In this document: one piece after another, positions 1 to 64,000 of the stretch
How the letters are laid out: each line of letters starts with the position of its first letter
Position numbering within the stretch: position 1 is the stretch's first letter
DNA from: Oscillospiraceae bacterium
GTDB taxonomy: Bacteria > Bacillota > Clostridia > Oscillospirales > Acutalibacteraceae
Reading direction: 5' to 3'
NCBI GenBank assembly: GCA_031255515.1
Contig: JAIRSI010000063.1
Location: forward strand, 1,239 to 65,238
Length of the DNA: 64,000 bases
Program-made: the position numbers and the translations under genes
The notes under the pieces: generated by a model
The model's input: only the letters and a program-made list of their open reading frames with translations
Told to the model about the DNA's origin: nothing
Database searches by the model: none

Positions 1-99
1 TCGCCAAATATATCAACCCTAACCTTTAAATTATACATTGAACGTCAACATCAAAATTAAAATAACGAGCCTCGCACCTCATCGTTGTTAATATAGAAG

Positions 100-1365
100 G
101 TCATCAGGCAAAAACTTTTAAAAACTCAGCTCCTTGAAGGTAGGCTGAATTGTCATATCGCCAATGTGTTGCGACACCATGCAAAAAAACTCAATTAAAC
201 CGCCACATTTTAAGCGGTGCTCTACAGAAGTACCCTGTAAAAACCTAAGCTAAACCATCATGCCGACCGGCGTCGTACCAAGATGCCATATAAAAATCTC
301 AGGCTAAATTGTCACGCCTCTAGAGTAATACGTCAAACGACACAACTGTCACGCCTTCGGGCTGTACGCCACAAATCGTGAAAAAATCCTAAACAAATTA
401 TCACCGTCCTTGAGACAATACGTCACAATATTACACAAAAATCTCAGTTAAATTACCGCTTCAAAAAATATGTCATAACGCAATACAAAAACCTCAGTTA
501 AATTACCATACCCTTGAGTAGTGTGCCACAATATCATGCAAAAAATCTCAGTTAAACTGCCGCGCCTTTAGATGATGCATCGCAATATCACACAGAAAAA
601 CTTCAGTTGAGTCGTTATGCTTCAGATAATGCGCCGCAACATCACGTAAAATCTCGGTTTACCGTCCTTTAGAAAATATGTCACAACATAATACAAAAAC
701 CTCAATTAAATTGCCATGCCTTTCAGCAGTATTTCGTAATATCATGCAAAAAATCTCAAGTTAAACTGCCACGCCTTTAGATGATGCATCGCAATATCAC
801 ACAGAAAAAGCTTCAGTTGAGTCGTCACGCTTCAGATAATACGCCGCAACATCACGTAAAATCTCGGTTTATCATCCTTTAGAAAATATGTCACAACATG
901 ATACAAAAACCTCAATTAAATTGCCATGACTTTCAGCAGTATTTCGTAATATCATGTAAAAAATCTCGAATAAACACTATATCTTTACACAACGCACCGA
1001 AATTCATGCAGAAGTCTCAGTTAAACTGTCGTACTTTGGACAACGCGCTAAAGCATCGCGTAAAAACCTCGACTCATCATCCTTTATAAAATATTTCACA
1101 ACATTGCGCAAAACTCCTATTAAACTGTCGCTCTTTGGACGATGCATCGCAATATCGCGTAAAAAACTCAGTCGAACTATTATGCCGCGATACCCCATGC
1201 AGAAATGTCAACGTCAGATTATCCTCCTTCAGACAACGCGTCACAACACAGCGTAAAAATCTCAATTAAGCTTGGCCTTCGAATAATGCGCCGTGATAAC
1301 TTTACCGCAAAAATCTTAAGCCAAGCTATCACATTCCTGCCTCATGCGTTGCAAAATCACGTGAA
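100..1365. repeat. Degenerate tandem array of ~52-bp units (roughly two dozen copies) with a ~209-bp four-unit higher-order duplication (533-740 vs 741-950, about 95% identical by eye)
   Basis: Approximate unit consensus ATCAYGYAAAAAWCTCAGTTAAAYTGCCRCGCCTTTAGAWRATGCRTCRCAAT. An A-run plus CTCAGTTAAAYTG-like core recurs every 50-54 nt. Only short ORFs on both strands. Abuts the dnaK stop and may continue beyond the window start. Confidence 0.85.
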
Positions 1366-1369
1366 AAAT

Positions 1370-3295
<1,926 letters not shown>

Positions 3296-3302
3296 CTATA
3301 TT

Positions 3303-3565
3303 AAGACTGCTATACTCAAAATTTTCAAAGCAATTCCTTTATAAAATTAAACTTCTTTAGCTAAGCTAAATTCCCTTTTCTTTAAAAACAAGACTGCTCG
3401 CGCTCAAAATTTTCAAAACAATTCCTTTATAAAATTAAACTTCTTTAGCTAAGCTAAATTCCCTGTTTCTCTAAAACAAGATTACTCAAATTTAAAATTT
3501 TTAAAAACAATTTATTCATAAAATCAAATTTCCCCAGAGCCAAGCTCAAAATTCTCTTTCCTTTT
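3303..3565. repeat. Three tandem 87-88-bp copies filling the unusually long (391 bp) grpE-dnaK spacer
   Basis: Copies start at 3303, 3390 and 3478; the third is degenerate. Copies 1 and 2 each contain the perfect 15-nt palindrome TTTAGCTAAGCTAAA (3356-3370, 3444-3458). Confidence 0.85.
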
Positions 3566-3650
3566 GATATGGGGACAAATCTCTTTGTCAATAAATCTTT
3601 ATTTTCTTTTAAAAAACAAACCCTCTTACCAAAAAAACTCGCACGGATCC

Positions 3651-4190
3651 TCAATTCACAGTCTTCACCACCGCATGTCTTATGATTTTATCACCTATTT
3701 TATACCCTTGCTGAAAAACCTCCGCCACAGAATTTTTCTCTAGTGATTCATCTTCGGCATGAGAAATAGCGCTGTGAACATTGGGATCAAAATTTTCCCC
3801 TACCTTACCAAAACTTTCAACTCCAAGCTTTTCAAACACAGAAGAAAGCTGGCGAGCTATAAGATCAAGTCCCTTTTTGTGCTCATCGGATGAAGAATCC
3901 TGTCCTTTGGCGGAATCTTGCGCGGCAATAGCAAGTTTTAGACTATCAACCACAGGCAAAATTTCCCTTACTACATTAATAACAGAGTCAGCGTAGATGC
4001 TTACCTTATCGCGCTCGCTACGCTTTCTGTAGTTCTCGTATTCTGCAGCTATCCTCAAAAAAATATCTTTTTGTTCGGATAGCTCCAGTTCGAGAGATTC
4101 TACTTTTTTTTCTAGCTCTAAACTTTCGTTGGGTTCTACATTATTAGATTCTTTTACGACGTCTTCCTTCTTATCGTTAGCTTCCGACAA
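3651..4190 (-). CDS. grpE: Nucleotide exchange factor GrpE
   Basis: 179 aa with FLRIAAEYENYRKRSERDK motif, acidic N-terminus, position between hrcA and dnaK. Confidence 0.95.
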   Translation of the reverse strand: MSEANDKKEDVVKESNNVEPNESLELEKKVESLELELSEQKDIFLRIAAEYENYRKRSERDKVSIYADSVINVVREILPVVDSLKLAIAAQDSAKGQDSSSDEHKKGLDLIARQLSSVFEKLGVESFGKVGENFDPNVHSAISHAEDESLEKNSVAEVFQQGYKIGDKIIRHAVVKTVN

Positions 4191-4208
4191 AACAAACCCT
4201 CCTCTTTT

Positions 4209-5243
4209 TCAAAGTCCGAAATTTTCATTTAAAAATTTACTAATTAAAGACGATAAGTATTTCATGCTAGGAATTATCTTGGCGTAGTCCATACGTGTAG
4301 GGCCCACGATTGCAATAAATCCAGTATCTTGTCTTGAAAAGTCGTATTTTGAAATAATCACACTAAATCTCCCAAATTCGCAAAGCTTACTTTCTTCCCC
4401 AACCAACACGCTTACGTCGTCATCTTGGTTCTCTTTTAAAAAACTCAGTACCTGATCAGGAGAATTGAGAAAATCTATCACGCCCGACACGGAATCCAAA
4501 TCAAAATCTGGATAAAAAAATAAATTTGATTCCCCCGTTAAATCAACTTCAGCACCGGAAATTTCGTCCGATAGATCTATCACTGCTTCTACAATTTCAC
4601 AAAGAACCGGCGAAACTTCGGCAAAATTTTCATCAAAAGCCTCTGCCAACACCGAGGGTACTCTGCGCACCTCTAAACCTTCGAGATTATCCTGCAATAT
4701 TCTTTGAAATGCTACAAGTTCCTCCTGATTAAAACAACAATCACACAAAACTATCTTGTTTCTGATCACTCCGGCGGAAGCTACAAGTACCACCATAATG
4801 GATCTGTGTCCCACAATAATCAGTCTTATAGCCCGAACTCCAGAGCAACTTTTGGAAGGGACCGCAGAAACAGCCGCACACTTTGTGTATTCGGCGACCA
4901 CATCTAACGCGCCCCTTAACAAATCCTCAGGATCATTTATCTTACACGAAAAAAGTGGCCTTGAAAGTTCTTCTTTGCTCTCTATAGTTAGGCGTGAAGC
5001 CCCCTGGCTCATGAGCTGATCAATATATAGTCTATATCCAGCATGGGAAGGTACACGTCCGGAAGAAGCGTGAATTTGTTCAAGCAAACCCAATTGAGTC
5101 AACTCTGCCATGTCATTCCTTACCGTAGAAGATGAAACCTTTAAATTGTCGCAAAGAGATTTTGAGCTAACTGGCTCCCCGGTAACTATATACGAGTTTA
5201 CTATCGCTTCTAAAACTTTGGCTTTTCTTGTTCCTAATTCCAC
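4209..5243 (-). CDS. hrcA: Heat-inducible transcription repressor HrcA
   Basis: 344 aa with N-terminal winged-helix RKAKVLEAIVNSYIVTGEPVSSKSL; first gene of hrcA-grpE-dnaK; CIRCE lies just upstream. Confidence 0.95.
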   Translation of the reverse strand: MELGTRKAKVLEAIVNSYIVTGEPVSSKSLCDNLKVSSSTVRNDMAELTQLGLLEQIHASSGRVPSHAGYRLYIDQLMSQGASRLTIESKEELSRPLFSCKINDPEDLLRGALDVVAEYTKCAAVSAVPSKSCSGVRAIRLIIVGHRSIMVVLVASAGVIRNKIVLCDCCFNQEELVAFQRILQDNLEGLEVRRVPSVLAEAFDENFAEVSPVLCEIVEAVIDLSDEISGAEVDLTGESNLFFYPDFDLDSVSGVIDFLNSPDQVLSFLKENQDDDVSVLVGEESKLCEFGRFSVIISKYDFSRQDTGFIAIVGPTRMDYAKIIPSMKYLSSLISKFLNENFGL

Positions 5244-5280
5244 TACCTTAGTTCCCCCAGCAATCTTAATTATATGTGAA

Positions 5281-5307
5281 TTGGCATTCTAAAGTCAAGA
5301 GTGCCAA
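5281..5307 (-). promoter_or_regulatory. CIRCE operator (HrcA binding site) in the hrcA leader
   Basis: TTGGCATTC-N9-GAGTGCCAA compared with consensus TTAGCACTC-N9-GAGTGCTAA. Lies 38 nt upstream of the hrcA ATG. A TTGACA -35 hexamer sits at 5340-5345 (minus strand), but the -10 is ambiguous. Confidence 0.8.
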
Positions 5308-5466
5308 TACACTATTAGACTAACACCGTTGTGAAACTTTGTCAACATCTCTTTCCTTATATTTGCAAAATACTGCTCGTTCGGAGATTTTAACTGTTTG
5401 CATCCGCGAAGGCGCTACTCCGCTCTGCGACAAACATTCCCGGCGCGGGGTTTAGAAAGACTTAAA

Positions 5467-5485
5467 GCTCCCCCGGCAGGGGAGC
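5467..5485 (-). terminator. Putative rho-independent terminator after the lipoprotein gene
   Basis: 7-bp GC-rich stem GCTCCCC/GGGGAGC with a 5-nt loop, followed on the minus strand by TTTAAGTCTTTC; about 45 nt downstream of the stop at 5530. Confidence 0.55.
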
Positions 5486-5529
5486 CCAAATCAACCGCTT
5501 TATTTTGCTTTTTAAGTCCGCATAGTCCC

Positions 5530-6828
5530 TCACTCGCCTTCTTGTTTATTTTCTTGTTTATTTTCTTGTTTATTAGGCTCTTCGGGCTTCTTATTCTTAT
5601 CTCCTTCACCCTCTTGTTCGCCTTCTTGTTCATCTTCTTTGTTTTCTTCGCCCTGCTCGGGATCTCCGCCTTCAGGTTGCTCTTCTTTCCTCTTTTTTTC
5701 GTTTTCTTGCGACTTTTTGACCACTTCATTGTATTTTTCGACTTTAATGGTAGAATCAAAGACCTCTTCATTGGTTTCAACTTTGGAGTCTTTTGCTTTT
5801 TCTTCCAAGAGATTTTCAAATTTGTCCATCACCAGTGAGGACAAGTTTTCTTCAAGCCCCTTACCCTCATATCTAGTTCTTAGCAACTTCTCCATCGCCG
5901 AATCATCTGAGAGCTGAAAGATAAACATAGTATCCTGATATCTCAGCCGCACCGACTTACCTGCTTTTAAGTTTTCAAAAGCGTCTCCTAATTCTGGAGG
6001 AAGATCCCCCCGATTTATAATTTCGTCTTTAACAAGGGAATTCTTGTCCATTTTCCCGCCAAAGTCTTCCTGATTCAACTTCTCAAAAGCCTCTTCTAAA
6101 TTTTTACCGTCTTCATTTATATATCTGACGCCTTTCTCGAAAACTTCCTCGATCTTTTTTATGGTCTGTTCCGGGAGTTGTTTCACTTTTGGAGGATCCT
6201 CGGGATTCGGTGCCTCGTTCACAGATCCTCGATCAACAAGTTCCTGACTAACAAAACTAACCATGATCGAATCTTTCTTGGCCTTATTAATCGCGTCGTC
6301 GAGAGTAAACGGCTCACGCCCGCTCTCTCCATACTGGCTCTTAATGAACAGCTGATAACACATCGGTATTGCGGCCGACTGATTTCTTAAGACGTCCTTG
6401 GAAAATTTGTAATCTTCTGTCAGAATTTTGCCCGACTTTTTCATCGTATTGTCAATTTGTTTATCTATCTCTGCATTTTGCTGCTCATTTGGCTCCACCT
6501 TATATTTTTTACAAAGTTCCAAAAGCGCCAACTGACGCCGGCCGGCTTTTATGGTTTCTTCCTTTAGTCTTTCATCCATTGTTTTGCCATCTTTGAACTT
6601 GGTATCACCGGATATCTTGGTATCTTCATTGTTTGCGCCAACTTGTTGAATAAATTCGGAATACAGCTGGTTGAAAACCTTAAACCCCTCAAATCTAAGT
6701 TGCTCTTTAGTAATGGTAAAATTTTCCGACCTCATCGCCCAGTCATCATCTTGCGCAGTACAAGACGTAAGTGTGACTAACAAAAAAGCAAAAGCGACAA
6801 AAACAGATATACTTCTCAGAATTTTCAT
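5530..6828 (-). CDS. Putative lipoprotein with acidic low-complexity C-terminal tail
   Basis: Signal peptide plus lipobox (LLVTLTSC). The C-terminus is E/K/Q-rich with QENK repeats encoded by a 12-nt repeat (x3, about 5541-5576). No catalytic motif recognised. Confidence 0.6.
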   Translation of the reverse strand: MKILRSISVFVAFAFLLVTLTSCTAQDDDWAMRSENFTITKEQLRFEGFKVFNQLYSEFIQQVGANNEDTKISGDTKFKDGKTMDERLKEETIKAGRRQLALLELCKKYKVEPNEQQNAEIDKQIDNTMKKSGKILTEDYKFSKDVLRNQSAAIPMCYQLFIKSQYGESGREPFTLDDAINKAKKDSIMVSFVSQELVDRGSVNEAPNPEDPPKVKQLPEQTIKKIEEVFEKGVRYINEDGKNLEEAFEKLNQEDFGGKMDKNSLVKDEIINRGDLPPELGDAFENLKAGKSVRLRYQDTMFIFQLSDDSAMEKLLRTRYEGKGLEENLSSLVMDKFENLLEEKAKDSKVETNEEVFDSTIKVEKYNEVVKKSQENEKKRKEEQPEGGDPEQGEENKEDEQEGEQEGEGDKNKKPEEPNKQENKQENKQEGE

Positions 6829-7075
6829 AATAACTTCCTCTCACAGATTTCAATTGACCATGCACACAATGCTATTCTTAATAAAGAAAAATGTCAATAT
6901 CAGTACTTTAAACCTACACGGATTATTGATGCCCATAAACAGTTGATTAATCCCTAAAAATAAAAAATATTTCATCAGCAAACTGTGCCTTGGCAAAAAC
7001 CGTCCGTCCATGTTACACTTTGAAATGTGTGTTATTTTTGGTTTCAAACTTCATCTCGAAAAGGAGTTTATTTTT

Positions 7076-7882
7076 ATGGATAATTTAGATGAAAAATGTA
7101 AAGAAATAAGAAAACTCACGCTGCTAACAATAGGAAACTTGGGAGTTGGTCACATAGGCGGGTGTCTTTCAATTGTCGAATTATTAGTTGTTTTATATTA
7201 TAGACACATGAAAATCAACCCCAAAGACCCCAAAATGCCGGGCAGAGACAGATTGGTACTATCTAAGGGGCACGGCGGTCCCGCGCTGTACTCTGTTCTT
7301 TGTCAAAAGGGCTTTTTTGAAAAAGATTGGCTGTTGACTCTCAACAAATTTGAAACAAAATTACCGAGCCATTGCGACATGAATCTCACACCGGGGGTTG
7401 ACATGACCACAGGTTCTTTGGGACAAGGACTATCCTGCGCTGTTGGAATGGCAATAGCGTCAAAAATTCGCAAAGACGGTGCGACAATTTATTCAATAAT
7501 TGGCGACGGAGAATCGCAAGAGGGTCAAATTTGGGAAGCTGCCATGTACGCGGGAGCTAAACGTGTGGATAATCTAATCGCCTTTACTGATTACAATAAA
7601 ATGCAAATAGATGGTAAAGTAGATGAAATCTGTGATATATCACCTATTTCCGATAAATGGAAAGCCTTTGGTTGGAGTGTAATTGAGGTGGAAGATGGTC
7701 ATAATTGTCGTGAAATATGTGAAGCTATTGAACATGCTAAAACCTTAGAATATCCAACAATGGTAATACTTTCCACAAAAAAAGGAAAAGGCATTTCTTT
7801 TGCCGAAAAAGCTAAAGTTAACAGCCATAATATGGCAATTACAAAAGAAATGCTAGAACAAGGTTTTAAGGAATTGGATTAA
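7076..7882 (+). CDS. Transketolase, N-terminal (TPP-binding) subunit
   Basis: GHIGGCLS, LSKGHGGPALY, GSLGQGLS and IGDGESQEGQIWEA motifs. ATG 7076 is preceded by AAGGAG; the ORF-track start at 7010 is probably too early. Confidence 0.9.
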   Translation: MDNLDEKCKEIRKLTLLTIGNLGVGHIGGCLSIVELLVVLYYRHMKINPKDPKMPGRDRLVLSKGHGGPALYSVLCQKGFFEKDWLLTLNKFETKLPSHCDMNLTPGVDMTTGSLGQGLSCAVGMAIASKIRKDGATIYSIIGDGESQEGQIWEAAMYAGAKRVDNLIAFTDYNKMQIDGKVDEICDISPISDKWKAFGWSVIEVEDGHNCREICEAIEHAKTLEYPTMVILSTKKGKGISFAEKAKVNSHNMAITKEMLEQGFKELD

Positions 7883-8107
7883 ATTTAAATTTTAAATGTA
7901 AAATACGCGAGCAAAATATCAAAAATCAGCGCCTCGATTTTATTTCTAAACAGAACGGAAAGTGCGGCATGCGCGCAGATAAAAGGCGCAATATACGCTG
8001 CTAACAACATGGGACCAAAATAAAAATAATTCTCAAAAATTTAAAGTATCTGTGATACAATATATTGCACGCAAAAATAATTTTTTTAAAAAGGAGGTAA
8101 TGATTTT

Positions 8108-10744
8108 ATGGATACACAAAAATTTACTCAAAAAACCTTGGACGCTGTGCTGAATAGTCAAAAATTGGCAATAGAAAATCAAAATATGCAAGTGGAACCC
8201 GAGCATCTATTGTGTTCGCTTTTAGAGCAAGAAAACGGATTAATCCCTCGTATGTTTGAAAAAATGAAAATAAACACACAAAACGCCCTTAATATAACAG
8301 TAGAATATATTTTAAAAATTCCAAAAGTCAGTGGACCGGGTAGAGAACCTGATAAAATTTATATTTCTACATCTCTTGATAAAGTTTTCATCGAAAGTGA
8401 AAAGCAAAGCAAAAATTTAAAAGATGAATATATCTCCACCGAGCACATAATCTTGGCGTTTTTTGAAGCTAATATTCGAAACATTAACGAGATTTTTTCA
8501 AAAATAAATCTTGATAAACAAAATTTTTTAAGCGCATTAAAAGAGGTTAGAAAAAACGTCCGAGTTACAAATGACAACCCTGAGGAAACTTACGATGCCC
8601 TTAAAAAATATGGCTACGATCTAATCGAAAATGTCAAAAAGCAAAAACAGGATCCAATAATTGGGCGAGATGACGAAATCCGCAACGTAATTAGAATTTT
8701 GTCAAGAAAAACAAAAAACAACCCTTGCTTGATTGGCGAGCCCGGCGTCGGGAAAACTGCAGTCATCGAGGGTTTGGCGATAAGGATTGTCAAAGGCGAT
8801 ATCCCCGAAGGCTTGAAAGACAAAACGATTTTCGCCCTTGATATGGGTGCATTGATCTCCGGGGCAAAATATCGCGGCGAATTCGAGGAGCGTCTAAAAG
8901 CCGTTTTAAACGAAGTGAGACAGAGCGACGGCAAGATCATCCTTTTTATCGACGAGATCCACACGATAGTGGGAGCTGGCAAAGTAGATGGCGCCATGGA
9001 CGCCGGAAATTTACTAAAGCCTATGCTCGCCCGCGGGGAACTCCACTGCATCGGCGCCACAACTCTTACCGAGTACAGGAAATACATCGAAAAAGACGCG
9101 GCGCTTGAGAGGAGATTTCAGCCCGTTTTAGTCGGCGAGCCATCTGTCGAAGATACCATCACAATTTTACGCGGCTTAAAAGAGCGTTACGAAGTATTCC
9201 ACGGCGTTCAAATTGCCGATAATGCTCTAATCAATGCCGCGGTTTTGTCGAATAGATACATTTCTGATAGATTTTTGCCAGATAAAGCTATAGATTTGGT
9301 CGACGAAGCCTGCGCTATGATTAGAACCGAAATTGATTCTATGCCCACTGAGCTCGACGTCATCGCGCGAAAAATAATGAGTTACGAGATCCAAGAAGCC
9401 GCCCTAAAACGCGAAACGGATGAACCTTCGCAAGAAAAATTAAGGTCTACTCAGAAAAAACTTTCACAGCTTCGCGAAAATTTTAGCACGATGAAAGCCC
9501 AATGGGACACAGAAAAATCGGGAATAAAATCAATAAGAAATATTAAAGAAAGCATCGAAAAAGTTAACGCAGAGATTGAAAGATCCGAGAGAAACTACGA
9601 TTTAGATAAACTAGCAGAGCTTAAATATGGCAAATTGCCAGAACTTAAAAATCAGTTAAAAATCGCAGAAGAAAACGGCGACAATAAAAGACAAAGCACG
9701 CTCTTAAGAGACAAAGTCACAGACGAAGAAATCGCCAAGATTATCGCGCGATGGACAGGTATTCCCATTGCAAAACTTTTAGAAAACGAAAAAGATAAAA
9801 TTTTAAGGCTAAACGAAGAACTTCACAAAAGAGTTATCGGCCAAAAGACGGCTGTGAATAAAGTTTGTGACGCTATAATTCGTTCAAGGTCAGGAATTTC
9901 TGACCCAAATCGCCCTATTGGTTCATTTTTCTTCTTAGGCCCCACTGGAGTTGGTAAGACCGAACTTGCAAAAACACTCACCGAAAATCTTTTTGATGAC
10001 GAAAAAAACATGATTCGCATTGATATGACAGAATATATGGAAAAACACTCTGTATCGAGATTAATCGGCGCACCTCCCGGCTATGTTGGTTACGAGGAGG
10101 GTGGACAACTTAGCGAAGCGGTTCGCAGAAGGCCGTATTCTGTAGTTTTATTCGACGAAATCGAAAAAGCTCACAGCGATGTTTTTAATATTTTGCTTCA
10201 GGTTCTGGATGATGGACGGCTCACCGATTCTCATGGAAAGACAGTCGATTTCAAGAACACGATAATTATTTTGACTTCAAATATTGGTTCGGAACTTTTG
10301 ATCGACGGAATAAATCAAAACGACGAGATTGAAAAAGATACCAAACTCGAAATTAAAAACCTTTTAAAACAAAATTTTAGGCCTGAATTTCTAAACAGGC
10401 TCGACGGGATTGTATTTTTTAAGCCCTTAATAAAAGACGAAATTTATAAAATTATTGACATTTTAATAAATAATTTATCAAAGCGGCTCGAAAATCAACA
10501 AATTCAAGTCACTTTAACACAAAAAACCAAAAACTTCATCATCGAAAGCGCCTATGATATAACTTACGGCGCAAGGCCGCTCAAGAGATTTATTCAAAGC
10601 AAGATCGAAACTCTAATCGGAAAATTAATTATAAAAGGTGAAATTTTGCCGGGCCAAAAAATCAAGATAGATATGGAAAACGGCAAATTGGTGATTAAGG
10701 ATCAAGACCAGAACAAACGGCAAAAACAACAAATTAATAATTAG
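8108..10744 (+). CDS. clpB: ATP-dependent chaperone ClpB
   Basis: 878 aa with two AAA+ modules (GEPGVGKTA, GPTGVGKTE), a long middle coiled coil, and an AAGGAGG RBS. Confidence 0.97.
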   Translation: MDTQKFTQKTLDAVLNSQKLAIENQNMQVEPEHLLCSLLEQENGLIPRMFEKMKINTQNALNITVEYILKIPKVSGPGREPDKIYISTSLDKVFIESEKQSKNLKDEYISTEHIILAFFEANIRNINEIFSKINLDKQNFLSALKEVRKNVRVTNDNPEETYDALKKYGYDLIENVKKQKQDPIIGRDDEIRNVIRILSRKTKNNPCLIGEPGVGKTAVIEGLAIRIVKGDIPEGLKDKTIFALDMGALISGAKYRGEFEERLKAVLNEVRQSDGKIILFIDEIHTIVGAGKVDGAMDAGNLLKPMLARGELHCIGATTLTEYRKYIEKDAALERRFQPVLVGEPSVEDTITILRGLKERYEVFHGVQIADNALINAAVLSNRYISDRFLPDKAIDLVDEACAMIRTEIDSMPTELDVIARKIMSYEIQEAALKRETDEPSQEKLRSTQKKLSQLRENFSTMKAQWDTEKSGIKSIRNIKESIEKVNAEIERSERNYDLDKLAELKYGKLPELKNQLKIAEENGDNKRQSTLLRDKVTDEEIAKIIARWTGIPIAKLLENEKDKILRLNEELHKRVIGQKTAVNKVCDAIIRSRSGISDPNRPIGSFFFLGPTGVGKTELAKTLTENLFDDEKNMIRIDMTEYMEKHSVSRLIGAPPGYVGYEEGGQLSEAVRRRPYSVVLFDEIEKAHSDVFNILLQVLDDGRLTDSHGKTVDFKNTIIILTSNIGSELLIDGINQNDEIEKDTKLEIKNLLKQNFRPEFLNRLDGIVFFKPLIKDEIYKIIDILINNLSKRLENQQIQVTLTQKTKNFIIESAYDITYGARPLKRFIQSKIETLIGKLIIKGEILPGQKIKIDMENGKLVIKDQDQNKRQKQQINN

Positions 10745-11033
10745 AGATCACAAAGTCAAAATGGGTACTATAAAATAATAAATTTGTGATCAAAAACCAA
10801 AATGACGGGGGCGAATTGACAGTCTCGAGTACCATGGGCCCAAAATGAATAACTATAGCTATTCCGATCTAGAATAGACACCGATAGCTTTAGAGTGAAA
10901 TTTACTCACGGTGGACTCTCCCTTCCGGTCGTTGCTTTAAACTTCCGGCCCGCGTTTAGAAGTTTTTTCATTCTTTCATTGTGCTTATTCTCAACACCCG
11001 AACTCTTCGCGTGATTCCTTGTGAATGTGTCTT

Positions 11034-11270
11034 TTAGATAATTTTTTTGGCCGATGATGGCTTTTTCGGGGCAAAAATACTCGAGTTTGTCAGAATTATT
11101 TTAAGCTCCATATTTGCAGCAATTCCACAAATGCCGGTGCTTCTAATGTATTCTAAATATGGTCTGCACTGACTCCAATCGGCATAACTTGTAAAGCCAC
11201 GCGGTGAAGCCATAACGCCCAGGTCCATGTGAGGATATTTGTCGGCAAAATACTCAATCAATTTTGCCAA
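11034..11270 (-). pseudogene. Gene fragment of uncertain identity (possible Fe-S/ferredoxin-like C-terminus out of frame)
   Basis: The 78-aa ORF ends abruptly. The adjacent frame reads FCPEKAIIG, a CP..AI ferredoxin-like motif. No complete gene can be reconstructed. Confidence 0.3.
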
Positions 11271-11282
11271 CTTCTTAAAGCC

Positions 11283-12335
11283 TTATTTGTCAAAAATCAA
11301 TTGTACACAAGATCCATAAAAGTGCTGGCGGAAATCCCCTTTCATCGGACAATATGCATCCATCCCTCGTCCTTCAATCTGTGTTATAACGCGCCCGTTT
11401 GTGTGTGCAGGCACATTTTTCTCTGTCTCAATTTTACTATATCGCCCTGGTAGTAGCGAATCAAAGGCGTAGCCAGGTTTAAAAAATTTGTCCCCCCCAC
11501 AATTAATTGCGCCCTGTCCATCTTTTACGTTCTGTTTCGTTCTCGGATCGAACACTTCGGCATAACAAAAATCCTCTTCCAAACGATAATTGCCTTCACT
11601 GCATTCCAGTTCTATTCTTGTTAATTCCTCACTGCTATACTCATCTAAAACTTTAATGCCCAAAACTTTCACCATGTCATCTCGGGTTCTTTTTAATTAC
11701 TCTGAATTTAACAATCACGAATTGCACGCCATAATCGCAAAACTTTACGTCAAATTCGCAAAAGCTTTGCAAATGGGTCGGATATATTGAGACAATAAAA
11801 GGGTGAGTTCACCTGGTATATGCTAAAACTTTGAAAAGTTTAGTTGTCGTAGGCAAATAATCAAGTCTAAAATCCCCACCAATTTCGCTAATTCACCAAG
11901 AACAAGTATAAATAAAAAGAACTCTATCTTGCTTCTTGCATTTAAAACTCGATCGCAAACAAAACTGCCTTATCCCTTGCAAAATATCGACATAGATAGC
12001 ATTCAGATCGACCGCAAGAGTTATAAGCCTCCCGCTATAGAACCCGAACTGCGCGTTAAATACTTAAAATCATCAACATCCTTCAAGATGTCGTTCGAAA
12101 ACCCTTTAGTCAACTCATCCTTATATAAAATCGGCAAATTTGCAAAGTCTTCAAATGTTTTTATGTCGAAAGATTCGCAACTTACCGCGCCATATTTTCT
12201 GTATATTGTCAAATTTGCAAACGCATAATCAACCGACCTACTCAATCTTTCTAACTGGTATTCTCTAATCTTTTCACGCCGCATTCTCGAAAAATTCATT
12301 ATCGATTCAAAACTATCACTTAACATCCTGCTCAA
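11283..12335 (-). pseudogene. PaaK/CapK-type (phenylacetate-CoA ligase-like) adenylating enzyme, fragmented
   Basis: The N-terminal piece (12021-12335) matches the PaaK-like N-terminus up to a degenerate SSGxxG motif. The C-terminal piece (11283-11675) has LLPGRY...IEGRGMD. The 350 bp between them has no open frame. Confidence 0.55.
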
Positions 12336-13089
12336 AACATCATCGTGACTGACGATACTAAACTCAAGACTACCTCTTTGTCGTAACCTTCAAAAAATTT
12401 TGCTGCATTTTTCGATGATTTTCTAATAAATTTGTTAAAATCAGCACCGGCATTTGAGTTGGCACCATCCGAAATTTAGCGCATAATCCCAAAATCTACC
12501 CCATTTACAAAGCAAGTTTGTCCAACGGCACCGGCCTCCATATCACAAGCAATTCCGCCAAAATCATTTTTTAATTGAGATAATTTACTTTTGCAAGCTA
12601 TAAATTGATCGCCAGAAAGAATAGTTCCTCTGTGGGGTTTTTAGATCCTTTAAAATTTTAGAAATTTTAACGGCTTTTATTAAAATCCAGCTGCTGCAAA
12701 GGATTTTTACAAAACCAATCCCCGGTATTCCACCTTTTCCCCTATTTGGAAAAATCGACGAATCAAAATCGTGCTGGACAACACAATCGGCGATAACAAT
12801 ATCGCCAACATCAATATTTTCATCTATTCCACCAGCGACACCAATGTTTAGTATAAAATCAGGATCGTACTTTAAAATTAAGGTCTGCGTGCAAATCGCA
12901 GCATGCACCTTTCCGACCCCCGCTTAAACCGACAAAACAGTTAATTTTGTCAATTTTTTCTAGGATAAATTTGAACGCCCCGGCTTTTTCTTCATTTTTT
13001 TCTGTCATTAACTTTAAAATTTCATTTATTTCTTGCAATTCTGCACAAATTAATCCTATTTTATTGGAGCCGTTAAAATTTTTTATCAC
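12332..13089 (-). pseudogene. mtnN: 5'-methylthioadenosine/S-adenosylhomocysteine nucleosidase, frameshifted with an in-frame stop
   Basis: Pieces KIGLICAELQEINEIL, GVAGGIDENIDVGDIVIAD..HDFD and GTILSGDQFI...ACDMEAGAVGQ..R*ISD align colinearly with Pfs/MtnN but lie in different frames. Confidence 0.8.
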
Positions 13090-13140
13090 TTCAATTTCAC
13101 CTCAATTTTTAGGAATTTTAGGCTTTTAAAAAATTATTAG

Positions 13141-13866
13141 CTAATTTCTTATCGGCACTTTCAAAAGCTCTAACTTTTGCTTTGCAAAATTTTTGGTTCT
13201 GCGAGATTCCTTTATTTTTTGTATTGCTTTGTTCTGCGTCCATTTATCTAAAACTTTAGCTTGCAACATATTCTGTGTTTTTTGAGGAAATTGGATAAAA
13301 CACTCTGAAATTAACCAAGCATTGCCCATTTTCGCATAGTAATGTTCTGAATTTATAGCACTACAAATCTCCAGAATTCTATCGATATATGCTTCTTCAA
13401 CAAAAATATTAAGTATCAAAACTAAGCCAAATCTGATTTCCCAAGGATTTTTGGATTCTGTGAATTTTGTAATTTTTTCGAAAGCATCATTTTTATTTGC
13501 AAGAATTTGTTTAAATTTTGTTGAAGCTATATCTGATAACGCCCAATTTGAAATGCACGCCGCAAAGCTTTTTAGCATAGTCATTAGCTGATCGTAATCC
13601 AATTTTGCGTAGCCAATTATAAGACCGTAAATGGCGAGTTCTTCATGATATTTATTGGAGGAGTGATTGATGAAGCCTTGATAGTCATTTTGAGCTATTA
13701 GTTTTGCAAACTTTCGAAGCACCAAAGCCCTAACGCCGATGCAATCAACACGATCGTCGTTTATGAGTCGAGAATTAAACTCTTTGTATTTTAAATCTGC
13801 AAATTCTTTTAAATATTCTATAAAACGACTGTGTTTTTGTTCTGACCAAATTCCCTTAAAATCCAT
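13141..13866 (-). CDS. DNA alkylation repair protein (AlkD-like HEAT-repeat family)
   Basis: 241 aa; pattern GVRALVLRKFAK ... ISNWALSD ... NPWEIRFGL ... IQKIKESRR is typical of the DNA_alkylation family. Confidence 0.65.
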   Translation of the reverse strand: MDFKGIWSEQKHSRFIEYLKEFADLKYKEFNSRLINDDRVDCIGVRALVLRKFAKLIAQNDYQGFINHSSNKYHEELAIYGLIIGYAKLDYDQLMTMLKSFAACISNWALSDIASTKFKQILANKNDAFEKITKFTESKNPWEIRFGLVLILNIFVEEAYIDRILEICSAINSEHYYAKMGNAWLISECFIQFPQKTQNMLQAKVLDKWTQNKAIQKIKESRRTKNFAKQKLELLKVPIRN

Positions 13867-13917
13867 TTTTACTCCTTTGATATTTTGAATATCGCCCAGG
13901 TTTGCTCGTAAACACCT

Positions 13918-15297
13918 TTAAAATTTGGTATCACTCGCAATCAAACTTTCTATTTCGTTGATATTTAGTCGAATTTGCTTCATACTGTCCCTATATCTTA
14001 CTGTGACAGTGTTGTCTTTTGAGGTATCAAAATCGACAGTGATACAAAACGGCGTTCCTATCTCATCTTGCCGCCTGTATCTTTTACCTATGCTCCCAGC
14101 TTCGTCGTAATCGCACGTGAATAAACTGGAAATTTTGTCGTAGATTTCATTTGCTTCTGAAGATAATTTTTTAGAAAGCGGCAACACAGCCACTTTATAA
14201 GGCGCGAGTGATGGGTGAATTTTTAGGACTATCCGCATGTCGTCATTGTCTAATTTTTCTTCTGTATAGGCGCTGCATATTAAAGCTAAAACACCTCTGT
14301 CTGCGCCGCATGTTGACTCTATGACGAACGGAATGTATTTTTTATTTGTCTCGGAATCCAAATATTCGAAGCTTTTCTTGCTAAATTCCTGGTGGCGCGA
14401 CAAGTCGTAATTTGTCCTATTGTGAGTACCATTTATTTCTCCCCAACCAAATGGAAACAAATATTCTACGTCACAAGCCGATTTGGCGTAATGAGCTAAT
14501 TTTTCGTGATCGTGAAACCTTAAGGAAGCTTCTGGCAAACCTAAATCTTTATAAAACTGCAAGCTATAATTTTTAAAAAATTCGTAGAGTTCCTCGTCTG
14601 TGCCCTCTTTGCAGAAAGTTTGATATTCCATTTGTTCGAACTCAACTATCCTGAAAATAAAATTTCCAGGCGTAATTTCGTTGCGAAAAGCTTTCCCGAT
14701 TTGACCTATGCCAAAGGGTAACTTGCTTCTGGTACTTCTCTGAACGTTAATAAAATTGACGTACTCGCCCTGTGCATTTTCTGGCCTTAAATAGATAAGA
14801 CTTTTGCTGTTATCAGTAACGCCTCTATGGGTTTCAAACATCAAATTAAATTCTCTAATATCCGTAAAATTACAAGCTCCGCAAGAGGGACATTTTATAT
14901 TTTTAGACCTTATTGTATCTATCATCTCTTCTTTCGATAAAGAATCACTTGCGATATTTGGATCAAAACTATCTATCAGATTGTCCGCGCGATAGCGCAT
15001 TTTGCATTCTTTGCAGTCCACAAGAGGATCTGAAAAACTTTCAGTGTGGCCGCTTGCTTCCCAGACTTTTGGATGCATGAAAATTGCCGAATCAAGTTCG
15101 TAACTGTTTTTTCTTTGCTGAATAAATCGTTTTCTCCACGCATCTTTCAGATTGTTCTTCAGCCTAGTCCCTAAAGGTCCGTAATCCCATGTATTGGCAA
15201 CGCCACCATAAATATCTGAACCGGGGTAAACAAAACCACGCGTTTTGCAAAAAGTTACTATTTTTTCCATAAGGTCAGTTTTTTCTTCTGTGGACAT
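13918..15297 (-). CDS. glyQS: Glycine--tRNA ligase (single-chain class II GlyQS)
   Basis: 459 aa with RGFVYPGSDIYGG..NTWDYGPLG at the N-terminus; class II motifs and anticodon-binding C-terminus present. Confidence 0.95.
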   Translation of the reverse strand: MSTEEKTDLMEKIVTFCKTRGFVYPGSDIYGGVANTWDYGPLGTRLKNNLKDAWRKRFIQQRKNSYELDSAIFMHPKVWEASGHTESFSDPLVDCKECKMRYRADNLIDSFDPNIASDSLSKEEMIDTIRSKNIKCPSCGACNFTDIREFNLMFETHRGVTDNSKSLIYLRPENAQGEYVNFINVQRSTRSKLPFGIGQIGKAFRNEITPGNFIFRIVEFEQMEYQTFCKEGTDEELYEFFKNYSLQFYKDLGLPEASLRFHDHEKLAHYAKSACDVEYLFPFGWGEINGTHNRTNYDLSRHQEFSKKSFEYLDSETNKKYIPFVIESTCGADRGVLALICSAYTEEKLDNDDMRIVLKIHPSLAPYKVAVLPLSKKLSSEANEIYDKISSLFTCDYDEAGSIGKRYRRQDEIGTPFCITVDFDTSKDNTVTVRYRDSMKQIRLNINEIESLIASDTKF

Positions 15298-15439
15298 ACA
15301 ATCCCTCGCTTTTTTGCTTGTTTAAACGTTATTTGCCTTCTATTTAAGTGTATCACATTTTCAGGGCCTTTTGCTAAAATTTTAAAACTTATCTAATATG
15401 ATTGCAGTGCAATTTGGGCCAGCAAGCAGACGTTTAGCA

Positions 15440-16120
15440 ACCGTGTGATTTTCTTTGCACAATATTTTTCGGCCACACTAAATTTAGTTCATCTGCTCGC
15501 GCCTTTTTTTAATCACTATTAAAGGTGTTAAAATTTCGCCTTCAGTCGAACCTGCGTGTAGTCCTTTTAATGAATCAGGATCGTGTTTGTCTGCAATACT
15601 TTTATCAGAAATGTCAATCGCCAAATAGTCGCCTAGACAAGATTTAAATTTCTATGGAAATTGTCAAATCGGAGACAAGATTCTCAAAACGACGCAATAG
15701 TAGTTTTCTCACGGAAATACGACTCATCCCTCTAAAATTCTGCCTATGTAATCTATTAATTTTTCGTAAGACTTACGCATTCGAATTTTTCCAATTCAAC
15801 GTATTTACACAGCAAATCAATGTTTTTAGTTTCCTGGGAGAATATTTTTTGAGATCCTTGGGGTTCACGGCCTTAAAGATATTGCCACTCCCTACTATAT
15901 CGGCAACTACAAGTACGTTTTTTGTTTTTTAAGAAAGAAAAATCAATATTATCGCCTATGATAGGCCTATGTTTTGATAAATTAACAGAGTCATCCAATA
16001 TTTCTTTTATATTAAAACAAATTGTATCTCTAACCCCCAATTTATAAGACAAAATAACGCCAGAAACCCGCCCGCCACGAGTTACTGCCTCTTATAATTT
16101 ATAGAAATTAAACCCACACA
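15440..16120 (-). pseudogene. Phosphoribosyltransferase-like remnant
   Basis: Out-of-frame pieces VTRGGRVSGVILSYKLGV and VLVVADIVGSGN (PRPP-binding-like) separated by stops and frameshifts. Confidence 0.4.
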
Positions 16121-16199
16121 CACAGTAATTACGTTAAGCGCTTTACTAGATAAAGTAAAGTGAAAACCCTGCAACTGCGTCTCCATAGTTTTATCGCAA

Positions 16200-16775
16200 T
16201 CAAAACGTGGTCAATGCGCTTTTGTTATCTTCTCCTCTTTCGCAAAACACTTCGTGTTCTGTTTCAGCAACAGAATTTTGGTTTTTAACTCCTCTCATTT
16301 TCATACATAAGTGTTCAGCTCTTATCCTCACTTTAACATGTTTGCAACTTATATTATCAAATATTGCCTGCGCAATTTCTCTTGTTAATTTTTCTTGTAT
16401 TTGCAATCTCTTAGAATAGCACTCAACTAATCTAACCAATTTAGATAGGCCTACAATTCTATTGCTTCTGGGAACATACTCGATATCCACGTTCCCAAAA
16501 AAAGGAAGAAAATGATGCTCGCACATAGAATAAAATTCTATATTTTTAACAATTACTTTGCCCTGACAGCTTTGATCAAATTGTTTTGACAATATCTCTT
16601 TCGGATTCTCGCCATAACCGCTAAATATTTGTGCGTAAGCTTTTGCAACTCTGTTCGGCGTTTCTAAAAGCACATCCCTATTTATGTTTTCCCCCAGAGA
16701 CAACAATATATTTTTCACATTTTCAGATATCACCTGATTTTTGCTAATTTTTGCGTTTGAATTGAGGGTCCCCAT
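16200..16775 (-). CDS. folE: GTP cyclohydrolase I
   Basis: 191 aa with ETPNRVAKAY, SMCEHHFLPFFG and VGLSKLVRLVE motifs. Confidence 0.95.
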   Translation of the reverse strand: MGTLNSNAKISKNQVISENVKNILLSLGENINRDVLLETPNRVAKAYAQIFSGYGENPKEILSKQFDQSCQGKVIVKNIEFYSMCEHHFLPFFGNVDIEYVPRSNRIVGLSKLVRLVECYSKRLQIQEKLTREIAQAIFDNISCKHVKVRIRAEHLCMKMRGVKNQNSVAETEHEVFCERGEDNKSALTTF

Positions 16776-16844
16776 TTCTTTTTTACTCCTTTTTCGCTAT
16801 TTAATTTACCTAATAGCTTTATTGTTTATAAAATCGCAAACTCA

Positions 16845-17177
16845 TCAGATTTTTCGCAAGGAGACAAAAAAATAATCTGCCTTTATTCTTTTTCTATTGT
16901 CACATGCAATTTGTAAATATAACCATGAACATTTTTGCACAAACTCTTGTGACCATCTAGCATATGAGCGGTATCGAAATTTTTTTATTGACGTTTCAAC
17001 TTCTTTGGAACCAAGGCCATAGTGACCTTCGAAAGATTCCCTTAAAGGCGGTTCAATTAATTTGGTCAAATCTTCAAGGTTTCGAACCCGAATTCCCAGA
17101 AAATTTAGCGCATATTTCATAGATTTGGCACAGTCTATCCTGGAATCGATTATCATGCCGTCAAAATCAAAAAACAC
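16845..17177 (-). pseudogene. HAD-superfamily hydrolase (phosphoglycolate phosphatase-like), truncated
   Basis: N-terminal FFDFDGMIIDS motif I with a GTG start; the frame degenerates after about 70 aa and motifs II-IV are absent. Confidence 0.55.
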
Positions 17178-17575
17178 ATACTTACATTTTTATTTCTAAT
17201 ATTTTTCAGCTCCTGGCAACGGTGCTAAACAATTTTTTATAATAACCTGCAGATCTTAATTGTCTCATTAAATACAAATCTTTGCAACACATTCGTGTTC
17301 GTCTCGCATATAATTCCTCGCTTATTTGCTTACTCCAAATCAAATCTGCAGTGTTTGAGAGAGTAAATTTAACTAACCGCACCGGGTTGAGCCTTTTTGC
17401 AGGCAAATGACTTTATTTTGCATCTCGGTCAATCGGCTAAAAAATCACTTTCCTGCCCCAAAATACCTCTTGGCGAATAAATGCTGTGCACTGGGAGTGT
17501 TGGATTAATTCTTTAACAAAAAATAAAAACCGCAATATTATATCAATGACAGCCATTTTACTATTTATTGTACAT

Positions 17576-17745
17576 CGGAAATTTAAAAAACAGCGCAGGC
17601 GAGAAAGTTCAAAGACACGAAGAGTAAAAATAAATAAAAAAGACACAAAGAGCTCGGAAATTTAAAAAACAGCGCAGGCGAGAAAGTTCAAAGACACGAA
17701 GAGCAAAGATAAATAAAAAAGACACAAAGAGCAAAGATAAATAAA
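17576..17745. repeat. 79-bp tandem direct repeat (about 2.1 copies) immediately downstream of the GH3 gene
   Basis: CGGAAATTTAAAAAACAGCGCAGGCGAGAAAGTTCAAAGACACGAAGAG starts at 17576 and again at 17655. Confidence 0.9.
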
Positions 17746-17750
17746 GCGGC

Positions 17751-18965
17751 TTAAGAGCACACGTATTTGTCTTTTAATTTCAAAATGCGTGCAACAGATT
17801 CATTTATCTGGCTTTCTGGAATCTCGCCACTGTCTACAGCATTTTTCGCAGTTTTAAAAACTGAATCAAGTCTTGCTATATCTTTTTTACTTCTCAAAAT
17901 AACAGGCATACAAACTATGTTCGCTCCGGCTGCGATTGCCATTTTCACCGCTTCTGCTTCTTCAAAATTGTCCGAAATAACTCTCATGTTCATTGCGTCT
18001 GTGATTATTACGCCATCAAATCCCATTTCATTTCTGAGCAAATAGGTTAAAATTGTTTTCGATAAAGTTGCTGGAATAAAAATTTTACTACCATCTTTTA
18101 GGGAAATAAAAGTTTTATTTTCAATTTTCGGCAGCTCAATATGTGCTGTCATTATCATGTCGACGCCAGCATCAATCATTTCTTTAAAAGGTGCTAATTC
18201 CAATTTTTTTAATTCCTCTAAAGTTTTATTTACTCTTGGCAAGCCTAAATGTGAGTCAACATCTGTATCGCCATGACCCGGAAAATGTTTTGCTGTTGCG
18301 ATAACATTTTGGCGGTGCAGACCATCCATGAATTTTTTGCCGAATTCAGAAACAATTTGGGCATTGTCGCCGAACGAACGAACATTTATAACGGGATTTT
18401 TCGGATTGCTATTAACATCCACAACCGGAGCAAAATTGCAGTTTATTCCAAGCGCAGCAAGTTCCCTTCCTATAGTTTTGCCTTTTTTAAATGCTTCTTT
18501 GGCAGTTTTGATTTCTGCATTATTTTTGAGTTTTTCTCTGCCAAAGGCGAATCTTTCAACTCTGCCACCTTCTTGATCTACAGCTATAATAAGGCGTGGA
18601 TTGCCAGCATCGACGGCAGCTTCTTGCAGATTATTGATTAGTCTTTTAGATTGCTCCGGATTTACAAAGTTTTGAGAAAACAAAATTACACTGCCAATAT
18701 GGTATTTTGCGATAATTTCTCTAATTTCATCATTAATCTCCGTCACCGGCTTTTGTAGCGTAACTTTTTCATCAGTAACAATCCCAGGATTTTCTGTTTG
18801 CTTTAAATCTTCTTCATTCCAAAACCTAAAATCCAGGCACATCATTTGTCCGATTTTTTCATCTATTGTCATTTGTTCTAAACGCACGGCGCGTGTATTC
18901 TCTCCAAAAGTAAAACTAAATGTTAATGCAAAAACTACACATACTCCAATTATTTTTTTAATCAT
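17751..18965 (-). CDS. nagZ: Secreted glycoside hydrolase family 3 beta-N-acetylhexosaminidase (NagZ-like)
   Basis: KIGQMM, VDQEGGRVERF and KHFPGHGDTDVDSH motifs plus an N-terminal signal peptide. ATG 18965 is preceded by GGAGG. Confidence 0.85.
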   Translation of the reverse strand: MIKKIIGVCVVFALTFSFTFGENTRAVRLEQMTIDEKIGQMMCLDFRFWNEEDLKQTENPGIVTDEKVTLQKPVTEINDEIREIIAKYHIGSVILFSQNFVNPEQSKRLINNLQEAAVDAGNPRLIIAVDQEGGRVERFAFGREKLKNNAEIKTAKEAFKKGKTIGRELAALGINCNFAPVVDVNSNPKNPVINVRSFGDNAQIVSEFGKKFMDGLHRQNVIATAKHFPGHGDTDVDSHLGLPRVNKTLEELKKLELAPFKEMIDAGVDMIMTAHIELPKIENKTFISLKDGSKIFIPATLSKTILTYLLRNEMGFDGVIITDAMNMRVISDNFEEAEAVKMAIAAGANIVCMPVILRSKKDIARLDSVFKTAKNAVDSGEIPESQINESVARILKLKDKYVCS

Positions 18966-19598
18966 TACATATCCTCCGGGCATTTTTATTGTCTACACAA
19001 AATTGTAACAAATACGACTTATATTTTCAACTGATAAATAATTTAACAAGTTACGAAGGTAGTGATCAAGATTTTTATGTCATTTTTGCATTTTTTTGAG
19101 ATAGATGACGTAATCATCACATTTCTTAAGCTTTATGCACTTTTACACGAAGTCTTTTCACATTTGCGCAATTCCCTTAGTGTTCCTCTGCACGAAAGCT
19201 TTAAAGGTGTGTTTATTTTAGTGCTAAGCTGCCTTGCGCAGTAATATCAGCGAAATTTAAAATTCTAAATGTGATGCACAATCCGAAAACTTACTGGACT
19301 TTAACCACTGTATCATTTTTGTGATTCCTTAAGATTGCAAAGATCTATCATTTTAAGACAATCACGGTGCCTTGTATTAATAGAATTCGCAGCGATTGGC
19401 TGCTTAAAAGTTGCCCAAAATTTTCTAATTTTCCCTCTTTTTATGATTCTATCATTTGCACCCTTTCGTTTCAAGGGGTCTCATAAAATTTATGCAGGGT
19501 TTTACTTTTGAAACGATTCGTAAATTCGACATTTTTACGATTTTAATGTCTTAGTATAATCCTAACGTTCTAACACATAATGGCTTATTTGCGCCATT

Positions 19599-21272
19599 TT
19601 ATTTTTCTAAAAGATAAGAGTTATTATAAAAACTAATTTTAAGCACCTGATCATTATCGTAGTACATTCCCACATTTAAAATAATCAACTTTTTGTTGTC
19701 GTATTCGTATTCTATTTTTTCAGTTGTAATTTTGCTCTCGCCAGATTCTTTATGTTTTAAGTACATATTTTTTAAGTGTTCATAGAACCCTTCGACGATT
19801 TGAGTTTTGCCATTCGGGTTTATTGTGACTTTATTACCTTCTGTAAACAAACTGAAACTGCTATAAAGTTTAGAATAATTCCCTATTTCAATGTGGTCGT
19901 AATCGTAACTAAAATCTATTCTTGAACGCTGATCTGAATTATAATTGTAAGATTTTTCAAAACCAAAAATTTCTTTCTCTAGCTTATCAATCAAGTCTTT
20001 ATTTAAAAATGCGGGTTTGTGATTCGAAGCTTCAAAGTTGCCTTTCACGTAACGATAAGATTCTATAATTTTACTTTTTTCTTCTAAGCTAATGCTACCA
20101 TCAGGAACAATGATGTCATTTGTAAGCATGCTGTTATTTGACAGCAACATTTTTAGTCTTTGGGATTGTTCTCTCATTGGAACATCTATAATATTTAACG
20201 GCGTAACCGTAATGAGCAAAACAAATCCTGTTAATACTATAAGCGCGTGTTTTAAACTCTTTTCGCGTTTCAGTAAGAACATAATAGCAAAAACTAACGC
20301 GAAAACATTTAAAATAATAGAAACATATCTTGATGTTGTTAATCCATAATTTGAAACTCTTATATAGATGGCGACAAATTGCATTGCTATTGTGGGAATT
20401 ATCGCAAGCCCACCAAATTTCAAGAATAAATTTATAGCTTTGTTTTCGCTTTTGTATTGGCTGAGTGAAAATGCGAAAAATACAAAGAGGAGCGATGAAA
20501 AAGACACAAACCAGTTTACCTGTCCTGATGGGAAAGTCCAGGTAAAAAGAATTTTTCCAAGATACACGTACAGAATTGAAAGCAAAAGAACATAAAGGGG
20601 TACCATTATTTTGGAAACAATAATGTTGAAAACTTTTGGGATTTTTATTTTACTCCCTACAGTTGGAATAACCGATGATAGCATGGTTCCGAATAAAACT
20701 ATTCCGACAAATTCACCAAATATCAAATACGCTTTATAAGAATCTTTAAAATTATGAATTAATATTGTAAATGCCAAAATACAGATGGAAACTCCACCAA
20801 ATATAATGGCACAAGCAAAAAAGTTAAATAGAAGGCTTTTCAAAAAGTGAGAAAATGTTTCAGACATGGAATCGGTTTTAGAAAAATACAAAATAAAAAG
20901 TATTTCTGAAATTACGATTCCATCAAGTCCTATTATTAGCAAAGCATTATAGCCATAAATGTGCAGAAGAATATAGGGAATAGAGCTTAAAATTAATGCT
21001 ATCGCATCAATCGCAGTTTTATTAATTTTGTTTTGAAAATATTTTTCATACAAAACTTTGGCTAAAGTGCAAGTGAATATTCCAAAAGCAAGAGTGTATG
21101 CTACTTTAGTCAAGATTTTAAACGCTTCATCATTAAAATTAAGATTGCCCAGTGTCATACATGACGTGGTAAAAAACAAAGCAATCATTAGAATAAATGG
21201 CAGATAAAATCTTTCGATTGTGCCGTTTAATTTTTCAAATTGACTTGAAAAGAATCTTGTTAAATTTTTCAT
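19599..21272 (-). CDS. Multi-pass membrane protein with soluble C-terminal domain (possibly DUF4153-type)
   Basis: About 10 hydrophobic helices followed by a ~190-aa hydrophilic tail. ATG 21272 is preceded by GGAGG. No catalytic motif seen. Confidence 0.6.
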   Translation of the reverse strand: MKNLTRFFSSQFEKLNGTIERFYLPFILMIALFFTTSCMTLGNLNFNDEAFKILTKVAYTLAFGIFTCTLAKVLYEKYFQNKINKTAIDAIALILSSIPYILLHIYGYNALLIIGLDGIVISEILFILYFSKTDSMSETFSHFLKSLLFNFFACAIIFGGVSICILAFTILIHNFKDSYKAYLIFGEFVGIVLFGTMLSSVIPTVGSKIKIPKVFNIIVSKIMVPLYVLLLSILYVYLGKILFTWTFPSGQVNWFVSFSSLLFVFFAFSLSQYKSENKAINLFLKFGGLAIIPTIAMQFVAIYIRVSNYGLTTSRYVSIILNVFALVFAIMFLLKREKSLKHALIVLTGFVLLITVTPLNIIDVPMREQSQRLKMLLSNNSMLTNDIIVPDGSISLEEKSKIIESYRYVKGNFEASNHKPAFLNKDLIDKLEKEIFGFEKSYNYNSDQRSRIDFSYDYDHIEIGNYSKLYSSFSLFTEGNKVTINPNGKTQIVEGFYEHLKNMYLKHKESGESKITTEKIEYEYDNKKLIILNVGMYYDNDQVLKISFYNNSYLLEK

Positions 21273-21582
21273 TTTGGCCTCCTGTGGTTTATTTATTAAT
21301 TTACTACAACCCATTCCCCGCTTGTGTTTAAACCCTTACGATCGATTTTTCTTTCGTTTTTCAGTGCAGATAAATCTCTCAAATAGTTCTTTTGGAAACT
21401 TTAAGTATTTTTGAAATCGCACTTGCTACAATTGAAGGATTATTTTTTAAAGTATCAATAATACGTTCACATCGTTTCTTAAGCTTTCTTATTGACAGTA
21501 TTTTTACTTGAAATGTCAGTGACAATATTTTTGGGTACAACAATAAATGATTGTGGGGTAAAAAGAAGATTGGTGCAAGTTC

Positions 21583-22431
21583 TTATTTATACGCTTTTTG
21601 AATTTTTCGTAATCCACTTCCGCGTCGTTCCATTAATTTTAAACGATGAAAAATATCGCACAAAACAGGATTTCTACGTACAGATGCAACTTTGTTAATA
21701 TTTAAATCTTGAATTTTAAATCCATCAACCATACCGCCAGGCAAAACAATTTCTAAGCGGTCATCATAAATATCGATATGTATTTCGCTGCCTCTAATAC
21801 CGTAATCTCTGTGAATTATGATGTTTACGTCGGTTTCGTGAACCGCATCCCGTGTGTAATCAGACATATCGATTCTGCCACGTCCAGTTTTACGCCACTT
21901 TGCTTTAGAATTGTTCTGAATTAAATTTTTGGCATTTTCAAGAAGCGTTGGCACGTTGCCAGAAAACTCTTTATCATCGACTGCATCTTCAAAAACAGAT
22001 CCTTTTGTTAAACCGTTCCAACGTGCGCAGAATATTCGGGACTGAAATATGATCGGATGATCAGCAAAAAATACGCCCGCAAAGGTTAAATTTCCGTTTT
22101 CAAGCACTAAACCAAATGATTTAAAATCCTTTCGAAAGTCCGGCTCAATTCCAGTGGAGTAACAATAAGTTGCCAAAAAGTATGTGAAGCCTTCATATGC
22201 AATTTTATTTCCATCTGAAGAATAATAGTAAGGTGTGGCTGCGCCAGAAAGCCCAACTACTGTGCCATCGTCTGCAACGCCAAAGTAAATGCTATCGCCT
22301 GGGCCATTTGCAAAATCACTCACACTTTTAAGCCAGCTTTTTGGCTTTTTTATTTCTAAATCGGATTTAAATTTATATTTTGTTACTTCAGTTATTAGGA
22401 GTTCTTGAAGTGTTTTCACGTAATCTTTCAC
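21583..22431 (-). CDS. AlbA_2/Schlafen-like plus HATPase_c_4-type putative regulator, probably C-terminally truncated
   Basis: FANGPGDSIYFGVADDGTVVG (AlbA_2-like) and IIIHRDY...RRNPVLCDIF..ERRGSGLRKI. An HTH-like tail (KILKVSKRTI) lies out of frame at about 21340-21580. Confidence 0.6.
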   Translation of the reverse strand: MKDYVKTLQELLITEVTKYKFKSDLEIKKPKSWLKSVSDFANGPGDSIYFGVADDGTVVGLSGAATPYYYSSDGNKIAYEGFTYFLATYCYSTGIEPDFRKDFKSFGLVLENGNLTFAGVFFADHPIIFQSRIFCARWNGLTKGSVFEDAVDDKEFSGNVPTLLENAKNLIQNNSKAKWRKTGRGRIDMSDYTRDAVHETDVNIIIHRDYGIRGSEIHIDIYDDRLEIVLPGGMVDGFKIQDLNINKVASVRRNPVLCDIFHRLKLMERRGSGLRKIQKAYK

Positions 22432-22750
22432 CTGCTGTTTTTTCTTTTATTGTAGTTCGAAATAACAAAAAATTCAATTGGCCGAAATTCAGTTTTTATA
22501 CTGCCCAACAAAGCGTGATAAGGAAAAATCGAAACAAGTTTTGCAGCTAATTTTAGATGAAAAATAAAAATTAAAAACTATAACTTGTAAAATCAATTTT
22601 TTATTTCTAATTTAGTAAATTTCATTCGTATAAACCGCATTAAACTGCAGTTTTACTGCGTTTGCAAAAAATCGGCTTTTGCTCTAAAACAGTAATTATA
22701 AAAACACATTGCATACGGAAGAATTCAACTTGTTTAATTTTTAAAAAACT

Positions 22751-23092
22751 GTGGCAACAGGTGCAACAGCACTAATGTTAGGACTTACATTGTTGCATAC
22801 AAATGTATCTGCGTTTGGTGGTTATGCTCATCATAATATTTGCGACAGGGTAATCAAAAATGATTTTTCTAAAATTAACACAGCTTACTTAAGTGGCGCT
22901 ACAATTGCAGATATCGGTTTGTTTAATTGGGATGAAAAATATAGTTTGGAATCGGATAGTCAAAAATTTGCAAGTAAAACGATCGAAATCACTTCAAAAA
23001 GCGAAGATGCAAAAGAAAAATATTTTGCACTAGGTTGGTCTGATCACGTTATTCAAAATGAAAAGGGTTCTGCTTGGCAAAATTTTCGGTGA
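22751..23092 (+). pseudogene. Zinc phospholipase C-like fragment
   Basis: 113-aa ORF with GTG start and a GYAHHNI...GATIADIG pattern; far shorter than family members. Confidence 0.35.
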
Positions 23093-23324
23093 AACAATTA
23101 CGGATTTTTCGGCTGCGGCTTATATACTCGACACTGTAACTGTAATTGATGAGGCGTTTCGAGGTAAAGGAATTGGTACAAAACTTATGAAAGCAGTTCT
23201 TGAAAATGAAAATTTAAAAGATTGTTCCCTTGTACTTGCAACATCCGTACAAACCAAAAAATTCTATGAAAGCCTTAGATTTCAAATCAAAAACGAAAAG
23301 TATATGCTTTACAGAGTCTCTTGA
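23058..23324 (+). pseudogene. GNAT acetyltransferase C-terminal fragment
   Basis: Only the acetyl-CoA motif FRGKGIGTKLMKAV and distal strands are present; the N-terminal half is missing. Confidence 0.5.
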
Positions 23325-23406
23325 CACGCAAATTTAAAATATGTAAATTGGTTGTAAATGGCAAATAGTACAATTTGAAGATAAAAAAATAAAGGATGGT
23401 GAATCC

Positions 23407-24852
23407 ATGAAAAAATTGTTATCCGCATTTGCAGCATTTTTGATTTTTGCTAGTGTTCCTGTTTCAGCAGTAACTCCGCAATGTGTCACGGATTTTATGC
23501 AAACTGATTCCATGAAAAACGCAGATTTTGCTCTGATCGTTAAAGACATGGAAACGGGTGAAATTGTTTATGACTACAACATTAAAAACAGCGTAGTTCC
23601 TGCATCCACTCTAAAAACTGTAACAACAGCAACCGCTTTAGAAATCTTCGGAGCAGATTATCGTTACGAAACACTTTTGCAGTATGATGGCGAAATTAAA
23701 GATGGTGTTTTGCATGGGAATATTCATATAAAAGGTAGCGGTGATCCAAGTCTAGGCTCGGAATATTTTGAAAACCAAACAAAATTTTTAGATGACTGGG
23801 CTGAAGCGATTCAAAAATTAGGAATTAAAAAAATAACAGGTAGAGTAATTGCAGATGAGAGTATATTTGATAATCAGGGAACACACCCAAGATGGCAAGC
23901 CGAAGATTTAGGATTAGGTTATGGCGCTGGTAGTTACGGAATTAATATTTTTGATAATAGATATAGGCTTTATCTTAAATCAGGTGAAGTTGGGAGTAAG
24001 CCAACGATTGAGAAGACTGCTCCTGAAATGAAATTTAATTTTATTAATACACTTACTGTTTCAAACAATGCAATAGGCGGCTCCATTTTCGGTGTACCAT
24101 TTTCAAATGAGCGTTACTTGAATGGTAGTTTATCACCTAATTCGTCCAAGATTGTCTATGGTGATATATCTGATCCAGCCGTTTATGTGGCAAATTTATT
24201 AACAGATAAAATTGAAAATATCGGTATTTCAACTAAGGAAATGCCAACTTGCAGCAGACTTTTAATTCAATCGGGCAAATCATTGCCACAAGAAAGAAAA
24301 CATATTACAACAACATATTCTCCTGCTTTGGGCGAAATTGTTAAAGTCACAAACTATTTTAGTCGTAATCTATACGCTGACGCTCTCTTAAAAACAATCG
24401 GAACTTTACATCCGAAAACGGACAAACCGTTAACTTCTTTTGAAAAAGGTATCAATATTTTAAAAAAACTATGGCATTGCGAAAAAGGAATAGATTGCTC
24501 TTTAATTCTTTACGATGGCAGCGGATTGGCACCAGTGAACAGAGTAACTGCCACTTTCGTTAGTGAGATTTTAGAATACATGGCAACCAAATCTGTTCAT
24601 TCAGAAGCTTTTATAAATTCTTTCCCTATGGCAGGAGTAAATGGCACAGCTAATAATTTTCTTCGTGGTACTTGTTTACAAGGTAAAGCAGCACTTAAAA
24701 GTGGATGGATGACCGGTGTGCAATGTTACGCTGGTTACATTACCAGAGACCGCAAAAAATATATCGTTGGAGTGTTTGCAAATAATTATCATTGCAATAC
24801 ACTAGAAATTAATAAAGCCATAGAAAATATTTTATTAAATTTATTCTCTTAA
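23407..24852 (+). CDS. dacB: D-alanyl-D-alanine carboxypeptidase/endopeptidase, PBP4 family (peptidase S13)
   Basis: Signal peptide, SxxK (ASTLK), GSGDPSL, DGSGL and KSG motifs in PBP4 order. Confidence 0.85.
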   Translation: MKKLLSAFAAFLIFASVPVSAVTPQCVTDFMQTDSMKNADFALIVKDMETGEIVYDYNIKNSVVPASTLKTVTTATALEIFGADYRYETLLQYDGEIKDGVLHGNIHIKGSGDPSLGSEYFENQTKFLDDWAEAIQKLGIKKITGRVIADESIFDNQGTHPRWQAEDLGLGYGAGSYGINIFDNRYRLYLKSGEVGSKPTIEKTAPEMKFNFINTLTVSNNAIGGSIFGVPFSNERYLNGSLSPNSSKIVYGDISDPAVYVANLLTDKIENIGISTKEMPTCSRLLIQSGKSLPQERKHITTTYSPALGEIVKVTNYFSRNLYADALLKTIGTLHPKTDKPLTSFEKGINILKKLWHCEKGIDCSLILYDGSGLAPVNRVTATFVSEILEYMATKSVHSEAFINSFPMAGVNGTANNFLRGTCLQGKAALKSGWMTGVQCYAGYITRDRKKYIVGVFANNYHCNTLEINKAIENILLNLFS

Positions 24853-25162
24853 GATGAAAAAACTGTTACAGCAATAGGCAGATATTGCGAAAGTGGCGAT
24901 AGACTTGCCGAAAATATTACTTTAAAACACCGTTGATTGGAGATGTTCTGGCGCAAAAAATACAGAAGCATACACTTTTGTAAAATCCATGAATTACAGC
25001 AAAATACCGTCCTGCAGTGCTTTTATTAAAATCGGATGGAACTATTGAAATTATGATAAGGTGCCAAAATTATGCGGATTTATTAGCTTTAGAATTGAAT
25101 TAATAATTTTTTTCAAAGCATTTAAATACGTCCCAGAGCTTTTAATAAACTCTATGGGCTTT

Positions 25163-26194
25163 TTATTCTACAATTGGTTGCGCAATAATTATTTTTTCGT
25201 TTTTAATTTGTAATTTTGCTCCGATTGGTAGTGTTAAAGGATTTGGGATATGTCCTGAATGGAAATTATAAATAACTGGAATTTTTAAATCTTTCATAAC
25301 ATCAAAGCAGGCATTTAAAAGCCCTTCTTCTGTTTCGCCTTCGTTAGGTGTTATTGCGCCAATTATTATTCCTGAAATTTCATTTAATCTTCCTGCCAGT
25401 TTTAGCTGCCAAAGGATTCTGTGAACTCTGTAATCATTTTCTTCTATTTCTTCAAAAAACAGAATTTTATCTTTATAGCTAGGTTCATATTGTGTGCCAA
25501 TTAAACATTGAATTAAGCACATATTACCACCGAAAACCTGCGCCTCGCAATTTCCTGATTTGAACACTTTAAATGGAGTGTTATCATCAATGTTGTATAA
25601 TTCTGTTTGTGGTTTTGGATTCATAAGCATATCAAATAAATTATTAAAACATAAAGTTTCTTTCCAGTTTGGTTCTTTGCCCATCATTGGTCCGTGGAAG
25701 GTTACAATTCCTGATTTTTCAAAAATTGCTGATGATATTGCAGTTATATCACTGTATCCAACAAAAATTTTCCTGTTTTCTCTAAACGCTTCATAGTCTA
25801 TTTTATCAAGAAGATGCATTGCACCATATCCGCCCCAAATTGCAAAAATAGCATTTATATTTGGATCTTTCACGGCTTTGTTAAATAAATCCGCTCTTAG
25901 TTGTTCTGTTTCGTCACCGAGCTGAAGCGGTGAGGCTGTAAAGGCTTCTTCATATACAACTACATTAAAACCTCTTTTTTCTAAATCTTTTGTTATTTCA
26001 GAAATACGTTCTTTAAATAATTTTATCCGATAAGAAGTTGCCCTACAAGGTGATAGCACGCATATTGTGTCGCCTTCTTTTAAGGCTTTTGGTACTAGTA
26101 TTTCTCCATCAAATGCAGAAGCTCGCAGGCTAAAAAAACAAATCACCGAAAAAATTGCTGCAAATGTTGTTAGTGCCTTGATTTTGAAATTCAT
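25163..26194 (-). CDS. Peptidase S66 (LD-carboxypeptidase/MccF family) with N-terminal signal peptide
   Basis: GGYGAMHLL, GYSDITA (nucleophile Ser) and FHSGH motifs; hydrophobic N-terminus ending SLRASAF. Confidence 0.8.
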   Translation of the reverse strand: MNFKIKALTTFAAIFSVICFFSLRASAFDGEILVPKALKEGDTICVLSPCRATSYRIKLFKERISEITKDLEKRGFNVVVYEEAFTASPLQLGDETEQLRADLFNKAVKDPNINAIFAIWGGYGAMHLLDKIDYEAFRENRKIFVGYSDITAISSAIFEKSGIVTFHGPMMGKEPNWKETLCFNNLFDMLMNPKPQTELYNIDDNTPFKVFKSGNCEAQVFGGNMCLIQCLIGTQYEPSYKDKILFFEEIEENDYRVHRILWQLKLAGRLNEISGIIIGAITPNEGETEEGLLNACFDVMKDLKIPVIYNFHSGHIPNPLTLPIGAKLQIKNEKIIIAQPIVE

Positions 26195-26242
26195 AATGTT
26201 TCACTCCTTTAAGATTGTTGTTTTTTAAAATTTGAAATCCAT

Positions 26243-26472
26243 TTAAGCCGCCTTTTCCAAATTCGCTTCTTCGTCTATTGGACTAATTTCAGCAAAATAT
26301 TTTGCAAAGATTTCATCAAACGTAGTTTTGCCAGAGTTTCAGGTGGACCGTAAAAAACTAAATTTACAGCATTTTGGGATTATATAATTTTTCGCAGGTC
26401 TTGTTTTCACCTAAAATACGATTTCTTCTATACTTTTAGGTCTCTAAGTAAATAAACTAACGGTTTGTTCAT
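26243..26472 (-). pseudogene. AAA+ ATPase N-terminal remnant
   Basis: VFYGPP then, after a frameshift, SGKTTFDEIFAKYF (split Walker A). In-frame stops occur earlier and only about 75 codons remain. Confidence 0.4.
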
Positions 26473-26489
26473 TTTTCACCCCAATGTTT

Positions 26490-26960
26490 TTAAATATTTC
26501 TCTTTTCTAAATCAAGCAAATATTTTTTGACGTGTAAGCCGAATGCGTATCCGACTAAAGAATTATTACTGCCCACAACTCGGTGGCAAGGAATTATTAT
26601 ACAAATAGGATTTTTATTATTTGCAAGACCAACAGCTCTGCAAGCTTTTGGTGAATTTATTTTTTCAGCAATCTCTTTATAAGTTTGAGTTTTACCATAA
26701 GGAATAAGTTTTAGAGCATCCCAAACTTTGTTTTGAAATTCTGTGCCTTTCATAGACAACGGTACATCAAAATTTTTTCTTTTACCTTTGAAATATTCTC
26801 TCAGTTGCTTTGAAGTTTCCAGGATTAACGCAGTTTCTTCTTCAATGTAATCATTAAAGCAATCCTTATTCTTAAAAGAAACTTCTGATATTCCAATACC
26901 ATCATCTGTAATACTTATCTCGCCTATATCATAAGAATAACGCCATATCTTTTTATCCAT
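26490..26960 (-). CDS. ogt: Methylated-DNA--protein-cysteine methyltransferase (Ogt/MGMT)
   Basis: TEFQNKVW, YGKTQTYKEIA and the IIPCHRVV active site. ATG 26960 is more likely than the TTG at 26987. Confidence 0.9.
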   Translation of the reverse strand: MDKKIWRYSYDIGEISITDDGIGISEVSFKNKDCFNDYIEEETALILETSKQLREYFKGKRKNFDVPLSMKGTEFQNKVWDALKLIPYGKTQTYKEIAEKINSPKACRAVGLANNKNPICIIIPCHRVVGSNNSLVGYAFGLHVKKYLLDLEKRNI

Positions 26961-27021
26961 ATTAAATATTCTCACCACATTGAGCAAAATAGGACTAACA
27001 GAATTTATTCGCTAAGTTTAT

Positions 27022-27732
27022 TTAGTGACAACATCTAAATTGTTTTTGCACTATTTTTGAGTCTAAAGATTTCAAACAAATATTAAAATCATTTTCAGAA
27101 CAAATCGAAAAAATATAGTTATCATCTAATTCATAAGATTTTGCTAAATATTGCTTATTTAAATTTTTATCGTATACATTGAATTCGTTTGTACTGTGTT
27201 GGGATTTTTCAACTGAAAAATAATTAAAACCCTTGGTTAAACCAACACCCTGAAGTTTTGTATAACTTTCCTTTATAGTCCAAATATTATAAAATCGCTT
27301 TAATGATGCAATTGATTTAGCGCCAAATACGTAATTTTTTTCTGAATTTTCAAAATATCGATTCGCAATTTTATTATAGTTAAAATCTTTTATAATTTCA
27401 ATGTCAGCTCCAACAAGTTCCGAACTAAACGCCACTATTATATAATTTCCAGAATGAGAAATGCTAAAATGGGTATTTGGAAAATTTTCAATATAAGGTT
27501 TGCCCAATTTATCGTAATTCATATGTATCTCTGCATTATTTAAAGAAAAACTTTCTATAAAAAATTGTCTTACAATGATTTCAGCGCAAAGCGACCTGTT
27601 ATAATCAGCATCACTTTTGAAAAGGTTTAACTTGTCTCTTTTTTCTTTAGAAATGTATTTAAAAAAATCGTGAACATACCTTTTGTCCAAATCACTAATT
27701 TTTGTAAAACATATAAAAACTTCATTTTTCAT
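27022..27732 (-). CDS. 4'-phosphopantetheinyl transferase, Sfp type
   Basis: FSISHSGNYIIVAF, VGADIE and WTIKESYTKLQGVGL align with Sfp motifs. Confidence 0.9.
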   Translation of the reverse strand: MKNEVFICFTKISDLDKRYVHDFFKYISKEKRDKLNLFKSDADYNRSLCAEIIVRQFFIESFSLNNAEIHMNYDKLGKPYIENFPNTHFSISHSGNYIIVAFSSELVGADIEIIKDFNYNKIANRYFENSEKNYVFGAKSIASLKRFYNIWTIKESYTKLQGVGLTKGFNYFSVEKSQHSTNEFNVYDKNLNKQYLAKSYELDDNYIFSICSENDFNICLKSLDSKIVQKQFRCCH

Positions 27733-27743
27733 AGATTTATTTT

Positions 27744-28676
27744 TTAAAGGCTATCCTCCTCTTTAACTATTTCATGACACAAATTTCTTTCTAAATTCGC
27801 AATAATAAGCAGTTCTTTTTTTATCTTTGAAATCAATTCTAGTTTTTTAGATATAATGATTTTGATAAACATATTCTTAACTAATTCCCATTTGATATGA
27901 ATATTACTCATAGCATTAATATATTTATCTGGCCATCTTAAATACTCGAAAAGGCATTTTGTGTTGTATCTTCCATTAGCTATTGTTCTTAACTTTCTTA
28001 CCAGAAGCGCATTTGATGAATAACTTGGATCATTTGTAAGTTTCTCGATTGAATCTACAACATCTAACCAGTTACTAAATTTTTCAATTGAATTATAAAT
28101 TTCGTTTTTATTGTTATATTTTAAGATATCAAAATACCTATCCCTTACTAAAACAGGAGTAATTTCATTTTGAATATGTTGAGCTATCTTCACAGAAAAA
28201 CATTGATCTATATTAAATTCATTTAAATTTTCCAAATCGACAATATCGTCTGAATAAAATGAATCGGTTACATTTATTATTTTTTTTACAGAATCGTATT
28301 TTACCGTAAAAGTGTGCGGCCACGATACTCTCGGGACTTCTGAATTCCAGGGCAAATTATATGCGTTTGATGTAATTAATACAATATTACCATCAATCAA
28401 TAAATTAGTTATATCTGTGGCGTCATTATTGACAGCATTACAAACTAAACCTAAGTATAACTTTGCAAATTCAAAATAGTGTTCAGCGCACACATCGAAA
28501 TTGGAGTAATAATGAATGTTATCGGCTAATATGGGTGCAGTTGTTTTAAATCCCAAATCCCACGAAAATAAAAATAAAGGTCTAAAGTCGATTTTAAAAT
28601 GGTCGCATAAATTCGCCATAGCATTTTCCACACAACAGTGTGTTATATATCGTTTCACTAAGATGTGATCATTCAT
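27744..28676 (-). CDS. BtrH_N-like (papain/C39-fold) putative carrier-protein-dependent acyl/aminoacyl transferase, copy 2
   Basis: N-terminal Cys motif THCCVENAMANL, later WPHTF His, size about 310 aa. ATG 28676 is preceded by GAGGAA (ORF track starts at 28751). Paralogue of 45514-46476. Confidence 0.45.
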   Translation of the reverse strand: MNDHILVKRYITHCCVENAMANLCDHFKIDFRPLFLFSWDLGFKTTAPILADNIHYYSNFDVCAEHYFEFAKLYLGLVCNAVNNDATDITNLLIDGNIVLITSNAYNLPWNSEVPRVSWPHTFTVKYDSVKKIINVTDSFYSDDIVDLENLNEFNIDQCFSVKIAQHIQNEITPVLVRDRYFDILKYNNKNEIYNSIEKFSNWLDVVDSIEKLTNDPSYSSNALLVRKLRTIANGRYNTKCLFEYLRWPDKYINAMSNIHIKWELVKNMFIKIIISKKLELISKIKKELLIIANLERNLCHEIVKEEDSL

Positions 28677-28695
28677 AACAATTTCCTCGCTTTCA

Positions 28696-30486
28696 TCATT
28701 TATACCAACCGGATTGCGCATTATACATTTCAGCATATACTCCATCGTCATTTAAAAGTTTATCATGATCGCCCATCTCAGTTATTTCCCCATCTTTCAT
28801 AACAATAATGCGTTCTGCTATTTTTGCTGATCCCATACGATGTGTGACTATTATTGCTGTTTTATCTTCTGAAATTTTCATAAATTTTTTGTATATTGCA
28901 CTTTCTTCAATCGGATCAATTGCTGCTGTTGGCTCATCTAAAACTATTATATCACTATCACGATAAAGTCCTCTCGCGATAGCAATTCTTTGCCACTGTC
29001 CACCGGACAAGTCGATGCCGTCGAATTCGCGTGAAAGCATCGTATCAAGCCCATTCGGGAATATATCTTTGTTTTTTACGTTTATGCTGTTTTGTTCAAG
29101 TGTTTCTTCAACTTTATTCTCGTTACATTCATTTTTCAAATCCGATATTTGCACGTTTTCTTTCAAAGTCAAGGCATATCTTTGATATTTTTGAAAAACT
29201 CCTGAAACTTTCTCGAAAAGAGATCTATAACTTGTAGTATTTACATCTGTTTTACCAATTTTTACACTACCGTTTGTGGGCTTATATAATCCTGTAAGAA
29301 GTTTTACAAGCGTTGTTTTCCCAGCACCGTTTTCACCTACAATCGCAATTGTTTCACCCGGTTTTATTGTCAGATTTATGTTTTTAAGTGCGTCTTTATT
29401 GGCATTAGGATATCTAAAATTTGCATTTTCTATCACTATATTATCTCTTTTATTTATTTTTAGGTTTGGTCTGTTATCAGAAGGTATAATTAAAAATCTG
29501 AGAAAATTCCGTATTAATTCAAAATTATCTGCATGAGTTCCTATGCGTGATGTAAATTCTTCCATAATACCAAAAAGCATACCTATCGAGCTATAAACTG
29601 CTGCAAACGCTCCAATGGATATTTCTCCGTCAAGTAGGTTTTTTAACAATAAAAGCAATACTCCACCATAACCAATGAACGAAAGAGTATTAAGCCCCAA
29701 ATCTATCAACGCACTCCTCTTGCCTGCATCCCAAATTGCAGCATTTAGAGAATAAACTGTGTTTTCAATTAATTTTTTAAAATATCTAAAAGAACCTAGG
29801 TTTCTTGTTTCTTTATAGAAATTTTTACCACTTGCTGCATCTTGGTATGCCTCAAATTCTCGTCTGATTGGTGCAGCCTTATCCTCAAGTTTTGAAAACA
29901 CGGATGAACGTAAGATATGAGCAGTTATTGCAGGCACAAAAACAAATAAAAGACATAATATAAGCGTTGATTTAAGGCTTACTAAATAAAATCCCATAAA
30001 TATAAAAAATGTTACGTAACGAGTTATAAGACCAGATGTAAAGAAACAAAAAATCACTGCAGGCTCCGCGCCTTTTATAGCTTTATTTATATCGTCTAGA
30101 CGTTTTGGATTTTCATATTCTACAGGATCAATTAATCCCGATTTTTTATTTATTTTACTGTTTAAATAACCAAGAATTTTTGCAATCTGAACGTTCCAAG
30201 AAAAACTGTTCATAGCATTTGTAATATCATTTGCCAACTTAAAAGAAACATATATTATAAGTGCAGTTATTGCACTATAAAAAGTGCTTTTCCTAAGAGA
30301 AGCATTGTATACAGTGTCAAAAAACATTTGCGTAATCATAACATTCATACCAACAAAAACATTTAGTAACATACTTAGAATTTGTTTATAAACGAAATAT
30401 CCGGGCTGTGGCTTATAACACATGGGATATATTTTTTTTATCATATAAAAAAAGTTTATGGAATCTTTTGTTTTATTTTTAAGCAT
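28696..30486 (-). CDS. ABC exporter, fused permease-ATPase (half transporter B)
   Basis: N-terminal hydrophobic permease region with multiple predicted TM helices; Walker A GENGAGKTT, signature LSGGQWQR, Walker B IIVLDEPT. ATG 30486 overlaps the upstream stop. Confidence 0.9.
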   Translation of the reverse strand: MLKNKTKDSINFFYMIKKIYPMCYKPQPGYFVYKQILSMLLNVFVGMNVMITQMFFDTVYNASLRKSTFYSAITALIIYVSFKLANDITNAMNSFSWNVQIAKILGYLNSKINKKSGLIDPVEYENPKRLDDINKAIKGAEPAVIFCFFTSGLITRYVTFFIFMGFYLVSLKSTLILCLLFVFVPAITAHILRSSVFSKLEDKAAPIRREFEAYQDAASGKNFYKETRNLGSFRYFKKLIENTVYSLNAAIWDAGKRSALIDLGLNTLSFIGYGGVLLLLLKNLLDGEISIGAFAAVYSSIGMLFGIMEEFTSRIGTHADNFELIRNFLRFLIIPSDNRPNLKINKRDNIVIENANFRYPNANKDALKNINLTIKPGETIAIVGENGAGKTTLVKLLTGLYKPTNGSVKIGKTDVNTTSYRSLFEKVSGVFQKYQRYALTLKENVQISDLKNECNENKVEETLEQNSINVKNKDIFPNGLDTMLSREFDGIDLSGGQWQRIAIARGLYRDSDIIVLDEPTAAIDPIEESAIYKKFMKISEDKTAIIVTHRMGSAKIAERIIVMKDGEITEMGDHDKLLNDDGVYAEMYNAQSGWYK

Positions 30487-32359
30487 AAACTCCACCACCA
30501 TTTTTCTTTTTGCTTTTGTCATCTTCTTTGTTTTCTTTATACCATTCAGACTGACTTTTAAACATTTCAGCATAAATAGTATCTTTTGCCATAAGTTCAT
30601 CGAATGATCCAATCTCCACAGCTTTACCTTCTGATATAACTATTATCTCATCTGCAAGTTTAGTCAAACCCAATCTATGACTTGTAAATATAGTTATCCC
30701 AGTAGATTTGTTTTTTTGATTATGATTGATTATTTCTTTAAATTGTTCATAAACTTTGCTTTCTGATATGGGATCAAGTTCAGTGGTGGGTTCATCTAAT
30801 ATTTTTAAAGGTGCAGGATTCACAATAAGCCGTGCAAGTGCAATCTTTTGCCACTCACCACCAGATAAATCAATGCCACCTTCTTTTACTTTTGTTATCG
30901 GAGTCTCATATTTTTTAGGTAGTTTTTCCACAATTCTGGAAAGCCCAATGATATTTACAGCATTTTCAATTCTTTCGCAATCTTGTATATTGTTAACGTT
31001 TCCTATTGCGATGTTATTATAAAAATCAAGTGGATAGCGACAAAAATCTTGATATACAGTTGCAGAAAGAGCTTTTATTTCAGACTGCTCATATTCTCTT
31101 AATTCTTTGCCATTAATAAATATTTCGCCCTCATAATCCTCATATAATCTTGTTAACAATTTTGTAAGAGTTGTCTTTCCTGCTCCATTCATTCCTACAA
31201 TAGAATAATGTTTTCCGGAAACTAGCTTTATATTGATATTTTTTAGTATGTAAGATTGTGTTCCAGGATATTTAAAACTTACGTTTTTAAACTCTATTGA
31301 TTTTAATTTAATTATACTTGTATCTGGTAGACAATCGGAATTTTCATCTTCTTCAAATTCAATAAATTTATTTAAATCTTTTAGATATTCAGTCTTATGT
31401 TTGAAATCTGATACATGTGTTGAAATAGCCCATTGTAATTGCTGGCTAAACCCAAATATAGCATTTACAAGAGAGGTAAACATGCCTATAGTCAATTTAA
31501 TATTTCCACTTGCGTCTGGGAATATAGCCAAGGGTAACAATATTAAAATAACAATTACGCCACTTATTAGAACAAGCATTCCTGAAGCTGTTCTGCTAAT
31601 CCACGCTTTTCGGTCTACTTTTTTACGAGCAATTCTTGATACTTCATATTTATTAATATACTCTTGATTCATTTTTTCTGTATATCCATAGGTATAACGT
31701 TCTTCTATCGTATCTCTGCTTGTTAAAATTCCAGAAATGTATGCAGCCTTTCTATCAATTTTTGTCATTTCTTTATCTACATCATATTTTTTTTTGCCAA
31801 ACTTATGCGATATCACAAATGATGGTATACAAGTCACAACAAAGACAAGTGATGCCCACCATAGTTGCATTCCCAAAACTATAACAAACCCTACAATCTG
31901 TGCAATAATCCCCCAAGCATTAAAAATTTGATCAAAAAAACCTTGCAGGTTTACTTCTAAATTTACTGTGGCACGATTTATCACATCAACACTTTTCTGA
32001 TGTTCATAGTATTTAAATTTGATAGCTGCTTTCTTATCAGCAACTGCCAGAGCAACGAATTTTCTTATTTTGTTTCCTGCATTCGTATTTATTAAATTCA
32101 CCATTATTTTTACATAATAATTAAACAAAAGTATTGCAATGATTGCACCAAGAGGGAAAAATACTTTACTCAATTTACTATGATCTTCAACCGCTGCTAC
32201 AGCATTATCCAAAAACTTTGCAGTCATTATAATGTTTAATGTAGGTATAACCGATCCAATAATATTATTTATTGTTTTTATTATAACTGCGCCGGGAGCG
32301 AGTTTGAAATATAAAATTAATATAGTCAGGTAATTATACTTCTTTTTGCCAAACAGCAT
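30479..32359 (-). CDS. ABC exporter, fused permease-ATPase (half transporter A)
   Basis: Walker A GMNGAGKTT, signature LSGGEWQK, Walker B LKILDEPT, N-terminal TM domain; GGAGAG RBS. Confidence 0.9.
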   Translation of the reverse strand: MLFGKKKYNYLTILILYFKLAPGAVIIKTINNIIGSVIPTLNIIMTAKFLDNAVAAVEDHSKLSKVFFPLGAIIAILLFNYYVKIMVNLINTNAGNKIRKFVALAVADKKAAIKFKYYEHQKSVDVINRATVNLEVNLQGFFDQIFNAWGIIAQIVGFVIVLGMQLWWASLVFVVTCIPSFVISHKFGKKKYDVDKEMTKIDRKAAYISGILTSRDTIEERYTYGYTEKMNQEYINKYEVSRIARKKVDRKAWISRTASGMLVLISGVIVILILLPLAIFPDASGNIKLTIGMFTSLVNAIFGFSQQLQWAISTHVSDFKHKTEYLKDLNKFIEFEEDENSDCLPDTSIIKLKSIEFKNVSFKYPGTQSYILKNINIKLVSGKHYSIVGMNGAGKTTLTKLLTRLYEDYEGEIFINGKELREYEQSEIKALSATVYQDFCRYPLDFYNNIAIGNVNNIQDCERIENAVNIIGLSRIVEKLPKKYETPITKVKEGGIDLSGGEWQKIALARLIVNPAPLKILDEPTTELDPISESKVYEQFKEIINHNQKNKSTGITIFTSHRLGLTKLADEIIVISEGKAVEIGSFDELMAKDTIYAEMFKSQSEWYKENKEDDKSKKKNGGGVYA

Positions 32360-32433
32360 AAATTCTACTCTCCTTGAAAATGATTTTAGAATTAAACGTA
32401 ATTTGATAATATACGGACTTGTATGACTTTCTA

Positions 32434-32462
32434 ATGTTACGCTATCCTTTACACGATATCAA
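32434..32462 (-). promoter_or_regulatory. Possible internal sigma-A promoter ahead of the ABC exporter genes
   Basis: TTGATA-17 nt-TAACAT on the minus strand, inside the only sizeable (118 nt) gap in the operon. Confidence 0.3.
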
Positions 32463-32477
32463 ATCAAATATACACCA

Positions 32478-33350
32478 TTACATTACTTTTTCTTGTTGTG
32501 TTAATTTCTTGCTTAATGTACCCTTGCTTAACATAATGTTAAACACTGCTGATAATTGATTCGTTAAAAAATGATAAACGCCATTTTCATTATTATCAAA
32601 ATCCGTTACACAATCAGCCACATCTTTAGCTTCTTTCGCACCATTTATCATGCACACTCCCATTCCAGAGTTTTTTAATAATTCAATATCATTAATAGCA
32701 TCTCCAAAAGAAATAATATTTTCAATAACAATATCATTTTCTTCTGCAACACGCTGAACTGCTATCCACTTGTTAACAGATCCAACGGATATATCAATAA
32801 TATCGTCTCGGCCTCGCCATCCGCAGACAATGATATCATCAAATAATCGTATAACTTTATTTTGCAAGGCCTGTAGAAAATCCGGCGAAACACTAATTAT
32901 TATTCTTTGAACATCAAAAATCTTAGCTAATTTATATCCTATATGGAAAAACGGCAAATTGTGATTAACTATAATTTCATGAAGATACTCATTTTCATTT
33001 GTGAGCAGATATGTTTCATTGCATCGTGATAAAACCACATTGTTAATTTCATAATTTTTTTGATATTTAAGCAAAAACTCTAAAATACTTTCAGCATTGC
33101 TAATATTATTTTGATGTCTTACAATTCCGTTATTCGGATTACAAATAAGTCCTCCATTATGACAAATTAAATCATTTTCTAGATTAAGCACTTTATAATA
33201 CTGATACGCATCTGATACAGAGCGTCCTGTAGCAATGTAAACCACATGTTCTTTTTTGATAAAGTGAATCGCTTGCTGCAATTCATTTGATAGATTATAG
33301 GTATCTGTTATGCTTGTTCCATCTATATCTAATACTAACATCTTTCTCAT
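32478..33350 (-). CDS. HAD-IIB Cof-type phosphatase
   Basis: LVLDIDGT, ATGRS and FGDAINDIELL motifs. ATG 33350 is preceded by AAGGAGG. Confidence 0.85.
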   Translation of the reverse strand: MRKMLVLDIDGTSITDTYNLSNELQQAIHFIKKEHVVYIATGRSVSDAYQYYKVLNLENDLICHNGGLICNPNNGIVRHQNNISNAESILEFLLKYQKNYEINNVVLSRCNETYLLTNENEYLHEIIVNHNLPFFHIGYKLAKIFDVQRIIISVSPDFLQALQNKVIRLFDDIIVCGWRGRDDIIDISVGSVNKWIAVQRVAEENDIVIENIISFGDAINDIELLKNSGMGVCMINGAKEAKDVADCVTDFDNNENGVYHFLTNQLSAVFNIMLSKGTLSKKLTQQEKVM

Positions 33351-33369
33351 GACTAATTTTCCTCCTTTA

Positions 33370-33999
33370 TTATTTATCATTTTTTTCTATTACATAATGG
33401 TTAATAAAATCTGGGTGCCCAAATTTCTCCGAAAAACTTTCAAAAAACGGTATAGGTCTAATTATCTTGTATCTTTTTAATATCAAATTTTGTTTCGATA
33501 ATATGTAATTTTCTTTATCTATAAAACGCAAAAACTCATAAGATTTTTTTCTGTATTCAAGCTGATTTACTGGATTTAAAAGTTGCAACGAGGAAAGAAC
33601 ATCAAAATAGGCAATTTCATTCACTCCAAGATGTTGTGCCAAAAACATATCAAACAATTCTTCCTGTACACCAAATCCGAGTCTAAAACTACTATACGAT
33701 CTCGCGGGATATTGTGAGATATTTAAAAGTTTTTTTAATGCGTCTGGATCAATTGCATCTGGATATAAATATGGAAATAAATCAATAATAGAATCTTGAA
33801 TGTGAAAATCCGCATCTTTATTATTCCAAGACCATGTCTGTATTTTATCGCTAATCATTTTATCATCATATATAATTTTTCCAACTATTTGGAAACTATC
33901 TACACTCATAATTAATTTCTTACCAGATTGAACGAGACTGTTCAAAGTCTCTTTGATAAATGGAGATTCTATATTCCCAATAAACAATGTTTTACTCAT
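33370..33999 (-). CDS. Hypothetical protein (209 aa), no motif recognised
   Basis: Intact ORF whose start overlaps the stop of the upstream deaminase-like ORF. Confidence 0.5.
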   Translation of the reverse strand: MSKTLFIGNIESPFIKETLNSLVQSGKKLIMSVDSFQIVGKIIYDDKMISDKIQTWSWNNKDADFHIQDSIIDLFPYLYPDAIDPDALKKLLNISQYPARSYSSFRLGFGVQEELFDMFLAQHLGVNEIAYFDVLSSLQLLNPVNQLEYRKKSYEFLRFIDKENYILSKQNLILKRYKIIRPIPFFESFSEKFGHPDFINHYVIEKNDK

Positions 34000-34319
34000 A
34001 AATTATCACCAAGACTTGTGTTAGTTAAAAACTCACCTGTTTGATTGTTTTTGCCTGCTAAATAAAGCGTTGAACCTTGCGCGCCAGCTGGGGGAGCGTT
34101 CATAATAGCAGTCGCTTCTGCATGCTGTATGTTTTAATTATTATATTATTCCTGAATTTTAGACGCTTTGTTTATTTGCGCAATATGACTGTACCCTGTA
34201 TAAATAACTACACCGTCAAGAACTATAGCTACACCAAAGTTGATATGTGGACAATTGCCGTTATTCAATGCGGTTTCGGCAATATCTAAATAATAATCAA
34301 TTTTATCAATATAGTCCAA
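33996..34319 (-). pseudogene. CMP/dCMP (cytidine/deoxycytidylate) deaminase-like ORF interrupted by two in-frame TAA codons and lacking the PCxxC motif
   Basis: AGGAGG RBS plus TTG 34319. Reads DYYLDIAETALNNGNCPHINFGVAIVLDGVVIYTGYS ... KIQE*YNN*NIQHAEATAIMNA...GSTLYLAG. Stops at 34146-34148 and 34134-34136. The HAE zinc motif is present but no PCxxC follows. Confidence 0.5.
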
Positions 34320-34346
34320 ATCGTACCTCCTATAATCTAAAATGTT

Positions 34347-34994
34347 CTACCCTTCTTTATAATTAACTTGAGCGTCTTTTTCACCAATATCAAATATTTT
34401 TTTACTTACAATAAAATCAAATACAGGCATATGAATCTGAACTGAAGATATTCTTAATTTCCCGACTTCTTTGCATGATTCAGTGGCTACATTTAAATGA
34501 AGATAAGCCATTTGATGGTAGTCTAGCAATGCCATCCTAAATAAATTCATAGTTGAATAGTTTACATGCATATTAATAACGCCATCGGATACATCAAGAG
34601 CAATATTGCTTATACAAGGAGTTGGTACATTTTCTCTGTTATCTTTATTTGGGTCATATATAGGTATCACAATAGGTTTGATATTTTTTCTTTTTTTAAT
34701 AATTTTAATAGCATATTCATACTGATTAATTTGATTTGGGCCAAAGGAATAAAGACGATTTATTTCAGAATGCTTTCCGGGAGAAGTAATTTGAGATAAG
34801 TAATATTCACGGTTTCTCAGTTGCCATGGGCAAAAAGCACTTAACGTTGGTTCTACTGTATAGTTCTGTGCTTGAACTGTAAGGTTGTCCAAAAGTAAGT
34901 ATTCTTTTCCACACATGTTTCTTGAATAAGCATTATTAAGAAAGTATCTCATTGCTTCTTCCCAACATTTATTTATTGATGATTCAATAATCAT
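34347..34994 (-). CDS. Short divergent thymidylate-synthase-fold protein (TS-like 2)
   Basis: 215 aa. VPTPCISNIALDV...NYSTMNLFRMALLDY aligns without gaps to TS-like 1 from the catalytic Cys to the Asp. Cys and Asp are kept, but RSxD reads STxN. Confidence 0.55.
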   Translation of the reverse strand: MIIESSINKCWEEAMRYFLNNAYSRNMCGKEYLLLDNLTVQAQNYTVEPTLSAFCPWQLRNREYYLSQITSPGKHSEINRLYSFGPNQINQYEYAIKIIKKRKNIKPIVIPIYDPNKDNRENVPTPCISNIALDVSDGVINMHVNYSTMNLFRMALLDYHQMAYLHLNVATESCKEVGKLRISSVQIHMPVFDFIVSKKIFDIGEKDAQVNYKEG

Positions 34995-35039
34995 TACCTA
35001 CCTCCATCCAATTATTTATATATTTGTTTAATTAAGCAG

Positions 35040-35648
35040 CTAAACAATTCGTCTTGTCTCATATTCTCGAATGACATTGGCATACGCTTCACATATTTCT
35101 CTATTATTCTTGATAAGAATGGCTTTTTCATTTTCCATTGCATATTTACAATAAAGTTTTTTTAAGCGTCTCAAACAAAGGATATTTTCAAATTCGTTAG
35201 CTCCTCCTCTACTCTGAATTCGCTTTTCAATTAAATCCATTTCAGAATCAATTACAAATGTTAAATCTGGTTCAAGACACATGCTATAAACGATGTTGGT
35301 AAAATCATTTTCTGCTATCCAAACTTTAGCATATAGTTGTTGACATATTGCCCATCGATCTAAAATTATTACCTTATTAGAAGAATCCGAATCTTTAATA
35401 TCTTCAGAATTTTGTAATAAATCAAATCCCATAATATAAGACCCAATAACATTCAATTCATGTTTTTTATTTGGATATTTTTCAAAAAATTCTTTTCGTA
35501 CCATGTTATAGTTTTTTGCGAATGTAGTATCAGGTCGCAATGCTTTTATGATAGTTACTGTTTTGCCTGTTTGCTTTAGATACTCTGCAAATTTGGACAA
35601 TAATGTTGTTTTTCCGGTTCCATCAACTCCAACGAAGGCAATTATCAT
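35040..35648 (-). CDS. dTMP-kinase-like P-loop nucleoside monophosphate kinase
   Basis: IAFVGVDGTGKTT P-loop, VIILDRW, PDLTFVID and a LID-like RIQSRGG in thymidylate-kinase order. Confidence 0.7.
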   Translation of the reverse strand: MIIAFVGVDGTGKTTLLSKFAEYLKQTGKTVTIIKALRPDTTFAKNYNMVRKEFFEKYPNKKHELNVIGSYIMGFDLLQNSEDIKDSDSSNKVIILDRWAICQQLYAKVWIAENDFTNIVYSMCLEPDLTFVIDSEMDLIEKRIQSRGGANEFENILCLRRLKKLYCKYAMENEKAILIKNNREICEAYANVIREYETRRIV

Positions 35649-35662
35649 GCTAAAACTCCTTC

Positions 35663-36523
35663 CTATATATTTACATAATTTATCATTATAGGTTTATATT
35701 TATTTTTCATCCAATTTTCTCCACCATTGATTTTGGTCTCGTATTCTTGAAGAGAAATGTCTCCGAGTATAAATTTTTTAAAAAGAGACACTTCGGTAAA
35801 AGGATGTTTGTTGAAAAAAATCTGGTGGCTGCTGTTAACGTGATCTTTATAAAATCCCGAATTTCTTAAATGGGCGATATGTATATTTTCAGCTTTCTCG
35901 TTACTCATAAAAACTACATTATCTTTTTTCAGTCGGTAACCCAATTCAAAATGTTCAAATCCCCAAGATTTAAAATCACAATCAAATCGATGTTCGGCTA
36001 ATGTGGATTTCTTTAAAGCCATATTTCCTGACAATGTAGAAAGCCAACATAAATGACTGTCTGTTTTTCCAGATTCATCGTAAATTTGTGAAATAACTTT
36101 ATAATAAATGGATTTGCGTTTAATAATCTTTTCTGTATTTACCTTTAGCTTGTCAATGCTGTCATATGTTTCAGTTAAATATCCTATACTCAAAATAGCA
36201 TCCTGTGAATCAATTAAATTCATATGTGATTCTATAAAATTAGGAACAGGCAACCGATCACAATCACAAAAAATAATAAATTCGCCTTTGGAGATATCTA
36301 TAGCAATGTTTCTGGTATACGCCCGGCCTTTATTTGTTTTGTTCTTTATATATTTAATTTTTAATGAATTATAGTTGTTAATTACAGATGGTTCATAATC
36401 TAACGATCCATCATCGACAATAATAATTTCGAATGGTTCTGATGTGGTTTGTCTGCAAAAATGCCACAGTGTTGCATCTAAAGACGGATATTGATTGTAT
36501 ACAGGAATAATAACACTAATCAT
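35663..36523 (-). CDS. Glycosyltransferase family 2
   Basis: ISVIIPVYNQ, IIIVDDGS and a DCD (DxD) motif. Confidence 0.85.
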   Translation of the reverse strand: MISVIIPVYNQYPSLDATLWHFCRQTTSEPFEIIIVDDGSLDYEPSVINNYNSLKIKYIKNKTNKGRAYTRNIAIDISKGEFIIFCDCDRLPVPNFIESHMNLIDSQDAILSIGYLTETYDSIDKLKVNTEKIIKRKSIYYKVISQIYDESGKTDSHLCWLSTLSGNMALKKSTLAEHRFDCDFKSWGFEHFELGYRLKKDNVVFMSNEKAENIHIAHLRNSGFYKDHVNSSHQIFFNKHPFTEVSLFKKFILGDISLQEYETKINGGENWMKNKYKPIMINYVNI

Positions 36524-38054
36524 AACTAACCTCTTTTTCTGAAGTAATATTGTTAATTATGGCAATTACATCCTCAATTAATTTGTCACGAGTCTGTGCG
36601 GACATTGCTAATCCTTGTTTATCGTTTACATATTTAATTTTTTCGCCTATGCAATACTCTTCTTTATTTACAAACGCATATCCATTACACTCGTTAAGCA
36701 TTTGATTGATTTCAAACTCGGATAACTTTTTTAAAAAATCAGTTGACAAATTAATGCCTTTACTCCTATTTAGGATATTTCCAAGGATGCAACATTCATA
36801 CTCAGCCCACGCATAATTATCGTAAAGATCACTTGTATCAATTACCGAAACCAACTTATCACTATTCGATAAATAGTTCCATATGTTACTCTTTTCTGGA
36901 AATAGCATTATTTTATGATCAAAAATTTCCTTATTGGCAAATAATAAATAATTGCTAAAACCCGAAGCGACACCGATTACTTTTGCGTTAGGTGCTCTTT
37001 TTTTAAGGTAGTTAGCAACAAACAATAATATTTCTTGCGTGGAATCATATGCTAAATCTTCACTTTTCCCATCGCTGTCTCCAGATGACGGAAAATCAAA
37101 CATGCAAATATTGTATTCTTTGTGAAGTATATTGGCCATTTGAGTAAACAAAAATCCCGGACCTGATTTATTTTGAAATAATCCGTGTAAAAACAAAATA
37201 TAAGTTGATGACTGTCCTGTTTCTACTAATTTTAAGCAAATACGATTTTCCCCTGTGTGTAAAAAAAATTCTTGCCTTTTTGGAGATATAAGGTTAATTT
37301 TTTTATGATGCCACTGAACTAAAAGATCACTTAAATTTTGAACCCATACATGTTTTGTATATAGGTGATCTGCGTGTGATATTATTTCGTGTGGCCATTT
37401 TTTCTGAATCCAGAAATCTCTGCTGTTTTTTGATGTGTCATCGTTTGCAGAATATATTCCAAAATAGTCAACTTGCTCATCTAAATTACATTTATCAATA
37501 AAATATTCCTTGTACTTTTCCACCACACTCCAATTAATCCATGTTCCAAGATTACTATCATAAACCATGTTTCCATTTTTTATTTTTGGACGACTTATTT
37601 TATCCAGGTATGATTCTTCAACACACAATCCATTACATGACAAAATAGCAGCAATGTCATTTCGTTTACTTGCAGCGTGAAATGCAAACTTCAATCCTTC
37701 GCTAAATCCTACATAAATAACTTTATTTATAAAACCAAATGAATTTAAAAATTGACTCGTAATTTCATCTAATTGAATAATAAATGAATCAAAATCATTT
37801 TCTGAATAATTTCCAAAATTGCTACCACCACCCAAAAAATCAAAACGTAAAACTGAAAATCCATTCATACTTAAATTTCTGGCAATTCGTGTAAACATAG
37901 CACGCGAATCACCACGATCACCAAATATTCCAGGTATTATAATCGTTACGTATGGATTTGATAAATCGAATGTAGTATGCAAAACAGCATTTATTGTTTC
38001 AGATTTATAATTAAAAGCCAAATTTATTTCATTTGTTCGTTCATTCATTAGCAT
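36516..38054 (-). CDS. Tandem double alpha/beta-hydrolase-fold protein
   Basis: Two ~250-aa halves. The first has GFSEG (GxSxG). The second has LFLHG...DFPSSGDSDG but only GVASG at the nucleophile elbow. Confidence 0.65.
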   Translation of the reverse strand: MLMNERTNEINLAFNYKSETINAVLHTTFDLSNPYVTIIIPGIFGDRGDSRAMFTRIARNLSMNGFSVLRFDFLGGGSNFGNYSENDFDSFIIQLDEITSQFLNSFGFINKVIYVGFSEGLKFAFHAASKRNDIAAILSCNGLCVEESYLDKISRPKIKNGNMVYDSNLGTWINWSVVEKYKEYFIDKCNLDEQVDYFGIYSANDDTSKNSRDFWIQKKWPHEIISHADHLYTKHVWVQNLSDLLVQWHHKKINLISPKRQEFFLHTGENRICLKLVETGQSSTYILFLHGLFQNKSGPGFLFTQMANILHKEYNICMFDFPSSGDSDGKSEDLAYDSTQEILLFVANYLKKRAPNAKVIGVASGFSNYLLFANKEIFDHKIMLFPEKSNIWNYLSNSDKLVSVIDTSDLYDNYAWAEYECCILGNILNRSKGINLSTDFLKKLSEFEINQMLNECNGYAFVNKEEYCIGEKIKYVNDKQGLAMSAQTRDKLIEDVIAIINNITSEKEVSYD

Positions 38055-38274
38055 ATTTATTCACCATGCTTAAAATAGAGTTTACTGACGACATGTTTTC
38101 TACAGTTAAATCATTATCATCAATTTCGATACCTAGCTTATCTTCAACAATTGTAACAAGTTTCAGTACACCTAAAGAATCTAAACCATGATTAAACGGA
38201 TTAATAGAATAATTATGTATTTTAGTTCCAATAACTTCTTCAATAATTTTGACAATTTCCTCAGCATTAGACAT
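38041..38274 (-). CDS. Free-standing acyl/peptidyl carrier protein (CP3)
   Basis: 77 aa with GLDSLGVLKLV phosphopantetheine Ser motif. Confidence 0.85.
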   Translation of the reverse strand: MSNAEEIVKIIEEVIGTKIHNYSINPFNHGLDSLGVLKLVTIVEDKLGIEIDDNDLTVENMSSVNSILSMVNKYANE

Positions 38275-39219
38275 TTAATCACCTTCCTGCATTAATGCAT
38301 TTAAATTTTTTGAGCATATTACACGTACAAGCATTAATAAATATTCTTTCATACTTGGCATTCTTATTAAAAACCTAATATTTTCAGCATGCCTGATTAA
38401 ATCAATTACGCAATGTACTTGCATATAATAATGTATTTTTTTTTCAATATCTGTTGGGGATGTATTCTCATAATAACTATTGATAAATGCTTTTATTTGT
38501 TGAAGCCTTCCTGGGTGCACTTCAAACTTTTTTGACCCAGAATACATAAAAGATAGAACTGTATTTGCAACATCCTCGATAGAATCTCCGTAACGTATAG
38601 TATCAAAATCAATTAAACATACCTCTTCGTCGTTTAAGATCATGTTTTCCAAGATAGTATCACCATGTATAACAGTCTGGTTACTGTTGGAGTAGTTATC
38701 AATAATATTGTATAGATTTTCTTTGCATGAAAGAATTTCTTGTTTGATTGAATAAGAACCATTATTGAAATTCAAAAAAAGGTCTTTAGCGCTATTTAAT
38801 TTTTCTTCAGTACTAATCAAATCAGGAAGTAGCTTAGATGTAGCAACGCCATGATATTTTTTTAAACAATTTGCTATTTCTTTATACTGGTTTATAGAAG
38901 GACGATTCCCTTTAATATACTCAAAAACAACACAATATCTGTTTTCTAAACTGATATGAAATTCGTCTGAATCTAGCCTTCGTAATGGGCATCCTATTGA
39001 AATACCTAATTCTCGTAGTTTCCAGTAATATCCCCACATTTGAAATAACTCTTTTAATGAAAAAGTTTCTGCGTAATCTTTCACTATGTACTGATTACCG
39101 TCAAAAGTGTTTACTAAAAAGCTTTGACGGAACATTAGCCTGTCAATTATTTTTACATCTATGATTTTTAATCCATAGTATTTATTGAGACTCTCTATCA
39201 GTTGCTGCCATGTGAACAT
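38275..39219 (-). CDS. APH/choline-kinase-fold phosphotransferase
   Basis: VIHGDTILENMI (HxDxxxxN) and LIDFD motifs. Confidence 0.8.
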   Translation of the reverse strand: MFTWQQLIESLNKYYGLKIIDVKIIDRLMFRQSFLVNTFDGNQYIVKDYAETFSLKELFQMWGYYWKLRELGISIGCPLRRLDSDEFHISLENRYCVVFEYIKGNRPSINQYKEIANCLKKYHGVATSKLLPDLISTEEKLNSAKDLFLNFNNGSYSIKQEILSCKENLYNIIDNYSNSNQTVIHGDTILENMILNDEEVCLIDFDTIRYGDSIEDVANTVLSFMYSGSKKFEVHPGRLQQIKAFINSYYENTSPTDIEKKIHYYMQVHCVIDLIRHAENIRFLIRMPSMKEYLLMLVRVICSKNLNALMQEGD

Positions 39220-39223
39220 ACTT

Positions 39224-40087
39224 TCAGTCCTTTATATTATGTGTTGTGTAACTTTTATTTTTCAAAACTTCAACAAATTGTTTCCAATAAGAATTTAATA
39301 AGCTAATATTTTGTACAGTCTCATTTTTTCTGAGTGCGCGTTCTGTTTCTAATATCAAAGATATCTGTTCGCTATTGACAGATTCAATTGTCATGCTAGG
39401 CATACTTTGATTATCAGCATCTTTAGTTTTTTTAAGACAATCAAAAATATTGAAATTTCTTTCGTATATGTGTAAGCTGCCTACCATGTGGGTATATGAA
39501 CCCAATTCAACATTCAACTCTATTGCTAACATTTCTTGTAGCATAGTAAAACTAAAAATATCATAAGGCATGCCAAGATATATATCATTAGAGCGCATGT
39601 ATGTAACAGCATTTAACTGCTTATTACGAATGAAATATTGCAGAACACATGTACACGGTATATCTAACGAAGATGCAAACAAATCACGCGGTTGATATAT
39701 TGATATTACAGCTTGCCTTGAATCAGGGTCTTTAGATAAAATATTCTTAACCCATTCCCATTGGGAAAGCTTACCTCCGAATATTCTTGTACCATATGCA
39801 CCGTTAACAGTAATTTTATCATCAGAAAAATTAGGATATATTTTACTGTAGTACTCCATAATATTTAGTCTGTCGCTTCCTCTTAGATACCAAAGAAATT
39901 CACCGAAAGCAAACGATAAACTCATTTTTCGGACAGAATTATTCGTAATCCTATCTCTTGGATTTTTTATGGAAAACGAAACACCTAAACATTCTTTTAT
40001 TTTCATTCCACGTGGACTGGACTCGAATGCAGATTTTAATTGGTTCACATGATATATGAACGCTTCGTTTACATTTTTAAAAATCAT
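39224..40087 (-). CDS. Thymidylate-synthase-fold pyrimidine-nucleotide C5 (hydroxy)methylase with Asp specificity signature (TS-like 1)
   Basis: AFGEFLWYLRGSD, catalytic Cys in DIPCTCVLQYF, and MRSNDIYLGMPYDIFSF (canonical PFN replaced by PYD). ATG 40087 overlaps the upstream TGA (ATGA). Confidence 0.8.
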   Translation of the reverse strand: MIFKNVNEAFIYHVNQLKSAFESSPRGMKIKECLGVSFSIKNPRDRITNNSVRKMSLSFAFGEFLWYLRGSDRLNIMEYYSKIYPNFSDDKITVNGAYGTRIFGGKLSQWEWVKNILSKDPDSRQAVISIYQPRDLFASSLDIPCTCVLQYFIRNKQLNAVTYMRSNDIYLGMPYDIFSFTMLQEMLAIELNVELGSYTHMVGSLHIYERNFNIFDCLKKTKDADNQSMPSMTIESVNSEQISLILETERALRKNETVQNISLLNSYWKQFVEVLKNKSYTTHNIKD

Positions 40088-41577
40088 AATGTCACCCCAT
40101 CTGTAAATCGTTTGGTCTTGCCGTTGTATGTTCTGCAAATATTTTTCACAAAATTAAAGCATTTTGGAATTTTGTAATTGCTTAAATTTTTCGAGCAAAC
40201 AGATTTAAGTTGCTGAATGATTTCCACATTATCAGAATTTGATACAATGTCTGCATGAACTACTTCGCCAAGCAAATCATCGTTAACTCCATATACTTTT
40301 ACATCCATGATACCCGGGTAAGTTGAAATCACTTCTTCTACTTCCTCAGGACATATGTTTTGTCCTCCAGAAATAATTATATTTTTCTTTCTACCAACTA
40401 AATACAAATATCCATCTTCTGAAAGATATCCTATATCTCCCGTATATAGCCACTCACCACGTATTATAGCTTTTGTTTCTTCTATACATTTGAAGTATCC
40501 TTTCATGATTCCCTTACTTTTCACAATTACTTCTCCTGTTACACCTTTTGGAAGCGGCGATCCAAGAGTATCAACAATTTTTATTTCGACTTTAGGAATC
40601 GCACATCCTACAGAACCAATTTTTTCGATATATTGAGAAGGAGGCAATGTTGTAACCCGTGGACCTGCTTCGGTTAATCCATATGTTTGGACAAAAGCAA
40701 TTGACGGGAACTTTTTTATAATATCTAGTAATTGAGACTTTGGAATTGGATTGCCTCCAAAACATATTATTTTTAACGATGAGATATTATAAGATAACAG
40801 TTCACTATTGCATAAAGCGATCAAAATTGTAGGCACCGCAGTAAAATTTGTAATACTCCACTTTTCTATTATTTTATAGAAATCAGCCACCATAAATGGG
40901 TTTGGGTTAATCACAATGCAAGCACCTAAGTATACATGTGCTAAAAATTGGGCTGTATTGCAATACCCAAACATCATAGGAAGCTGTATCAAACAAACTT
41001 CATTAACATCAAACTTTAATGATTCACAATGGGATTTAATATTACTCAATAGCCCTTGATTGGTTAGCATAACTCGTTTTGATTTTGATGTTGTTCCAGA
41101 TGTATGCAATAGAACCACAACATCGTCAAGCTCATTTTCATTAAGAACGGTTGAAGAAACACTATTGGTATATAATTTAATATTTCTTTGAATCTCAGCA
41201 CAATCATTTATTACAATGAGGTTCATATGAAGCTTATTTGTATGTACTAATGCTTCAATCATGGGAAAATATACTTCTGTTGTTATTAAAGTAAAAATCT
41301 CACAGTGTTTTATTGTATCTAATAATTCATTCATTGTAGTACTTGTATGAAATGGTGCAATTACCTTGTCCGCATAAAGACAAGCAAAATAACTAATAGC
41401 ATATTCAATACCATTTGGTAAAAATAACCCTACTATTTTTTCATGTTTGTCTTTTAATGCTTCATTACTAAGTTTATCAGAAAGCTGATGCCATTGCTTG
41501 TATCCCAGTGCAATCTCTCCACACACAATGGCGATCTTATCAGATTCTTTAAGCCTTATCAAAAGATTGCAAACCAT
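40084..41577 (-). CDS. ANL-family adenylating enzyme (acyl-CoA/acyl-carrier-protein ligase)
   Basis: HTSGTTSKSKRV, QTYGLTEAG, YTGDIGYL..GRKKNIIISGGQNI and a C-terminal NGKTKR. Confidence 0.85.
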   Translation of the reverse strand: MVCNLLIRLKESDKIAIVCGEIALGYKQWHQLSDKLSNEALKDKHEKIVGLFLPNGIEYAISYFACLYADKVIAPFHTSTTMNELLDTIKHCEIFTLITTEVYFPMIEALVHTNKLHMNLIVINDCAEIQRNIKLYTNSVSSTVLNENELDDVVVLLHTSGTTSKSKRVMLTNQGLLSNIKSHCESLKFDVNEVCLIQLPMMFGYCNTAQFLAHVYLGACIVINPNPFMVADFYKIIEKWSITNFTAVPTILIALCNSELLSYNISSLKIICFGGNPIPKSQLLDIIKKFPSIAFVQTYGLTEAGPRVTTLPPSQYIEKIGSVGCAIPKVEIKIVDTLGSPLPKGVTGEVIVKSKGIMKGYFKCIEETKAIIRGEWLYTGDIGYLSEDGYLYLVGRKKNIIISGGQNICPEEVEEVISTYPGIMDVKVYGVNDDLLGEVVHADIVSNSDNVEIIQQLKSVCSKNLSNYKIPKCFNFVKNICRTYNGKTKRFTDGVTL

Positions 41578-41580
41578 AAT

Positions 41581-43869
41581 TCACCTCATTTTTATTGTTT
41601 TTTTAGAATTATTTATATAATCATCCGTGAGTTTCTCAATAGCTTTTCTGTCTATTTTCCCGTTAGGGGTTATAGGTATAGCACTTGTCAGTATAATGTG
41701 CGCCGGAACGTGACTTTTTGGTAACCATTTTATAAGATGATCAATTAATTCAGTTTCTTTAGGTATACTTCGTTTTGATTTATACTCAGCATGCACTACT
41801 ATTTTCCTACTAGTTCCAACTTTTGGAGCAGTTGCAACGACTCGGTTAATACCTTCACAATTTGACAGACAGTGCTCTATTTCTCCTAACTCTATTCTCG
41901 CACCGTTTATTTTAACTTGGAAATCCATTCTACCTAATAAAATGAGGTTTCCATCTGGTTTAAAATAAGCTAAATCTCCTGTTTTATATATCCGTTGTTT
42001 TGGATCATCAGCCCAAGGATTATCAAAGAAACGTTCCATTGTGGCTTCGGGGTTCAAATAATACCCATCACCAACACCTACTCCACCTAGGTACAATTCT
42101 CCGGGAAAACCAATTGGCATTAATTGTCTATTTCTATCTAATACATATGCTTTTTGATTGTACATAGGTTTCCCATAAGGAATTCTTTTCCAATCTGGAT
42201 TAACTTGTTCAATTTGATAAATTATTGAATCCATGGAAACTTCGGTGGCACCACCAAGGCTAATCATTGTTGATTGATTATTTATCAAGCGAAAATTATC
42301 CGGTAAAGATAATGGTATCCAATCGCCACCTAACAAAACTACTCTAATAGAATCAGCTCTCATCAATTTTCGATGCTGTGCACATTTACAAAAAAGATCC
42401 AACAAAACTGGAACAGAATGCCATATTGTAACATTATATTTTTGTATTAAATCAAGCCAGTGAAATGGCTGTTTTTCTAACAATGGATCTGGTAAAACAA
42501 TGCTACTTCCTGCCATCATACTACCTAAAACATCGTATGCACTCATGTCAAAACTAACTGATGAGATGGCTAGCACCTTATCCTTATTTGTGATTGAAAA
42601 GCGTGAATTAAAATCGTGAAAATTACTAACACGACCTTCGTGATTCAACAATACTCCTTTGGGTTGACCCGTTGAACCAGAAGTATATATCAGGTAACAT
42701 GGATCGCGCGGACTAACATTAATATTAGGACTGTCAACAGGATAATCTAATAACTCTTCGTCTTCAGAATTAATTTTTACGATTTTAATGTTGGTCATCA
42801 TTGTATAATTATCCCCTGGGTCTACTGCAGTAACTACAACAGATACTTTCGAGTTGGCAAGAATGTATTCAATGCGGGATTGCGGATAAGACGCATCAAT
42901 TGGCAAGTAAGCACATCCAGCCTTCAATATACCCATAATTCCGATTACAAAATTAATGGATTTGTTGGAATATAGGGCAACTATGTCGCCTGTCTTTACT
43001 CCAGATTGAACTAATTGGTGCGCTAATTGGTTAGCTCGCTTATTCAGCATTTCTCTCGTCATGGTTTTATTTTCATAATACACCGCTATAGCATTAGAAT
43101 CTTCCAAAACTCTTTGCTCGAATAATTGATGAATGCAACGTTCTTTTGGGAATTTAAAATCAGTTTGATTCCAAATATCTACTAAAGTTTCCTTTTCATC
43201 TTTACTTATATAATGTGCTTTACAGATCAATATATCGGAGTCTTCCATTACGCAAGACGACAATTGATCGTAGTGCAACGCCATACGACGAATGTGTTCT
43301 TCTGAATATGCATTTTTGTTATATATAATATTTAGAACAATCTTTTCATTTATATTAACAATCTGAAAACATATATCTGTTTTAATATTATTTTGATCAA
43401 TATTTATTTGAAAATCCAAGGAGTTGGTGTATTCAAATAAACAATTAGTATAATCTGATGTTTTTTCTAAAACAGAATTTAGCAGTTCTTGCTCAAAGGT
43501 AAATACCATTTTCTCCTTAACTATAAGTTTTATTAAATCATTGAAGGTTAATTCATTGTCACACAATGTACTTGCAATAAAAACAGATGAATCTTTGTTA
43601 AAATTCTGTAGACAAATACCTGTTAACATTTCGTTTTGAGTATACCGCATCATCAAAGATAAAAATACACCGAAAAAATAATCTTGTGGGCTAGGATATT
43701 TTTCGATTTTATTTTTAACTTGCGGATTTAACGAATACTGATAAATTGCATAATTTTTATTATTAATGACTTTAGGTGATGTACTTTTGTATAATTCAAA
43801 ATAACCATCCAAATACTTATCAAGTTTGTTTTCTATTTTTTCAATAATAACATTATTGCCTTTACTCAT
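41581..43869 (-). CDS. NRPS adenylation protein with N-terminal truncated condensation-like region and no carrier domain
   Basis: A3 YTSGSTGQPKG, A4 FDMSAYD, A5 SLGGATE, A6 GELYLGGVGVGDGY, A7 YKTGD, A8 GRMDFQVKINGARIELGEIE, A10 PNGKIDRK. About 250 N-terminal aa lack HHxxxDG. Confidence 0.9.
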   Translation of the reverse strand: MSKGNNVIIEKIENKLDKYLDGYFELYKSTSPKVINNKNYAIYQYSLNPQVKNKIEKYPSPQDYFFGVFLSLMMRYTQNEMLTGICLQNFNKDSSVFIASTLCDNELTFNDLIKLIVKEKMVFTFEQELLNSVLEKTSDYTNCLFEYTNSLDFQINIDQNNIKTDICFQIVNINEKIVLNIIYNKNAYSEEHIRRMALHYDQLSSCVMEDSDILICKAHYISKDEKETLVDIWNQTDFKFPKERCIHQLFEQRVLEDSNAIAVYYENKTMTREMLNKRANQLAHQLVQSGVKTGDIVALYSNKSINFVIGIMGILKAGCAYLPIDASYPQSRIEYILANSKVSVVVTAVDPGDNYTMMTNIKIVKINSEDEELLDYPVDSPNINVSPRDPCYLIYTSGSTGQPKGVLLNHEGRVSNFHDFNSRFSITNKDKVLAISSVSFDMSAYDVLGSMMAGSSIVLPDPLLEKQPFHWLDLIQKYNVTIWHSVPVLLDLFCKCAQHRKLMRADSIRVVLLGGDWIPLSLPDNFRLINNQSTMISLGGATEVSMDSIIYQIEQVNPDWKRIPYGKPMYNQKAYVLDRNRQLMPIGFPGELYLGGVGVGDGYYLNPEATMERFFDNPWADDPKQRIYKTGDLAYFKPDGNLILLGRMDFQVKINGARIELGEIEHCLSNCEGINRVVATAPKVGTSRKIVVHAEYKSKRSIPKETELIDHLIKWLPKSHVPAHIILTSAIPITPNGKIDRKAIEKLTDDYINNSKKTIKMR

Positions 43870-43887
43870 ATAAGTCACTTCCTTTGT

Positions 43888-45252
43888 TTAATAGTTTGTT
43901 TCATATCCAGGTATAGGATATTCCTTACATAATTCACTAACTTTATGTAGCACATCAGACTTAACAGTATCATCAATTTTGAAATCTTCTAAATTATCGC
44001 CATGTATGTGGTTCAGAACATCAGCAATTATATAAGCGCATTTTTTTACAGCATCGGCTGACATTTTTCTTTGTGCCATATTATTTGTACCAATACGAAT
44101 ACCGGCTGGTCTTTTTGATGTATTTTTACCGTTTATCTTTTTATTTGGAACACTATTTCTATTAACAATAATTCCGCATTCTTCAAGTGCCCTTTCAGCA
44201 ACATCACCGCTAATATTTTTACTGGCAAGATCGACAAGTACTATATGATTATCTGTGCCACCAGAAATAACGTCAAAACCTATATTTTGTAAGTGTTCGG
44301 CAAGTATTTTAGCGCTGTCAACTATCCGCTGCATTGTTTTTTTGAATCCTTCTGATGCGGCTATGTCAAATGAAATTGCTTTAGCTGCAATTTGGTTCAT
44401 TATTGGTGCACCCTGAAAAAATGGAAATACTGCTTTTTGTAGTTTCTCCTCCAATGTCATATCCTCATCAAATAACTTTCTCTTAGCATCTTTGCCAGAT
44501 AAAATTAAACCGCCTCTTGGTCCAGCAAGTTGTTTATGAGTACATGTTGTTGTTATATGCGCATAATCAATAGGTGACTCATGCAAATCTGCGATTACTA
44601 AACCAGCTATGTGTGATATATCGGCTAACAAATATGCTCCTACTTTATCAGCGATTTCTCTAAAGCGCTTAAAATCGATTTTTCGGCAATATGCAGTCGT
44701 GCCACATATAATCATTTTTGGGCGATGCTGTAATGCCAGTTCCTCAATCTTGTCGTAGTCAATAAGATAATTTTCATCTAATCCATAACGAACAACTTGA
44801 AAATCAGATCCTGAATAAGATACTGAAGCACCATGAGTTAAGTGCCCACCTGACGTTAAATTCATTCCCATTATTAAGCCACCTGGTCTGACTAAGGAAT
44901 ATGTAACAATTTCATTTGCCGTTGTAGCTGAATGTGACTGGACATTTGCATAAGCGGCTTTAAATATTTTTTTGGCATTTGAAATTGCCAATTCTTCAAT
45001 TTTATCCATTTCTTCGCACCCAGCATGGTATCTTACATGAGGATACCCTTCGGCTGTTATATTAACTGCAGGCATGCCCGTACATGCAAGAACGCTTGGC
45101 GGAACAATGCTGCAAGACGCCACCATCATTAATACAGATTTTTGTCTTTGATATTCTCTTTCTAAAACTTTCATGAAACTTGGATTTATTTCTTTAATTT
45201 GCTCAACACCATACGCTAAAAGCTCTGATAGATTTTTTGATGAATTACCCAT
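43888..45252 (-). CDS. Serine hydroxymethyltransferase-fold PLP enzyme (divergent GlyA paralogue)
   Basis: GGHLTHG, TTTCTHKQLAGPRGG (PLP Lys), VNRNSVP and AEGYP. ATG 45252 is preceded by GAGGAG. LIASEN reads MVASCS and RYYGG reads RYHAG. Confidence 0.85.
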   Translation of the reverse strand: MGNSSKNLSELLAYGVEQIKEINPSFMKVLEREYQRQKSVLMMVASCSIVPPSVLACTGMPAVNITAEGYPHVRYHAGCEEMDKIEELAISNAKKIFKAAYANVQSHSATTANEIVTYSLVRPGGLIMGMNLTSGGHLTHGASVSYSGSDFQVVRYGLDENYLIDYDKIEELALQHRPKMIICGTTAYCRKIDFKRFREIADKVGAYLLADISHIAGLVIADLHESPIDYAHITTTCTHKQLAGPRGGLILSGKDAKRKLFDEDMTLEEKLQKAVFPFFQGAPIMNQIAAKAISFDIAASEGFKKTMQRIVDSAKILAEHLQNIGFDVISGGTDNHIVLVDLASKNISGDVAERALEECGIIVNRNSVPNKKINGKNTSKRPAGIRIGTNNMAQRKMSADAVKKCAYIIADVLNHIHGDNLEDFKIDDTVKSDVLHKVSELCKEYPIPGYETNY

Positions 45253-45253
45253 A

Positions 45254-45514
45254 TTATTTCTCCTCACTATGTGTTTTTGTTTTTTCAAGCATTTGCTCTA
45301 TTATAGAGACCAACTGACCTATAGTTTTGTAATTATCATAAACTAATTGTGTATCTTCAAACCTAATATTAAATTCTTCTTCTAATGCAATTATCATTGT
45401 TATAAATTCAACTGAATCAATTCCGATTTCCAGAAGAGAAGTATCATCGTTAATAACAGCAGAATGGCTCACGTTTCGTTTTATTACATCATATATTGTT
45501 TCTTTCATTATCAT
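45254..45514 (-). CDS. Free-standing acyl/peptidyl carrier protein (CP2)
   Basis: 86 aa with IGIDSVEFITMI Ser motif. Confidence 0.8.
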   Translation of the reverse strand: MIMKETIYDVIKRNVSHSAVINDDTSLLEIGIDSVEFITMIIALEEEFNIRFEDTQLVYDNYKTIGQLVSIIEQMLEKTKTHSEEK

Positions 45515-46476
45515 TATACGCCTCCTATTTTATTTGATAGCACTATATTTATTGCTTGTCTTTCAATATCTGCAATCTGTGTTATCATTTTAGATATTGT
45601 TCCTCTATCGTTGTTTATTGAATTAGTTATATACGTTTTTAGTAGTTTTCCTTTTGCGGTTTTCCATAAAGTTACACTTTGTCTTAATAAATTCGAAGCC
45701 TCTTTTAAGTATTTTAATTTGAATAACTTATATATATAATCCAGCATACATATATAGGCATCACGGTACATTGCAACTTTTCTTATTTTGTCTAAGATTG
45801 GAACGGTTTGTAGATCATTTTTGAATTCATCAAATTCATAATTAATATCCATTTTAGTGCAAATATCACTCGCTAATTGTCTAATATTTGTGTCATTTTC
45901 ATTATCTTGATTTACTGTAATTATATCTTCTTGAATGACTTTGATATAATTTTCCATACTGTTTTTCTTAGGTAATTCTAAAAATATTAACTTAGCATAT
46001 TTGTTAATGCCAGAGTATAAATCTTCTCTTGGTATATTATATTTAGCATATTGGAAATAAGGATCAATACAAATATAAGTTTCAGTTTTAAAGTCATATT
46101 CGCTAATAATAATATAATGTGAAAAATGATATTTTTGATATGCTGTTGAACCTTTTAAATAATACAGATCAAAGCTTCCTATAGATGGATATGTAAATTC
46201 TTCAAAGTGTTCTTGATTATTGAAGCGACCATCTTCTAGTATCTCTACTTCCCAAGTAAATCCGTGAAATTGCCCAGCCCTATCAGAAGCATCGATTTGA
46301 TTGATAATATCGATTCGTTCACCTACTCTTTTATTACTTTCAGCGACATCATACTTTAGTTTCCAGTCACTACTCGATATCATATGGTAGTCTCGACCAT
46401 AATATTTAGCTAAAGTAGCAATAACTGCAAGAAAGCAATTATAAACGCCTACATTTTTAATATGTTCAAATATCAT
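45514..46476 (-). CDS. BtrH_N-like (papain/C39-fold) putative carrier-protein-dependent transferase, copy 1
   Basis: N-terminal Cys motif YNCFLAVIATLAKYYG, later HFSHYIIISEYD. ATG 46476 is preceded by GAGGTG (ORF track GTG at 46485). Confidence 0.45.
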   Translation of the reverse strand: MIFEHIKNVGVYNCFLAVIATLAKYYGRDYHMISSSDWKLKYDVAESNKRVGERIDIINQIDASDRAGQFHGFTWEVEILEDGRFNNQEHFEEFTYPSIGSFDLYYLKGSTAYQKYHFSHYIIISEYDFKTETYICIDPYFQYAKYNIPREDLYSGINKYAKLIFLELPKKNSMENYIKVIQEDIITVNQDNENDTNIRQLASDICTKMDINYEFDEFKNDLQTVPILDKIRKVAMYRDAYICMLDYIYKLFKLKYLKEASNLLRQSVTLWKTAKGKLLKTYITNSINNDRGTISKMITQIADIERQAINIVLSNKIGGV

Positions 46477-46503
46477 AGTCAACACCTCTCTTCACTCATA
46501 AAA

Positions 46504-47592
46504 TCACATGCCTTCAAAGGCTTTACCTTGAGCTATTTTAAATTTCATTTCTTCATCAAAATATTTATCAAATAAACTGTCTCTATCAATACAGAAAAGT
46601 CTTTCCATAAAGCTATTTTTCCAAATAAAATGTCCTTCATTATCTAGTCCAAAACTATTCAAAAACTCTTCATTCGGTACTTGCAAACCAGTAATAGTTA
46701 ATAAAGAATCATCTCGAAAGACAAATGCTGTATAATATAAAACGTACATAATGTATCTCTCAACTTTATAATTAATGCAAATCGATCGAAACTTTTCCCA
46801 AGAAATTTTAGACCGTTTAATAAATCCGTAAATATCAGCAAAATATTTCAATCTATACGCATAAATTTTATAAAGCACATATACAGAATTCATATCAAAG
46901 TATGCATGTAAGCACATGTGCAGAAACATATATTCATCCTGAAATGTTTTAACTTTAAAACCTTTATAATCAACTATCTGCGAATTGTCAATCAATTTTG
47001 ATGTGTCCCAGGAATCACTTTCATTCCAAAAAATATTAAAATTTAAATCCAAGTTCACTACCGGCACTAGCTCATTACCAGTTTCTTTTAAAAAAGGAGC
47101 TGATTGCTGTGTATATGAGAGATAGAACAATTCTTGTTGTCGGGAAAAATTTTTAATTGTTTTTGTTGTTGGATCGTAAACTCCTTGTTTATATCCATAA
47201 TTATCAAGAATATTTTTTACTTTTGAATAATCTTCACGTTTTATGATAACATCTAAATCATCGGAACGCCTATAACTTTCATCGATATAAGCAGTTTTAG
47301 CTGCATATATCCCCTTGGTGGTAACATAATCTATGTTGGATTTTTTGAATTCATCTGCAGCTGGATCAAAATGAATAAAATTTTCGTGGTATCTTTTTAA
47401 ATTCTTTTGTTTTGATATTTGATTAGCTAAACGATGATTTCTATCAAGCTGCATTGCATCACTAATTAGCAAACCTACATCGTGTTGGTGAGCAAGTTCT
47501 AACAATGGCTCATTTTGAGGATATTGTGATGGCATAGATTCGTTACAAAAACATGTTCTCAACATTTCCAATAATAAATTTTGCAATACCAT
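46504..47592 (-). CDS. Uncharacterised nucleotidyltransferase family protein (NTP_transf_5-like)
   Basis: KGIYAA...YRRSDDLDVIIKRED..V..L...GY, VNLDLNFNIFW and LHMCLHAYFD, as in the PF14907 pattern. Confidence 0.55.
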   Translation of the reverse strand: MVLQNLLLEMLRTCFCNESMPSQYPQNEPLLELAHQHDVGLLISDAMQLDRNHRLANQISKQKNLKRYHENFIHFDPAADEFKKSNIDYVTTKGIYAAKTAYIDESYRRSDDLDVIIKREDYSKVKNILDNYGYKQGVYDPTTKTIKNFSRQQELFYLSYTQQSAPFLKETGNELVPVVNLDLNFNIFWNESDSWDTSKLIDNSQIVDYKGFKVKTFQDEYMFLHMCLHAYFDMNSVYVLYKIYAYRLKYFADIYGFIKRSKISWEKFRSICINYKVERYIMYVLYYTAFVFRDDSLLTITGLQVPNEEFLNSFGLDNEGHFIWKNSFMERLFCIDRDSLFDKYFDEEMKFKIAQGKAFEGM

Positions 47593-47638
47593 ATATCCAT
47601 CTCCTGGAACTAATTTTGTATTATAATCATCTTAAAAC

Positions 47639-49558
47639 CTAATCACTAAACATGATATTGTTTATCGATGAAATGCGAAGTAATTTTTCAACATCAGATT
47701 TTTTCGTTATATCGATATTTTCTTTTAGACTATAATTTGAATAATAAAACTCAACAACTTCTTTTGACAGACAATAAGGATTATATTTCTCAAACAATAT
47801 TTTATCTGCCGTTGGATCATATTCGCGATAAAATTCCGTCCATCTCCCCAATGGTGTTTCAAGTTTATATTCATCAAAGTTTTTTAGTTCAATTCTGTAC
47901 CCATTAATGTATATATGTTCTATTCCTTTCCGCAGCCCAAAATTCAACGCTTCCGATGCTTTATTAATTATTGGCTCACCTTTATCGTTCAAGGAAGTAT
48001 TGCATAACAATGGAACAGACGTTTTTTTGTGAAATGCTTTGAGAATATCGTATACAATTGCATTATTTTCTCTTTTTATTGTTTGAACGCGAGCACTTTG
48101 ATCTATATGAGATATTGCAGGAATTTGGTGCAATTTATCTGAATGAATTTTAAATGTGTGAAGCATAAAAGGAGATTCGTATGCACAATCAAACCATTCA
48201 TTTAAGTACTCAAACATAACAATTGGAGCAACTGGCCTCCACCATTGTCTCTGTTTAATTTTATTTAAATTATTTTTAGAATCTACGGAGCGCGCATCCG
48301 CAAGAATACTTCTTGATCCTAATGCTCTTGGACCAATTTCACTTCTACCTTCAAACCAGATAATTGGTGATTCAATAATATCATCAGTAAGCGTGTCAAA
48401 ATCTAATTCTTTTACACTTTTTATATATGGTTTCCATTGTTTATCGCTAATTATTTCATTTAATTGCTTTTCTTCGTCTCCGTAATATGGATGGTTCATA
48501 TTAAAATTTATCTTATTAATGTATTTATTGAATGCATATAGAGCCATTCCTAGCGATTGGCCTGTATCACTAACGCACGGTGGAGCTAAGAAACCTTTAA
48601 ATTTAAAATGTTCCATTAACCAATTATTACACATACAATTTAGTGCATATCCTCCTGAAATAGACAAATATGAATCTTTTGTATCAATATTATATTTTTT
48701 GGAAATTAAACTAATAGTTTTGCACATCATATGTATAGATTGTTGCTGAATAACCTTCATAACCATACTTACTTTATTATCCTCAATAGTAAATCGATCA
48801 TCAAATTTATTTACTTTAGTACCACAATCTGAAATATTAATTACATCATCATTTAGTTTTTCAAGCCATTTATACCCAGCGTAAGCCGAATTTCGATCTT
48901 CTATTTCTGGAGCATCTTCACATTCTAATAGATACTCGCTAGATGATGCGCTTGCCAAAGCCATCAAGGAACCCTGCTCCATTTTATATTTGTTTTTGGC
49001 AAAGGTCCACAACAAGGCTGGCGAAGATACGTGAAATACTTCTACTATCTCACCTTTTTTAACAACGCATCCGGCATAAAATTTTTTGTTCATTGCTTTT
49101 GAATCTATTACTTGATCAGGACCACCGTCAACTGCTAGACATATAATTGTATCGTTATAGAATACCTCTGTATTAATAAGTAGTGATGAAAATAAATGTG
49201 CAATACTGTGATATGTGAATTCTGAAAACTCACTTAAAGAATGGTACTCTATAGAAGTAAGCTTACACAATTCCGGCGTTCCCCATATATCATTTATGTC
49301 ATTTAAATTGAGTCCATATGCGGACAACAAACTGTTAATTAATTTTTCTGCATTGGACACACTAAACAAAGACTGACCATGTTTTTTATACCCTGTTAAT
49401 CGTTCAATTTCCCAATAGTGAATTAAACTTATTTTATCTGATTCTTTTTTCCACAAAGAAATATTTTGGTCATGCCTAACTACAGCTTTTGTTATGCAAC
49501 ACAATGGATCTATGTGTAAGTATGCTGCTAAGTAATATCCATCCTTAATTTCTTTCAT
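47639..49558 (-). CDS. Carbamoyltransferase, NodU/CmcH/TobZ family
   Basis: SGGYALNCMCN, EGRSEIGPRALGSRSILAD, WWRPVAPIV, HIDQSARVQT and LCNTSLNDKGEPI. Confidence 0.9.
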   Translation of the reverse strand: MKEIKDGYYLAAYLHIDPLCCITKAVVRHDQNISLWKKESDKISLIHYWEIERLTGYKKHGQSLFSVSNAEKLINSLLSAYGLNLNDINDIWGTPELCKLTSIEYHSLSEFSEFTYHSIAHLFSSLLINTEVFYNDTIICLAVDGGPDQVIDSKAMNKKFYAGCVVKKGEIVEVFHVSSPALLWTFAKNKYKMEQGSLMALASASSSEYLLECEDAPEIEDRNSAYAGYKWLEKLNDDVINISDCGTKVNKFDDRFTIEDNKVSMVMKVIQQQSIHMMCKTISLISKKYNIDTKDSYLSISGGYALNCMCNNWLMEHFKFKGFLAPPCVSDTGQSLGMALYAFNKYINKINFNMNHPYYGDEEKQLNEIISDKQWKPYIKSVKELDFDTLTDDIIESPIIWFEGRSEIGPRALGSRSILADARSVDSKNNLNKIKQRQWWRPVAPIVMFEYLNEWFDCAYESPFMLHTFKIHSDKLHQIPAISHIDQSARVQTIKRENNAIVYDILKAFHKKTSVPLLCNTSLNDKGEPIINKASEALNFGLRKGIEHIYINGYRIELKNFDEYKLETPLGRWTEFYREYDPTADKILFEKYNPYCLSKEVVEFYYSNYSLKENIDITKKSDVEKLLRISSINNIMFSD

Positions 49559-49839
49559 TTGCTTTCTCCTTTACTGCAGTAATTGTTTAGTAAAGCAAAT
49601 AACTTTGTAAAAGTATTAAGTTTTTCAATTAGCAAATCCTCATCTTTAAGAGAAAAATTGTACTTTTCTTCAAACATAACAACTAATTGAATGCAAGAAA
49701 TAGACGTCATTCCGTGTGCCATCAAATCTTCATCTTCTTTTATATTTTTTACATTTTCAATGTCAACACCTAAAAGTTTTGATATCATTTTATAAACATC
49801 ATTTTTACATATCTTCATTAAACATTCCCTGCCTTTCAT
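49555..49839 (-). CDS. Free-standing carrier protein (CP1)
   Basis: 94-aa ORF (the start may be ATG 49818) with HGMTSISCIQLV in carrier-protein helix II context. Its stop overlaps the carbamoyltransferase ATG. Confidence 0.65.
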   Translation of the reverse strand: MKGRECLMKICKNDVYKMISKLLGVDIENVKNIKEDEDLMAHGMTSISCIQLVVMFEEKYNFSLKDEDLLIEKLNTFTKLFALLNNYCSKGESK

Positions 49840-49868
49840 AAAATCATTTATATTTTGTAGCTACCGAA

Positions 49869-51431
49869 TTACATGATTTTGAATTTAATTAAATCTCGTA
49901 TAAGTTTATTTTTAAGAATATCTAACTCTTTGTCGAAATTTTTTAAAGTTGACATGAACTCGTCATACCGCTTTTCACACAAACCTATGTTCATGTCCAT
50001 ATAAAGTATACGGAAGTAATCACTGAAAACTCTGGAACGTCTATTCATTATTGAAGTCACATCTTCTTCAAAAGTTTTCCCGTGGGGAAGAAAAGGAGCT
50101 AAATGAAAAATAAATGTAGAAATTCCTGCAGTTTCTGTATCAAATATTAAAAAATACTTACGCAGAAACGTAGATACTTCGGCCGCAAACGGATGTAAAA
50201 AACGGTATGAATGTCCTTGTTTTAGAAAATCGTCAGTAGGAATTAGTAGACCATCTTCTTCGATTTTTTTCCTACTCATTGTTCCTGGATCTGCAACTAA
50301 ATGATGAACATAGTTGTCTAAATCATGTGGCTGATGTTCCTCTAAAAAAAGAAAATTTGCTCTGAGTCTTTCCGGTGTGGAATATGGGTTAATCATAATA
50401 AATCCATAATGATCTGAATAAATACCAGCTTCATTTAACTTCTTTAAAGCAAGTCTGTTTTTTTCAATAGTGGTTGCTTTATTATATAGTTTTAAATCAT
50501 ATTCATTCCCAGACTCCACACCTATTAATACTGCATGAAATCCGGCTTTTTTCATTAACTTAAATAAATCTGTATCAACTTTAGAAATAAAATTACTACG
50601 CAAATAGCAACGCAAGCTAACTTTCAAGTTGCTTTCAAAAATAAGATTACAAAAATCCTTAATCTTCTTTATACCTAATTCGCCACCAGGATCTTCGAAA
50701 CTTCCTCCTATAAGCCAAAAACATTTAATCGATGATTCATTACGTATTGTTTTAATTTCATTAAAAATACTTTCGGCTGATCGTCCAGTCCATTTTTTAT
50801 AGAACTGCCCACGAGTACAATACGCACATCTCATACAACATCCATGACTATCACAGATAAATGCATAGTAGTTATTATAAAAATTTTTACTATTTTTGAT
50901 AAAAAACCTGTCTGGAAGAGGTAATTCATTTATATCTATATTTAAAAATTCTTTATTATCGGTACTTTCTTTTGATACAATATTTTTGTGTTCTGCAACA
51001 AATTTAGATATATCATCGTTTTTGTTAATACAATCTATAAGTGAAGATAAAGTATATTCACAGTCCCCTAGAATAATATAATCAATATGCGAAAAACGCT
51101 TATCTTTAAGTATTTCTTTGTAGTAAATGGAGGCATACTTACCACTTAGTACAACTATACTATTTGGATTTTCACTTTTTATTTTATCGCCCAATTGGGA
51201 AAAAAACAAAATGTCATCAGGATATACTGACGATTCAGAATAAACGGACATCACATACAATTTACCACTAAAATCCAAGCAATAACAGCACTGATTGTCA
51301 ACGTCCATACCACCGCTGAAATGCGCATGGTTAGTTTTATATCCCTTTTCTGATAAATATGTTTTTAAACGCCCAGCTTCTATGTTTTCCAAACCATCAG
51401 TAGATCTTGATATTAATGTCGTTTTAATCAT
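49869..51431 (-). CDS. B12-binding-domain radical SAM enzyme (class B)
   Basis: CCMRCAYC (CX3CX2C) preceded by a ~180-aa Rossmann-like cobalamin-type domain. ATG 51431 is preceded by GGGGA. Confidence 0.8.
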   Translation of the reverse strand: MIKTTLISRSTDGLENIEAGRLKTYLSEKGYKTNHAHFSGGMDVDNQCCYCLDFSGKLYVMSVYSESSVYPDDILFFSQLGDKIKSENPNSIVVLSGKYASIYYKEILKDKRFSHIDYIILGDCEYTLSSLIDCINKNDDISKFVAEHKNIVSKESTDNKEFLNIDINELPLPDRFFIKNSKNFYNNYYAFICDSHGCCMRCAYCTRGQFYKKWTGRSAESIFNEIKTIRNESSIKCFWLIGGSFEDPGGELGIKKIKDFCNLIFESNLKVSLRCYLRSNFISKVDTDLFKLMKKAGFHAVLIGVESGNEYDLKLYNKATTIEKNRLALKKLNEAGIYSDHYGFIMINPYSTPERLRANFLFLEEHQPHDLDNYVHHLVADPGTMSRKKIEEDGLLIPTDDFLKQGHSYRFLHPFAAEVSTFLRKYFLIFDTETAGISTFIFHLAPFLPHGKTFEEDVTSIMNRRSRVFSDYFRILYMDMNIGLCEKRYDEFMSTLKNFDKELDILKNKLIRDLIKFKIM

Positions 51432-51469
51432 AAAAATCCCCATTCCTGTTTTAATTTAACCGTGAATCA

Positions 51470-52164
51470 ATAATAAAATTTTGGCCAATAACAGAAGTAG
51501 TCATGTCAGAGCTAATAAACAATATAAAATTCACTAGGTCAGATAGATTGTTTTTTATTGACAGGTAGCTACATTTTTTTACTTCGTCTTTTTTCGGGTT
51601 GATCCTTATCCAAGTTTATTTCTATGTATCCAGGACAAACCGTATTAATCTATATAAGGTGCGTATTCTTTTGCTGCAACTTTCGATAAAGCCAATAAAC
51701 CTACCTTAGATGCTAAATAACCGGCTTGATTTATACGTGTGGAAATTCCTTAAATAGAAGGTGATAAAATTATTTTTCCAAATTTTTGATGTTTCATTTG
51801 TTCTACAAAAACTTTTATAAAGTTCATAGAGCCAGATAGATTAACATCAATAACATCAGACCATAATTCAGATTCCAAATTAGGCAAATTAGAGTCTCGT
51901 GTTATTCCAGCGCCACTATATCTATTTTTGAAACATTAGTTAGAACAGTATCTCTAAGAGATGTAAGCCCACTATAATTTGTTATATCACAATAATGTTT
52001 ATTCCATCTATCTTTGTTTTCTGCACTAATTTTACGTTTATAGTATGTGTTGCTACAACATTTGCTCCTTCTTCATAAAAAGCTTTACTCAAGTTTAGCC
52101 CAATACCCGAAGATTCACCCACAACAACAACTTTATCACTAAAATCAACATTTATAGCATACAC
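51470..52164 (-). pseudogene. Short-chain dehydrogenase/reductase (FabG-like), multiply frameshifted
   Basis: KVVVVGESSGIGL Rossmann motif (51982-52164), then out-of-frame pieces including AGYLASKVGL (YxxxK), with stops between them. Confidence 0.7.
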
Positions 52165-52843
52165 CCTCCTTTTTCAACCCTTAACATAAACAAGACTCTC
52201 AGTCGCAGTTACCACAAATAATCTGCGAACAAAGAGTCTCTTCTTGATTACAAAATTTATCTAAATTTCTCTTTTTACTGATTCAGAAATAAAAAAACTT
52301 TTTAATATTAAACATCCCTTTTAAAAAATCATTATGAGGAGAAGCTATTTTAAAAATAGCAGAAAATCTTTCAAATTCTGAAATTCCTAAAAAGGTTACT
52401 CAATCAAAATTAGGCACCCCAGAGCAAATTAGAGCTGTGCTGTCTGAAAAAAGTCGTGACGGTTGCACGGAAAAATTAGAGAGTTGCTTTTAAAGCATGG
52501 CGCTGAAAAATTATCAGAAATTGATTGCTAAAAATATCCTTTGCTCCTTGCTGATACGGAGGCGTCATAAGATGGGTAAGCACGCACTATTGTCAGCGAT
52601 ATTATCGTATCCAATTTTCAGAAAAAATAAAAACCAAAAATGCGAACTTGACATTATCTTTTATTGGAGTTTATATAGGCAATGGAGCTTTTGAAACAAT
52701 ATAAACGTGGCAGATTGATGTGTTATAACCACACCAATGATCTTTTGACGCTTTTATTTCTTTGGTTCTCTTTTGACGGTTTTGCACCCAAAAACTTAAA
52801 AATCACTCGATTTTAGAAATTTTTAAACTTCCTAAAAATCAAT

Positions 52844-52865
52844 AATACCGCGGTACTACGGTATT
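52844..52865 (-). terminator. Putative terminator after tRNA-Ala
   Basis: 7-bp stem AATACCG/CGGTATT with an 8-nt loop, followed on the minus strand by ATTGATTTTTAGG; about 30 nt 3' of the tRNA. Confidence 0.45.
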
Positions 52866-52894
52866 AGGCGTTGTATTAATTTGCGATTTCTTTA

Positions 52895-52970
52895 TGGTGG
52901 AAGTGAGGGGAGTCGAACCCCTGACCTCTTGCATGCGAAGCAAACGCTCTCCCAACTGAGCTACACTCCC
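52895..52970 (-). tRNA. tRNA-Ala (anticodon CGC), CCA encoded
   Basis: 76 nt fold into a cloverleaf: acceptor GGGAGTG/CACTTCC with G3:U70, D-arm GCTC-AGTTGGGA-GAGC, anticodon loop TTCGCAT, T-arm AGGGG-TTCGACT-CCCCT. Confidence 0.95.
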
Positions 52971-53094
52971 AAAATAAACTTTAATGATATTTTAAGTTTT
53001 TAGGCACACTAATAATTTCTTTGCTCACTCCGGATTCTAGTTATCATCTAAAACTTTGCTGGATCCTAGTTGTCGTCTAAAATTCTACTAAATT

Positions 53095-54231
53095 TTAATT
53101 GTCATCTAAAGCTTTTCTAACCTCACTTAATATCATCTCCTTTACTTTTTCTAAGGTCTGAGCGATTACGCAACCCGCTGCATTCACATGACCTCCCCCT
53201 CCAAATTTTTCACATATACTGGCCGCATCTATAGGATCTTCGGTTCTAAGCGAAACTTTATAAAGATTCTCCTTTTCTTCTCTCACAGTAATTCCCACAA
53301 GCACCCCTTTGATCTGACGAGGTATATGCGAAAAGCAATGCGTATCTTCTGCACTGGCCCCGCTCTTTAGCAGCATTCTGCTAGTTATTGAAATCATAGC
53401 ACACCTTTGATCACAAAAAAAATCAAGACTCTCCAAAATAAAACCGTGTAACTTCATCTGTTCTTTGCTTTTATTTTCGAACACATTTTTATTAACAATT
53501 TTATTATTCGCCCCTTTTTCCAATAATTCGGCAATTATTCTGTGAGTCTTGGGTGTAACATTGGAATACCTAAAGCTTCCTGTGTCCGTCATAATGCCAG
53601 TGTAAATGCAAGTTGCTATTTTGGCATCGATTAATCCGAATGAATTCGCGATTTCATAAATAATCTCGCAGGTCGCAGAGGCTAGCTCATCTAAAAATGT
53701 GAAAGTCGCAAAATTTTTACTCGAATGGTGATGATCTATTGATATATCTACGTTCAATAAGCTTTCGAGCGATTCTCCCAAAAGATTTTTGTCGGCAATA
53801 TCAACGCCAATAACAAGATTATTTTCAAGGATATCAAGGCTTTTTTGAGCGCCGGAAACGAGGCTATTTTTAAAAGCATCAAGGTTTTTTTTAGCGCTGG
53901 AAGCAAGGCTACTTTTAAAATCATCAAAGTTTTTTTCAGCGCCGGAAACAAGGCTATTTTTAAAAGCATCAAGGTTTTTTTCGTGTGTATTCGCAAGCTC
54001 AAATATACCCTCGCCCGCAATTTCTTTGCTCGGGCGCTCGCTCAAAAACTTAAAATTCTCAGGCACGGGATCGCTGCAAAAAATTCTACATCTCTTTTTC
54101 AATTTTTTTAGAAGGTAAAAAAGAGCAAATGCAGAACCAATCGCATCTCCGTCGGGATTACTGTGTGTAACCACCACAAAATTATCCTTTTCTTTTAAAA
54201 CGCACAATATACTTTCTAGTTGTTTGTCCAT
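53095..54231 (-). CDS. nrnA: DHH/DHHA1 phosphoesterase NrnA (oligoribonuclease/pAp phosphatase) with internal repeat insertion
   Basis: HSNPDGDAIGS, DHHHSS and GGGGH motifs; about 55 extra aa between the DHH motifs. Confidence 0.85.
   Translation of the reverse strand: MDKQLESILCVLKEKDNFVVVTHSNPDGDAIGSAFALFYLLKKLKKRCRIFCSDPVPENFKFLSERPSKEIAGEGIFELANTHEKNLDAFKNSLVSGAEKNFDDFKSSLASSAKKNLDAFKNSLVSGAQKSLDILENNLVIGVDIADKNLLGESLESLLNVDISIDHHHSSKNFATFTFLDELASATCEIIYEIANSFGLIDAKIATCIYTGIMTDTGSFRYSNVTPKTHRIIAELLEKGANNKIVNKNVFENKSKEQMKLHGFILESLDFFCDQRCAMISITSRMLLKSGASAEDTHCFSHIPRQIKGVLVGITVREEKENLYKVSLRTEDPIDAASICEKFGGGGHVNAAGCVIAQTLEKVKEMILSEVRKALDDN
53833..53985. repeat. In-frame 45-bp tandem repeat (about 3.4 copies) inside nrnA
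   Basis: Copies start at 53833, 53878, 53923 and 53968 and encode NLDAFKNSLVSGAEK-like 15-aa units. Confidence 0.9.
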
Positions 54232-54269
54232 AAACTCGTCCTTCTTTTTAATTAGAGACAGTATGAAGC

Positions 54270-54626
54270 TTAATTTATTCTCAAATTTTGCTGAAATTCT
54301 CCGAATATCTTTTCAAGCTTTGCGCCATATTCTATAGAATTTGTTCTTATAAAGCGAACTTCAGGTGTGCGTCTGAGGCTTAAACGCAAAGACAGTCTCT
54401 TTCGGATAAATCCCGAGGCAACCCTCAAAATCTTAAACGTTTGAGCGGAATTACTCGCCTCGCCCATTATACTTACATAAACTCGACATATTGACAAGTC
54501 CTGCGTGACATCCACCCTGACAACGCTAATTATACTCCGTATTCTGGGATTATCAAGCTCTCCTAGTATTAAGCTAATTTCCCTTTTAATGTCGGACGAT
54601 ATTCTGTCTATTTTATGAACAGACAT
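54270..54626 (-). CDS. rbfA: Ribosome-binding factor A
   Basis: RISSDIKREISLIL and ISVVRVDVTQDLSICRVYV. ATG 54626 is preceded by GGAAGGAGAG (the ORF-track start at 54752 overlaps murI). Confidence 0.85.
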   Translation of the reverse strand: MSVHKIDRISSDIKREISLILGELDNPRIRSIISVVRVDVTQDLSICRVYVSIMGEASNSAQTFKILRVASGFIRKRLSLRLSLRRTPEVRFIRTNSIEYGAKLEKIFGEFQQNLRIN

Positions 54627-54714
54627 ACTACCACACTCTCCTTCCATTTCAAAACCGCTACTAGAATTGTAGCACATTTTGAAAATATTTTCATAAACTT
54701 TACACATTCGTAAA

Positions 54715-55533
54715 TTATTGCACATTAACTTTTTCAAGCGAATAAGGCACATTCCACTTCAAAAATTTGTCGGCCTCGAATTTGAAGCTTTCTATTTCAT
54801 CGCTGACAAAGAAAGAGTACTTTGCTTTGCTAGAATCATTGGCTAATAAAGAGGATTTTTCGAGAGTATTAGCTACAAAAAGTGCAGTTTCTCTGCCAGA
54901 ATCTATTAAATTAATATTTTTACCCATAATTTTTGATATAGCATCCTTTAAAATTGGATAATGCGTACATCCCAAAATTAAAGTATCAATCCCATGTTTC
55001 TTAAAATCAATCAGATAACGCCTTACGATTTCTAAAACAACCGGATCCTCGGGGGAAGTTACGCCATTTTCTACAAGAGGAACAAACAAAGGGCAGGATT
55101 TTTCGAAAATCGATAATTTTTCATCTATAATTTTAAGCTGCCTCGAATAAGCCCTACTTTTAATGGTAGCTTTCGTTCCTATAACTCCAATTTTGCCATT
55201 CTTGGTAAGCCTAGATGCTGCCAGCGCAGTTGGCCTGACCACTCCAGTTAAAACGTCCAGATCGTCGAGGGTCTGCGCGGCCACGGAACTGACAGTGCCG
55301 CAAGCCGCCACGATGGTTTTTACATTTAAAGATTTTAAAAACGATATATCTTGGCTCGAATATCTGATTATAGTTTCTTTACTCCTGACGCCGTAGGGAA
55401 CTCTGCCAGTATCTCCAAAATATATTATGCTTTCGTTTGGAAGAATCCTGGACAACTCACAAACTACGGTCAGCCCGCCAAGGCCGGAATCAAACACACC
55501 TATGGGCAAATTATTTTTTTTCAAAAGAATCAC
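54715..55533 (-). CDS. murI: Glutamate racemase
   Basis: IGVFDSGLGGLTV, GDTGRVPYG, ACGT and LGCTHYP motifs. Confidence 0.95.
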   Translation of the reverse strand: MILLKKNNLPIGVFDSGLGGLTVVCELSRILPNESIIYFGDTGRVPYGVRSKETIIRYSSQDISFLKSLNVKTIVAACGTVSSVAAQTLDDLDVLTGVVRPTALAASRLTKNGKIGVIGTKATIKSRAYSRQLKIIDEKLSIFEKSCPLFVPLVENGVTSPEDPVVLEIVRRYLIDFKKHGIDTLILGCTHYPILKDAISKIMGKNINLIDSGRETALFVANTLEKSSLLANDSSKAKYSFFVSDEIESFKFEADKFLKWNVPYSLEKVNVQ

Positions 55534-55626
55534 CCCGCTAAAACTTCCAGTTTACACTACGATACGCTCGCCCCAAATTATGCATCAGAAAATACCTCAA
55601 AAAGCAACACAAATCATTTTAGTTTT

Positions 55627-56715
55627 CTAAAAATTGTCATCTCTTTCTATTGCCAAATCTATCAATCTATCCAATAATTCCGGCGTGCTAATACCAGATT
55701 TTTCCATTAACAACGGAAACATGCTAAAACCCGTAAATCCCGGCATAGTATTTATTTCATTTAAGAGAATTTTAGAATCGCTGTCTCTAAGAAAAAAATC
55801 AACTCTAGACAAGCCACTGCATTCCATTACTTTATACGCCTTTTTGGCAATTTCTCGTATTTTTTGAGAAATTTCATGATCTACTTCGGCGGGAATACGA
55901 GCATTTAGTGTATTTGCGCCATATTTAACCTCGTAACTATAAAACTCATCCTCGAATGTAAGTTCTCCGACAAGCGAAACAAACATCTCTTCTTCTTTCA
56001 ATCCTCTTCCTAAAATTGCGCACTCTAATTCTCTTCCTTTTATCGCCTCTTCCACCAAAATTTTATAGTCCTCTTTTGCGGCTAGATCAATAGAAGTCTT
56101 AAGTTCAGTTTCGTTATCAGCTTTGCTCACTCCAACAGACGAGCCACTTCTTGCTGGTTTTACAAAAAACGGATAATTCCCCAACGAGTATTTTATTTTA
56201 TTGATAATTTTTTGAGGATTTTTCTTGTAATCCAAAAAATAAAACCAAAAATACTTAGGTTTTTCGATGCCGGAATTTGTAAGCAAAACATTGCTAATTA
56301 TTTTGTCCATACAATTGGACCCAGAAGCACTAGAGCAGCCCACAAAAGGCATTCGAGACAGCTCCAAACCAGCCTGAGTTCTGCCATCTTCGCCATTTTT
56401 ACCATGGAGCACGGGAAAAACGACAGACACATTGCAAAACTCAACCTGTTTATCGTCAAAAATAAAGAACCCTTTCTTTGAAGCGTTCGGCGAAAAAATC
56501 ACCTCTTTATTGAGCGGATGATCTTCCCAAGTCCCATCCGCTATACCGCGGGAAGGCCCAGAATATTTTAACCATTTCCCAAGTCTAGTGATGCCAACAG
56601 TAATCACGTTGTATTTTTCAGTAGATAAACTCCTCAAAATATTAACTGCAGAATCCCCAGAAACCTCATATTCGCTCGACGCGCCACCAAAAAGAAGAAC
56701 TATATTTTTCTTCAT
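55627..56715 (-). CDS. ddl: D-alanine--D-alanine ligase
   Basis: LLFGGASSEYEVS N-terminus, ATP-grasp core, C-terminal EINTMPGFT. ATG 56715 is preferred over 56820. Confidence 0.93.
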   Translation of the reverse strand: MKKNIVLLFGGASSEYEVSGDSAVNILRSLSTEKYNVITVGITRLGKWLKYSGPSRGIADGTWEDHPLNKEVIFSPNASKKGFFIFDDKQVEFCNVSVVFPVLHGKNGEDGRTQAGLELSRMPFVGCSSASGSNCMDKIISNVLLTNSGIEKPKYFWFYFLDYKKNPQKIINKIKYSLGNYPFFVKPARSGSSVGVSKADNETELKTSIDLAAKEDYKILVEEAIKGRELECAILGRGLKEEEMFVSLVGELTFEDEFYSYEVKYGANTLNARIPAEVDHEISQKIREIAKKAYKVMECSGLSRVDFFLRDSDSKILLNEINTMPGFTGFSMFPLLMEKSGISTPELLDRLIDLAIERDDNF

Positions 56716-57004
56716 AACTCCAGATGTTGCCCCCTTGCTCCTAATTTTAATCAAAAACCTAAAGATTAAGGCTCTTGATCTGCAAAAACCACGCGCCAAA
56801 GCGACCGAGCAAATTAACAAGCCATAGAGTCTTCAGTTTACCGCATTATATGACTAAAGTCAAAATTTAGCTCCACATCCCGCGTGGCACAGCTTGCTCA
56901 TCAAACCTTTAGCCCCTATAATATACGTAGTCCACACTGGATAACTCCAACTACCGCGCGTTAAAACTCAAAAGGCCATAAAAATTTAACTGGAGGTCAA
57001 AAAA

Positions 57005-57904
57005 ATGCTAGATAAAAGCGGAATTTTAGTTGTAAATAAACCCAAGGGAATTTCGTCATTTGGCGTTGTTTCCTCCATGAAAAAAATTTTAAACTGCAAA
57101 AAAGTCGGCCACTGTGGAACCCTTGATCCGCTGGCCACGGGAGTTTTACCCATACTCCTGGGAAAAGCAACCAAAGCTCTACAGTTTATGCCCGACACAA
57201 AAAAAATCTACATAGCATCATTTCGTCTCGGCATCACAACTGACACGCAAGATGCACTGGGCAAAATTTTAACGAGGTCAGATTTTTCTATTAGTAGATC
57301 TGCTTGCGAGGGTGCTCTATCTAAATTTATTGGAGAAATTCTTCAAATCCCTCCCATGTACTCCGCTTTAAAAAAAAATGGCAAGTGCCTTTATCAGTTT
57401 GCAAGAGAAGGAATAGAAATTCTGCGCCAGCCAAGACCCATTTTCATCTACAAAATGAAATTAACAGATTTTAATGAAGACACTGGATTCGGCAAATTTG
57501 TCACGGAATGTTCGAGTGGTACTTATATGCGTACTATCTGTCATGATTTGGGCCAAAAGCTCGGATGTGGAGCAATAATGACAGATTTAATCAGAATCAA
57601 TTCCTGCGGTTTCTCCATAAAGAACAGCATAACGCTAGAAAAAATTGAAGAATCGCCAAAAAACGCACAAAATGCCCTGTTTGAGCTGGACTCACTCTTC
57701 AGCATTTACCACAAAATTAACGTTAGCGCCGCACAGACGTTTAGATTTAAATGCGGAGGAGCGTTGGCACTTGATCGTTTAAAGATATTTCATGGAATTA
57801 AAAACAACGAAATTCTTAGGGTATATGACCCGGAAGAAAAATTTGTAGGACTAGGAAAAATTTTAGAGCAAGAGCACAAACTGGCCGTTTTGAAAAGCTT
57901 CTAA
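57005..57904 (+). CDS. truB: tRNA pseudouridine(55) synthase TruB
   Basis: GILVVNKPKGISS and VGHCGTLDPLATGVL catalytic Asp motif. Confidence 0.95.
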   Translation: MLDKSGILVVNKPKGISSFGVVSSMKKILNCKKVGHCGTLDPLATGVLPILLGKATKALQFMPDTKKIYIASFRLGITTDTQDALGKILTRSDFSISRSACEGALSKFIGEILQIPPMYSALKKNGKCLYQFAREGIEILRQPRPIFIYKMKLTDFNEDTGFGKFVTECSSGTYMRTICHDLGQKLGCGAIMTDLIRINSCGFSIKNSITLEKIEESPKNAQNALFELDSLFSIYHKINVSAAQTFRFKCGGALALDRLKIFHGIKNNEILRVYDPEEKFVGLGKILEQEHKLAVLKSF

Positions 57905-58053
57905 ATGGCAAACTGCCTGCCACCTTTCGTAGCTTCGGAGACGTCGCACAACCACCACTGCTCGACGGCTCTTGCAAATCAAAACTTGCTAAAAGGCCCG
58001 TGTCGCCGTGCCTTTCACTTTAAAAAAATCTCTTTTGCGGGGGGCGCTTCTTC

Positions 58054-58210
58054 GTCTGAAGTAAGTTTTGTTATCCTTTACCGCGAAAGTTAGATCTAGC
58101 TCGCCGCACTCATGGGCGTTCATTCTTCTAACGCTCTTGTCTGAAGTAAGTTTTGTTATCTTTTGCCGCGGAAGTTAAGTCCAGCTCGCCGCGCTCATCG
58201 CCGTTCATTT
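58054..58210. repeat. Imperfect ~72-bp direct duplication of the ftsQ/divIB 3' end (copies 58054-58125 and 58139-58210)
   Basis: GTCTGAAGTAAGTTTTGTTATC...AGCTCGCCGC.CTCAT...GTTCATT occurs twice, 85 bp apart. The inner copy encodes the C-terminal residues of the gene. Confidence 0.85.
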
Positions 58211-58970
58211 TGCTAGTGAGTATTTCTTTGTATGTCGCAATTTTGTAGCCAATCTCTTCTTTTGAGCCTAGAATCAAATTAATCCTATCTTGATATTTTA
58301 AGGTAATTCTTCCAATATCTTCGACATTAATTTCGCTAATATTTTGTATGAGATCCGCCTCTTTAAGAGAGCACATTAAATCTTTTAAAACGGCTTTTTG
58401 ATCTTCATTTTCAGAACAAATTTCAGAGCCGATTTTTTGCCCTTGTAATTCTACACCTTTTATTACGACAACTTTTTCTATAAATCTTTTTGAAACTTCT
58501 AAAATTTTCAACGAAGAATTAACAATAAGAAAACCATCGCTGCCATCCTCTAGCACAGCCGCGGGCTCGCTTTCTTTTATTGTTAAAAGCAATTTCCCCG
58601 GCAGCTTTTTGTTAAACTCTATGCTTTCAATATATGGCAAATCTTTCTCTAATTTTTCTTTTGCAACTTTTTCACTGTATAAGACCAAATTTTCGTCATC
58701 TTTAAGGCTAATTTTTTCGATAATTTCTCTCTCACTGTACCTTAAATTTCCATTAATTTCAATCTCTTTAATTTTAAAAATCTTATAAAAACAGATATGC
58801 ACAAAATAGCAAATACAGGCCAGTACGCCCGCACCCGCTGATAGAATAATACTTCTGCCAAGTATTTTGCGCCTTTTGTGGGTTTTTGACGAAGCTTTGC
58901 CATTTAAGGTGTTTAGATTAGGCATCTTACTGCTTTTCTTTCTCACTTTACCTGTTTTCATTTTACTCAA
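58128..58970 (-). CDS. ftsQ: Cell division protein FtsQ/DivIB
   Basis: Basic N-terminus, a single TM helix and a POTRA-like IKEIEINGNLRYSEREI; overlaps the murA stop. Confidence 0.75.
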   Translation of the reverse strand: MSKMKTGKVRKKSSKMPNLNTLNGKASSKTHKRRKILGRSIILSAGAGVLACICYFVHICFYKIFKIKEIEINGNLRYSEREIIEKISLKDDENLVLYSEKVAKEKLEKDLPYIESIEFNKKLPGKLLLTIKESEPAAVLEDGSDGFLIVNSSLKILEVSKRFIEKVVVIKGVELQGQKIGSEICSENEDQKAVLKDLMCSLKEADLIQNISEINVEDIGRITLKYQDRINLILGSKEEIGYKIATYKEILTSKMNGDERGELDLTSAAKDNKTYFRQER

Positions 58971-60219
58971 TCCTTTTTACCAACGCTCCTATGGCTTTTA
59001 GATTCTCTTCTATATTTTCGTAGCCCCTATCAAGATGCCGAAGATCCAACAAACACGTTTCGCCCTGAGCTCCAAGACCCGCCACAACCATCGCCGCAGC
59101 TCCCCTTAAATCATAAGACTTTACGGTGGTTCCTTGCAAGTTATTTGTGCCTCTTACTATCGCCGTTTTTCCCTCAACTTTGATATTTGCCCCCAATCTT
59201 ACCAGTTCATCGACATGTTTATATCTACTTTCAAATATATTTTCAACAAATACACTGGTGCCTTGACAAAAAGCCGAAAGTGCCATAATAACCGCCTGGG
59301 CATCTGTGGGAAAGCCGGGATATGGCATGGTTCTTACAAGTTTTACGCATCTGGGACGATCTTCAACCCACAATCTTAGCTGTTTTTTGACAACACAAGT
59401 TTTGATTTTCATCTCTTCAAAAATGGGAAAGATAGCGCTGAGGTGCCGCGAACATATCCCTTCAAGCAGCACATCTCCCCCCGTCACTGCCGCTGCAGCC
59501 ATGTAGGTTGTCGCCGCTATCCTGTCGGGAATTATTCTGTGCTCGGTTCCTGTCAGCCTAGAAACGCCTTCTATGATCACAAAACCTTCTTTATTTGTAA
59601 AAATTTTGGCGCCACATTTATTTAAAAAGTTAATAAGATCGGTTATTTCAGGCTCTCTCGCGGCATTTATGATTTTAGTTTTGCCTTTTGCAAAAACAGA
59701 AGCCAATATTATATTTTCCGTTGCGCCTACGCTTGGAAAAGAAAGGGAAATTTCTCCGGACTTTAAAGATTTTTCAACGTGACATTCTATACAGCCGTGT
59801 TGTTCTTTTACTGTAACTCCCATTTGTTTTAGAGCTTTTAAATGCAAGTCTATGGGCCTGGGACCCAGTTCGCATCCGCCGGGAAAAGAAACTTTCGCCC
59901 GATTCATTCTAGAAACAATTGCACCTAGAAATATTATGGATGAACGCATTTGCCTCATTAAAAATTCCGGTATATCGTACCTATCTATACTGTTTGCGTT
60001 GATAATAACGTCATGTCCTTCTCTTTTAACTTTTGCACCTAAGTATTCCAAAATTTTTAATGATACATAAACATCAGACAAAATTGGACAGTTATGTATC
60101 ACGCATTCCTCTGAGCAAAGGATGGTTGATGCCAAAATGGGAAGTGCACTATTTTTGGCACCGTATATAGGGACTCGACCCTCAAGTCGACGATTCCCAC
60201 AGATCAGAAGTTTTGACAT
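58963..60219 (-). CDS. murA: UDP-N-acetylglucosamine 1-carboxyvinyltransferase
   Basis: GAKNSALPILA and the active-site Cys loop GGCELGPRPIDLH; 418 aa. Confidence 0.97.
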   Translation of the reverse strand: MSKLLICGNRRLEGRVPIYGAKNSALPILASTILCSEECVIHNCPILSDVYVSLKILEYLGAKVKREGHDVIINANSIDRYDIPEFLMRQMRSSIIFLGAIVSRMNRAKVSFPGGCELGPRPIDLHLKALKQMGVTVKEQHGCIECHVEKSLKSGEISLSFPSVGATENIILASVFAKGKTKIINAAREPEITDLINFLNKCGAKIFTNKEGFVIIEGVSRLTGTEHRIIPDRIAATTYMAAAAVTGGDVLLEGICSRHLSAIFPIFEEMKIKTCVVKKQLRLWVEDRPRCVKLVRTMPYPGFPTDAQAVIMALSAFCQGTSVFVENIFESRYKHVDELVRLGANIKVEGKTAIVRGTNNLQGTTVKSYDLRGAAAMVVAGLGAQGETCLLDLRHLDRGYENIEENLKAIGALVKRIE

Positions 60220-60672
60220 AATGTTCTTTCAGAGCCTCCTTTTTTAAAAAAGCGACACCTAATCAGTAAAGCTTTCTCACGAGCATAATATGCAAAACAG
60301 CGTTTTCTGTGTTAAAAGCAAGGCTCATAGCATTTGTTTTTAAATACGTTTTGAACTTTCACGATTCGCCGCTGGCGTTTAGAACTGACCTGCTACTCTA
60401 ACAAGATCGTGCGCCGCGCTTTGGTTTCTTCCTTAAAATATTGTCAATTGGACGATCATTTAACGCCTAACGCCAGACTAAATTTTCTAAAAATACCTTG
60501 TTGCGTTTTAAAAATTATGATAGAGTGAACTCAAAGGGTGAATCGTGGTAAAAAAATCTCAAATTTCGGCCCATGTCATCAATTTTATCGAAGATGCGTA
60601 TGATAAATGACGCTCTAATTATTGAATATTTTAAAATATCTGTTTATATTTTGAATTAAAAGGAGTAGGGGC

Positions 60673-61827
60673 ATGAGAGTATTGTTGGTCGGAGGCGGTA
60701 CAGCCGGACACATCAATCCTGCAATTGCAATAGGGAATTTTATAAGAAAATCTGAAAAAAATGCTCAAATTTTATATATTGGAGCCGTTGGAGGGATGGA
60801 AGAAAAATTAGTTACCAAGGCTGGATTTAAACTCAAAACTATAACAATATCTGGTTTTGACAGAAAAGTTAGTCTAGAAGCGGTAAAAAAGAATTTTTTA
60901 ACCCTAAAGAGATTAATAACTTCCATAGCAGAATCCAAAAAAATAATAAAAGATTTTTCTCCTGACATTTGCATAGGCACGGGCGGATATGTGAGCGGGC
61001 CTGTTTTAAAAGCTGCTCAGACAATGGGCATAAAAACAATTATACACGAACAAAACGCTTTGCCCGGCGTAACCACTAGATTACTCTCTAAAAAAGTCGA
61101 TTGCGTAATGATTGCCACTGAAATAGCAAGAAAATATCTAAACGGAAGTGACATAAGAGTAACGGGTAACCCGATCCGCGAAGACATACTGTCGTACGAC
61201 AAAGAGAGTGCGAAAAAATTATTAAATTTTGATGAAAGACCTGTTATTTTATCTTTTGGTGGAAGTTTGGGTTCAATTAAAATAAATAGCGCGGTGGCAG
61301 GTCTTATTGCACACACCGTATCCAAAGGCGCAAAATATCAACATATTCATGCCTACGGTCACTGTAATGGTGAGGAATTTTTAGAGCTTTTAAAAAATAA
61401 AGGGGTGGACCTAAAAAAACACAAAAATCTCATCATAGAAAAATATGTAGATATGCCCAAATGTCTTGCCGCGGCGGATCTAATTATTTCGCGGTCTGGA
61501 GCTATAACTATAAGCGAGTTGCAAGCTGCCGGAAAGGCATCCATTTTGATACCATCTCCAAACGTTGCAGAAAATCATCAATATCACAATGCAATGCAAC
61601 TAGCCTACAAAAAAGCCGCTAAAGTTATAGAAGAGGAGCATTTAACCAATCGCGTTTTGATAGATACAGTAGAAGATATGTTTGAAAACCGGGATGCTTT
61701 GAATATTTTTTCAAAAAACGCAAAAAAGATGGCAATACCCGATTCAGACAAAAAAATCTACGACATAATTAAAGAAGTGGTGAAAAAAACAAATTCTACC
61801 GGCGCATCAAAAGTGGGACATTGCTAA
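60673..61827 (+). CDS. murG: Undecaprenyl-PP-MurNAc-pentapeptide UDP-GlcNAc transferase
   Basis: GGGTAGHINPA N-terminus, GGSLGS, and the C-terminal half typical of GT28. Confidence 0.95.
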   Translation: MRVLLVGGGTAGHINPAIAIGNFIRKSEKNAQILYIGAVGGMEEKLVTKAGFKLKTITISGFDRKVSLEAVKKNFLTLKRLITSIAESKKIIKDFSPDICIGTGGYVSGPVLKAAQTMGIKTIIHEQNALPGVTTRLLSKKVDCVMIATEIARKYLNGSDIRVTGNPIREDILSYDKESAKKLLNFDERPVILSFGGSLGSIKINSAVAGLIAHTVSKGAKYQHIHAYGHCNGEEFLELLKNKGVDLKKHKNLIIEKYVDMPKCLAAADLIISRSGAITISELQAAGKASILIPSPNVAENHQYHNAMQLAYKKAAKVIEEEHLTNRVLIDTVEDMFENRDALNIFSKNAKKMAIPDSDKKIYDIIKEVVKKTNSTGASKVGHC

Positions 61828-62032
61828 GCCACAAAGCGCGCATAAGGTCAAGGCTCACCCCCCCTCGGGCGCCACACACGCTACGGGGGACGTATTCTGC
61901 TGCGCAGATAGTTTTTTATTTTAATTTGTATTTGCGATTTAAATCAATTTTGTGTACTATGAGTGTTATGGTATTTTAATTTTATATTTTTACTTTGAAA
62001 AATATAAGATAATCCCCAAATAGGAGGATAAA

Positions 62033-63040
62033 ATGGTAAGTTTCAGTGGTGCTTCGTGTCCTGAATGCAAAGTTAAATTTCAAGATCTAGACGATATAGT
62101 CGTATGTCCTGAGTGTGGCGCCCCTTATCATCGACAATGCTATGAAAAAGTCGGACATTGTCTATTTGAGGAAAAGCACAAAGATAAATTTAAGTGGAAA
62201 AGCCGATCAGCACACAGGCAAACTGGCACGTTAGAAGATGTAATCTGCCCCTCTTGCGGTCACAAAAACCCCCACAACGCCACCTATTGTGAAGATTGTA
62301 AATCTCGAATTACTAAGCGCCGAGGCGAGTTTGGTTCCACACAAAAGCTATCGCAAAAAGAAGTTTTTAATAACAGCAATTCGGCCTTGTTTGCTAAAGC
62401 TTCGTTTAGTGCGGAACCGCTTTTGGGCTTTAATCCCAAAGAAGAAATAGACGGCGTCGAGGCCAAAGATATAGCAAAATACGTGCAGAACAACCCAAAT
62501 TACTATCTAAACGCCTTTAGACTTATGAAACAAAAAAATAAGGGTCGCTTTAACTTTTCTGCGTTTTTATTTTCTGGCGCATGGCTTTTGTACCGCAAGC
62601 AATATAAAATCGGCGCCGTAGTGTCTGCGGTTTCGATGTTAATAAGCACAATTGCCCTTTGGGTGAATAGTTATTGTAGTGAAATTATTTATAACGACGT
62701 GCTAAAAAGTTTTAACTTGCCACCCGATTCTTTTGTTCCCCTTGAAAAATTGCCGGAGTTTCAAGAAAAGCTATTTTTGTTGCCCACTGGCAATGTGATT
62801 TTATTTTTCTTGCCAAACTTGCTTATGATTTTAGATTTTTGCATAATGGTAGTGTGTGGATTCAAAGGCAATAAGATTTATATGAGTGATTGCTTTCTTA
62901 AAATTAACAAAATAAAAAAAGAATCTAAATCAGAAGAAGAACTTGACCAAAAATTCTTGTTAGAAGGCGGGGTTAATTACCATATAGTTTGGGGTTTCGC
63001 TCTGATAATGTTATTATTGAGGCTGATCCCTTTTATGTAA
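62033..63040 (+). CDS. Zinc-ribbon membrane protein (DUF2628-like)
   Basis: Two CxxC...CxxC zinc ribbons (CPECK..CPECG; CPSCG..CEDCK) followed by several TM helices. Confidence 0.55.
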   Translation: MVSFSGASCPECKVKFQDLDDIVVCPECGAPYHRQCYEKVGHCLFEEKHKDKFKWKSRSAHRQTGTLEDVICPSCGHKNPHNATYCEDCKSRITKRRGEFGSTQKLSQKEVFNNSNSALFAKASFSAEPLLGFNPKEEIDGVEAKDIAKYVQNNPNYYLNAFRLMKQKNKGRFNFSAFLFSGAWLLYRKQYKIGAVVSAVSMLISTIALWVNSYCSEIIYNDVLKSFNLPPDSFVPLEKLPEFQEKLFLLPTGNVILFFLPNLLMILDFCIMVVCGFKGNKIYMSDCFLKINKIKKESKSEEELDQKFLLEGGVNYHIVWGFALIMLLLRLIPFM

Positions 63041-63089
63041 AATTTTAAAAAAATTTCTTGTAATATACGTAACAATGGAGGAAAAAATT

Positions 63090-64000
63090 TTGCCAACTAT
63101 ATTAGTTACCGGCGGGGCGGGCTATGTGGGCAGTCACACTTGTGTTGAACTATTAAATTCAGGCTATGATGTTATATCTGTTGACAATTGTTGCAACAGT
63201 TCCTCGGAATCTTTGCGCCGTATTGAAATGATTACTGGTAAAAAAATAGATTTTTATGAAGCAGACATAAGAAGTTACAAGATGTTATATAAAATTTTTA
63301 AGGAAAATAAAATAGATGCCGTAATTCATTTTGCCGGATTAAAAGCTGTGAGAGAGTCTGTTTTAAATCCTTTGCTTTATTACGACAATAATCTCTGCGG
63401 AACTATTAATCTTTGTAATATAATGAACAAATTTGGTATAAAAAGAATAGTATTTAGTTCGTCCGCTACTGTTTACAGTGATAGCTCCGCTCCCCCATTT
63501 GACGAAGAAATGCCAACGGGAGAGGTCAGTAATCCCTATGGAAGAAGTAAATATGTAATCGAAGAGATATTAAAAGATCTAAAAACGTCGGATAATGCGT
63601 GGAGTATATCCGTGTTGAGATATTTTAATCCTGTTGGCGCGCACGAAAGCGGAACAATAGGCGAGGATCCTCTTGGCATCCCTAATAATCTCATGCCTTT
63701 CGTCACAAAAGTTGCCCTAGGCTTGCTGCCTTGTCTGACTATTTTTTCAAAAGATTATAAAACTCGCGATGGAACTTGCATAAGAGACTATATACACGTT
63801 GTGGATCTTGCAAAAGGACACTTGTTGGCGCTCAAAGAAGTGCTGACAAAGAATACGATTGATATTTACAATCTTGGCACCGGCGTAGGATGCAGCGTTT
63901 TAGAATTGGTGGAGGCATTCGAAGAGGCTTGCAATGTTAAAATAAATTATAAAATAGGAGGAAAAAGACAAGGAGATTTGCCAATTGTCTATGCGAATGT
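63090..64000 (+). CDS. galE: UDP-glucose 4-epimerase (partial, runs off the window end)
   Basis: TTG start 9 nt after GGAGGA; ILVTGGAGYVGSH, NPYGRSKY (YxxxK). Not in the ORF track because no stop falls within the window. Confidence 0.9.
   Translation, partial: MPTILVTGGAGYVGSHTCVELLNSGYDVISVDNCCNSSSESLRRIEMITGKKIDFYEADIRSYKMLYKIFKENKIDAVIHFAGLKAVRESVLNPLLYYDNNLCGTINLCNIMNKFGIKRIVFSSSATVYSDSSAPPFDEEMPTGEVSNPYGRSKYVIEEILKDLKTSDNAWSISVLRYFNPVGAHESGTIGEDPLGIPNNLMPFVTKVALGLLPCLTIFSKDYKTRDGTCIRDYIHVVDLAKGHLLALKEVLTKNTIDIYNLGTGVGCSVLELVEAFEEACNVKINYKIGGKRQGDLPIVYAN

What the first reader, a model, noticed from the sequence alone, without database searches (positions are those of the whole stretch)
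27022..51443. About 24 kb co-directional operon joining a T4-like 5-hydroxymethyl-pyrimidine nucleotide module to carrier-protein/NRPS-like chemistry and ABC export: candidate undescribed acyl/peptidyl-nucleoside pathway
Seen: 22 intact minus-strand ORFs from 51431 down to 27022, with tiny gaps or overlapping stop/start codons. These are ATGA overlaps at 40084-40087 and 49555-49558, overlaps at 30479-30486 and 33996-33999, and a stop at 38275-38277 abutting the ATG at 38274. It is therefore one tightly packed unit that is probably translationally coupled. By motif, the first group is two thymidylate-synthase-fold proteins, an SHMT paralogue, a dTMP-kinase-like kinase, a nonsense-disrupted CMP/dCMP-deaminase-like ORF and a GT2. 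Phage T4 uses the same enzyme classes to make and glucosylate 5-hydroxymethyl-dCMP (gp42, gp1, cd, glucosyltransferases). Interleaved with these are a carrier-less NRPS adenylation protein, an ANL ligase, three free carrier proteins, two BtrH_N-like proteins and an Sfp-type PPTase. Also present are a NodU/CmcH carbamoyltransferase, a B12 radical SAM enzyme, an APH-fold kinase, a PF14907-like nucleotidyltransferase, a Cof phosphatase and a two-gene ABC exporter. Established: TS-fold CMP/dCMP hydroxymethylases initiate known nucleoside natural products (MilA in mildiomycin, BcmA in bacimethrin). BtrH transfers a carrier-protein-bound aminoacyl chain onto an amine in butirosin biosynthesis. Inference: the product is a secreted pyrimidine nucleoside or nucleotide whose C5-(hydroxy)methyl group or sugar is aminoacylated/acylated from carrier proteins, carbamoylated and possibly C-methylated. 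I know of no characterised cluster with this combination, especially in low-GC Bacillota. That is an impression, not a search result.
Basis: partly seen in the sequence, partly recalled or inferred. Interest (0 to 1): 0.9.

Follow-up and report, generated by a model that had tools for sequence, protein, structure and literature searches.

The report
Orphan deoxycytidine–carrier-protein biosynthetic gene cluster
A 24-kb operon in a gut-type Clostridia genome joins an enzyme predicted to add a hydroxymethyl group to the DNA building block dCMP with free-standing carrier proteins, protease-like amide ligases and export pumps, so it probably makes an undescribed secreted nucleoside compound; the same cluster occurs in culturable Paenibacillus strains, where this can be tested.

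Summary
There are 22 intact, tightly packed minus-strand ORFs at 27022-51443 plus a nonsense-broken dCMP-deaminase remnant, with the stated overlaps. Nearly all predicted domains were confirmed.

Corrections and additions:
- The main TS-fold enzyme is closest to MilA but carries the Arg/Ser/Asp signature of deoxy-cytosine enzymes such as T4 dCMP hydroxymethylase. The predicted substrate is therefore dCMP, not CMP.
- The two "BtrH_N-like" proteins miss Pfam thresholds. They are distant paralogues with invariant Cys/His/Asp, and their models match CtaG, CcbD and AziU2/U3. This places them among carrier-protein-dependent papain-like ligases.

The cluster sits in a low-GC stretch next to tRNA-Ala, among housekeeping genes of an Oscillospiraceae MAG. 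Its core is syntenic at 60-79% amino-acid identity in two Paenibacillus genomes and several metagenome contigs, so it is a conserved, horizontally spread orphan BGC family.

Best reading (confidence about 0.6): a thiotemplated but non-canonical pathway that acylates or aminoacylates a 5-hydroxymethyl-2'-deoxycytidine-derived nucleoside, then tailors and exports it. No paper in the searchable library describes it. antiSMASH/MIBiG could not be run.

The parts
51457..52149 (-). Decayed short-chain dehydrogenase (SDR) gene upstream of the operon. It has frameshifts and a stop. Intact SDR genes flank the orthologous clusters.
   Evidence: tblastn with the L007 SDR gives pieces in two frames with an in-frame stop. 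An intact adh_short gene precedes the rSAM gene in L005.
49869..51443 (-). B12-binding radical SAM enzyme (class B, probable C-methyltransferase), 524 aa. First intact gene of the operon.
   Evidence: PF04055 3e-15; PF02310 below cut-off. Only sub-threshold matches to BchE, PhpK and HpnJ-type B12-rSAM models. A CX3CX2C motif is visible in the sequence.
49555..49839 (-). Free carrier protein PCP1 (94 aa).
   Evidence: PF00550 1.5e-8.
47639..49558 (-). NodU/CmcH-type carbamoyltransferase (639 aa). Accessory gene, absent from every related locus examined.
   Evidence: PF16861 1e-55 and PF02543. NodU model 2e-48, below cut-off. No tblastn hit in L001-L006.
46504..47592 (-). PF14907 (NTP_transf_5) putative nucleotidyltransferase (362 aa).
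   Evidence: PF14907 1e-26. No PDB relative by sequence. Conserved in all related loci.
45514..46485 (-). CtaG/CcbD/BtrH-class papain-like transacylase 1 (about 320 aa). Its stop overlaps the start of PCP2.
   Evidence: Invariant Cys17, His120/His123 and Asp141. Sub-threshold, collinear BtrH_N + DUF4872 hits. Foldseek matches AziU2/U3 at 1.8e-6 and CcbD at 8.6e-4, but the model pLDDT is only 64. Paralogue of the 335-aa protein by hhalign, 95.7% probability.
45254..45514 (-). Free carrier protein PCP2 (86 aa, GIDS motif).
   Evidence: PF00550 5e-11.
43888..45288 (-). SHMT paralogue (probable start at 45252). Presumed dedicated supplier of 5,10-methylene-THF. It has RYHAGCE where I recall canonical SHMT having RYYGGCE.
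   Evidence: PF00464 6e-123. NF000586 463 bits against a cut-off of 335. Best PDB match is the atypical SHMT 7qcw at 1e-127, versus 1e-105 for ordinary bacterial SHMTs.
41581..43878 (-). Stand-alone NRPS adenylation protein with a dead N-terminal condensation-domain remnant and no PCP (about 762 aa).
   Evidence: PF00501 1e-78 and a PF00668 C-terminal fragment only. TIGR01733 391 bits, above cut-off. No HHxxxDG motif. Specificity code DMY(V/I)LGLMDK is conserved in 6 orthologues. Best PDB match is LgrA module 2.
40084..41577 (-). ANL-family acyl/aryl-acid ligase (497 aa).
   Evidence: PF00501 2e-65 and PF13193. Acyl-CoA ligase and MenE-like models score below their cut-offs.
39224..40087 (-). 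TS-fold pyrimidine C5-hydroxymethylase homologue (287 aa from Met18 of the ORF that ends at 40138). Predicted substrate is dCMP.
   Evidence: PDB MilA 1.8e-48 versus thymidylate synthases at 2e-19 or weaker. Residues Glu/Arg/Cys/Ser/Asp/His/Tyr sit at MilA positions 68/133/155/176/186/216/218. These are interpreted with PMC5175136.
38275..39219 (-). APH-fold small-molecule kinase (314 aa). HGD...N and DFD motifs are present.
   Evidence: PF01636 2e-12. Motifs are visible in the sequence.
38041..38274 (-). Free carrier protein PCP3 (77 aa, GLDS motif).
   Evidence: PF00550 4.5e-8.
36516..38054 (-). Tandem alpha/beta-hydrolase (512 aa; second fold from about residue 277). Candidate thioesterase or acyltransferase.
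   Evidence: PF00561 1e-10. PDB alpha/beta-hydrolases match residues 14-248, and cinnamoyl esterases match 285-365 weakly. Conserved in all full loci.
35663..36523 (-). GT2 (GT-A) glycosyltransferase (286 aa).
   Evidence: PF00535 1e-27. DDGS and DCD motifs are visible in the sequence.
35040..35648 (-). dTMP-kinase-like P-loop NMP kinase (202 aa).
   Evidence: PF02223 2.7e-15. TIGR00041 is below cut-off. Some homologues of the TS-like enzyme are fused to this domain (P0071, P0073).
34347..34994 (-). Short, divergent second TS-fold protein (215 aa). It keeps Cys127 and Asp158, but by manual mapping of the alignment it appears to lack the phosphate-binding arginines.
   Evidence: TIGR03283 1.9e-8 over its full length, below cut-off. 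PHROG TS families at 1e-7. The only PDB hits are TS 9iqu and MilA. Orthologue alignment.
34023..34319 (-). dCMP/CMP-deaminase pseudogene with two in-frame stops and a truncated C-terminus. The gene is intact in the Paenibacillus clusters.
   Evidence: The intact PF00383 gene is seen in L001 and L007.
33370..33999 (-). Orphan 209-aa protein, always directly downstream of the short TS-fold gene. No detectable family.
   Evidence: Only 8 representative clusters among 1.84 billion proteins. No Pfam or PDB match even with a profile.
32478..33380 (-). Cof-type HAD-IIB phosphatase (probable start at 33350).
   Evidence: PF08282 5e-45. TIGR00099 at 134.7 bits against a cut-off of 137.
30479..32359 (-). 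ABC exporter subunit 1 (fused TMD-NBD, 626 aa).
   Evidence: PF00005 3e-26. MsbA and type-I-secretion-like models score below their cut-offs.
28696..30486 (-). ABC exporter subunit 2 (start at ATG 30486; 8-nt overlap with subunit 1).
   Evidence: PF00005 7e-33. Start codon and RBS checked.
27744..28751 (-). CtaG/CcbD/BtrH-class papain-like transacylase 2 (probable start at 28667, 307 aa).
   Evidence: Near-invariant Cys40 and His143, invariant His146 and Asp163. AF2 model pLDDT 78, pTM 0.79. Foldseek matches CtaG at 3.8e-8 with TM 0.60-0.66, and also CcbD and AziU3/U2.
27022..27732 (-). Sfp-type 4'-phosphopantetheinyl transferase (236 aa). Last gene of the cluster.
   Evidence: PF01648 1.4e-15 and PF22624.

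Best explanation
This is an orphan biosynthetic gene cluster for a secreted, acylated or aminoacylated pyrimidine 2'-deoxynucleoside (or nucleotide).

Proposed flow (the enzyme families are shown by the tools; the chemical steps are inferred):
1. The SHMT paralogue makes 5,10-methylene-THF. The MilA-like TS-fold enzyme uses it to convert dCMP into 5-hydroxymethyl-dCMP.
2. The dTMP-kinase-like kinase, the Cof phosphatase, the short second TS-fold protein with its 209-aa partner, the GT2 and (in other species) a dCMP deaminase adjust the phosphorylation state, base and glycosylation of this scaffold.
3. In parallel, the Sfp-type PPTase primes three free carrier proteins. A stand-alone A domain (conserved code DMY(V/I)LGLMDK, an alpha-amino acid) and an ANL ligase (a carboxylic acid) load them.
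4. No functional condensation domain exists. Two CtaG/CcbD/BtrH-class papain-like Cys-His-Asp ligases would therefore join the carrier-bound units and/or transfer them to an amine or hydroxyl of the nucleoside. The tandem alpha/beta-hydrolase would act as releasing or transferring enzyme.
5. The B12-radical SAM enzyme (C-methylation), the APH-fold kinase, the PF14907 nucleotidyltransferase and, in this copy only, a carbamoyltransferase tailor the product or inactivate it for self-protection.
6. The two-gene ABC exporter secretes it.

The cluster is a horizontally mobile unit shared between Clostridia and Paenibacillus.
For: - Gene layout and coupling.
- Domain assignments.
- TS-like enzyme: closest to MilA (1.8e-48). 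It has the Glu/Cys/His/Tyr catalytic set, Asp at the cytosine-selecting position and Arg/Ser at the deoxyribose-selecting positions, in the window and in 117 of its 120 listed homologues (rules from PMC5175136).
- Functional link to the kinase: fusions of this enzyme to a dTMP-kinase domain occur among homologues.
- SHMT passes the curated SHMT cut-off and scores only 83 bits against the transaldolase model.
- The two unknown proteins are paralogues with invariant Cys/His/Asp. Their models match CtaG, CcbD and AziU. This class is described as thiotemplated ligases together with BtrH and AsbE (PMC12865890).
- The C-domain remnant lacks HHxxxDG in all six orthologues.
- The core is syntenic at 60-79% amino-acid identity in Paenibacillus sp. 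FJAT-27264 and BJ-4 and in metagenome contigs.
- Context: low GC (about 0.30 against 0.35-0.41 in the flanks), tRNA-Ala next door, housekeeping flanks.
- No defence-system signal.
Against: - No product is known and no enzyme was assayed.
- Hydroxymethylation cannot be told from methylation by sequence.
- The deoxy/cytosine prediction rests on three residues calibrated on MilA, T4 dCH and TS only.
- The acceptor of the acyl groups is not identified. Nothing shows directly that the nucleotide branch and the carrier-protein branch converge on one molecule.
- The model of the 323-aa protein is of low confidence (pLDDT 64).
- BtrH_N and the second TS fold are sub-threshold in Pfam.
- Two genes have decayed in this copy (deaminase, SDR), and the second radical SAM gene of the relatives is missing. 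This MAG's version may make a variant product or be losing function.
- antiSMASH/MIBiG was not available, so a recent characterisation outside the searchable library cannot be excluded.
Confidence: 0.6

Rival explanations
1. Nucleobase antimetabolite pathway of the bacimethrin type. The TS-like enzyme makes 5-hydroxymethyl-(d)CMP, the base is cleaved off, and it is converted into a 5-hydroxymethylpyrimidine (HMP-like) antivitamin. The carrier-protein genes would decorate the base or make a separate moiety.
For: The TS-like enzyme is closest to MilA, whose relative BcmA starts bacimethrin biosynthesis. The Cof-type HAD is in the same family as HMP-PP phosphatase, but the hit is weak and generic. 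Kinases are present.
Against: No MilB/BcmB-type N-glycosidase and no SAM O-methyltransferase appear among the 22 ORFs. The enzyme lacks the CMP-type Lys/Ala pair shared by MilA and BcmA. This reading does not explain three PCPs, two ligases, a GT2 and a PPTase.
Confidence: 0.1
2. Cell-envelope polymer modification. This would be a Dlt-like system that aminoacylates or acylates a glycopolymer (GT2, NTase, HAD, ABC exporter), with the nucleotide enzymes making an unusual nucleotide-activated donor.
For: The A domain also scores against DltA models, below their cut-offs. Free PCPs, a GT2 with EPS/teichuronic-acid-like hits and MsbA-like ABC exporters are present. The flanking genes are cell-wall genes: ddl, murA, LD-carboxypeptidase and a PBP4-like gene.
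Against: No polymerase, flippase (Wzx/Wzy), MBOAT or DltD-like gene is present. A C5-hydroxymethylase with a dedicated SHMT has no known role in envelope synthesis. An in-cluster Sfp-type PPTase, the island-like GC and the patchy distribution are typical of secondary metabolism.
Confidence: 0.08
3. RiPP cluster. The papain/C39-like proteins would be leader peptidases. The B12-rSAM, the APH-like kinase (weak LxmK resemblance) and the PF14907 protein (from my recollection, seen in lasso-peptide clusters) would modify a ribosomal peptide exported by bacteriocin-type ABC transporters.
For: Weak Peptidase_C39 hits. Sub-threshold hits to B12-rSAM RiPP methyltransferase models and to LxmK. Bacteriocin-type ABC models are among the hits.
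Against: The intergenic gaps leave no room for a conserved precursor gene. The small ORFs in L008 and L009 are not conserved. Full-length bipartite fold matches are to CtaG and CcbD rather than to C39 domains. Three PCPs, an A domain, an ANL ligase and a PPTase, plus the nucleotide enzymes, would be unexplained.
Confidence: 0.04
4. Nucleic-acid modification or defence. The module would make 5-hm-dC nucleotides for incorporation into, or hypermodification of, the cell's own DNA (as in T4 and other phages), with amino acids appended. Alternatively it would be an anti-phage system.
For: The enzyme classes match the T4 set: dCMP hydroxymethylase type, NMP kinase, deaminase and a glycosyltransferase. 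One related locus lies next to TIR/ThsB defence genes.
Against: No dCTPase, DNA polymerase, DNA glycosyltransferase of the phage type or DNA-binding protein is present. PADLOC gives only generic P-loop hits. ABC exporters, carrier proteins and a PPTase point to a secreted small molecule. The cluster is not in a prophage: the flanks are housekeeping genes.
Confidence: 0.05
5. Housekeeping thyA/glyA genes that merely lie beside an unrelated NRPS-like cluster.
For: The SHMT passes the curated SHMT family cut-off.
Against: The TS-like protein fails every ThyA model by a wide margin and has Asp, not Asn, at the base-selecting site. Both genes are interleaved with the PCP and ligase genes and keep their positions in all related loci, in two bacterial classes. 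The GC matches the island, not the flanks.
Confidence: 0.01

Closest known systems
MilA (mildiomycin) and BcmA (bacimethrin) CMP 5-hydroxymethylases
   Same: TS-fold enzyme that starts a specialised-metabolite pathway. MilA is the best solved-structure match (1.8e-48, about 260 aligned residues). The catalytic Glu, Cys, His and Tyr, and the cytosine-selecting Asp, are conserved.
   Different: The CMP-selecting Lys133/Ala176 pair is replaced by Arg/Ser, which in MilA mutants switches preference to dCMP. The rest of those pathways is absent here: no MilB/BcmB N-glycosidase and no cytosylglucuronic-acid synthase.
Phage T4 dCMP hydroxymethylase pathway (gp42, gp1 dNMP kinase, Cd deaminase, glucosyltransferases)
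   Same: The same predicted substrate signature (Arg, Ser, Asp). The same set of enzyme classes sit side by side: hydroxymethylase, NMP kinase, deaminase (decayed here) and a glycosyltransferase.
   Different: This is a chromosomal bacterial operon with carrier proteins, ligases, a PPTase and exporters. It has no dCTPase or replication genes. The GT is a GT2/GT-A enzyme, which from my recollection differs from the phage DNA glucosyltransferase type. The product is presumably a small molecule, not DNA.
Closthioamide (cta) thiotemplated assembly with the papain-like ligase CtaG
   Same: Stand-alone PCPs, stand-alone activating ligases, an in-cluster PPTase and Cys-His-Asp papain-like ligases in place of condensation domains. 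The 335-aa protein's model matches CtaG crystal structures (E 3.8e-8, TM 0.60-0.66). Both come from anaerobic Clostridia.
   Different: Sequence identity to CtaG is about 10-11%. There are no thioamide-forming or PHBA genes here. The cta pathway has no nucleotide branch.
CcbD/LmbD (lincosamides) and BtrH (butirosin) carrier-protein-dependent acyl transfer to an amino sugar
   Same: Fold-level match to CcbD, including its PCP complex structures. The BtrH_N + DUF4872 architecture is seen at sub-threshold level. The logic is a PCP-bound aminoacyl group transferred to a free sugar-type acceptor.
   Different: Pfam thresholds are not reached. The acceptor here is unknown and is presumed to be a nucleoside rather than an aminoglycoside or thio-octose.

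Membership tests
Thymidylate-synthase-fold pyrimidine C5 (hydroxy)methylases (PF00303) | Significant match to the TS family profile or fold | tested here: met
   PF00303 at 107 bits against a cut-off of 24.3. 127 PDB TS-family chains match at E<=1e-3.
Thymidylate-synthase-fold pyrimidine C5 (hydroxy)methylases (PF00303) | Catalytic Cys nucleophile plus conserved Glu, His and Tyr (MilA Cys155, Glu68, His216, Tyr218) | tested here: met
   Cys145, Glu63, His206 and Tyr208 of the 287-aa protein align to these positions. They are conserved in nearly all of the 120 homologues.
Housekeeping thymidylate synthase ThyA | Passes the curated ThyA equivalog models and has Asn at the base-selecting position (uracil) | tested here: not met
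   The best ThyA model gives 95 bits against a cut-off of 327. The position holds Asp176 (rule).
MilA/BcmA-type CMP (ribo) hydroxymethylases | Lys133' and Ala176, which select ribose | tested here: not met
   Arg124 and Ser166 occupy these positions in the window protein and in 117 of 120 homologues.
T4-type dCMP hydroxymethylases | Arg, Ser and Asp at the three selecting positions | tested here: met
   interpreted with PMC5175136. No direct alignment to the T4 gp42 sequence was made.
T4-type dCMP hydroxymethylases | Product is the hydroxymethyl rather than the methyl derivative | not testable with these tools
   This needs an enzyme assay with dCMP and CH2-THF.
CtaG/BtrH/AsbE/CcbD-class thiotemplated papain-like ligases | Bipartite fold: N-terminal papain-like domain plus C-terminal helical domain | tested here: met
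   335-aa protein: Foldseek to CtaG at 3.8e-8 (TM 0.60-0.66) and to CcbD (TM about 0.62) over more than 330 columns. 323-aa protein: AziU2/U3 at 1.8e-6 and CcbD at 8.6e-4, but from a model with pLDDT 64. The two proteins are paralogues.
CtaG/BtrH/AsbE/CcbD-class thiotemplated papain-like ligases | Cys-His-Asp catalytic triad | tested here: inconclusive
   Cys17, His120/123 and Asp141 are invariant in one family. In the other, His146 and Asp163 are invariant and Cys40 and His143 nearly so. Spacing resembles CtaG Cys11/His128/Asp144. The residues were not superposed on the crystal structure.
CtaG/BtrH/AsbE/CcbD-class thiotemplated papain-like ligases | Pfam BtrH_N (PF14399) match above the gathering score | tested here: not met
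   11.9 bits for the window protein and 19.6 bits for its homologue P0134, against a cut-off of 29.7. DUF4872 and DUF6005 are also sub-threshold.
CtaG/BtrH/AsbE/CcbD-class thiotemplated papain-like ligases | Uses carrier-protein-bound acyl donors | not testable with these tools
   Only genomic context is available: the gene overlaps the start of PCP2, and three PCPs and a PPTase are in the operon.
Canonical modular NRPS | C-A-PCP modules with a functional condensation domain (HHxxxDG) | tested here: not met
   The A domain is real (TIGR01733 at 391 bits against a cut-off of 317). Only the C-terminal part of a C domain is present and no HHxxxDG motif is found. The PCPs are separate proteins.
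Serine hydroxymethyltransferase | Passes the curated SHMT model and is not a threonine transaldolase | tested here: met
   NF000586 at 463 bits against a cut-off of 335. The fluorothreonine transaldolase model gives 83 bits against a cut-off of 650. The atypical RYHAGCE motif and the best match to 7qcw leave the exact reaction open.
Mildiomycin/blasticidin-type peptidyl-cytosine nucleoside clusters | CMP N-glycosidase (MilB/BlsM type) and cytosylglucuronic-acid synthase | tested here: not met
   None of the 22 ORFs gives such a Pfam or NCBIfam hit. The 209-aa orphan cannot be assigned to any family.
Known anti-phage defence systems (PADLOC) | Match to a defence-system protein model | tested here: not met
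   Only generic P-loop hits, all to the kinase.

The most novel reading that the evidence does not exclude
The cluster family makes the first thiotemplated peptidyl- or acyl-2'-deoxynucleoside natural product. It would be built on free 5-hydroxymethyl-deoxycytidylate, a metabolite so far known (to my knowledge) only as a phage DNA precursor. Assembly would use CtaG-class protease-like ligases instead of condensation domains. A second, phosphate-site-less TS-fold protein and a 209-aa orphan partner would carry out a pyrimidine transformation with no described precedent. As a deoxynucleoside analogue secreted by gut and soil Bacillota, it could act as a DNA-replication or nucleotide-metabolism poison.
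Probability: 0.35. Interest if true: 0.8.

Novelty: new variant of a known kind. Interest (0 to 1): 0.62.

Why it matters
Two known biosynthetic logics have not been reported together: TS-fold hydroxymethylases that start nucleoside antibiotics, and stand-alone carrier proteins joined by papain-like ligases. To my knowledge, the first has not been reported with a deoxycytidylate-type enzyme.

If the inferred pathway is right, 5-hm-dCMP chemistry, so far a hallmark of phage DNA, would extend into bacterial secondary metabolism. It would also add nucleoside acceptors to the newly defined CtaG/BtrH/CcbD ligase class, and give functions to PF14907 and to two uncharacterised protein families.

The question is directly testable because near-identical clusters sit in culturable Paenibacillus isolates (FJAT-27264 and BJ-4).

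Tried and rejected
- Exact-sequence look-ups of the window's rSAM protein, of P0001 and of P0138 found no contig.
- The single genome-contig scan, run with one protein, returned only two close loci. A profile query would have reached further.
- Literature look-ups for PDB entries 9iqu/9iqc/9ir2 and 7qcw gave nothing. The origin of the best structural relatives of the short TS-fold protein and of the SHMT therefore stays unknown.
- The 209-aa ORF has no PDB hit, alone or as a profile, and no Pfam or PHROG hit. Only 8 representative relatives exist. I had considered it as a possible MilB-like N-glycosidase, but nothing supports that.
- PF14907 has no solved relative by sequence.
- PADLOC gives no defence signal.
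- A search for a tRNA-derived direct repeat marking an integration site found none, and no integrase is present. 'Genomic island' therefore rests on GC content, the adjacent tRNA and the patchy distribution only.
- The supplement of the CtaG paper, which lists CtaG-like BGCs, is not held.
- The housekeeping thyA/glyA reading and the RiPP reading were rejected (see rivals).
- The A-domain specificity code does not match any code I can recall. Its strong similarity to the glycine-activating LgrA module 2 is not mirrored in the code, so I assign no substrate.

Full report

Yes. The ORF listing finds 22 minus-strand ORFs between 51443 and 27022. My junction table reproduces each stated feature:
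- the ATGA overlaps at 49555-49558 and 40084-40087. The latter holds if the TS-like gene starts at Met18 of the longest ORF, as its orthologues do;
- the stop at 38275-38277 abutting the ATG at 38274;
- the ATGA at 33996-33999;
- an ATG at 30486 with a GGTGGTGGAG ribosome-binding site, giving the 8-nt overlap with the first ABC gene.

All other gaps are -14 to +46 nt, with two exceptions. One is 118 nt before the ABC genes. The other is 347 nt and contains a dead deaminase gene. The intact Paenibacillus deaminase aligns to 34023-34319 at 47% identity across two in-frame stops, and the C-terminal third is missing.

No credible minus-strand intrinsic terminator lies inside the unit. The arrangement is not chance, because the same order recurs in at least seven other loci (section 3).

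**2. What are the genes?**

Pfam and NCBIfam confirm almost every assignment. In operon order:
- B12-binding radical SAM enzyme
- PCP1
- NodU/CmcH carbamoyltransferase
- PF14907 nucleotidyltransferase
- a 323-aa unknown protein
- PCP2
- SHMT
- an A-domain protein with only the C-terminal stub of a condensation domain
- ANL ligase
- TS-fold protein
- APH-fold kinase
- PCP3
- GT2
- dTMP-kinase-like kinase
- a 215-aa protein
- the deaminase remnant
- a 209-aa protein
- Cof-type HAD phosphatase
- two fused ABC exporter subunits
- a 335-aa unknown protein
- Sfp-type PPTase

Just upstream, at 51457-52149, lies a decayed SDR gene. Intact SDR genes accompany the orthologous clusters.

*The main TS-fold enzyme.* Its best solved relative is MilA, the CMP 5-hydroxymethylase of mildiomycin (1.8e-48). 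Genuine thymidylate synthases score 2e-19 or weaker, and every curated ThyA model fails by a wide margin.

The MilA structure paper shows three things (PMC5175136). Lys133' and Ala176 select ribose. The A176S/K133R double mutant switches MilA to dCMP. Asp186, rather than Asn, marks cytosine-using enzymes.

Aligning the window protein and its 120 best homologues to MilA gives Glu/Arg/Cys/Ser/Asp/His/Tyr at positions 68/133/155/176/186/216/218. This holds in the window and in 117 of the 120. That is the deoxy-cytosine signature of T4 dCMP hydroxymethylase.

So the enzyme resembles MilA overall but should prefer dCMP. This prediction is an inference from three calibrated residues. Sequence cannot decide between methyl and hydroxymethyl transfer. 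Some homologues are fused to a dTMP-kinase domain (P0071, P0073), which ties the neighbouring kinase to the same substrate stream.

*The SHMT.* It passes the curated SHMT model (463 bits against a cut-off of 335) and is far from the threonine transaldolase model. Its best solved relative is an atypical 460-aa SHMT, 7qcw, whose origin I could not trace. Both carry RYHAGCE where I recall canonical SHMT having RYYGGCE. Supplying methylene-THF is the simplest role. A different aldol-type reaction is not excluded.

*The second TS-fold protein.* The 215-aa ORF has no Pfam hit. It does match the archaeal short-TS model TIGR03283 along its whole length (1.9e-8, below cut-off) and phage TS families (1e-7). 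In the PDB it hits only TS 9iqu and MilA, weakly, both alone and as a profile of six orthologues.

Cys127 and Asp158 are invariant. By my manual mapping of the alignment, the positions of the phosphate-binding arginines hold other residues. The fold claim is therefore moderately supported. The protein probably does not bind a 5'-monophosphate in the canonical way (inference).

*The 209-aa protein.* Its downstream partner is a true orphan. It has 8 representative relatives among 1.84 billion proteins and no family or structure match.

*The two 'BtrH_N-like' proteins.* Neither reaches any Pfam threshold. The 323-aa family gives only sub-threshold but collinear BtrH_N + DUF4872 hits. The 335-aa family gives sub-threshold DUF6005 and C39_2 hits.

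Each family is small, with 15 and 12 members in 5.8 billion proteins. Each shows conserved Cys, His and Asp residues at matching spacing. Profile-profile comparison shows they are paralogues over 283 columns (95.7% probability, E 9e-9).

AlphaFold models were built from these alignments:
- The 335-aa protein (pLDDT 78, pTM 0.79) matches the crystal structures of CtaG, the closthioamide papain-like ligase (E 3.8e-8, TM 0.60-0.66). It then matches CcbD and AziU3/U2.
- The 323-aa protein has a weaker model (pLDDT 64). It matches AziU2/U3 and CcbD, including the CcbD-PCP complex.

The CtaG paper defines this group (CtaG, BtrH, AsbE, MllDE, with CcbD and AziU as the only solved fold relatives) as thiotemplated ligases. 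They share a Cys-His-Asp triad and an N-terminal papain-like plus C-terminal helical architecture (PMC12865890). The Pfam label does not.

*The assembly line.* The A domain is genuine (TIGR01733 above cut-off). Its N-terminal C-domain stub has no HHxxxDG motif in any of six orthologues.

Its ten-residue code, read from motif anchors that I recalled from GrsA-PheA, is DMY(V/I)LGLMDK. It is conserved across orthologues. Asp235 indicates an alpha-amino acid, but I cannot name it. The best solved relative is the Gly-activating module 2 of LgrA, yet the code differs from the Gly code as I recall it.

Three separate PCPs, an ANL ligase, the PPTase and two CtaG-class ligases together make a stand-alone thiotemplated system of the closthioamide kind.

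**3. Context and relatives**

The 323-aa protein is 100% identical to a protein named 'MAG: Oscillospiraceae bacterium LBH37_03800', on a 66,133-bp contig.

Cluster genes have 26-36% GC (about 0.30 overall). Flanking genes have 35-41% on the high-coordinate side and 31-38% on the other. A tRNA-Ala(CGC) lies at 52895-52970. The flanks are housekeeping genes: rbfA, a DHH phosphoesterase, ddl, murA, ftsQ and truB on one side; ogt, an LD-carboxypeptidase and a PBP4-type carboxypeptidase on the other. No att-like repeat or integrase was found.

Related clusters:
- Bacillus (Paenibacillus) sp. FJAT-27264 and Paenibacillus sp. BJ-4 carry the core genes, from rSAM through HAD, in the same order at 62-79% amino-acid identity.
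- So do metagenome contigs L004, L008 and L009.
- L005, a Lachnoclostridium MAG, is truncated by a transposase.
- A more distant variant, L006, has a TS-like protein at 51% identity. It keeps the TS-like, HAD, PF14907, papain-like, ANL, hydrolase, APH, rSAM and ABC genes. It lacks the SHMT, kinase, GT2 and the two small proteins.

Differences in the window copy:
- The carbamoyltransferase is unique to it.
- A second radical SAM gene found in the full-length close relatives (FJAT-27264, BJ-4, L004, L008, L009) is absent.
- The deaminase and the SDR have decayed.
- The ABC pair is only about 22-36% identical to those of the relatives.

In BJ-4 the 335-aa homologue follows the exporters and is coupled to an extra A-PCP protein.

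This is a conserved, horizontally spread, uncharacterised BGC family. Its members are annotated only as 'thymidylate synthase' or 'hypothetical protein'.

**4. Most likely mechanism and rivals**

See the best explanation for the proposed flow. The shown elements are the enzyme families, the residue signatures, the fold class of the ligases, the absence of a working C domain, the synteny and the context. Two steps are inferred: that the nucleotide and carrier-protein branches converge on one molecule, and what that molecule is.

Rivals, each of which leaves large parts of the gene set unexplained:
- a bacimethrin-like base antimetabolite (no N-glycosidase or O-methyltransferase; wrong ribose signature);
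- a Dlt-like envelope modification (no polymer machinery);
- a RiPP (no precursor gene; carrier proteins unexplained);
- DNA modification or defence (no DNA-level enzymes; PADLOC negative);
- housekeeping genes (refuted for the TS-like gene).

**5. Comparison with what is known, and novelty**

The closest systems are:
- the MilA/BcmA-initiated nucleoside pathways;
- PolB in polyoxin, another TS-type C5 enzyme (seen only as the title and abstract listed);
- the T4 hm-dC nucleotide module;
- the closthioamide, lincosamide and butirosin carrier-protein-dependent papain-like ligases.

Five full-text searches found no paper that combines these features or describes this cluster. That library lacks most subscription journals, and MIBiG/antiSMASH were unavailable. 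I rate it a new variant of a known kind: an orphan hybrid of two known logics.

**6. Verdict**

Interest is 0.62. It is a well-defined, conserved and experimentally accessible orphan cluster with several unusual parts, but its product is still hypothetical.

Noticed in passing
window 51457-52149 (-): A decayed short-chain dehydrogenase gene (pieces in two frames, with an in-frame stop) lies directly upstream of the radical SAM gene. Intact SDR genes sit beside the orthologous clusters in L005 and L007.
   Followed up: partly
window 52895-52970 (-) and 51444-52894: tRNA-Ala(CGC) lies about 1.45 kb upstream of the operon, with a terminator-like hairpin just after it (52866-52843). GC drops from about 0.38-0.40 to about 0.30 across 26-52 kb. 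No tRNA-derived direct repeat and no integrase were found, so the insertion mechanism is unclear.
   Followed up: partly
window 26490-26987 (-): An O6-alkylguanine-DNA alkyltransferase (Ogt/MGMT) gene follows the PPTase gene after 34 nt, on the same strand. Its GC is island-like (0.31). It could be a flanking housekeeping gene, or a self-protection gene if the product damages DNA. Its presence next to the related clusters was not checked, because the fetched loci do not reach that far.
   Followed up: no
homologues P0071, P0073, P0090, P0093: Some relatives of the TS-like enzyme are 468-528 aa long. For P0071 and P0073 the table lists a fused thymidylate-kinase domain (PF02223 + PF00303). This fusion links the two activities functionally.
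   Followed up: no
homologues P0096-P0116: A large set of 223-229-aa proteins is about 50% identical to the core of the TS-like enzyme. They occur on many metagenome contigs. Their context (phage or bacterial) was not examined.
   Followed up: no
window 33370-33999 (-): The 209-aa protein belongs to an extremely rare family: 8 representative clusters among 1.84 billion proteins. It has an invariant Trp56 and an F..E-L-D motif. In all full cluster copies it sits directly downstream of the short TS-fold gene, with overlapping or closely spaced stop and start codons.
   Followed up: yes
window 43888-45288 (-): The SHMT paralogue and its best solved relative, 7qcw, share RYHAGCE in place of what I recall as the canonical RYYGGCE motif, plus a C-terminal extension. 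The origin and function of 7qcw could not be traced in the literature library.
   Followed up: partly
L005 12146-20876: In the Lachnoclostridium MAG the cluster is cut after the TS-like gene by a transposase. The next genes encode TIR/ThsB-type and AAA proteins, which look like a defence island.
   Followed up: no
L007 8734-12590: In Paenibacillus sp. BJ-4 an IS element (rve-family transposase) separates the ABC exporter genes from the 335-aa-type ligase gene. That gene is followed by an extra A-PCP didomain gene absent from the window.
   Followed up: partly
window 21583-22431 (-) and 19599-21314 (-): A Schlafen AlbA_2 / HATPase_c_4 protein and a DUF4153 membrane protein lie a few kb beyond the cluster. 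They are unrelated to the finding.
   Followed up: no

Follow-up and report, generated by a model that had tools for sequence, protein, structure and literature searches.

The window analysed here, meaning the whole stretch of 64,000 nt of Oscillospiraceae bacterium (GCA_031255515.1, contig JAIRSI010000063.1, forward-strand positions 1,239-65,238), belongs to an uncultured gut Clostridia bacterium and contains a nucleoside-antibiotic-like gene cluster acquired by horizontal transfer. Vertical inheritance of this cluster was rejected, both by its absence from 60 relatives, the same genus included, and by its GC content (31% vs 37% in the remainder of the window). All the genes discussed are on the minus strand (Table 1). 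Two of them code for TS-like proteins, TS-like 1 and TS-like 2. The cluster also encodes an SHMT, and its other named components are adenylation enzymes, carrier proteins and an APH kinase. Literature searches, which covered the gene content of the cluster and CMP hydroxymethylase clusters of Paenibacillus, turned up no paper on it.

Table 1 Features of the cluster segment around TS-like 2, with positions in the window
Feature	Position	Strand	Evidence
Cof-type HAD phosphatase	32478..33380	-	Pfam Hydrolase_3 4.8e-45
Orphan partner protein, ~210 aa	33370..33999	-	Contexts, homology across clusters, AF2
dCMP-deaminase-like putative pseudogene	33996..34319	-	Two in-frame TAA, PF00383 read-through match
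TS-like 2, short TS-fold protein, 215 aa	34347..34994	-	AF2, Foldseek, alignments
Thymidylate-kinase-like P-loop kinase	35040..35648	-	PF02223, TIGR00041, PDB 2pbr
Family-2 glycosyltransferase (GT2)	35663..36523	-	Pfam Glycos_transf_2 1e-27
TS-like 1, canonical-length TS homologue	39224..40138	-	Pfam Thymidylat_synt 1e-30

TS-like 1 is the sole PF00303 match in the genome and is present in every cluster of the family whose contig extends far enough. It has the cytosine-type Asp, and its residue at the L143 position is acidic, as in the hydroxymethylase type. Across the cluster contexts the GT2 gene is the constant neighbour of the Tmk-like kinase, and the HAD phosphatase gene is usually found directly 3' of the partner gene.

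The Tmk-like kinase and the deaminase remnant

The kinase carries the thymidylate-kinase motifs that had been read from its sequence in an earlier note (GVDGTGKTT, DRW and the LID RIQSRGG). It matches PF02223 (Thymidylate_kin; 2.7e-15, 57 bits, over the 27-bit cut-off), and with TIGR00041 it scores 52.3 bits, under the cut-off of 83.25. The Tmk of Aquifex aeolicus (PDB 2pbr) aligns over the full length (residues 1-195, 3e-13) and has the P-loop, the DR[YFW] motif and the LID arginine in common with it, and in the family alignment G7, D9, G10, G12, K13, D97, R98 and R147 are invariant. Unlike in Tmk, however, the Phe that stacks on thymine and the Arg of F..A.R..H, which we take to be dTMP-site residues, have been replaced (the motif reads VIGSYIMGFDLL), and the REPGGT Arg is not conserved within the family of the cluster kinase. 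Nor is this gene the organism's only tmk, which would have counted as a refutation in the earlier note; a better tmk lies beside thyX on contig C77. The kinase is a diverged Tmk, probably dedicated to the pathway and to a pyrimidine-like acceptor, and not the dTMP kinase of the cell.

In the deaminase remnant an AGGAGG RBS precedes a TTG start, and the translation (...KIQE*YNN*NIQHAEATAIM...LGDNL*, asterisks marking stops) includes the two in-frame TAA codons already described at 34146-34148 and 34134-34136. As had also been described, HAE is present and PCxxC is missing, the truncation falling just before this zinc motif, and the TGA that ends the ORF overlaps the start codon (ATG) of the partner gene. 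When read through, the ORF matches positions 4-78 of the 102 of PF00383 (29 bits), ending before PCxxC, and over 101 aa it shares 47.5% identity with the cluster deaminase of Paenibacillus sp. BJ-4, which is intact and 140 aa long. Stop-codon recoding was rejected because TAA is the commonest true stop in the window, ending 25 of 43 long ORFs. That the gene is intact and both TAA codons are assembly errors is very improbable. It is true that the protein is known from one contig only, but the frame is unbroken on either side of the two stops, indicating substitutions and not indels. Furthermore, the read-through gene ends 8 codons past '...GEFLT', where the intact orthologue has GPCMMC and ~35 more residues, the zinc site is gone even when the stops are ignored, and the same gene has decayed independently in a sister cluster (L018). 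We regard the remnant as a real-looking pseudogene, apparently a decayed accessory gene.

Two Paenibacillus-type clusters have an intact orthologue of the deaminase, which is missing or decayed in the other clusters. Both of these Paenibacillus-type clusters also encode TS-like 2 and, by Pfam, an aspartate-type TS-like 1. The gene seems to have been lost here as previously suggested, but the loss is a weak argument for a pathway that keeps the cytosine amino group. Being accessory, and intact, absent or decayed depending on the cluster, the deaminase says little about the pathway chemistry.

Fold and active site of TS-like 2

In its AF2 model (pLDDT 88.9, pTM 0.86) TS-like 2 adopts the thymidylate-synthase alpha/beta fold. 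The Foldseek matches of the model in PDB were all TS-fold (E ~1e-10), with TM 0.70-0.79 to EcTS, MilA and AfhB, so that the search for a non-TS fold, by which the earlier assignment of this ORF could have failed, came out negative. Pfam gave no match for the sequence (PF00303 absent at E<=0.1). Its best full-length HMM match was the short archaeal-type TS family (TIGR03283, ~200 aa; E 1.9e-8, 34.1 bits, under the cut-off of 174.55), which is of the same length and architecture but differs in that its SRR, PPC-H, RSND and H-x-Y motifs are all altered in TS-like 2. By BLASTP, TS-like 2 and TS-like 1 are 26% identical over 109 aa (E 4e-4). HMMER and MAFFT both reproduced the ungapped alignment of the two proteins from the catalytic Cys to the Asn177/Asp position, and the shorter length of TS-like 2 is also real (72-89 aa less). 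It was rejected as the thymidylate synthase of the cell, there being a thyX in the genome and the active-site residues being wrong.

In TS enzymes the Cys146-type nucleophile attacks C6 of the pyrimidine, Asp169 serves in folate activation and opens methylene-tetrahydrofolate, and Asn177 determines the specificity for uracil, an Asp at this position reading the cytosine amino group. The grip on the nucleotide, at its 5'-phosphate and 3'-OH, comes from four residues, Arg166, Arg126'/127' and Tyr209. When TS-like 2 was aligned with EcThyA, AfhB and MilA, TPC(127)ISN fell on the catalytic Cys (Cys127 = C146), LLD(158) placed Asp158 at the Asn177/Asp position, and Asn150 occupied the D169 position. 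RSxD has changed to S147-T148-M149-N150 (Ser147 at the Arg166 position) and the SRR motif is gone, the segment reading I105-K106-P107 (Lys106-Pro107 at the Arg126'/127' positions), both as the earlier note had it. There is a Pro at the Tyr209 position and His147 is also lost. The L143 equivalent (position -3 from the Cys) is Pro, Ser or Gln in the orthologues and not acidic. The Arg21 equivalent is variable in them (R/K/Q/T), in a part where the alignment is uncertain, and the alignment is likewise of low confidence for the E58 and W80 equivalents. Thus, of the features of ThyA (PF00303 / EC 2.1.1.45), TS-like 2 has the Cys146 but not the phosphate arginines, Asp169 or Asn177. The loss of canonical residues on such a scale would also be expected of a binding or non-catalytic protein.

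The same pattern extends to the relatives of TS-like 2. All 17 orthologues compared have C127, N150 and D158, and so do the nine clade members that were aligned alongside the references (20-35% identity), the one exception seen being a 169-aa fragment (P0030) with an Asp at the 169 position. Arg166, Arg126'/127' and Tyr209 are missing from all the aligned clade members, and the most conserved positions of the clade group at the TS active site. The loss of the phosphate-clamp Arg pointed out previously is therefore real and clade-wide, and it reaches Arg126'/127' and Tyr209 too, which makes a substrate without a normal 5'-phosphate a reasonable expectation.

The TS-like 2 clade and its partner gene

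The clade is rare: of 1.84 billion representatives searched, 9 matched at E<1e-10, and the clade numbers ~11 clusters in all. It also has orthologues in Lachnospiraceae and Lachnoclostridium. In a quick tree that included two phage sequences, and in which the deep branches are weak, it was monophyletic (SH-aLRT 99), nested among short RSND-type TS proteins and stood apart from TS-like 1. This different TS lineage led us to reject TS-like 2 as a decayed copy or recent duplicate of TS-like 1. Nor does the label 'degenerate' used in the earlier note hold, since TS-like 2 is conserved to the same degree as the remaining enzymes of the cluster (77-80% vs 69-83% for the neighbouring ones). In distant clusters, TS-like 2 and the partner retain 24-32% vs 42-49% for TS-like 1, GT2 and the adenylation enzymes. 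The best reading of these sequences is that TS-like 2 would be the working enzyme of a clade evolved within the cluster and not a relic.

All the clade members with readable context lie within the same biosynthetic cluster family, and in 15 of these 15 contexts the gene downstream of TS-like 2 codes for the orphan partner, in most orthologues with translational coupling. The partner is homologous between divergent clusters (E 3e-7 to 5e-26) and its AF2 model has a pLDDT of 81. Searches of Pfam, NCBIfam and PHROGs returned nothing for it, nor did sequence and profile searches of PDB. In Foldseek runs on PDB and BFVD the best matches had a TM of 0.2-0.4 (E>3e-3). A MilB/BlsM-like N-glycosidase and a flavin reductase were both considered and dropped, as the fold gives evidence for neither. 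With no recognisable fold, any role for the partner is a guess.

Possible functions of TS-like 2

The top PDB match of TS-like 2, whether by sequence (E 1.7e-4) or by fold (E 1.1e-10), is AfhB of Escherichia phage HY126 (9iqu/9iqc), which like RB69 gp48 and DLP3 gp80 is a flavin-dependent 5-hydroxy-dCMP synthase of the TS superfamily. These proteins have in common with TS-like 2 a short TS fold (217-238 aa), the catalytic Cys, the Asp at the N177 position, the Asn at the D169 position and the Leu before the Asp (a Leu-Asp pair at 176-177). Cys146, N177D and D169N together are the signature of the flavin-dependent 5-hydroxy-(d)CMP synthases (PMC13326640), and Lee et al. (2026) propose D169N as diagnostic, all the D169N homologues tested there having made 5hodC (PMC13326640). 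TS-like 2 could accordingly be pictured as a flavin-dependent cytosine C5-hydroxylase like AfhB and RB69 gp48, the GT2 glycosylating 5-hydroxycytosine and the Tmk-like kinase taking the role of the phage dNMP kinase; the trio of GT, NMP-kinase-like protein and TS homologue mirrors the phage logic. Nevertheless, we consider this rather improbable. TS-like 2 has the three-residue signature but neither L143E nor the retained phosphate site: AfhB reads NSRR, E-Y-P-C and MRSQN, keeping Arg166, the SRR and the Glu at the L143 position, whereas TS-like 2 reads NIKP, P-T-P-C and YSTMN. Instead of grouping with the phage enzymes, the clade branches away from them, it comes with an orphan partner, and a tblastn search of 50,697 phage records with TS-like 2 as query gave no match. 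Furthermore, AfhB acts on dCMP and the phage reaction uses O2, while the carriers of TS-like 2 (gut Clostridia, Lachnospiraceae and Lachnoclostridium) are presumably strict anaerobes.

MilA, the CMP 5-hydroxymethylase of mildiomycin (5jnh, 5b6d), and BcmA are also TS-fold enzymes recruited to nucleoside natural-product clusters. MilA resembles TS-like 2 in fold (Foldseek TM 0.77-0.79), in the Asp at the N177 position, in Lys133', which matches the Lys at the Arg126' position, and in an Arg at the L172 position (AFRG in MilA, LFRM in TS-like 2). However, Arg166, Asp169, the second interface Arg and His216/Tyr218 are all retained in MilA, as is an acidic residue at L143. MilA also carries an additional C-terminal domain, and it acts on CMP with methylene-THF. 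The acidic L143 position, Asp169 and the phosphate arginines are retained in hydroxymethylases (PMC13326640, PMC5175136); of the features of T4 gp42, MilA and BcmA, TS-like 2 has the N177-position Asp but none of these three. The MilA-like enzyme of the cluster is TS-like 1. We find it highly doubtful that TS-like 2 is still a one-carbon transferase dependent on folate, which as a second hydroxymethylase or as a methylase would act on a non-phosphorylated pyrimidine with methylene-THF from the cluster SHMT. Such a role would suit the SHMT gene within the cluster and the nearest non-clade relatives, the short RSND-type TS proteins, which are presumably real C1 transferases, but the SHMT is already explained by TS-like 1. 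All clade members but the one fragment have Asn at the Asp169 position, and by the title of PDB 1bjg a D169N mutant of TS does not promote ring opening of the cofactor. No residue of TS-like 2 aligned with the folate-stacking Trp80/Trp83, in a region where the alignment is weak.

Alternatively, TS-like 2 may not be a catalyst at all but a binding, scaffold, chaperone or self-protection protein for a cytosine-containing intermediate or the final product, and the partner or TS-like 1 may be in a complex with it. This would fit the disappearance of most canonical site residues (phosphate arginines, Tyr209, His147, the Asp169 function) and the faster divergence of TS-like 2 and the partner in distant clusters. 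We think it unlikely, given that the nucleophilic Cys, needless in a mere binding protein, is kept in all the aligned clade members, at 20-30% identity, and that the top-conserved positions cluster at the active site. The more specific proposal of the earlier note, a non-catalytic partner of TS-like 1, is also disfavoured by the retention of the Asp and the Asn with the Cys, by the different TS lineages and by the gene order, which ties TS-like 2 to the orphan gene as its constant neighbour and not to TS-like 1.

The reading we favour, tentatively and at a little under an even chance, is that TS-like 2 is a folate-independent, Cys-dependent enzyme that would act with its partner on a cytosine-bearing intermediate without the normal 5'-phosphate. 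The Cys and the cytosine Asp have been kept, the phosphate grip has been lost and the partner is constant, and new chemistry on the cytosine ring is for these reasons probable. In an earlier step TS-like 1, fed by the cluster SHMT, probably makes a 5-hydroxymethyl-cytosine nucleotide. TS-like 2 would then add its Cys to C6 and so activate C5 of the cytosine ring on a pathway intermediate, which could be the free base, a nucleoside or a sugar-linked cytosine lacking an ordinary 5'-phosphate. Methylene-folate would not be the one-carbon donor, and the enzyme would work together with the orphan partner or immediately before or after it.

A bolder proposal, which we rate as quite unlikely, is that TS-like 2 and the partner carry out a class of reaction new to the TS superfamily on an activated 5-hydroxymethyl-cytosine. 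The CH2-OH would first be activated by phosphorylation (by the Tmk-like or the APH kinase) or by carbamoylation, Cys127 would add to C6 with expulsion of the leaving group to give an exocyclic methylene, and an amine or thiol, e.g. an amino acid from the carrier proteins of the cluster, would add to this methylene. If true, this chemistry would be the equivalent, for small molecules and without oxygen, of the phage 5-hmdU hypermodification. In a variant of the proposal, the TS fold would support a flavin reaction that does not need oxygen.

The TS superfamily was long believed to be limited to folate-dependent one-carbon transfer onto nucleotide 5'-monophosphates. The flavin-dependent hydroxylase branch, marked by D169N, was found in 2025-2026. 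The TS-like 2 clade bears the D169N and N177D marks as in these hydroxylases, yet has discarded the whole phosphate and sugar grip. These features, together with the presumed anaerobic hosts and the orphan partner, point to further chemistry on the TS scaffold. The cluster itself is an uncharacterised nucleoside-type biosynthetic cluster common to gut Clostridia, Lachnospiraceae and culturable Paenibacillus strains, and these culturable carriers make the question amenable to bench testing.

Gene content of the cluster and its host

All genes of the region are on the minus strand and form a single long operon-like block at ~26.5-51.4 kb of the window. The earlier note had described here a degenerate second thymidylate synthase (TS) homologue, TS-like 2, with a dTMP-kinase-like kinase and a nonsense-interrupted deaminase. 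Its sequence details (kinase motifs, ribosome-binding site, position of both TAA codons, lack of PCxxC and ATGA overlap with the next gene) all hold; what it observed was confirmed, whereas its interpretation found only partial support.

Features of the gene block in transcription order, followed by other loci (L codes, contigs or genome loci with clusters of this family; C77, a contig of the source genome G000)
Feature	Coordinates	Strand
B12 radical-SAM enzyme		minus
Carbamoyltransferase		minus
PF14907 nucleotidyltransferase		minus
323-aa unknown protein		minus
SHMT		minus
C*-A protein and second adenylating enzyme		minus
TS-like 1	39224-40138	minus
APH-fold kinase, carrier protein, double alpha/beta-hydrolase		minus
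GT2 glycosyltransferase	35663-36523	minus
Tmk-like kinase	35040-35648	minus
TS-like 2	34347-34994	minus
Deaminase remnant	33996-34319	minus
Unknown 209-aa protein (partner)	33370-33999	minus
Cof-type HAD phosphatase		minus
Two ABC exporters, 335-aa unknown, PPTase (end of block)		minus
Extent for composition comparison	26490-51443	
Housekeeping protein	8108-10744	
Housekeeping thyX and tmk	C77:9402-12563	
Other partner-family members	L021:2474-3163; L022:6562-7218; L023:10628-11263; L109:1079-1741; L108:2630-3211	
Deaminase shards	L018:12200-12244, 12438-12494	
IS3-type transposase pair	L018:8477-9623	
HAD/radical-SAM fusion	L016:6123-7952	

The source genome has 1.22 Mb in 91 contigs, and a housekeeping protein of the window gave a best identity of 68%, to uncultured gut Clostridia MAGs. 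The cluster was absent from 60 relatives, three of them genomes from the host's own genus, and has a GC content of 31% versus 37% in the rest of the window, indicating by distribution and composition that it was acquired horizontally. On contig C77 the genome carries thyX (235 bits) and, no more than 3 kb apart, a canonical tmk with a DRY motif that scores 70 bits to TIGR00041, below the 83-bit cut-off. The cluster kinase is thus not the organism's only tmk, and both TS-like proteins are dispensable for dTMP synthesis.

Fold, active site and phylogeny of TS-like 2

The Pfam search gave no match for TS-like 2. Similarity to TS in other databases was weak but consistent: the NCBIfam short archaeal-type TS model TIGR03283 aligned to its full length (E 1.9e-8, far below the cut-off), PHROG TS families matched at 1e-7 and the PDB sequence search retrieved the phage HY126 protein 9iqu/9iqc (E 1.7e-4) first and then MilA. 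With a confident AlphaFold2 model built from 17 orthologues (pLDDT 88.9, pTM 0.86), Foldseek found TS-fold structures only, the best match being 9iqu, 'phage HY126 dCMP hydroxylase AfhB', and the next E. coli TS and MilA (TM 0.70-0.79), so that the proposed TS fold stands.

Residue correspondences were taken from an alignment of TS-like 2, E. coli ThyA, two phage AfhB-type proteins, TS-like 1 and short TS relatives, with which the HMMER alignments agree. ThyA Cys146, His147, Gln165, Arg166, Ser167, Asp169 and Asn177 correspond to Cys127, Ile128, Tyr146, Ser147, Thr148, Asn150 and Asp158 in TS-like 2, while Ser125-Arg126-Arg127 reads Ile105-Lys106-Pro107 and Tyr209 is a Pro. In TS the 5'-phosphate is held by Arg21, Arg126', Arg127', Arg166 and Ser167, and the 3'-OH by His207 and Tyr209 (restated in the MilA paper, PMC5175136). 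On this alignment the entire sugar-phosphate grip is gone, the nucleophile and the cytosine-reading Asp being retained.

Cys127, Asn150 and Asp158 are invariant among the 17 orthologues. When 1.84 billion representative proteins were searched with a profile, just 9 scored at E<1e-10. Among 79 matches scored for motif states, a single group lacks Arg166, namely the TS-like 2 family with P0025, P0026, P0028, P0029, P0030, P0031, P0034 and P0035; all members retain the Cys and the Asp, and all except P0030 (a 169-aa fragment) have Asn at 169. The remaining relatives read RSxD, RSxN or RSxR. Nine aligned clade members (20-35% identity) share ~19 conserved positions, including Cys127, Asn150, Leu157 and Asp158. 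A quick IQ-TREE phylogeny of 63 sequences recovered the Arg-less group as monophyletic (SH-aLRT 99), nested among short RSND-type TS proteins and apart from TS-like 1 and the phage hydroxylases, a placement that rules out a decayed duplicate of TS-like 1. Identity of TS-like 2 to close clusters (77-80%) is comparable to that of neighbouring enzymes (69-83%); in distant clusters it diverges, together with the next gene, faster (24-32%) than TS-like 1, GT2 and the adenylating enzymes (42-49%). Conservation of this kind indicates that TS-like 2 is not a relic, and the term degenerate no longer suits it.

Position 169 was surprisingly variable among short TS-like proteins, hinting at more non-folate branches. 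A ~230-aa group (P0036, P0038, P0040, P0056, P0073) has Arg there (RSQR/RSNR/RSMR) and Asp at 177, and further short proteins have Ala (RSQA). Other matches (P0044, P0051, P0053, P0054, P0061, P0062, P0078, P0079, P0091; 426-512 aa) begin with an extension of ~170-220 aa and have the short TS-like domain in their second half.

Orphan partner, kinase and deaminase

Close orthologous clusters, all with near-identical gene order, come from Paenibacillus sp. BJ-4, 'Bacillus' sp. FJAT-27264, a Lachnoclostridium MAG, a Lachnospiraceae MAG and several metagenome contigs; distant Arg-less members (22-36% identity) lie in clusters of this family that have been rearranged. TS-like 1 is present in every cluster whose contig extends far enough, and the GT2 and Tmk-like kinase genes adjoin each other in every readable one. 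A homologous ~210-aa orphan gene follows TS-like 2 in 15 of 15 readable contexts, in most with overlapping stop and start codons, and the pairing is kept even where ABC transporter genes part TS-like 2 from the kinase. All members found of this partner family, which has invariant FRLGFGVQEELFD, WSW and YPD motifs, lie within these clusters and adjoin a TS-like 2 gene. The partner model is of moderate confidence (pLDDT 81), and no match to its sequence or fold was found in PDB, BFVD, Pfam, NCBIfam or PHROGs. TS-like 2 has an obligate neighbour gene and is confined to one cluster family.

L018, a Logan contig with the closest cluster, has a transposase pair between the kinase and TS-like 2. In the Lachnospiraceae-type L016 a single 609-aa ORF joins the HAD phosphatase to a radical-SAM domain. 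The Paenibacillus and L014 clusters have a separate radical-SAM gene after HAD; the window has none at this position.

The Tmk-like kinase aligns full-length to Aquifex Tmk (3e-13), and all copies in the cluster family share its P-loop, Asp97-Arg98 (DRW) and one LID Arg without variation. It scores below the dTMP-kinase equivalog cut-off. It reads VIGSYIMGFDLL where Tmk supplies the thymine-stacking Phe and a nearby Arg, and the Arg of the REPGGT motif varies within the family. Most likely it is an active kinase on another, probably pyrimidine-like, acceptor; it may phosphorylate a modified NMP or, alternatively, a hydroxyl group, the two options raised in the earlier note.

Read through, the deaminase remnant matches PF00383 (positions 4-78 of 102). 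An intact protein of 140 aa, weakly ComEB/dCMP-deaminase-like and encoded after HAD in BJ-4 and FJAT-27264, shares 47.5% identity with it over 101 aa. It ends 8 codons past '...GEFLT', exactly where the intact protein goes on with GPCMMC. It is dead on three counts, since it has two nonsense codons and lacks both the zinc motif and the C-terminus. TAA is the normal stop in the window (25 of 43 long ORFs), which rules out recoding, and an assembly artefact is unlikely because the frame runs unbroken before and after the stops and the gene is truncated. Only two short shards remain after HAD in L018, and the remaining close clusters (L013-L016, L019) lack the gene. This patchiness points to an accessory gene lost repeatedly, so its loss says little about pathway chemistry, which weakens the earlier proposal that this loss would fit a pathway needing to keep the cytosine amino group.

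Possible role of TS-like 2

In TS-like 2 a TS fold is combined with the nucleophile and cytosine-type Asp, Asn at 169 and no phosphate or 3'-OH grip. Lee et al. 2026 (PMC13326640) report D169N and N177D with Cys146 as the mark of phage enzymes whose reaction, dependent on flavin and O2, hydroxylates C5 of dCMP. TS-like 2 carries this signature, and its best match in the PDB is AfhB, but at the L143 position it lacks the acidic residue of AfhB, the nucleotide phosphate site is lost, its clade is separate in the tree and tblastn finds no phage homologue. Furthermore, the phage enzyme uses O2, while the gut Clostridia and Lachnospiraceae carrying the cluster are presumably strict anaerobes. An AfhB-like hydroxylase seems quite improbable. 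Regarding folate, PDB entry 1bjg is entitled 'D221(169)N mutant does not promote opening of the cofactor imidazolidine ring', so the invariant Asn argues against methylene-folate chemistry, and a residual folate enzyme is the alternative that we consider least probable. That TS-like 2 is a non-catalytic binder is unlikely.

We tentatively prefer a Cys-dependent, folate-independent enzyme that would act together with the orphan partner, activating C5/C6 of a cytosine ring in an intermediate that has no normal 5'-phosphate. In a more novel scheme, of low probability, TS-like 1 would introduce a 5-hydroxymethyl group, the kinase or carbamoyltransferase would activate it and TS-like 2 would expel it via an exocyclic methylene, so that an amine could be attached.

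TS-like 2 adds a new form to the TS superfamily, one of which no member has been described or assigned a function. An acquired biosynthetic cluster of 25 kb is a large investment for a reduced genome of 1.2 Mb, and since this uncharacterised cluster is also found in culturable Paenibacillus strains, it can be tested directly.

Follow-up and report, generated by a model that had tools for sequence, protein, structure and literature searches.

What is a gene whose protein, like hundreds of its relatives, bears the database name "thymidylate synthase" doing in the middle of an NRPS-like gene cluster? This question is raised by an open reading frame located at positions 39224-40087 (minus strand, as are all the features below) of the window, the whole stretch of 64,000 nucleotides analysed here from contig JAIRSI010000063.1 of an Oscillospiraceae bacterium. 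This ORF encodes the TS-like protein of 287 aa, here described as a putative TS-fold cytosine-nucleotide C5-hydroxymethylase. The ATG of this ORF and the TGA of the adenylation-enzyme gene lying upstream overlap as ATGA, an arrangement that points to the co-translation of both genes, and GGGGTG stands 7-12 nt upstream of the ATG. On the basis of this overlap and of this upstream motif, the start coordinate of the initial annotation is right. The motifs quoted in that annotation, AFGEFLWYLRGSD, SLDIPCTCVLQYF, MRSNDIYLGMPYDIFSF and DSRQ, are all found exactly in the translation, and its claim of a TS-fold enzyme is upheld by a Pfam PF00303 match (E=8.5e-31) and by the predicted structure. Indeed, a Foldseek search with the AF2 model (pLDDT 93.6) retrieves MilA as the best match (TM 0.90 versus 0.60-0.67). 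The same protein is the best sequence match in the PDB, with an E-value of 1.6e-48 compared with 1e-19 for any ThyA. In the alignments, the catalytic set E63, Y98, C145, R165, D168, H206 and Y208 is retained. The catalytic Cys and Glu (C145, E63), as well as the Arg, His and Tyr that bind the nucleotide (R165, H206, Y208), are therefore present together with the fold.

An ordinary thymidylate synthase converting dUMP to dTMP and located in this island by chance would agree with the database name of the homologues and with the Pfam TS domain, but its probability is negligible. With the NCBIfam ThyA equivalog models, the TS-like protein scores at most 95 bits, below every one of the cut-offs (108-576 bits): the best score of 95 bits is to be compared with a cut-off of 327 bits, and that of TIGR03284 is 89.8 for 108.35. 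The protein shows 21% identity with E. coli ThyA, 37% with MilA and 29% with T4 gp42. In a neighbor-joining (NJ) tree of TS homologues (100 bootstraps, three ThyA sequences), it falls inside an Asp-bearing clade with 100% bootstrap support, and the enzymes of E. coli, SPbeta and NotTheCreek fall outside. The residues found at three ThyA positions (Asp for N177, Thr for H147, Asp for L143) speak against this function as well. Canonical ThyA was rejected on the basis of the scores, the identity and the tree, in agreement with the initial annotation.

The base recognized by the enzyme can be predicted from Asp176 (codon 39560-39562), located in the E. coli Asn177 column that determines the choice between cytosine and uracil (PMC5175136, PMC8670742). 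The replacement of Asn by Asp at this position, noticed in the initial annotation, is borne out in three independent alignments (HMMER, MAFFT and profile), in which Asp176 is aligned with E. coli Asn177, T4 Asp179 and MilA Asp186. Asp176 is invariant in the 120 homologues listed (120/120) and is therefore a family trait rather than a chance substitution. These alignments also place the catalytic nucleophile Cys145 (codon 39653-39655) opposite E. coli Cys146 and T4 Cys148, and Thr146 occupies the E. coli H147 column. The N177 and H147 columns are those that separate cytosine-modifying TS homologues best (PMC8670742), and the combination of Asp and Thr at these two positions is common to the TS-like protein, T4 gp42 and MilA.

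The group added to the base can be predicted in the same way. An acidic residue at the Leu143 position, which gives access to water, combined with the retention of Asp169, constitutes the criterion proposed for hydroxymethylases (PMC13326640). In the TS-like protein, the Leu143 equivalent is Asp142 (codon 39662-39664), three residues N-terminal to Cys145 in the motif LDIPC. The E. coli Asp169 column is occupied by Asp168 in the motif MRSND, the codons of Arg165-Ser166-Asn167-Asp168 (39584-39595) corresponding to E. coli R166-S167-x-D169. When 119 homologues were counted with the query, one homologue devoid of the Cys being left out, Asp was found at the Asp142 site in 114/120 sequences and at the Asp168 site in 119/120. 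T4 gp42 and MilA, tabulated apart, likewise have Asp at the former. Because Leu143 is replaced by Asp and Asp169 is kept, a hydroxymethylase is predicted rather than a methylase or a 5-hydroxylase, the Asp-at-Leu143 rule being correlative, and the "(hydroxy)methylase" of the initial annotation can be narrowed in this sense. The 5-hydroxy-dCMP synthases of phages RB69, DLP3 and RL38J1 share with the query the TS fold, the Asp at N177 and the acidic residue at L143, but carry D169N, the diagnostic of the RB69 gp48 type (PMC13326640). A 5-hydroxycytosine (5-hydroxy-dCMP) synthase was rejected, since the Asp169 equivalent is retained. Trp80 was dropped as a marker distinguishing methylases from hydroxymethylases because T4 gp42 retains a Trp there.

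The formation of 5-methyl-(d)CMP by TS-type hydride transfer is known from enzymes of the phage XP12 type or from Asn-to-Asp mutants of ThyA. A (d)CMP C5-methyltransferase of this kind would be compatible with Asp176, which by itself cannot tell methyl from hydroxymethyl, and with the ThyA mutants, cited in PMC8670742 as methylating dCMP. This activity is nevertheless very improbable here: the Leu143 equivalent is Asp as in hydroxymethylases, the ThyA Trp80 and Trp83 columns contain Tyr and Phe, and the nearest characterised relatives are all hydroxymethylases. Moreover, the cluster contains a serine hydroxymethyltransferase (SHMT), and no DHFR was found among its ORFs by Pfam and NCBIfam scans.

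In the hydroxymethylation reaction that we propose by homology to T4 gp42 and MilA, Cys145 would attack C6 of the cytosine ring, oriented and protonated by Asp176, and C5 would attack the iminium form of 5,10-methylene-THF. THF would then leave by elimination to produce an exocyclic methylene, and water, let in by Asp142 where ThyA has the hydrophobic Leu143, would add to it to yield the 5-hydroxymethyl nucleotide and THF. DHF would not be formed, and THF could be recycled to methylene-THF by the SHMT of the cluster and serine. The SHMT gene (43888-45288; PF00464 E=6e-123; NF000586 463 bits for a cut-off of 335) is retained in all the syntenic clusters, and its likely role is to renew in this way the 5,10-methylene-THF used by the hydroxymethylase. 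As its start is overlapped by a carrier-protein (PCP) gene, it could alternatively tailor an amino acid bound to a carrier.

The nature of the sugar can be approached through a pair of residues. In MilA, the preference for CMP is conferred by Lys133' and Ala176, an A176S/K133R mutant loses the activity on CMP while keeping that on dCMP, and Arg instead of Lys at the Lys133 position is of the deoxy type (PMC5175136). This ribose-pocket pair is absent from the TS-like protein, in which Arg124/Ser166 corresponds to the deoxy-type pair of T4 gp42 and ThyA; Arg/Ser rather than Lys/Ala is also found in nearly the whole clade. The codons of Arg124-Gln125 (39713-39718) correspond to E. coli Arg126-Arg127 and MilA Lys133-Arg134. 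The SRQ that had been reported in place of the SRR phosphate motif is indeed present and aligned with E. coli Ser-Arg126-Arg127, Gln125 replacing the second of the Arg residues that bind phosphate (E. coli R127), a change that might affect the binding of sugar or phosphate. Because the Arg124/Ser166 pair is of the deoxy type, according to a rule drawn from one mutagenesis study and five aligned enzymes, dCMP is favored over CMP. These residues and the dTMP-kinase-like partner described below predict that dCMP is probably preferred. The substrate of the initial annotation, CMP or dCMP, is thus supported and narrowed to probably dCMP. That annotation also held that methyl versus hydroxymethyl and ribo versus deoxyribo could not be read by eye; published determinants now permit the prediction of both. 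We consider that the TS-like protein is probably a folate-dependent C5-hydroxymethylase whose substrate would be a cytosine nucleotide, and most likely dCMP.

T4 gp42 is the dCMP hydroxymethylase of the phage, where, alongside a dCTPase and glucosyltransferases, it serves the synthesis of DNA precursors. Its residues Asp179, Cys148, Asp145, Arg123' and Ser169 are all five identical in the query, and both enzymes have a dNMP/dTMP-kinase-like gene as a partner. T4 gp42 differs by its low identity (see above), its length of 246 aa, the absence of the C-terminal extension and the presence of Arg-Arg instead of Arg-Gln; its context is that of phage DNA precursors, that of the query an NRPS-like cluster. 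The other reference enzyme is MilA, the CMP 5-hydroxymethylase of mildiomycin biosynthesis in Streptomyces rimofaciens (PDB 5jnh/5b6d), BcmA being its bacimethrin counterpart. MilA has the TS fold and the same C-terminal helical extension as the query. MilA and BcmA share with it the Cys, Glu, His and Tyr residues and the residues in the columns N177 (Asp), H147 (Thr) and L143 (Asp), as well as a secondary-metabolite-type cluster. They differ from it by Lys133'/Ala176, where the query has Arg124/Ser166, and by the query's Gln in place of the second Arg. In the tree, the query is separated from the MilA-type enzymes in a distinct and well-supported clade.

The TS-like gene belongs to a co-directional, low-GC (about 30%) gene cluster extending from 27022 to 51443. 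Its genes encode, in this order, B12-rSAM, PCP, carbamoyltransferase, NTP_transf_5, an unknown ORF (weak BtrH-like), PCP, SHMT, C*-A, A, the TS-like protein, APH, PCP, a double alpha/beta-hydrolase, GT2, a TMK-like protein, TS2, a deaminase pseudogene, unk209, a HAD phosphatase, two ABC exporters, an unknown ORF and a PPTase; the carrier proteins are three in number. The APH-fold kinase (38275-39219; PF01636 E=1.9e-12), directly downstream of the TS-like gene, could be involved in biosynthesis or in self-resistance. The TMK-like protein (35040-35648; PF02223 E=2.7e-15) is a dTMP-kinase-like P-loop kinase with full-length PDB matches to bacterial thymidylate kinases (E about 1e-13) and represents a candidate hydroxymethyl-(d)NMP kinase. 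TMK-like genes adjoin TS homologues in other Firmicutes loci too, and the trio TS-APH-TMK recurs in Clostridia and Streptococcus loci. Synteny of the cluster was observed in Bacillus/Paenibacillus sp. FJAT-27264, which provides a cultivable carrier of the same cluster and whose ortholog of the TS-like protein is 75% identical, in a Lachnoclostridium MAG and in three metagenome contigs. Literature searches found no characterised cluster of matching composition. The 209-aa ORF unk209 defines a family of 29 proteins confined to this cluster type, and its AF2 model (pLDDT 83) gave no significant fold match in the PDB (best E=8e-3, TM<0.4). A tRNA-Ala gene flanks the island, whose GC content is foreign. 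An att-type direct repeat of this tRNA gene was sought at the opposite border, where only a 14-nt AT-rich chance match was found.

The protein TS2 (34347-34994; 215 aa) is a highly diverged TS-fold paralog, detected by TIGR03283 (E=1.9e-8), by comparison with PDB 9iqu (E=1.7e-4) and by hhalign against the TS-like family (88% probability, E=2.9e-6). TS2 retains the Cys without the phosphate-binding Arg residues, has Asn at the E. coli Asp169 column and is conserved in 4 orthologous clusters. Its grouping with MilA in the NJ tree, on a very long branch, was treated as long-branch attraction and not as evidence.

This gene context has to be weighed against two other readings of the enzyme. A ribonucleotide enzyme of the MilA/BcmA type, supplying hm-CMP or free 5-hydroxymethylcytosine to a peptidyl-nucleoside antibiotic, is suggested by MilA being the nearest solved protein in both sequence and fold, C-terminal helical extension included, and by the NRPS-like cluster with its GT2, exporters and PPTase, which resembles those of nucleoside antibiotics. 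As MilA prefers CMP and also belongs to a secondary-metabolite cluster, the context alone would favor a ribonucleotide. This possibility remains rather unlikely: Arg and Ser take the place of the residues responsible for the CMP preference, both in this protein and in almost all of its clade, and the conserved kinase partner belongs to the dTMP-kinase family. In addition, the two Lys/Ala-type homologues whose gene context was examined (P0080 and P0076) adjoin genes for a MilB/BcmB-like N-glycosidase and a ThiD-like kinase, but no such N-glycosidase (PF05014) was found among the island ORFs scanned by Pfam, NCBIfam and PDB searches. The Arg/Ser clade of the query pairs instead with dTMP-kinase-like genes, and in the wider Arg/Ser family an aGPT-Pplase3/ADDT DNA-hypermodification gene follows in 52/80 genomic loci. 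Lys/Ala enzymes are found with N-glycosidases in bacimethrin-/HMP-like clusters, and Arg/Ser enzymes in the company of dNMP kinases or of genes for DNA hypermodification. A code of residues at positions 177, 147, 143, 169, 126 and 167, put together from three papers, divides the family cleanly and follows gene context.

The same linkage raises the question of a role in modifying DNA, whereby the enzyme would supply 5-hydroxymethyl-dCTP for the DNA of the host or of a mobile element, for restriction evasion or defence, the NRPS-like genes being functionally separate. In the wider Arg/Ser/Asp family, linkage is for the most part with aGPT-Pplase3/ADDT, Mrr-like nucleases, MazG and dNMP-kinase-like genes. 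Bacillus phage G gp319 has the same R-Q/S/D signature, completed by the Asp at position -3, and so has the TS(Asp)-aGPT-Pplase3/ADDT island family of bacteria; both are 35-40% identical to the query and belong to the same large Asp-bearing superclade. The vicinity of the tRNA-Ala gene and the foreign GC content would fit a mobile element as well. However, the neighbors of gp319 and of that family are DNA-hypermodification genes (ADDT, Mrr-like nuclease, deaminase, alpha-glucosyltransferase), whereas the gene studied here is, throughout its clade, always translationally coupled and set among genes for adenylation enzymes, carrier proteins, hydrolase and GT2, accompanied by exporters. The island contains no gene for a dCTPase/MazG, a DNA polymerase, ADDT or phage structural proteins. 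PADLOC gave no match for the TS-like, APH-fold, TS2, unk209, HAD, GT2, NTP_transf_5 and two unknown proteins. As its matches were confined to weak and generic P-loop ones of the TMK-like kinase, a known anti-phage defence system was rejected. A role in DNA modification is consequently improbable, clearly more so than the use of CMP.

The dCMP hydroxymethylase reading leads to a proposal for the cluster, which looks like a modified-nucleoside natural-product pathway of gut and soil Firmicutes. Fold, residue identities, clade and conserved neighborhood are direct observations, from which the substrate, the product, all later steps and the identity of the final metabolite are extrapolated. In this conserved NRPS-like cluster, the hydroxymethylated nucleotide would represent the first committed intermediate. 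It might then be phosphorylated by the dTMP-kinase-like and/or the APH-fold kinase, glycosylated by GT2, aminoacylated through the adenylation enzymes, carrier proteins, and hydrolase or BtrH-like transferases, and, in this window, perhaps O-carbamoylated, before a possible dephosphorylation by the HAD protein and export by the ABC transporters. We tentatively suggest that the cluster recruited chemistry of the phage-DNA-modification type and makes an aminoacylated and/or glycosylated (possibly O-carbamoylated) 5-hydroxymethyl-2'-deoxycytidine metabolite. The recruited parts would be the deoxy-type dCMP hydroxymethylase, the dNMP-kinase-like enzyme, the APH-fold kinase and TS2.

The protein and its relatives labelled "thymidylate synthase" are almost certainly cytosine-nucleotide hydroxymethylases, and metabolic reconstructions counting them as ThyA would therefore be wrong. 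The kind of enzyme is itself already known; the interest lies in a deoxy-type enzyme within a natural-product-like cluster. If confirmed, this would be the first natural-product pathway built on a 2'-deoxy pyrimidine hydroxymethylase. If the deoxy prediction is true, the cluster would connect DNA-precursor chemistry of the phage style with the biosynthesis of small molecules in gut and soil Firmicutes and indicate modified deoxynucleoside metabolites of a new class.

The 287-aa product of the TS-like gene (39224-40087, minus strand) carries every motif quoted in the initial annotation (AFGEFLWYLRGSD, SLDIPCTCVLQYF, MRSNDIYLGMPYDIFSF and DSRQ), and both the open reading frame and its start coordinate proved right. 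Because its ATG and the TGA stop of the adenylation-enzyme gene that precedes it share the tetranucleotide ATGA, and a GGGGTG lies 7-12 nt upstream, this start is taken as real and translational coupling to the neighbor is probable. The protein matches the Pfam thymidylate synthase family PF00303 (E=8.5e-31) and remains far under the cut-off of every NCBIfam ThyA equivalog model (top score 95 bits vs 327). Among all PDB sequences it is closest to MilA (E=1.6e-48), which hydroxymethylates CMP at C5 in the mildiomycin pathway; no genuine ThyA scores better than ~1e-19. An AlphaFold2 model built with 34 homologues as input (mean pLDDT 93.6) superimposes on MilA with a TM of 0.90 and on ThyA structures with 0.60-0.67. 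Identity amounts to 37% with MilA, 35% with Bacillus phage G gp319, 29% with T4 gp42 and 21% with E. coli ThyA. In a neighbor-joining tree (285 trimmed columns, 100 bootstraps), the Asp-type enzymes form a clade with 100% support from which three ThyA sequences are excluded; this clade takes in T4 gp42 and also the TS of Salmonella phage SeSz-1, in which Asn is retained at position 177. The query groups with its close relatives (database homologues P0002-P0024) at 100% bootstrap and with a sister set (P0027-P0033) at 87%, and the MilA Lys/Ala enzymes form a branch of their own. The tree and the sub-cut-off ThyA scores thus bear out the earlier proposal that this enzyme is not ThyA.

The active site was examined in an alignment that comprised the query, 120 homologues from the database and four reference sequences: E. 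coli ThyA (264 aa), MilA, T4 gp42 and gp319 of Bacillus phage G. Residues E63, Y98, C145, R165, S166, D168, H206 and Y208 are kept and correspond to E58, Y94, C146, R166, S167, D169, H207 and Y209 of E. coli ThyA. The changed positions are D176 (N177 in ThyA; Asp in 120/120 homologues), T146 (H147), D142, three residues before the Cys (L143), and the second Arg of the R126-R127 pair, which here reads R124-Q125. The T4 gp42 numbering obtained from the T4 genome (C148, D179, S169, R123, D145) agrees with the literature. A residue census of 120 sequences, comprising the query and 119 homologues after exclusion of a Cys-less one, gave Asp at the -3 site in 114/120, Asp in the D169 column in 119/120 and Thr in the H147 column in 115/120.

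In viromes, cytosine-modifying TS homologues are best told apart from ThyA by columns 177 and 147 (Yang et al. 2021, PMC8670742), and Asp186 of MilA, equivalent to N177, is common to cytosine-specific enzymes (Zhao et al. 2016, PMC5175136). Judged from the sequence, D176 and T146 indicate that the substrate would be a cytosine nucleotide, in support of the cytosine-nucleotide (hydroxy)methylase first proposed. Leu143 of ThyA is replaced by Asp or Glu in hydroxymethylases, MilA included, and D169N is the mark of 5-hydroxy-dCMP synthases (2026 NAR 5-hydroxycytosine paper, PMC13326640). D142 together with the retained D168 indicates a putative hydroxymethylase and makes a methylase or 5-hydroxylase less likely. 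As for the sugar, the positions that are Arg/Ser in T4 gp42 and in the deoxy-specific TS are Lys133'/Ala176 in MilA and BcmA, and the MilA A176S/K133R mutant loses activity on CMP while keeping it on dCMP (Zhao et al. 2016, PMC5175136). R124/S166 of the query is a predicted deoxyribose-type pocket; the Lys/Ala pair is found in few homologues only (P0076, P0080, P0105 and P0111, of which P0080 and P0105 are of Streptomyces origin). The initial reading can be refined to a hydroxymethylase with dCMP as its probable substrate: the query is very probably a cytosine-nucleotide C5-hydroxymethylase, and dCMP is, with less assurance, its predicted preferred substrate.

Relatives of the query are encoded by at least 486 loci from many phyla (one genome per species), and the neighbors of the best 80 were clustered. 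In 52/80 of these loci an aGPT-Pplase3/ADDT protein (PF18746, E=2e-105) directly follows the TS homologue. These loci (L009, L011, L013, L025, L028, L044 and ~46 others) are DNA-hypermodification-type islands, widespread in Proteobacteria, Bacteroidota and Acidobacteriota, for example in Paraburkholderia xenovorans LB400. Other recurrent members are a small ORF and an HTH-M78 peptidase gene, and some islands contain a second Asp-type TS paralog, a Mrr-like nuclease or DUF4031; taken together, these genes resemble a system for hypermodifying cytosine in the DNA of cellular genomes or prophages. A second arrangement recurrent in Clostridia, MazG-APH-TS-TMK followed by a 230-aa unknown (L010, L014, L015, L019, L023, L029), resembles the dCTPase, hydroxymethylase and dNMP-kinase logic of T4. 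Streptococcus and Oceanobacillus loci (L012, L017, L018) have TS, TMK and APH in another order and without MazG; two TS paralogs are present in these Oceanobacillus and Streptococcus mitis loci. The two Lys/Ala homologues looked up each have a ThiD-like kinase and a PF05014 N-glycosidase as neighbors, which recalls bacimethrin- or HMP-like clusters. Gene context thus varies with the residues of the sugar pocket: Lys/Ala enzymes are associated with release of the base from a ribonucleotide, and Arg/Ser enzymes with DNA modification or (deoxy)nucleotide kinases. The correlation is evidence for dCMP as the substrate of the query, though no proof of it.

The TS-like gene lies in a ~25-kb block of ~30% GC. 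The contig, 66 kb long and from an Oscillospiraceae MAG, has ~40% GC in the flanks of this block, where DnaK, ClpB and MurG are encoded. A tRNA-Ala(CGC) gene (52895-52970, minus strand) stands directly upstream of the cluster (26-52 kb), and this position, with the GC contrast, suggests a horizontally acquired island; a direct repeat flanking it was looked for and none was found. All block genes are on the minus strand and encode successively a B12-radical SAM protein, a PCP, a TobZ/NodU-type carbamoyltransferase (47639-49558; phrog_1601, E=2e-80), an NTP_transf_5 protein, a 323-aa protein (45514-46485), a PCP, SHMT (NF000586, 463 bits, above cut-off), a 765-aa protein that combines an A domain with part of a condensation domain, an adenylating enzyme of 497 aa, the TS-like protein, an APH-fold kinase, a PCP, a 512-aa double alpha/beta-hydrolase, a GT2 closest, among PDB entries, to the GT2 domain of chondroitin synthase, a dTMP-kinase-like protein with full-length matches to bacterial TMKs, a 215-aa TS-fold paralog (34347-34994), a 209-aa ORF (33370-33999), a Cof-type HAD phosphatase, two ABC exporters, a 335-aa protein (27744-28751), an Sfp-type PPTase and, at the island edge, the O6-methylguanine-DNA methyltransferase MGMT (26490-26987, 31% GC). 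The 323-aa and 335-aa proteins have weak BtrH_N/DUF4872/peptidase C39 matches and may be BtrH-like carrier-protein-to-amine acyltransferases. MGMT could provide self-protection against a DNA-directed product; an unrelated MAG from Clostridia (L019) encodes a 46% identical homologue close to its TS-APH-TMK cassette. Neither DHFR nor a PF05014 N-glycosidase was found among the cluster ORFs scanned.

The highly diverged TS paralog, four genes downstream of the TS-like gene, retains the Cys ('VPTPCISN') and has Asp in the N177 column. It carries Ser, Thr and Asn in the R166, S167 and D169 columns and is devoid of the Arg126/127 pair and of Glu58; its top PDB match, 9iqu/9iqc, likewise has Asn in the D169 column. 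Next to it lies a dCMP/CMP deaminase pseudogene (34023-34319, minus strand), which is interrupted by two in-frame stops and has lost the C-terminal zinc-ligand region; along residues 1-101 (101 aa) it shares 46% identity with its intact counterpart in the Paenibacillus cluster. Only 29 database proteins make up the family of the 209-aa ORF, and they are found on the same contigs as TS-like orthologs wherever comparison is possible; the AF2 model of the ORF is confident (pLDDT 83) and no significant PDB match to it was found.

The cluster gene order is repeated in Bacillus/Paenibacillus sp. FJAT-27264, with a TS 75% identical to the query, in a Lachnoclostridium MAG and in three metagenome contigs, and the TS paralog is kept in every full copy. 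A reduced version (A, TS, APH, PCP and double hydrolase) occurs in Lacrimispora with GT2 and TMK, in Robertmurraya kyonggiensis with GT2, and in Lysinibacillus without either. The window's cluster differs from the other copies by the gain of the carbamoyltransferase, carried by 0/80 of the related loci (best 80 of at least 486), by the absence of a small radical-SAM gene and by the decay of the deaminase gene.

By homology with T4 gp42 and MilA, Cys145 would attack C6 of the ring, and C5 would then attack the methylene-THF iminium; departure of THF would leave an exocyclic methylene, to which water would add, yielding 5-hydroxymethyl-(d)CMP and THF, the latter recharged from serine by SHMT. 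The domain content alone suggests that the product may then be phosphorylated by the TMK-like and/or APH kinase, glycosylated by GT2, aminoacylated via the carrier proteins, dephosphorylated and exported. In the window's cluster only, the hydroxymethyl group might in addition be O-carbamoylated by the carbamoyltransferase, by analogy with a virome-derived enzyme of this family which, paired with TS homologues, produces 5-carbamoyloxymethylcytosine and acts on 5hmdC in DNA as well as on 5hmdCTP and 5hmCTP (PMC8670742). A role of the query in DNA modification is quite improbable, and the supply of a small-molecule pathway is favored over it. The class of this enzyme is already known; the novelty lies in the conserved cluster around the TS-like gene and in the presence there of a putative deoxy-type enzyme.

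Follow-up and report, generated by a model that had tools for sequence, protein, structure and literature searches.

Serine hydroxymethyltransferase (SHMT) paralogs with a specialized role in natural product pathways have been grouped around PbzB. The group comprises PbzB, AsmD, FmoH, and XvbB and is defined by the motif pair TAEG..RYH, which corresponds to T68/H78 of PbzB, and the T68Y/H78Y exchange abolishes PbzB activity (PMC10098953). PbzB, from the benzobactin pathway of Pseudomonas chlororaphis subsp. piscium, consumes 5,10-methylene-tetrahydrofolate (methylene-THF) and converts glycine or serine to 2-hydroxymethylserine, with a kcat 4,200-fold below that of GlyA (PMC10098953). In the ashimide pathway of Streptomyces sp. 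NA03103, the AsmC adenylation (A) domain is computationally predicted to be cysteine specific yet prefers glycine in vitro, deletion of asmD abolishes the product, and AsmD supplied with THF converts Ser-SNAC to Gly-SNAC (PMC6427947). For on-carrier action of AsmD, the evidence consists of one reverse-direction SNAC assay. SHMT-fold enzymes have also been recruited as L-threonine transaldolases, as exemplified by ObaG, LipK, and FTase (PMC5490192). SHMT domains inside nonribosomal peptide synthetase (NRPS) proteins, which would be proof of action on the carrier, were not reported in a review (PMC3870968), and the apparent SHMT/A-domain open reading frame overlaps that we encountered appear to be spurious, not genuine fusions.

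We analyzed a window of 64,000 nucleotides from an Oscillospiraceae bacterium, in which a divergent SHMT gene (its product is referred to here as P0001) lies within a co-directional gene cluster (Table 1). The translated protein scores 411 bits with the Pfam SHMT model and 463 bits with NCBIfam PRK00011. Every motif quoted in the first-pass annotation of this DNA is real and present verbatim in the 454-residue translation, namely, MMVASCSIVP, NITAEGYP, RYHAGCE, GGHLTHG, TTTCTHKQLAGPRGG, and VNRNSVP. The pyridoxal phosphate (PLP) lysine is K240, and the PLP, folate, and carboxylate residues are all kept (K240, D211, H137, H214, H239, R246, E68, Y75, L132, G136, L138, F276, P277, N366, and R386); among them, E68, Y75, L132, G136, H137, L138, N366, and R386 belong to the folate and carboxylate sites. 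The signature residues of P0001 are T66, H76, A77, C237, Q241, and A282. The annotated ribosome-binding site ahead of the ATG at 45252 was correctly placed, and an alternative, longer frame with a TTG start at 45288 has no comparable site. The stop codon (TAA) of the upstream carrier protein PCP2 occupies positions 45256-45254, and the spacer to the SHMT start codon is therefore 1 nt rather than the 2 nt first annotated. In this arrangement, the SHMT gene is translationally coupled to PCP2. The gene for the partner protein, here called C*-A, begins 10 nt downstream, which bears out the earlier placement of the SHMT between a carrier protein and an NRPS gene.

Table 1. Coordinates of the SHMT gene, its neighbors, and the borders of the cluster within the window
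Feature	Position	Strand	Remarks
Co-directional cluster	27022..51443	(-)	Low-GC island, 0.29-0.33 versus 0.37-0.41 in the flanks
Sfp-type phosphopantetheinyl transferase	27022..27732	(-)	Would prime three carrier proteins
Thymidylate-synthase-like (TS-like) enzyme	39224..40138	(-)	Sole PF00303 match in the genome
Stand-alone adenylate-forming enzyme	40084..41577	(-)	AMP-binding + AMP-binding_C
Partner C*-A protein, 765 aa	41581..43878	(-)	C-terminal-half condensation-domain remnant and complete adenylation domain; without carrier domain
PbzB-type SHMT paralog P0001	43888..45252	(-)	454-aa open frame by translation
PCP2, free-standing carrier protein (GIDSVEF)	45254..45514	(-)	PP-binding match
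GAGGAG ribosome-binding site	45260..45265	(-)	7 nt ahead of ATG 45252
323-aa protein	45514..46485	(-)	Weak papain/C39/BtrH_N-like matches
tRNA-Ala(CGC)	52895..52970	(-)	Upstream border of the low-GC island

The cluster encodes a B12-radical SAM protein, a first carrier protein (PCP1), a carbamoyltransferase, an NTP_transf_5 protein, a papain-like protein, PCP2, the SHMT, C*-A, the stand-alone A enzyme, and the TS-like enzyme. It further encodes an APH kinase, a third carrier protein (PCP3), a double hydrolase, a GT2 glycosyltransferase, a dTMP-kinase-like protein, a HAD phosphatase, two ABC exporters, and the phosphopantetheinyl transferase. The TS-like enzyme is a second methylene-THF consumer of the cluster. 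Relaxed Pfam searches with two papain-like proteins returned nothing above threshold and only subthreshold C39 and BtrH_N matches. The position of the 323-aa protein is conserved in two homologous clusters (L003 and L091), and these weak indications make it a candidate carrier-to-amine acyltransferase for the PCP2 unit. Repeats of the tRNA-Ala 3' end (att-type, at least 12 nt) were not found within the window, and the region upstream of the operon yielded neither a riboswitch nor another regulatory RNA.

P0001 is not the only SHMT of this genome. A canonical glyA on contig C8 encodes a protein with the motifs LIASENF, NKYAEGYP, and RYYGGCE (548 bits), and the copy in the window is therefore a dedicated paralog. 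We constructed two trees, both as quick IQ-TREE searches that include some literature sequences derived by optical character recognition (OCR), and both recover a clade (the T/H clade; 100 SH-aLRT) in which P0001 is joined by PbzB, FmoH, and the amicetin-cluster SHMT, while the GlyA from C8 groups among the canonical enzymes. The suspicion of a recruited, nonhousekeeping paralog raised by the first-pass annotation is thus upheld by the separate clade and the second gene. The T/H clade (n = 116) also includes homologs with an AsmD-like gene context. All of its 116 sequences share VAS(C/S)S, NVTAEGYP, and R(Y/F)HAGC without variation, and the substitutions Y55T and Y65H are fixed on each side, with T/H in 116 of 116 clade members and Y/Y in 78 of 78 canonical GlyA sequences. 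This comparison yields 22 clade-specific alignment columns. The odd substitutions are not drift; they lie far beyond chance. The tyrosine replacements singled out earlier match the published signature of the PbzB-type hydroxymethyltransferases.

Compared with housekeeping GlyA (Escherichia coli 1DFO and the copy on C8), P0001 shares the fold, 41-42% identity, and all PLP, folate, and carboxylate residues. It differs at the clade-specific columns, which include E36C/S, N37S, Y55T, Y65H, G66A, G98A, S175T, T226C, T230Q, and G263A, in an N terminus about 20 residues longer, in a C-terminal extension, and in the location of its gene on a horizontally acquired island. Where the housekeeping signature has SEN and YAEG..RYYGG, P0001 reads SCS and TAEG..RYHAG. 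Of 26 key positions, P0001 shares 25 with PbzB and all 26 with a homolog in AsmD context, and the residues retained are E57, Y64, L121, G125, H126, L127, D200, H203, H228, K229, R235, F257, P258, N347, and R363. The best PDB match of P0001 is 7QCW at 430 bits, followed by the next at 365 bits; 7QCW is PbzB according to the wwPDB report in the supplement of the original study, the main text of which prints 7QWZ (PMC10098953). By family, by the preservation of its PLP, folate, and carboxylate sites, and by conserved gene pairing, P0001 is a PbzB/AsmD-type SHMT.

The likeness to PbzB itself extends to the TAEG..RYH motifs, the NRPS cluster setting, and the intact folate and PLP sites, and P0001 is 45.5% identical to the copy in locus L007, which is itself 97% identical to PbzB. 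Pseudomonas loci encode a protein 96-97% identical to PbzB; as a query on genome contigs, PbzB matched mostly canonical GlyA, and only L007-L010 were of the PbzB type. PbzB differs in branching basally within the clade, in its demonstrated action on free glycine and serine, and in belonging to a cluster that yields benzoxazolinate peptides and not a nucleoside-like product. Its partner A domain, PbzD-A2, lies two genes away and was expected to carry the specificity code DMYHLGLMDK described below; it reads DMFAVACNWK instead. The resemblance to AsmD/AsmC lies in an SHMT translationally coupled to a carrier-encoding or carrier-ending gene and in an A domain that is computationally "Cys-like." The SHMTs of two actinomycete loci with this layout (L004 and L090), where a C-A-PCP-TE gene overlaps the SHMT gene by stop/start as described for asmC/asmD, are 52-53% identical to P0001. 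AsmC is a full C-A-PCP(-TE)-type module, whereas the cluster studied here has only a C-domain remnant and a carrier encoded as a separate upstream protein.

The Stachelhaus code of the C*-A adenylation domain, DMYHLGLMDK (10 residues), is identical beside PbzB-type SHMTs in four Firmicutes loci (L003, L091, L088, and L089), in the two actinomycete loci L004 and L090, and in L006, and in all of these (L003, L004, L006, and L088-L091) the SHMT adjoins the A domain or carrier. Of the 29 metagenome loci flanked by 3 kb or more on each side, 18 carry DM[YW]HLG[LM]MD, and no such A domain was found nearby in 10 or 11 of the 29, nor in the long-flank member L005. L088 and L089 are minimal triads of SHMT, A domain, and a lone carrier protein, and PCP2 is the best match to this carrier protein. 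The code mixes features of serine codes (H278 and D331) with those of glycine codes (L299, G301, and L322), and the substrate loaded by the A domain is therefore ambiguous. The code may be tied to the glycine preference of AsmC through the similar layout of L004 and L090, not through identity with AsmC.

Taken together, these sequence comparisons suggest that P0001 is probably a methylene-THF-dependent Cα-hydroxymethylase that supplies a seryl-type unit on PCP2 through the SHMT/A/PCP triad. Whereas family, retained residues, and gene pairing are read directly from the alignments and loci, we infer substrate, timing, and product fate as follows. The PLP enzyme would attach the one-carbon unit of methylene-THF, as hydroxymethyl, to the alpha-carbon of an amino acid of the glycine or serine type. 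Together with the downstream A protein and the upstream PCP2, it would act as a three-gene unit that charges PCP2 with a seryl, or perhaps a 2-hydroxymethylseryl, group destined for the scaffold of the cluster. Two orders of events are conceivable. The likelier, although still tentative, follows AsmC/AsmD: the A domain would load glycine on PCP2, and the SHMT would hydroxymethylate the tethered glycine. The alternative, which we consider possible but rather doubtful, follows PbzB: the SHMT would first act on free glycine or serine, and its product would then be loaded by the A domain. The carboxylate-binding R363 is invariant in 116 of 116 clade members, which is more readily reconciled with a free amino acid than with a thioester.

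A different product is conceivable for the same enzyme type. FmoH (JBIR-34/35) and its counterpart (AEF16058) from the amicetin producer S. vinaceusdrappus, both linked to alpha-methylserine from D-alanine, fall within the same PbzB-type clade (100 SH-aLRT) at 47-48% identity to P0001. In the amicetin pathway, the SHMT-derived amino acid is joined to a cytosine nucleoside, and the cluster studied here resembles the cytosine-nucleoside type in its TS-like enzyme and its papain/BtrH-like transferase beside a carrier protein. On this model, P0001 would hydroxymethylate D-alanine with methylene-THF and the A domain would load alpha-methylserine, the residue that is found on the antibiotic amicetin. 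T55/H65 also arose independently in the alpha-methylserine hydroxymethyltransferases of Paracoccus and Aminobacter. The PLP-lysine motif, however, is S-T-Y-K in FmoH and the amicetin SHMT and T-T-T-K in the Paracoccus enzyme, while it is C-T-H-K in P0001, PbzB, and 115 of the 116 clade members; the literature sequences in this comparison are OCR derived. The alpha-methylserine-associated enzymes have therefore lost H228, a replacement rule drawn in this analysis from four sequences and unpublished, whereas P0001 keeps this residue and shows no such replacement. FmoH and the amicetin SHMT moreover form their own pair (99 SH-aLRT) apart from the P0001 subclade, and no alanine racemase is encoded inside the island. 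We thus regard alpha-methylserine synthesis as very unlikely.

The first-pass annotation had weighed a dedicated one-carbon supply for the TS-like enzymes. P0001 would then convert serine and THF to glycine and methylene-THF for use by one or more TS-like cytosine-nucleotide hydroxymethylases encoded in the cluster. The intact folate-binding residues, the two TS-fold genes sharing the operon, and the joint retention of SHMT and TS-like gene in L003 and L091 are compatible with this role. The triad nevertheless persists in actinomycete NRPS clusters and in L088 and L089, two loci where no TS-like gene was found within 10 kb, and the SHMT gene is always joined to an A domain or carrier protein rather than to a TS gene. 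The genome already encodes housekeeping glyA and folD, PbzB works slowly and in the one-carbon-consuming direction (PMC10098953), and a plain supplier would have no need of the fixed changes at Y55 and Y65, which bind substrate, all of which leaves this role highly improbable.

The other proposal of the first-pass annotation, a folate-independent aldolase or L-threonine transaldolase making a beta-hydroxy amino acid on a nucleoside or other aldehyde, draws on the aldolase side activity of canonical SHMTs, on the nucleoside-related appearance of the cluster, and on the recruitment of SHMT-fold PLP enzymes (ObaG/ObiH, LipK/Mur17, and FTase) to biosynthetic clusters that include those of nucleoside antibiotics, but it is hardly credible here: P0001 is 24% identical to ObaG, LipK, and Mur17, which are folate independent and form a deep, remote outgroup (99 SH-aLRT), it scores 83.5 bits against a cutoff of 650 with the FTase model TIGR04506, and its nearest characterized relatives are all THF dependent. 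The residue pattern is also reversed in an alignment that is approximate at this identity, since SEN and Y55 are present in the transaldolases, which have lost E57, Y64, L121, L127, N347, and R235, while in P0001 E57, Y64, L121, L127, and N347 are preserved and E36, N37, and Y55 are gone. By its sequence, P0001 is thus assigned to an already known specialized branch, and neither the one-carbon supplier nor the threonine transaldolase is supported.

Automatic annotation labels the whole clade "serine hydroxymethyltransferase," which the family assignment corrects. We found no description, in the literature searched, of the cross-phylum pairing of PbzB-type SHMTs with an essentially invariant ten-residue A-domain code. 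This pairing makes the question of a free or carrier-bound substrate directly testable, and the code may help to predict NRPS substrates where the programs now in use wrongly assign cysteine. More speculatively, the SHMT, an A domain with DMYHLG(L/M)MD, and a carrier could constitute a portable and widespread cassette that loads glycine and makes (bis-hydroxymethylated) serine on the carrier, here decorating a 5-hydroxymethyl-cytosine-type nucleoside scaffold. If so, the invariant code would serve generally as a marker when genomes are mined for on-carrier Cα-hydroxymethylation, the disagreement between AsmD (on carrier) and PbzB (free amino acid) would be settled, and the product would represent a new seryl/peptidyl nucleoside family from a gut Clostridia bacterium with a genome of 1.2 Mb. 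For this cluster of gut-associated Clostridia, the concrete prediction is that PCP2 carries a seryl or hydroxymethylseryl unit derived from glycine.

The minus-strand frame of P0001, the SHMT paralogue, translates without a stop into 454 residues that contain all the motifs quoted in the first-pass annotation, and it matches the Pfam SHMT model over its full length (411 bits) and an NCBIfam SHMT subfamily model at 463 bits (cut-off, 335). GAGGAG lies 7 nt upstream of the ATG. Between that ATG and the stop of the preceding gene, which encodes PCP2, a PP-binding protein of 86 aa, there is 1 nt and not 2 nt as first read, and 10 nt downstream of the SHMT gene lies the gene for C*-A, a 765-aa protein with a complete adenylation (A) domain, a condensation-domain remnant and no carrier domain. 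The 1.22-Mb genome (91.6% complete) contains two PF00464 matches, the window copy (411 bits) and a canonical glyA on another contig (548 bits; LIASENF, NKYAEGYP, and RYYGGCE), and also encodes folD. Because both SHMT genes are present, P0001 is not the sole glyA grouping with housekeeping enzymes that the annotation had named as telling against a specialized role.

By its sequence, P0001 belongs to the PbzB-type SHMTs, a recently defined and already known family. Its top solved-structure match is 7qcw_A (430 bits, with canonical SHMT structures all at or below 365 bits), which has the same unusual motifs (VASCC, NVTAEG, and RYHAGC). 7QCW is PbzB, the benzobactin-biosynthesis SHMT of Pseudomonas chlororaphis (wwPDB validation report, supplement to Shi et al. 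2022, PMC10098953); the main text and Table S7 of that paper misprint the code of the deposited entry as 7QWZ. A 451-aa protein in Pseudomonas genomes is 96-97% identical to PbzB and carries T69/H79. PbzB-type enzymes (PbzB, AsmD, FmoH, and XvbB) are defined by TAEG..RYH in place of the YAEG..RYY of GlyA; PbzB converts Gly or Ser to 2-hydroxymethylserine with methylene-THF as donor, has a kcat 4200-fold below that of GlyA, and is dead as the T68Y/H78Y variant (PMC10098953). Of the 120 relatives listed by a database search, all except 4 or 5 carry NVTAEG.. and R(Y/F)HAGC, the exceptions being truncated or missed by the motif pattern.

In a tree of 71 sequences, T/H-type and Y/Y-type enzymes are split with 100 SH-aLRT support and one change of state. 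P0001 nests within the T/H clade, and the canonical GlyA of this genome falls with housekeeping enzymes of Firmicutes and Actinobacteria. To a second tree we added ObaG, LipK, Mur17, FmoH, the amicetin-producer SHMT and the Paracoccus and Aminobacter alpha-methylserine hydroxymethyltransferases; these sequences come from supplementary material of Scott et al. 2017 (PMC5490192) and carry OCR noise. P0001, PbzB, FmoH, the amicetin SHMT and homologs with an AsmD-like gene context form one clade (support, 100), within which P0001 is one of 11 members of a Firmicute subclade (support, 100); the threonine transaldolases ObaG, LipK, and Mur17 form a very remote outgroup (support, 99). P0001 is 52-53% identical to the AsmD-context homologs, 48% to FmoH, 45.5% to PbzB, 41-42% to GlyA, and 24% to the transaldolases. 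T55/H65 (GlyA numbering) also occurs in the Paracoccus and Aminobacter enzymes, whose separate branch lies outside the PbzB-type clade; this suggests that the pair arose more than once.

We compared 116 T/H-type with 78 Y/Y-type sequences and found 22 columns fixed differently, including N37S, Y55T, Y65H, G66A, G98A, S175T, T226C, T230Q, G263A, and P218D; E36, the invariant Glu of GlyA, is Ser or Cys in the T/H type. Both groups share E57, Y64, L121, G125, H126, L127, D200, H203, H228, K229, R235, F257, P258, N347, and R363, and so retain intact sites for folate, PLP, and carboxylate. Of 26 key residues, P0001 shares all 26 with an AsmD-context homolog and 25 with PbzB. The His adjoining the PLP lysine is lost in the alpha-methylserine-linked enzymes: FmoH and the amicetin SHMT (S-T-Y-K) and the Paracoccus/Aminobacter MSHMT (T-T-T-K in the Paracoccus enzyme). 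P0001 shares a clade with the first two but keeps this residue, H228, in the C-T-H-K found in PbzB and 115 of the 116 clade members, which we take as an inferred argument against synthesis of alpha-methylserine from D-alanine, an improbable reading. The substitutions had initially been taken as a hint of transaldolase activity. The pattern is reversed in ObaG, LipK, and Mur17, which keep SEN and Y55 and have lost E57, Y64, L121, L127, N347, and R235; the substitutions thus mark folate-dependent hydroxymethyltransferases with altered acceptor pockets, and an aldolase or transaldolase is very hard to credit.

The SHMT gene belongs to a co-directional cluster on a low-GC island bordered by a tRNA gene, for whose end no direct repeat of at least 12 nt was found within the window. 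The cluster encodes B12-radical SAM, PCP1, carbamoyltransferase, NTP_transf_5, papain-like, PCP2, SHMT, C*-A, acyl-AMP ligase, TS-like, APH kinase, PCP3, double hydrolase, GT2, dTMP-kinase-like, HAD phosphatase, two ABC exporter, and PPTase proteins. The stretch between its first gene and the tRNA, which has no Rfam match, presumably has a promoter or regulatory role.

Coordinates of features in the window and in three related loci
Feature	Sequence	Coordinates	Strand	Remark
SHMT gene (P0001)	window	43888-45252	-	
C*-A gene	window	41581-43878	-	
Gene cluster	window	27.0-51.4 kb		~24 kb
Low-GC island	window	26000-52000		GC 0.29-0.33 vs 0.37-0.41; holds whole cluster
First cluster gene to tRNA	window	51443-52895		~1.4 kb; short ORFs only
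tRNA-Ala(CGC)	window	52895-52970	-	upstream edge of island
Triad locus	L088	1-21353		
Triad locus	L089	1-21344		
PbzB-type SHMT locus	L005	10001-14763		Chloroflexota MAG

Two Firmicute clusters, L003 and L091 (SHMT identity, 68-80%), have the gene order of the window. Two more distant ones, L088 and L089 (55-57%), retain no more than the SHMT, an A protein of 730-747 aa, a single carrier (to which PCP2 is the closest window carrier), NTP_transf_5, APH-type kinases, a phosphatase, and exporters. The cluster's TS-like gene is the sole PF00303 match in the 1.22-Mb genome, a search that found no canonical thyA. P0001 might be read as a C1 supplier for TS-like enzymes. However, L088 and L089 keep the triad with no TS-like gene within 10 kb; what stays with the SHMT is therefore the A domain plus carrier and not the TS-like enzyme, and C1 supply is most unlikely. 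The SHMT gene overlaps the stop codon of a C-A-PCP-TE gene in the actinomycete loci L004 and L090 and of an A-MT-PCP gene in L006, the arrangement published for asmC/asmD (PMC6427947).

The ten specificity-conferring residues of the window A domain (motif-anchored register) read DMYHLGLMDK, and the SHMT-adjacent A domains of L003, L091, L088, L089, L004, L090, and L006 carry the identical code. Independently, 80 metagenome loci (L092-L171) were retrieved by the family patterns N[VI]TAEGYP and CTHKQ[LI]xGP; DM[YW]HLG[LM]MD occurs in 29 of their 49 near-complete A domains, essentially all first neighbors, and 18 of the 29 loci flanked by 3 kb or more on each side contain it. Other A domains in these loci have unrelated codes. 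The SHMT-adjacent code, DMYHLG(L/M)MD(K), is thus essentially invariant across Firmicutes, actinomycetes, and environmental contigs, and no description of this invariance was found in the literature searched. DMYHLGLMDK mixes serine-type (H278 and D331) with glycine-type (L299, G301, and L322) positions. AsmC, predicted by software to activate cysteine, prefers glycine in vitro; the ashimide serine position is labeled by 15N-glycine and not by 13C-serine, the delta-asmD mutant loses the product, and AsmD with THF converts Ser-SNAC to Gly-SNAC (PMC6427947). In contrast to the window code, the PbzB partner PbzD-A2 has DMFAVACNWK, and it groups with Cys-type A domains in its authors' phylogeny (PMC10098953).

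P0001 is probably a hydroxymethyltransferase that supplies a seryl-type unit via methylene-THF, on the carrier or on the free amino acid. Hydroxymethylation of PCP2-bound glycine is a tentative proposal: the A protein would activate glycine and load PCP2, and the SHMT would form the external aldimine, deprotonate the alpha-carbon, and capture the methylene unit of methylene-THF with E68, Y75, and N366. The product would be seryl-S-PCP2 or, after a second round, 2-hydroxymethylseryl-S-PCP2; T66, H76, and A77 would widen a pocket closed off in GlyA by Y55 and Y65. The same chemistry carried out on the free amino acid (Gly or Ser), ahead of its activation, is favored by the invariance of the carboxylate-binding R386 but remains doubtful. 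Under either route of this hydroxymethyltransferase, the unit would pass to the scaffold; the neighboring papain/BtrH-like protein, a candidate with a weak match, may carry out this transfer.

In L005, a PbzB-type SHMT is followed by a dehydrogenase, an ATP-grasp ligase, and a PALP enzyme with no NRPS nearby, and this family may therein be used independently of a carrier. The family of P0001 is known; its surrounding cluster is uncharacterized. Beside the triad, NTP_transf_5, and APH kinases, L089 has scaffold genes for inositol-1-phosphate synthase and AdoMet synthase, and L088 has those for adenosine deaminase, a DegT aminotransferase, and three radical SAM enzymes. These differing scaffold genes around a common triad suggest that the products are a family of aminoacylated sugars or nucleosides.
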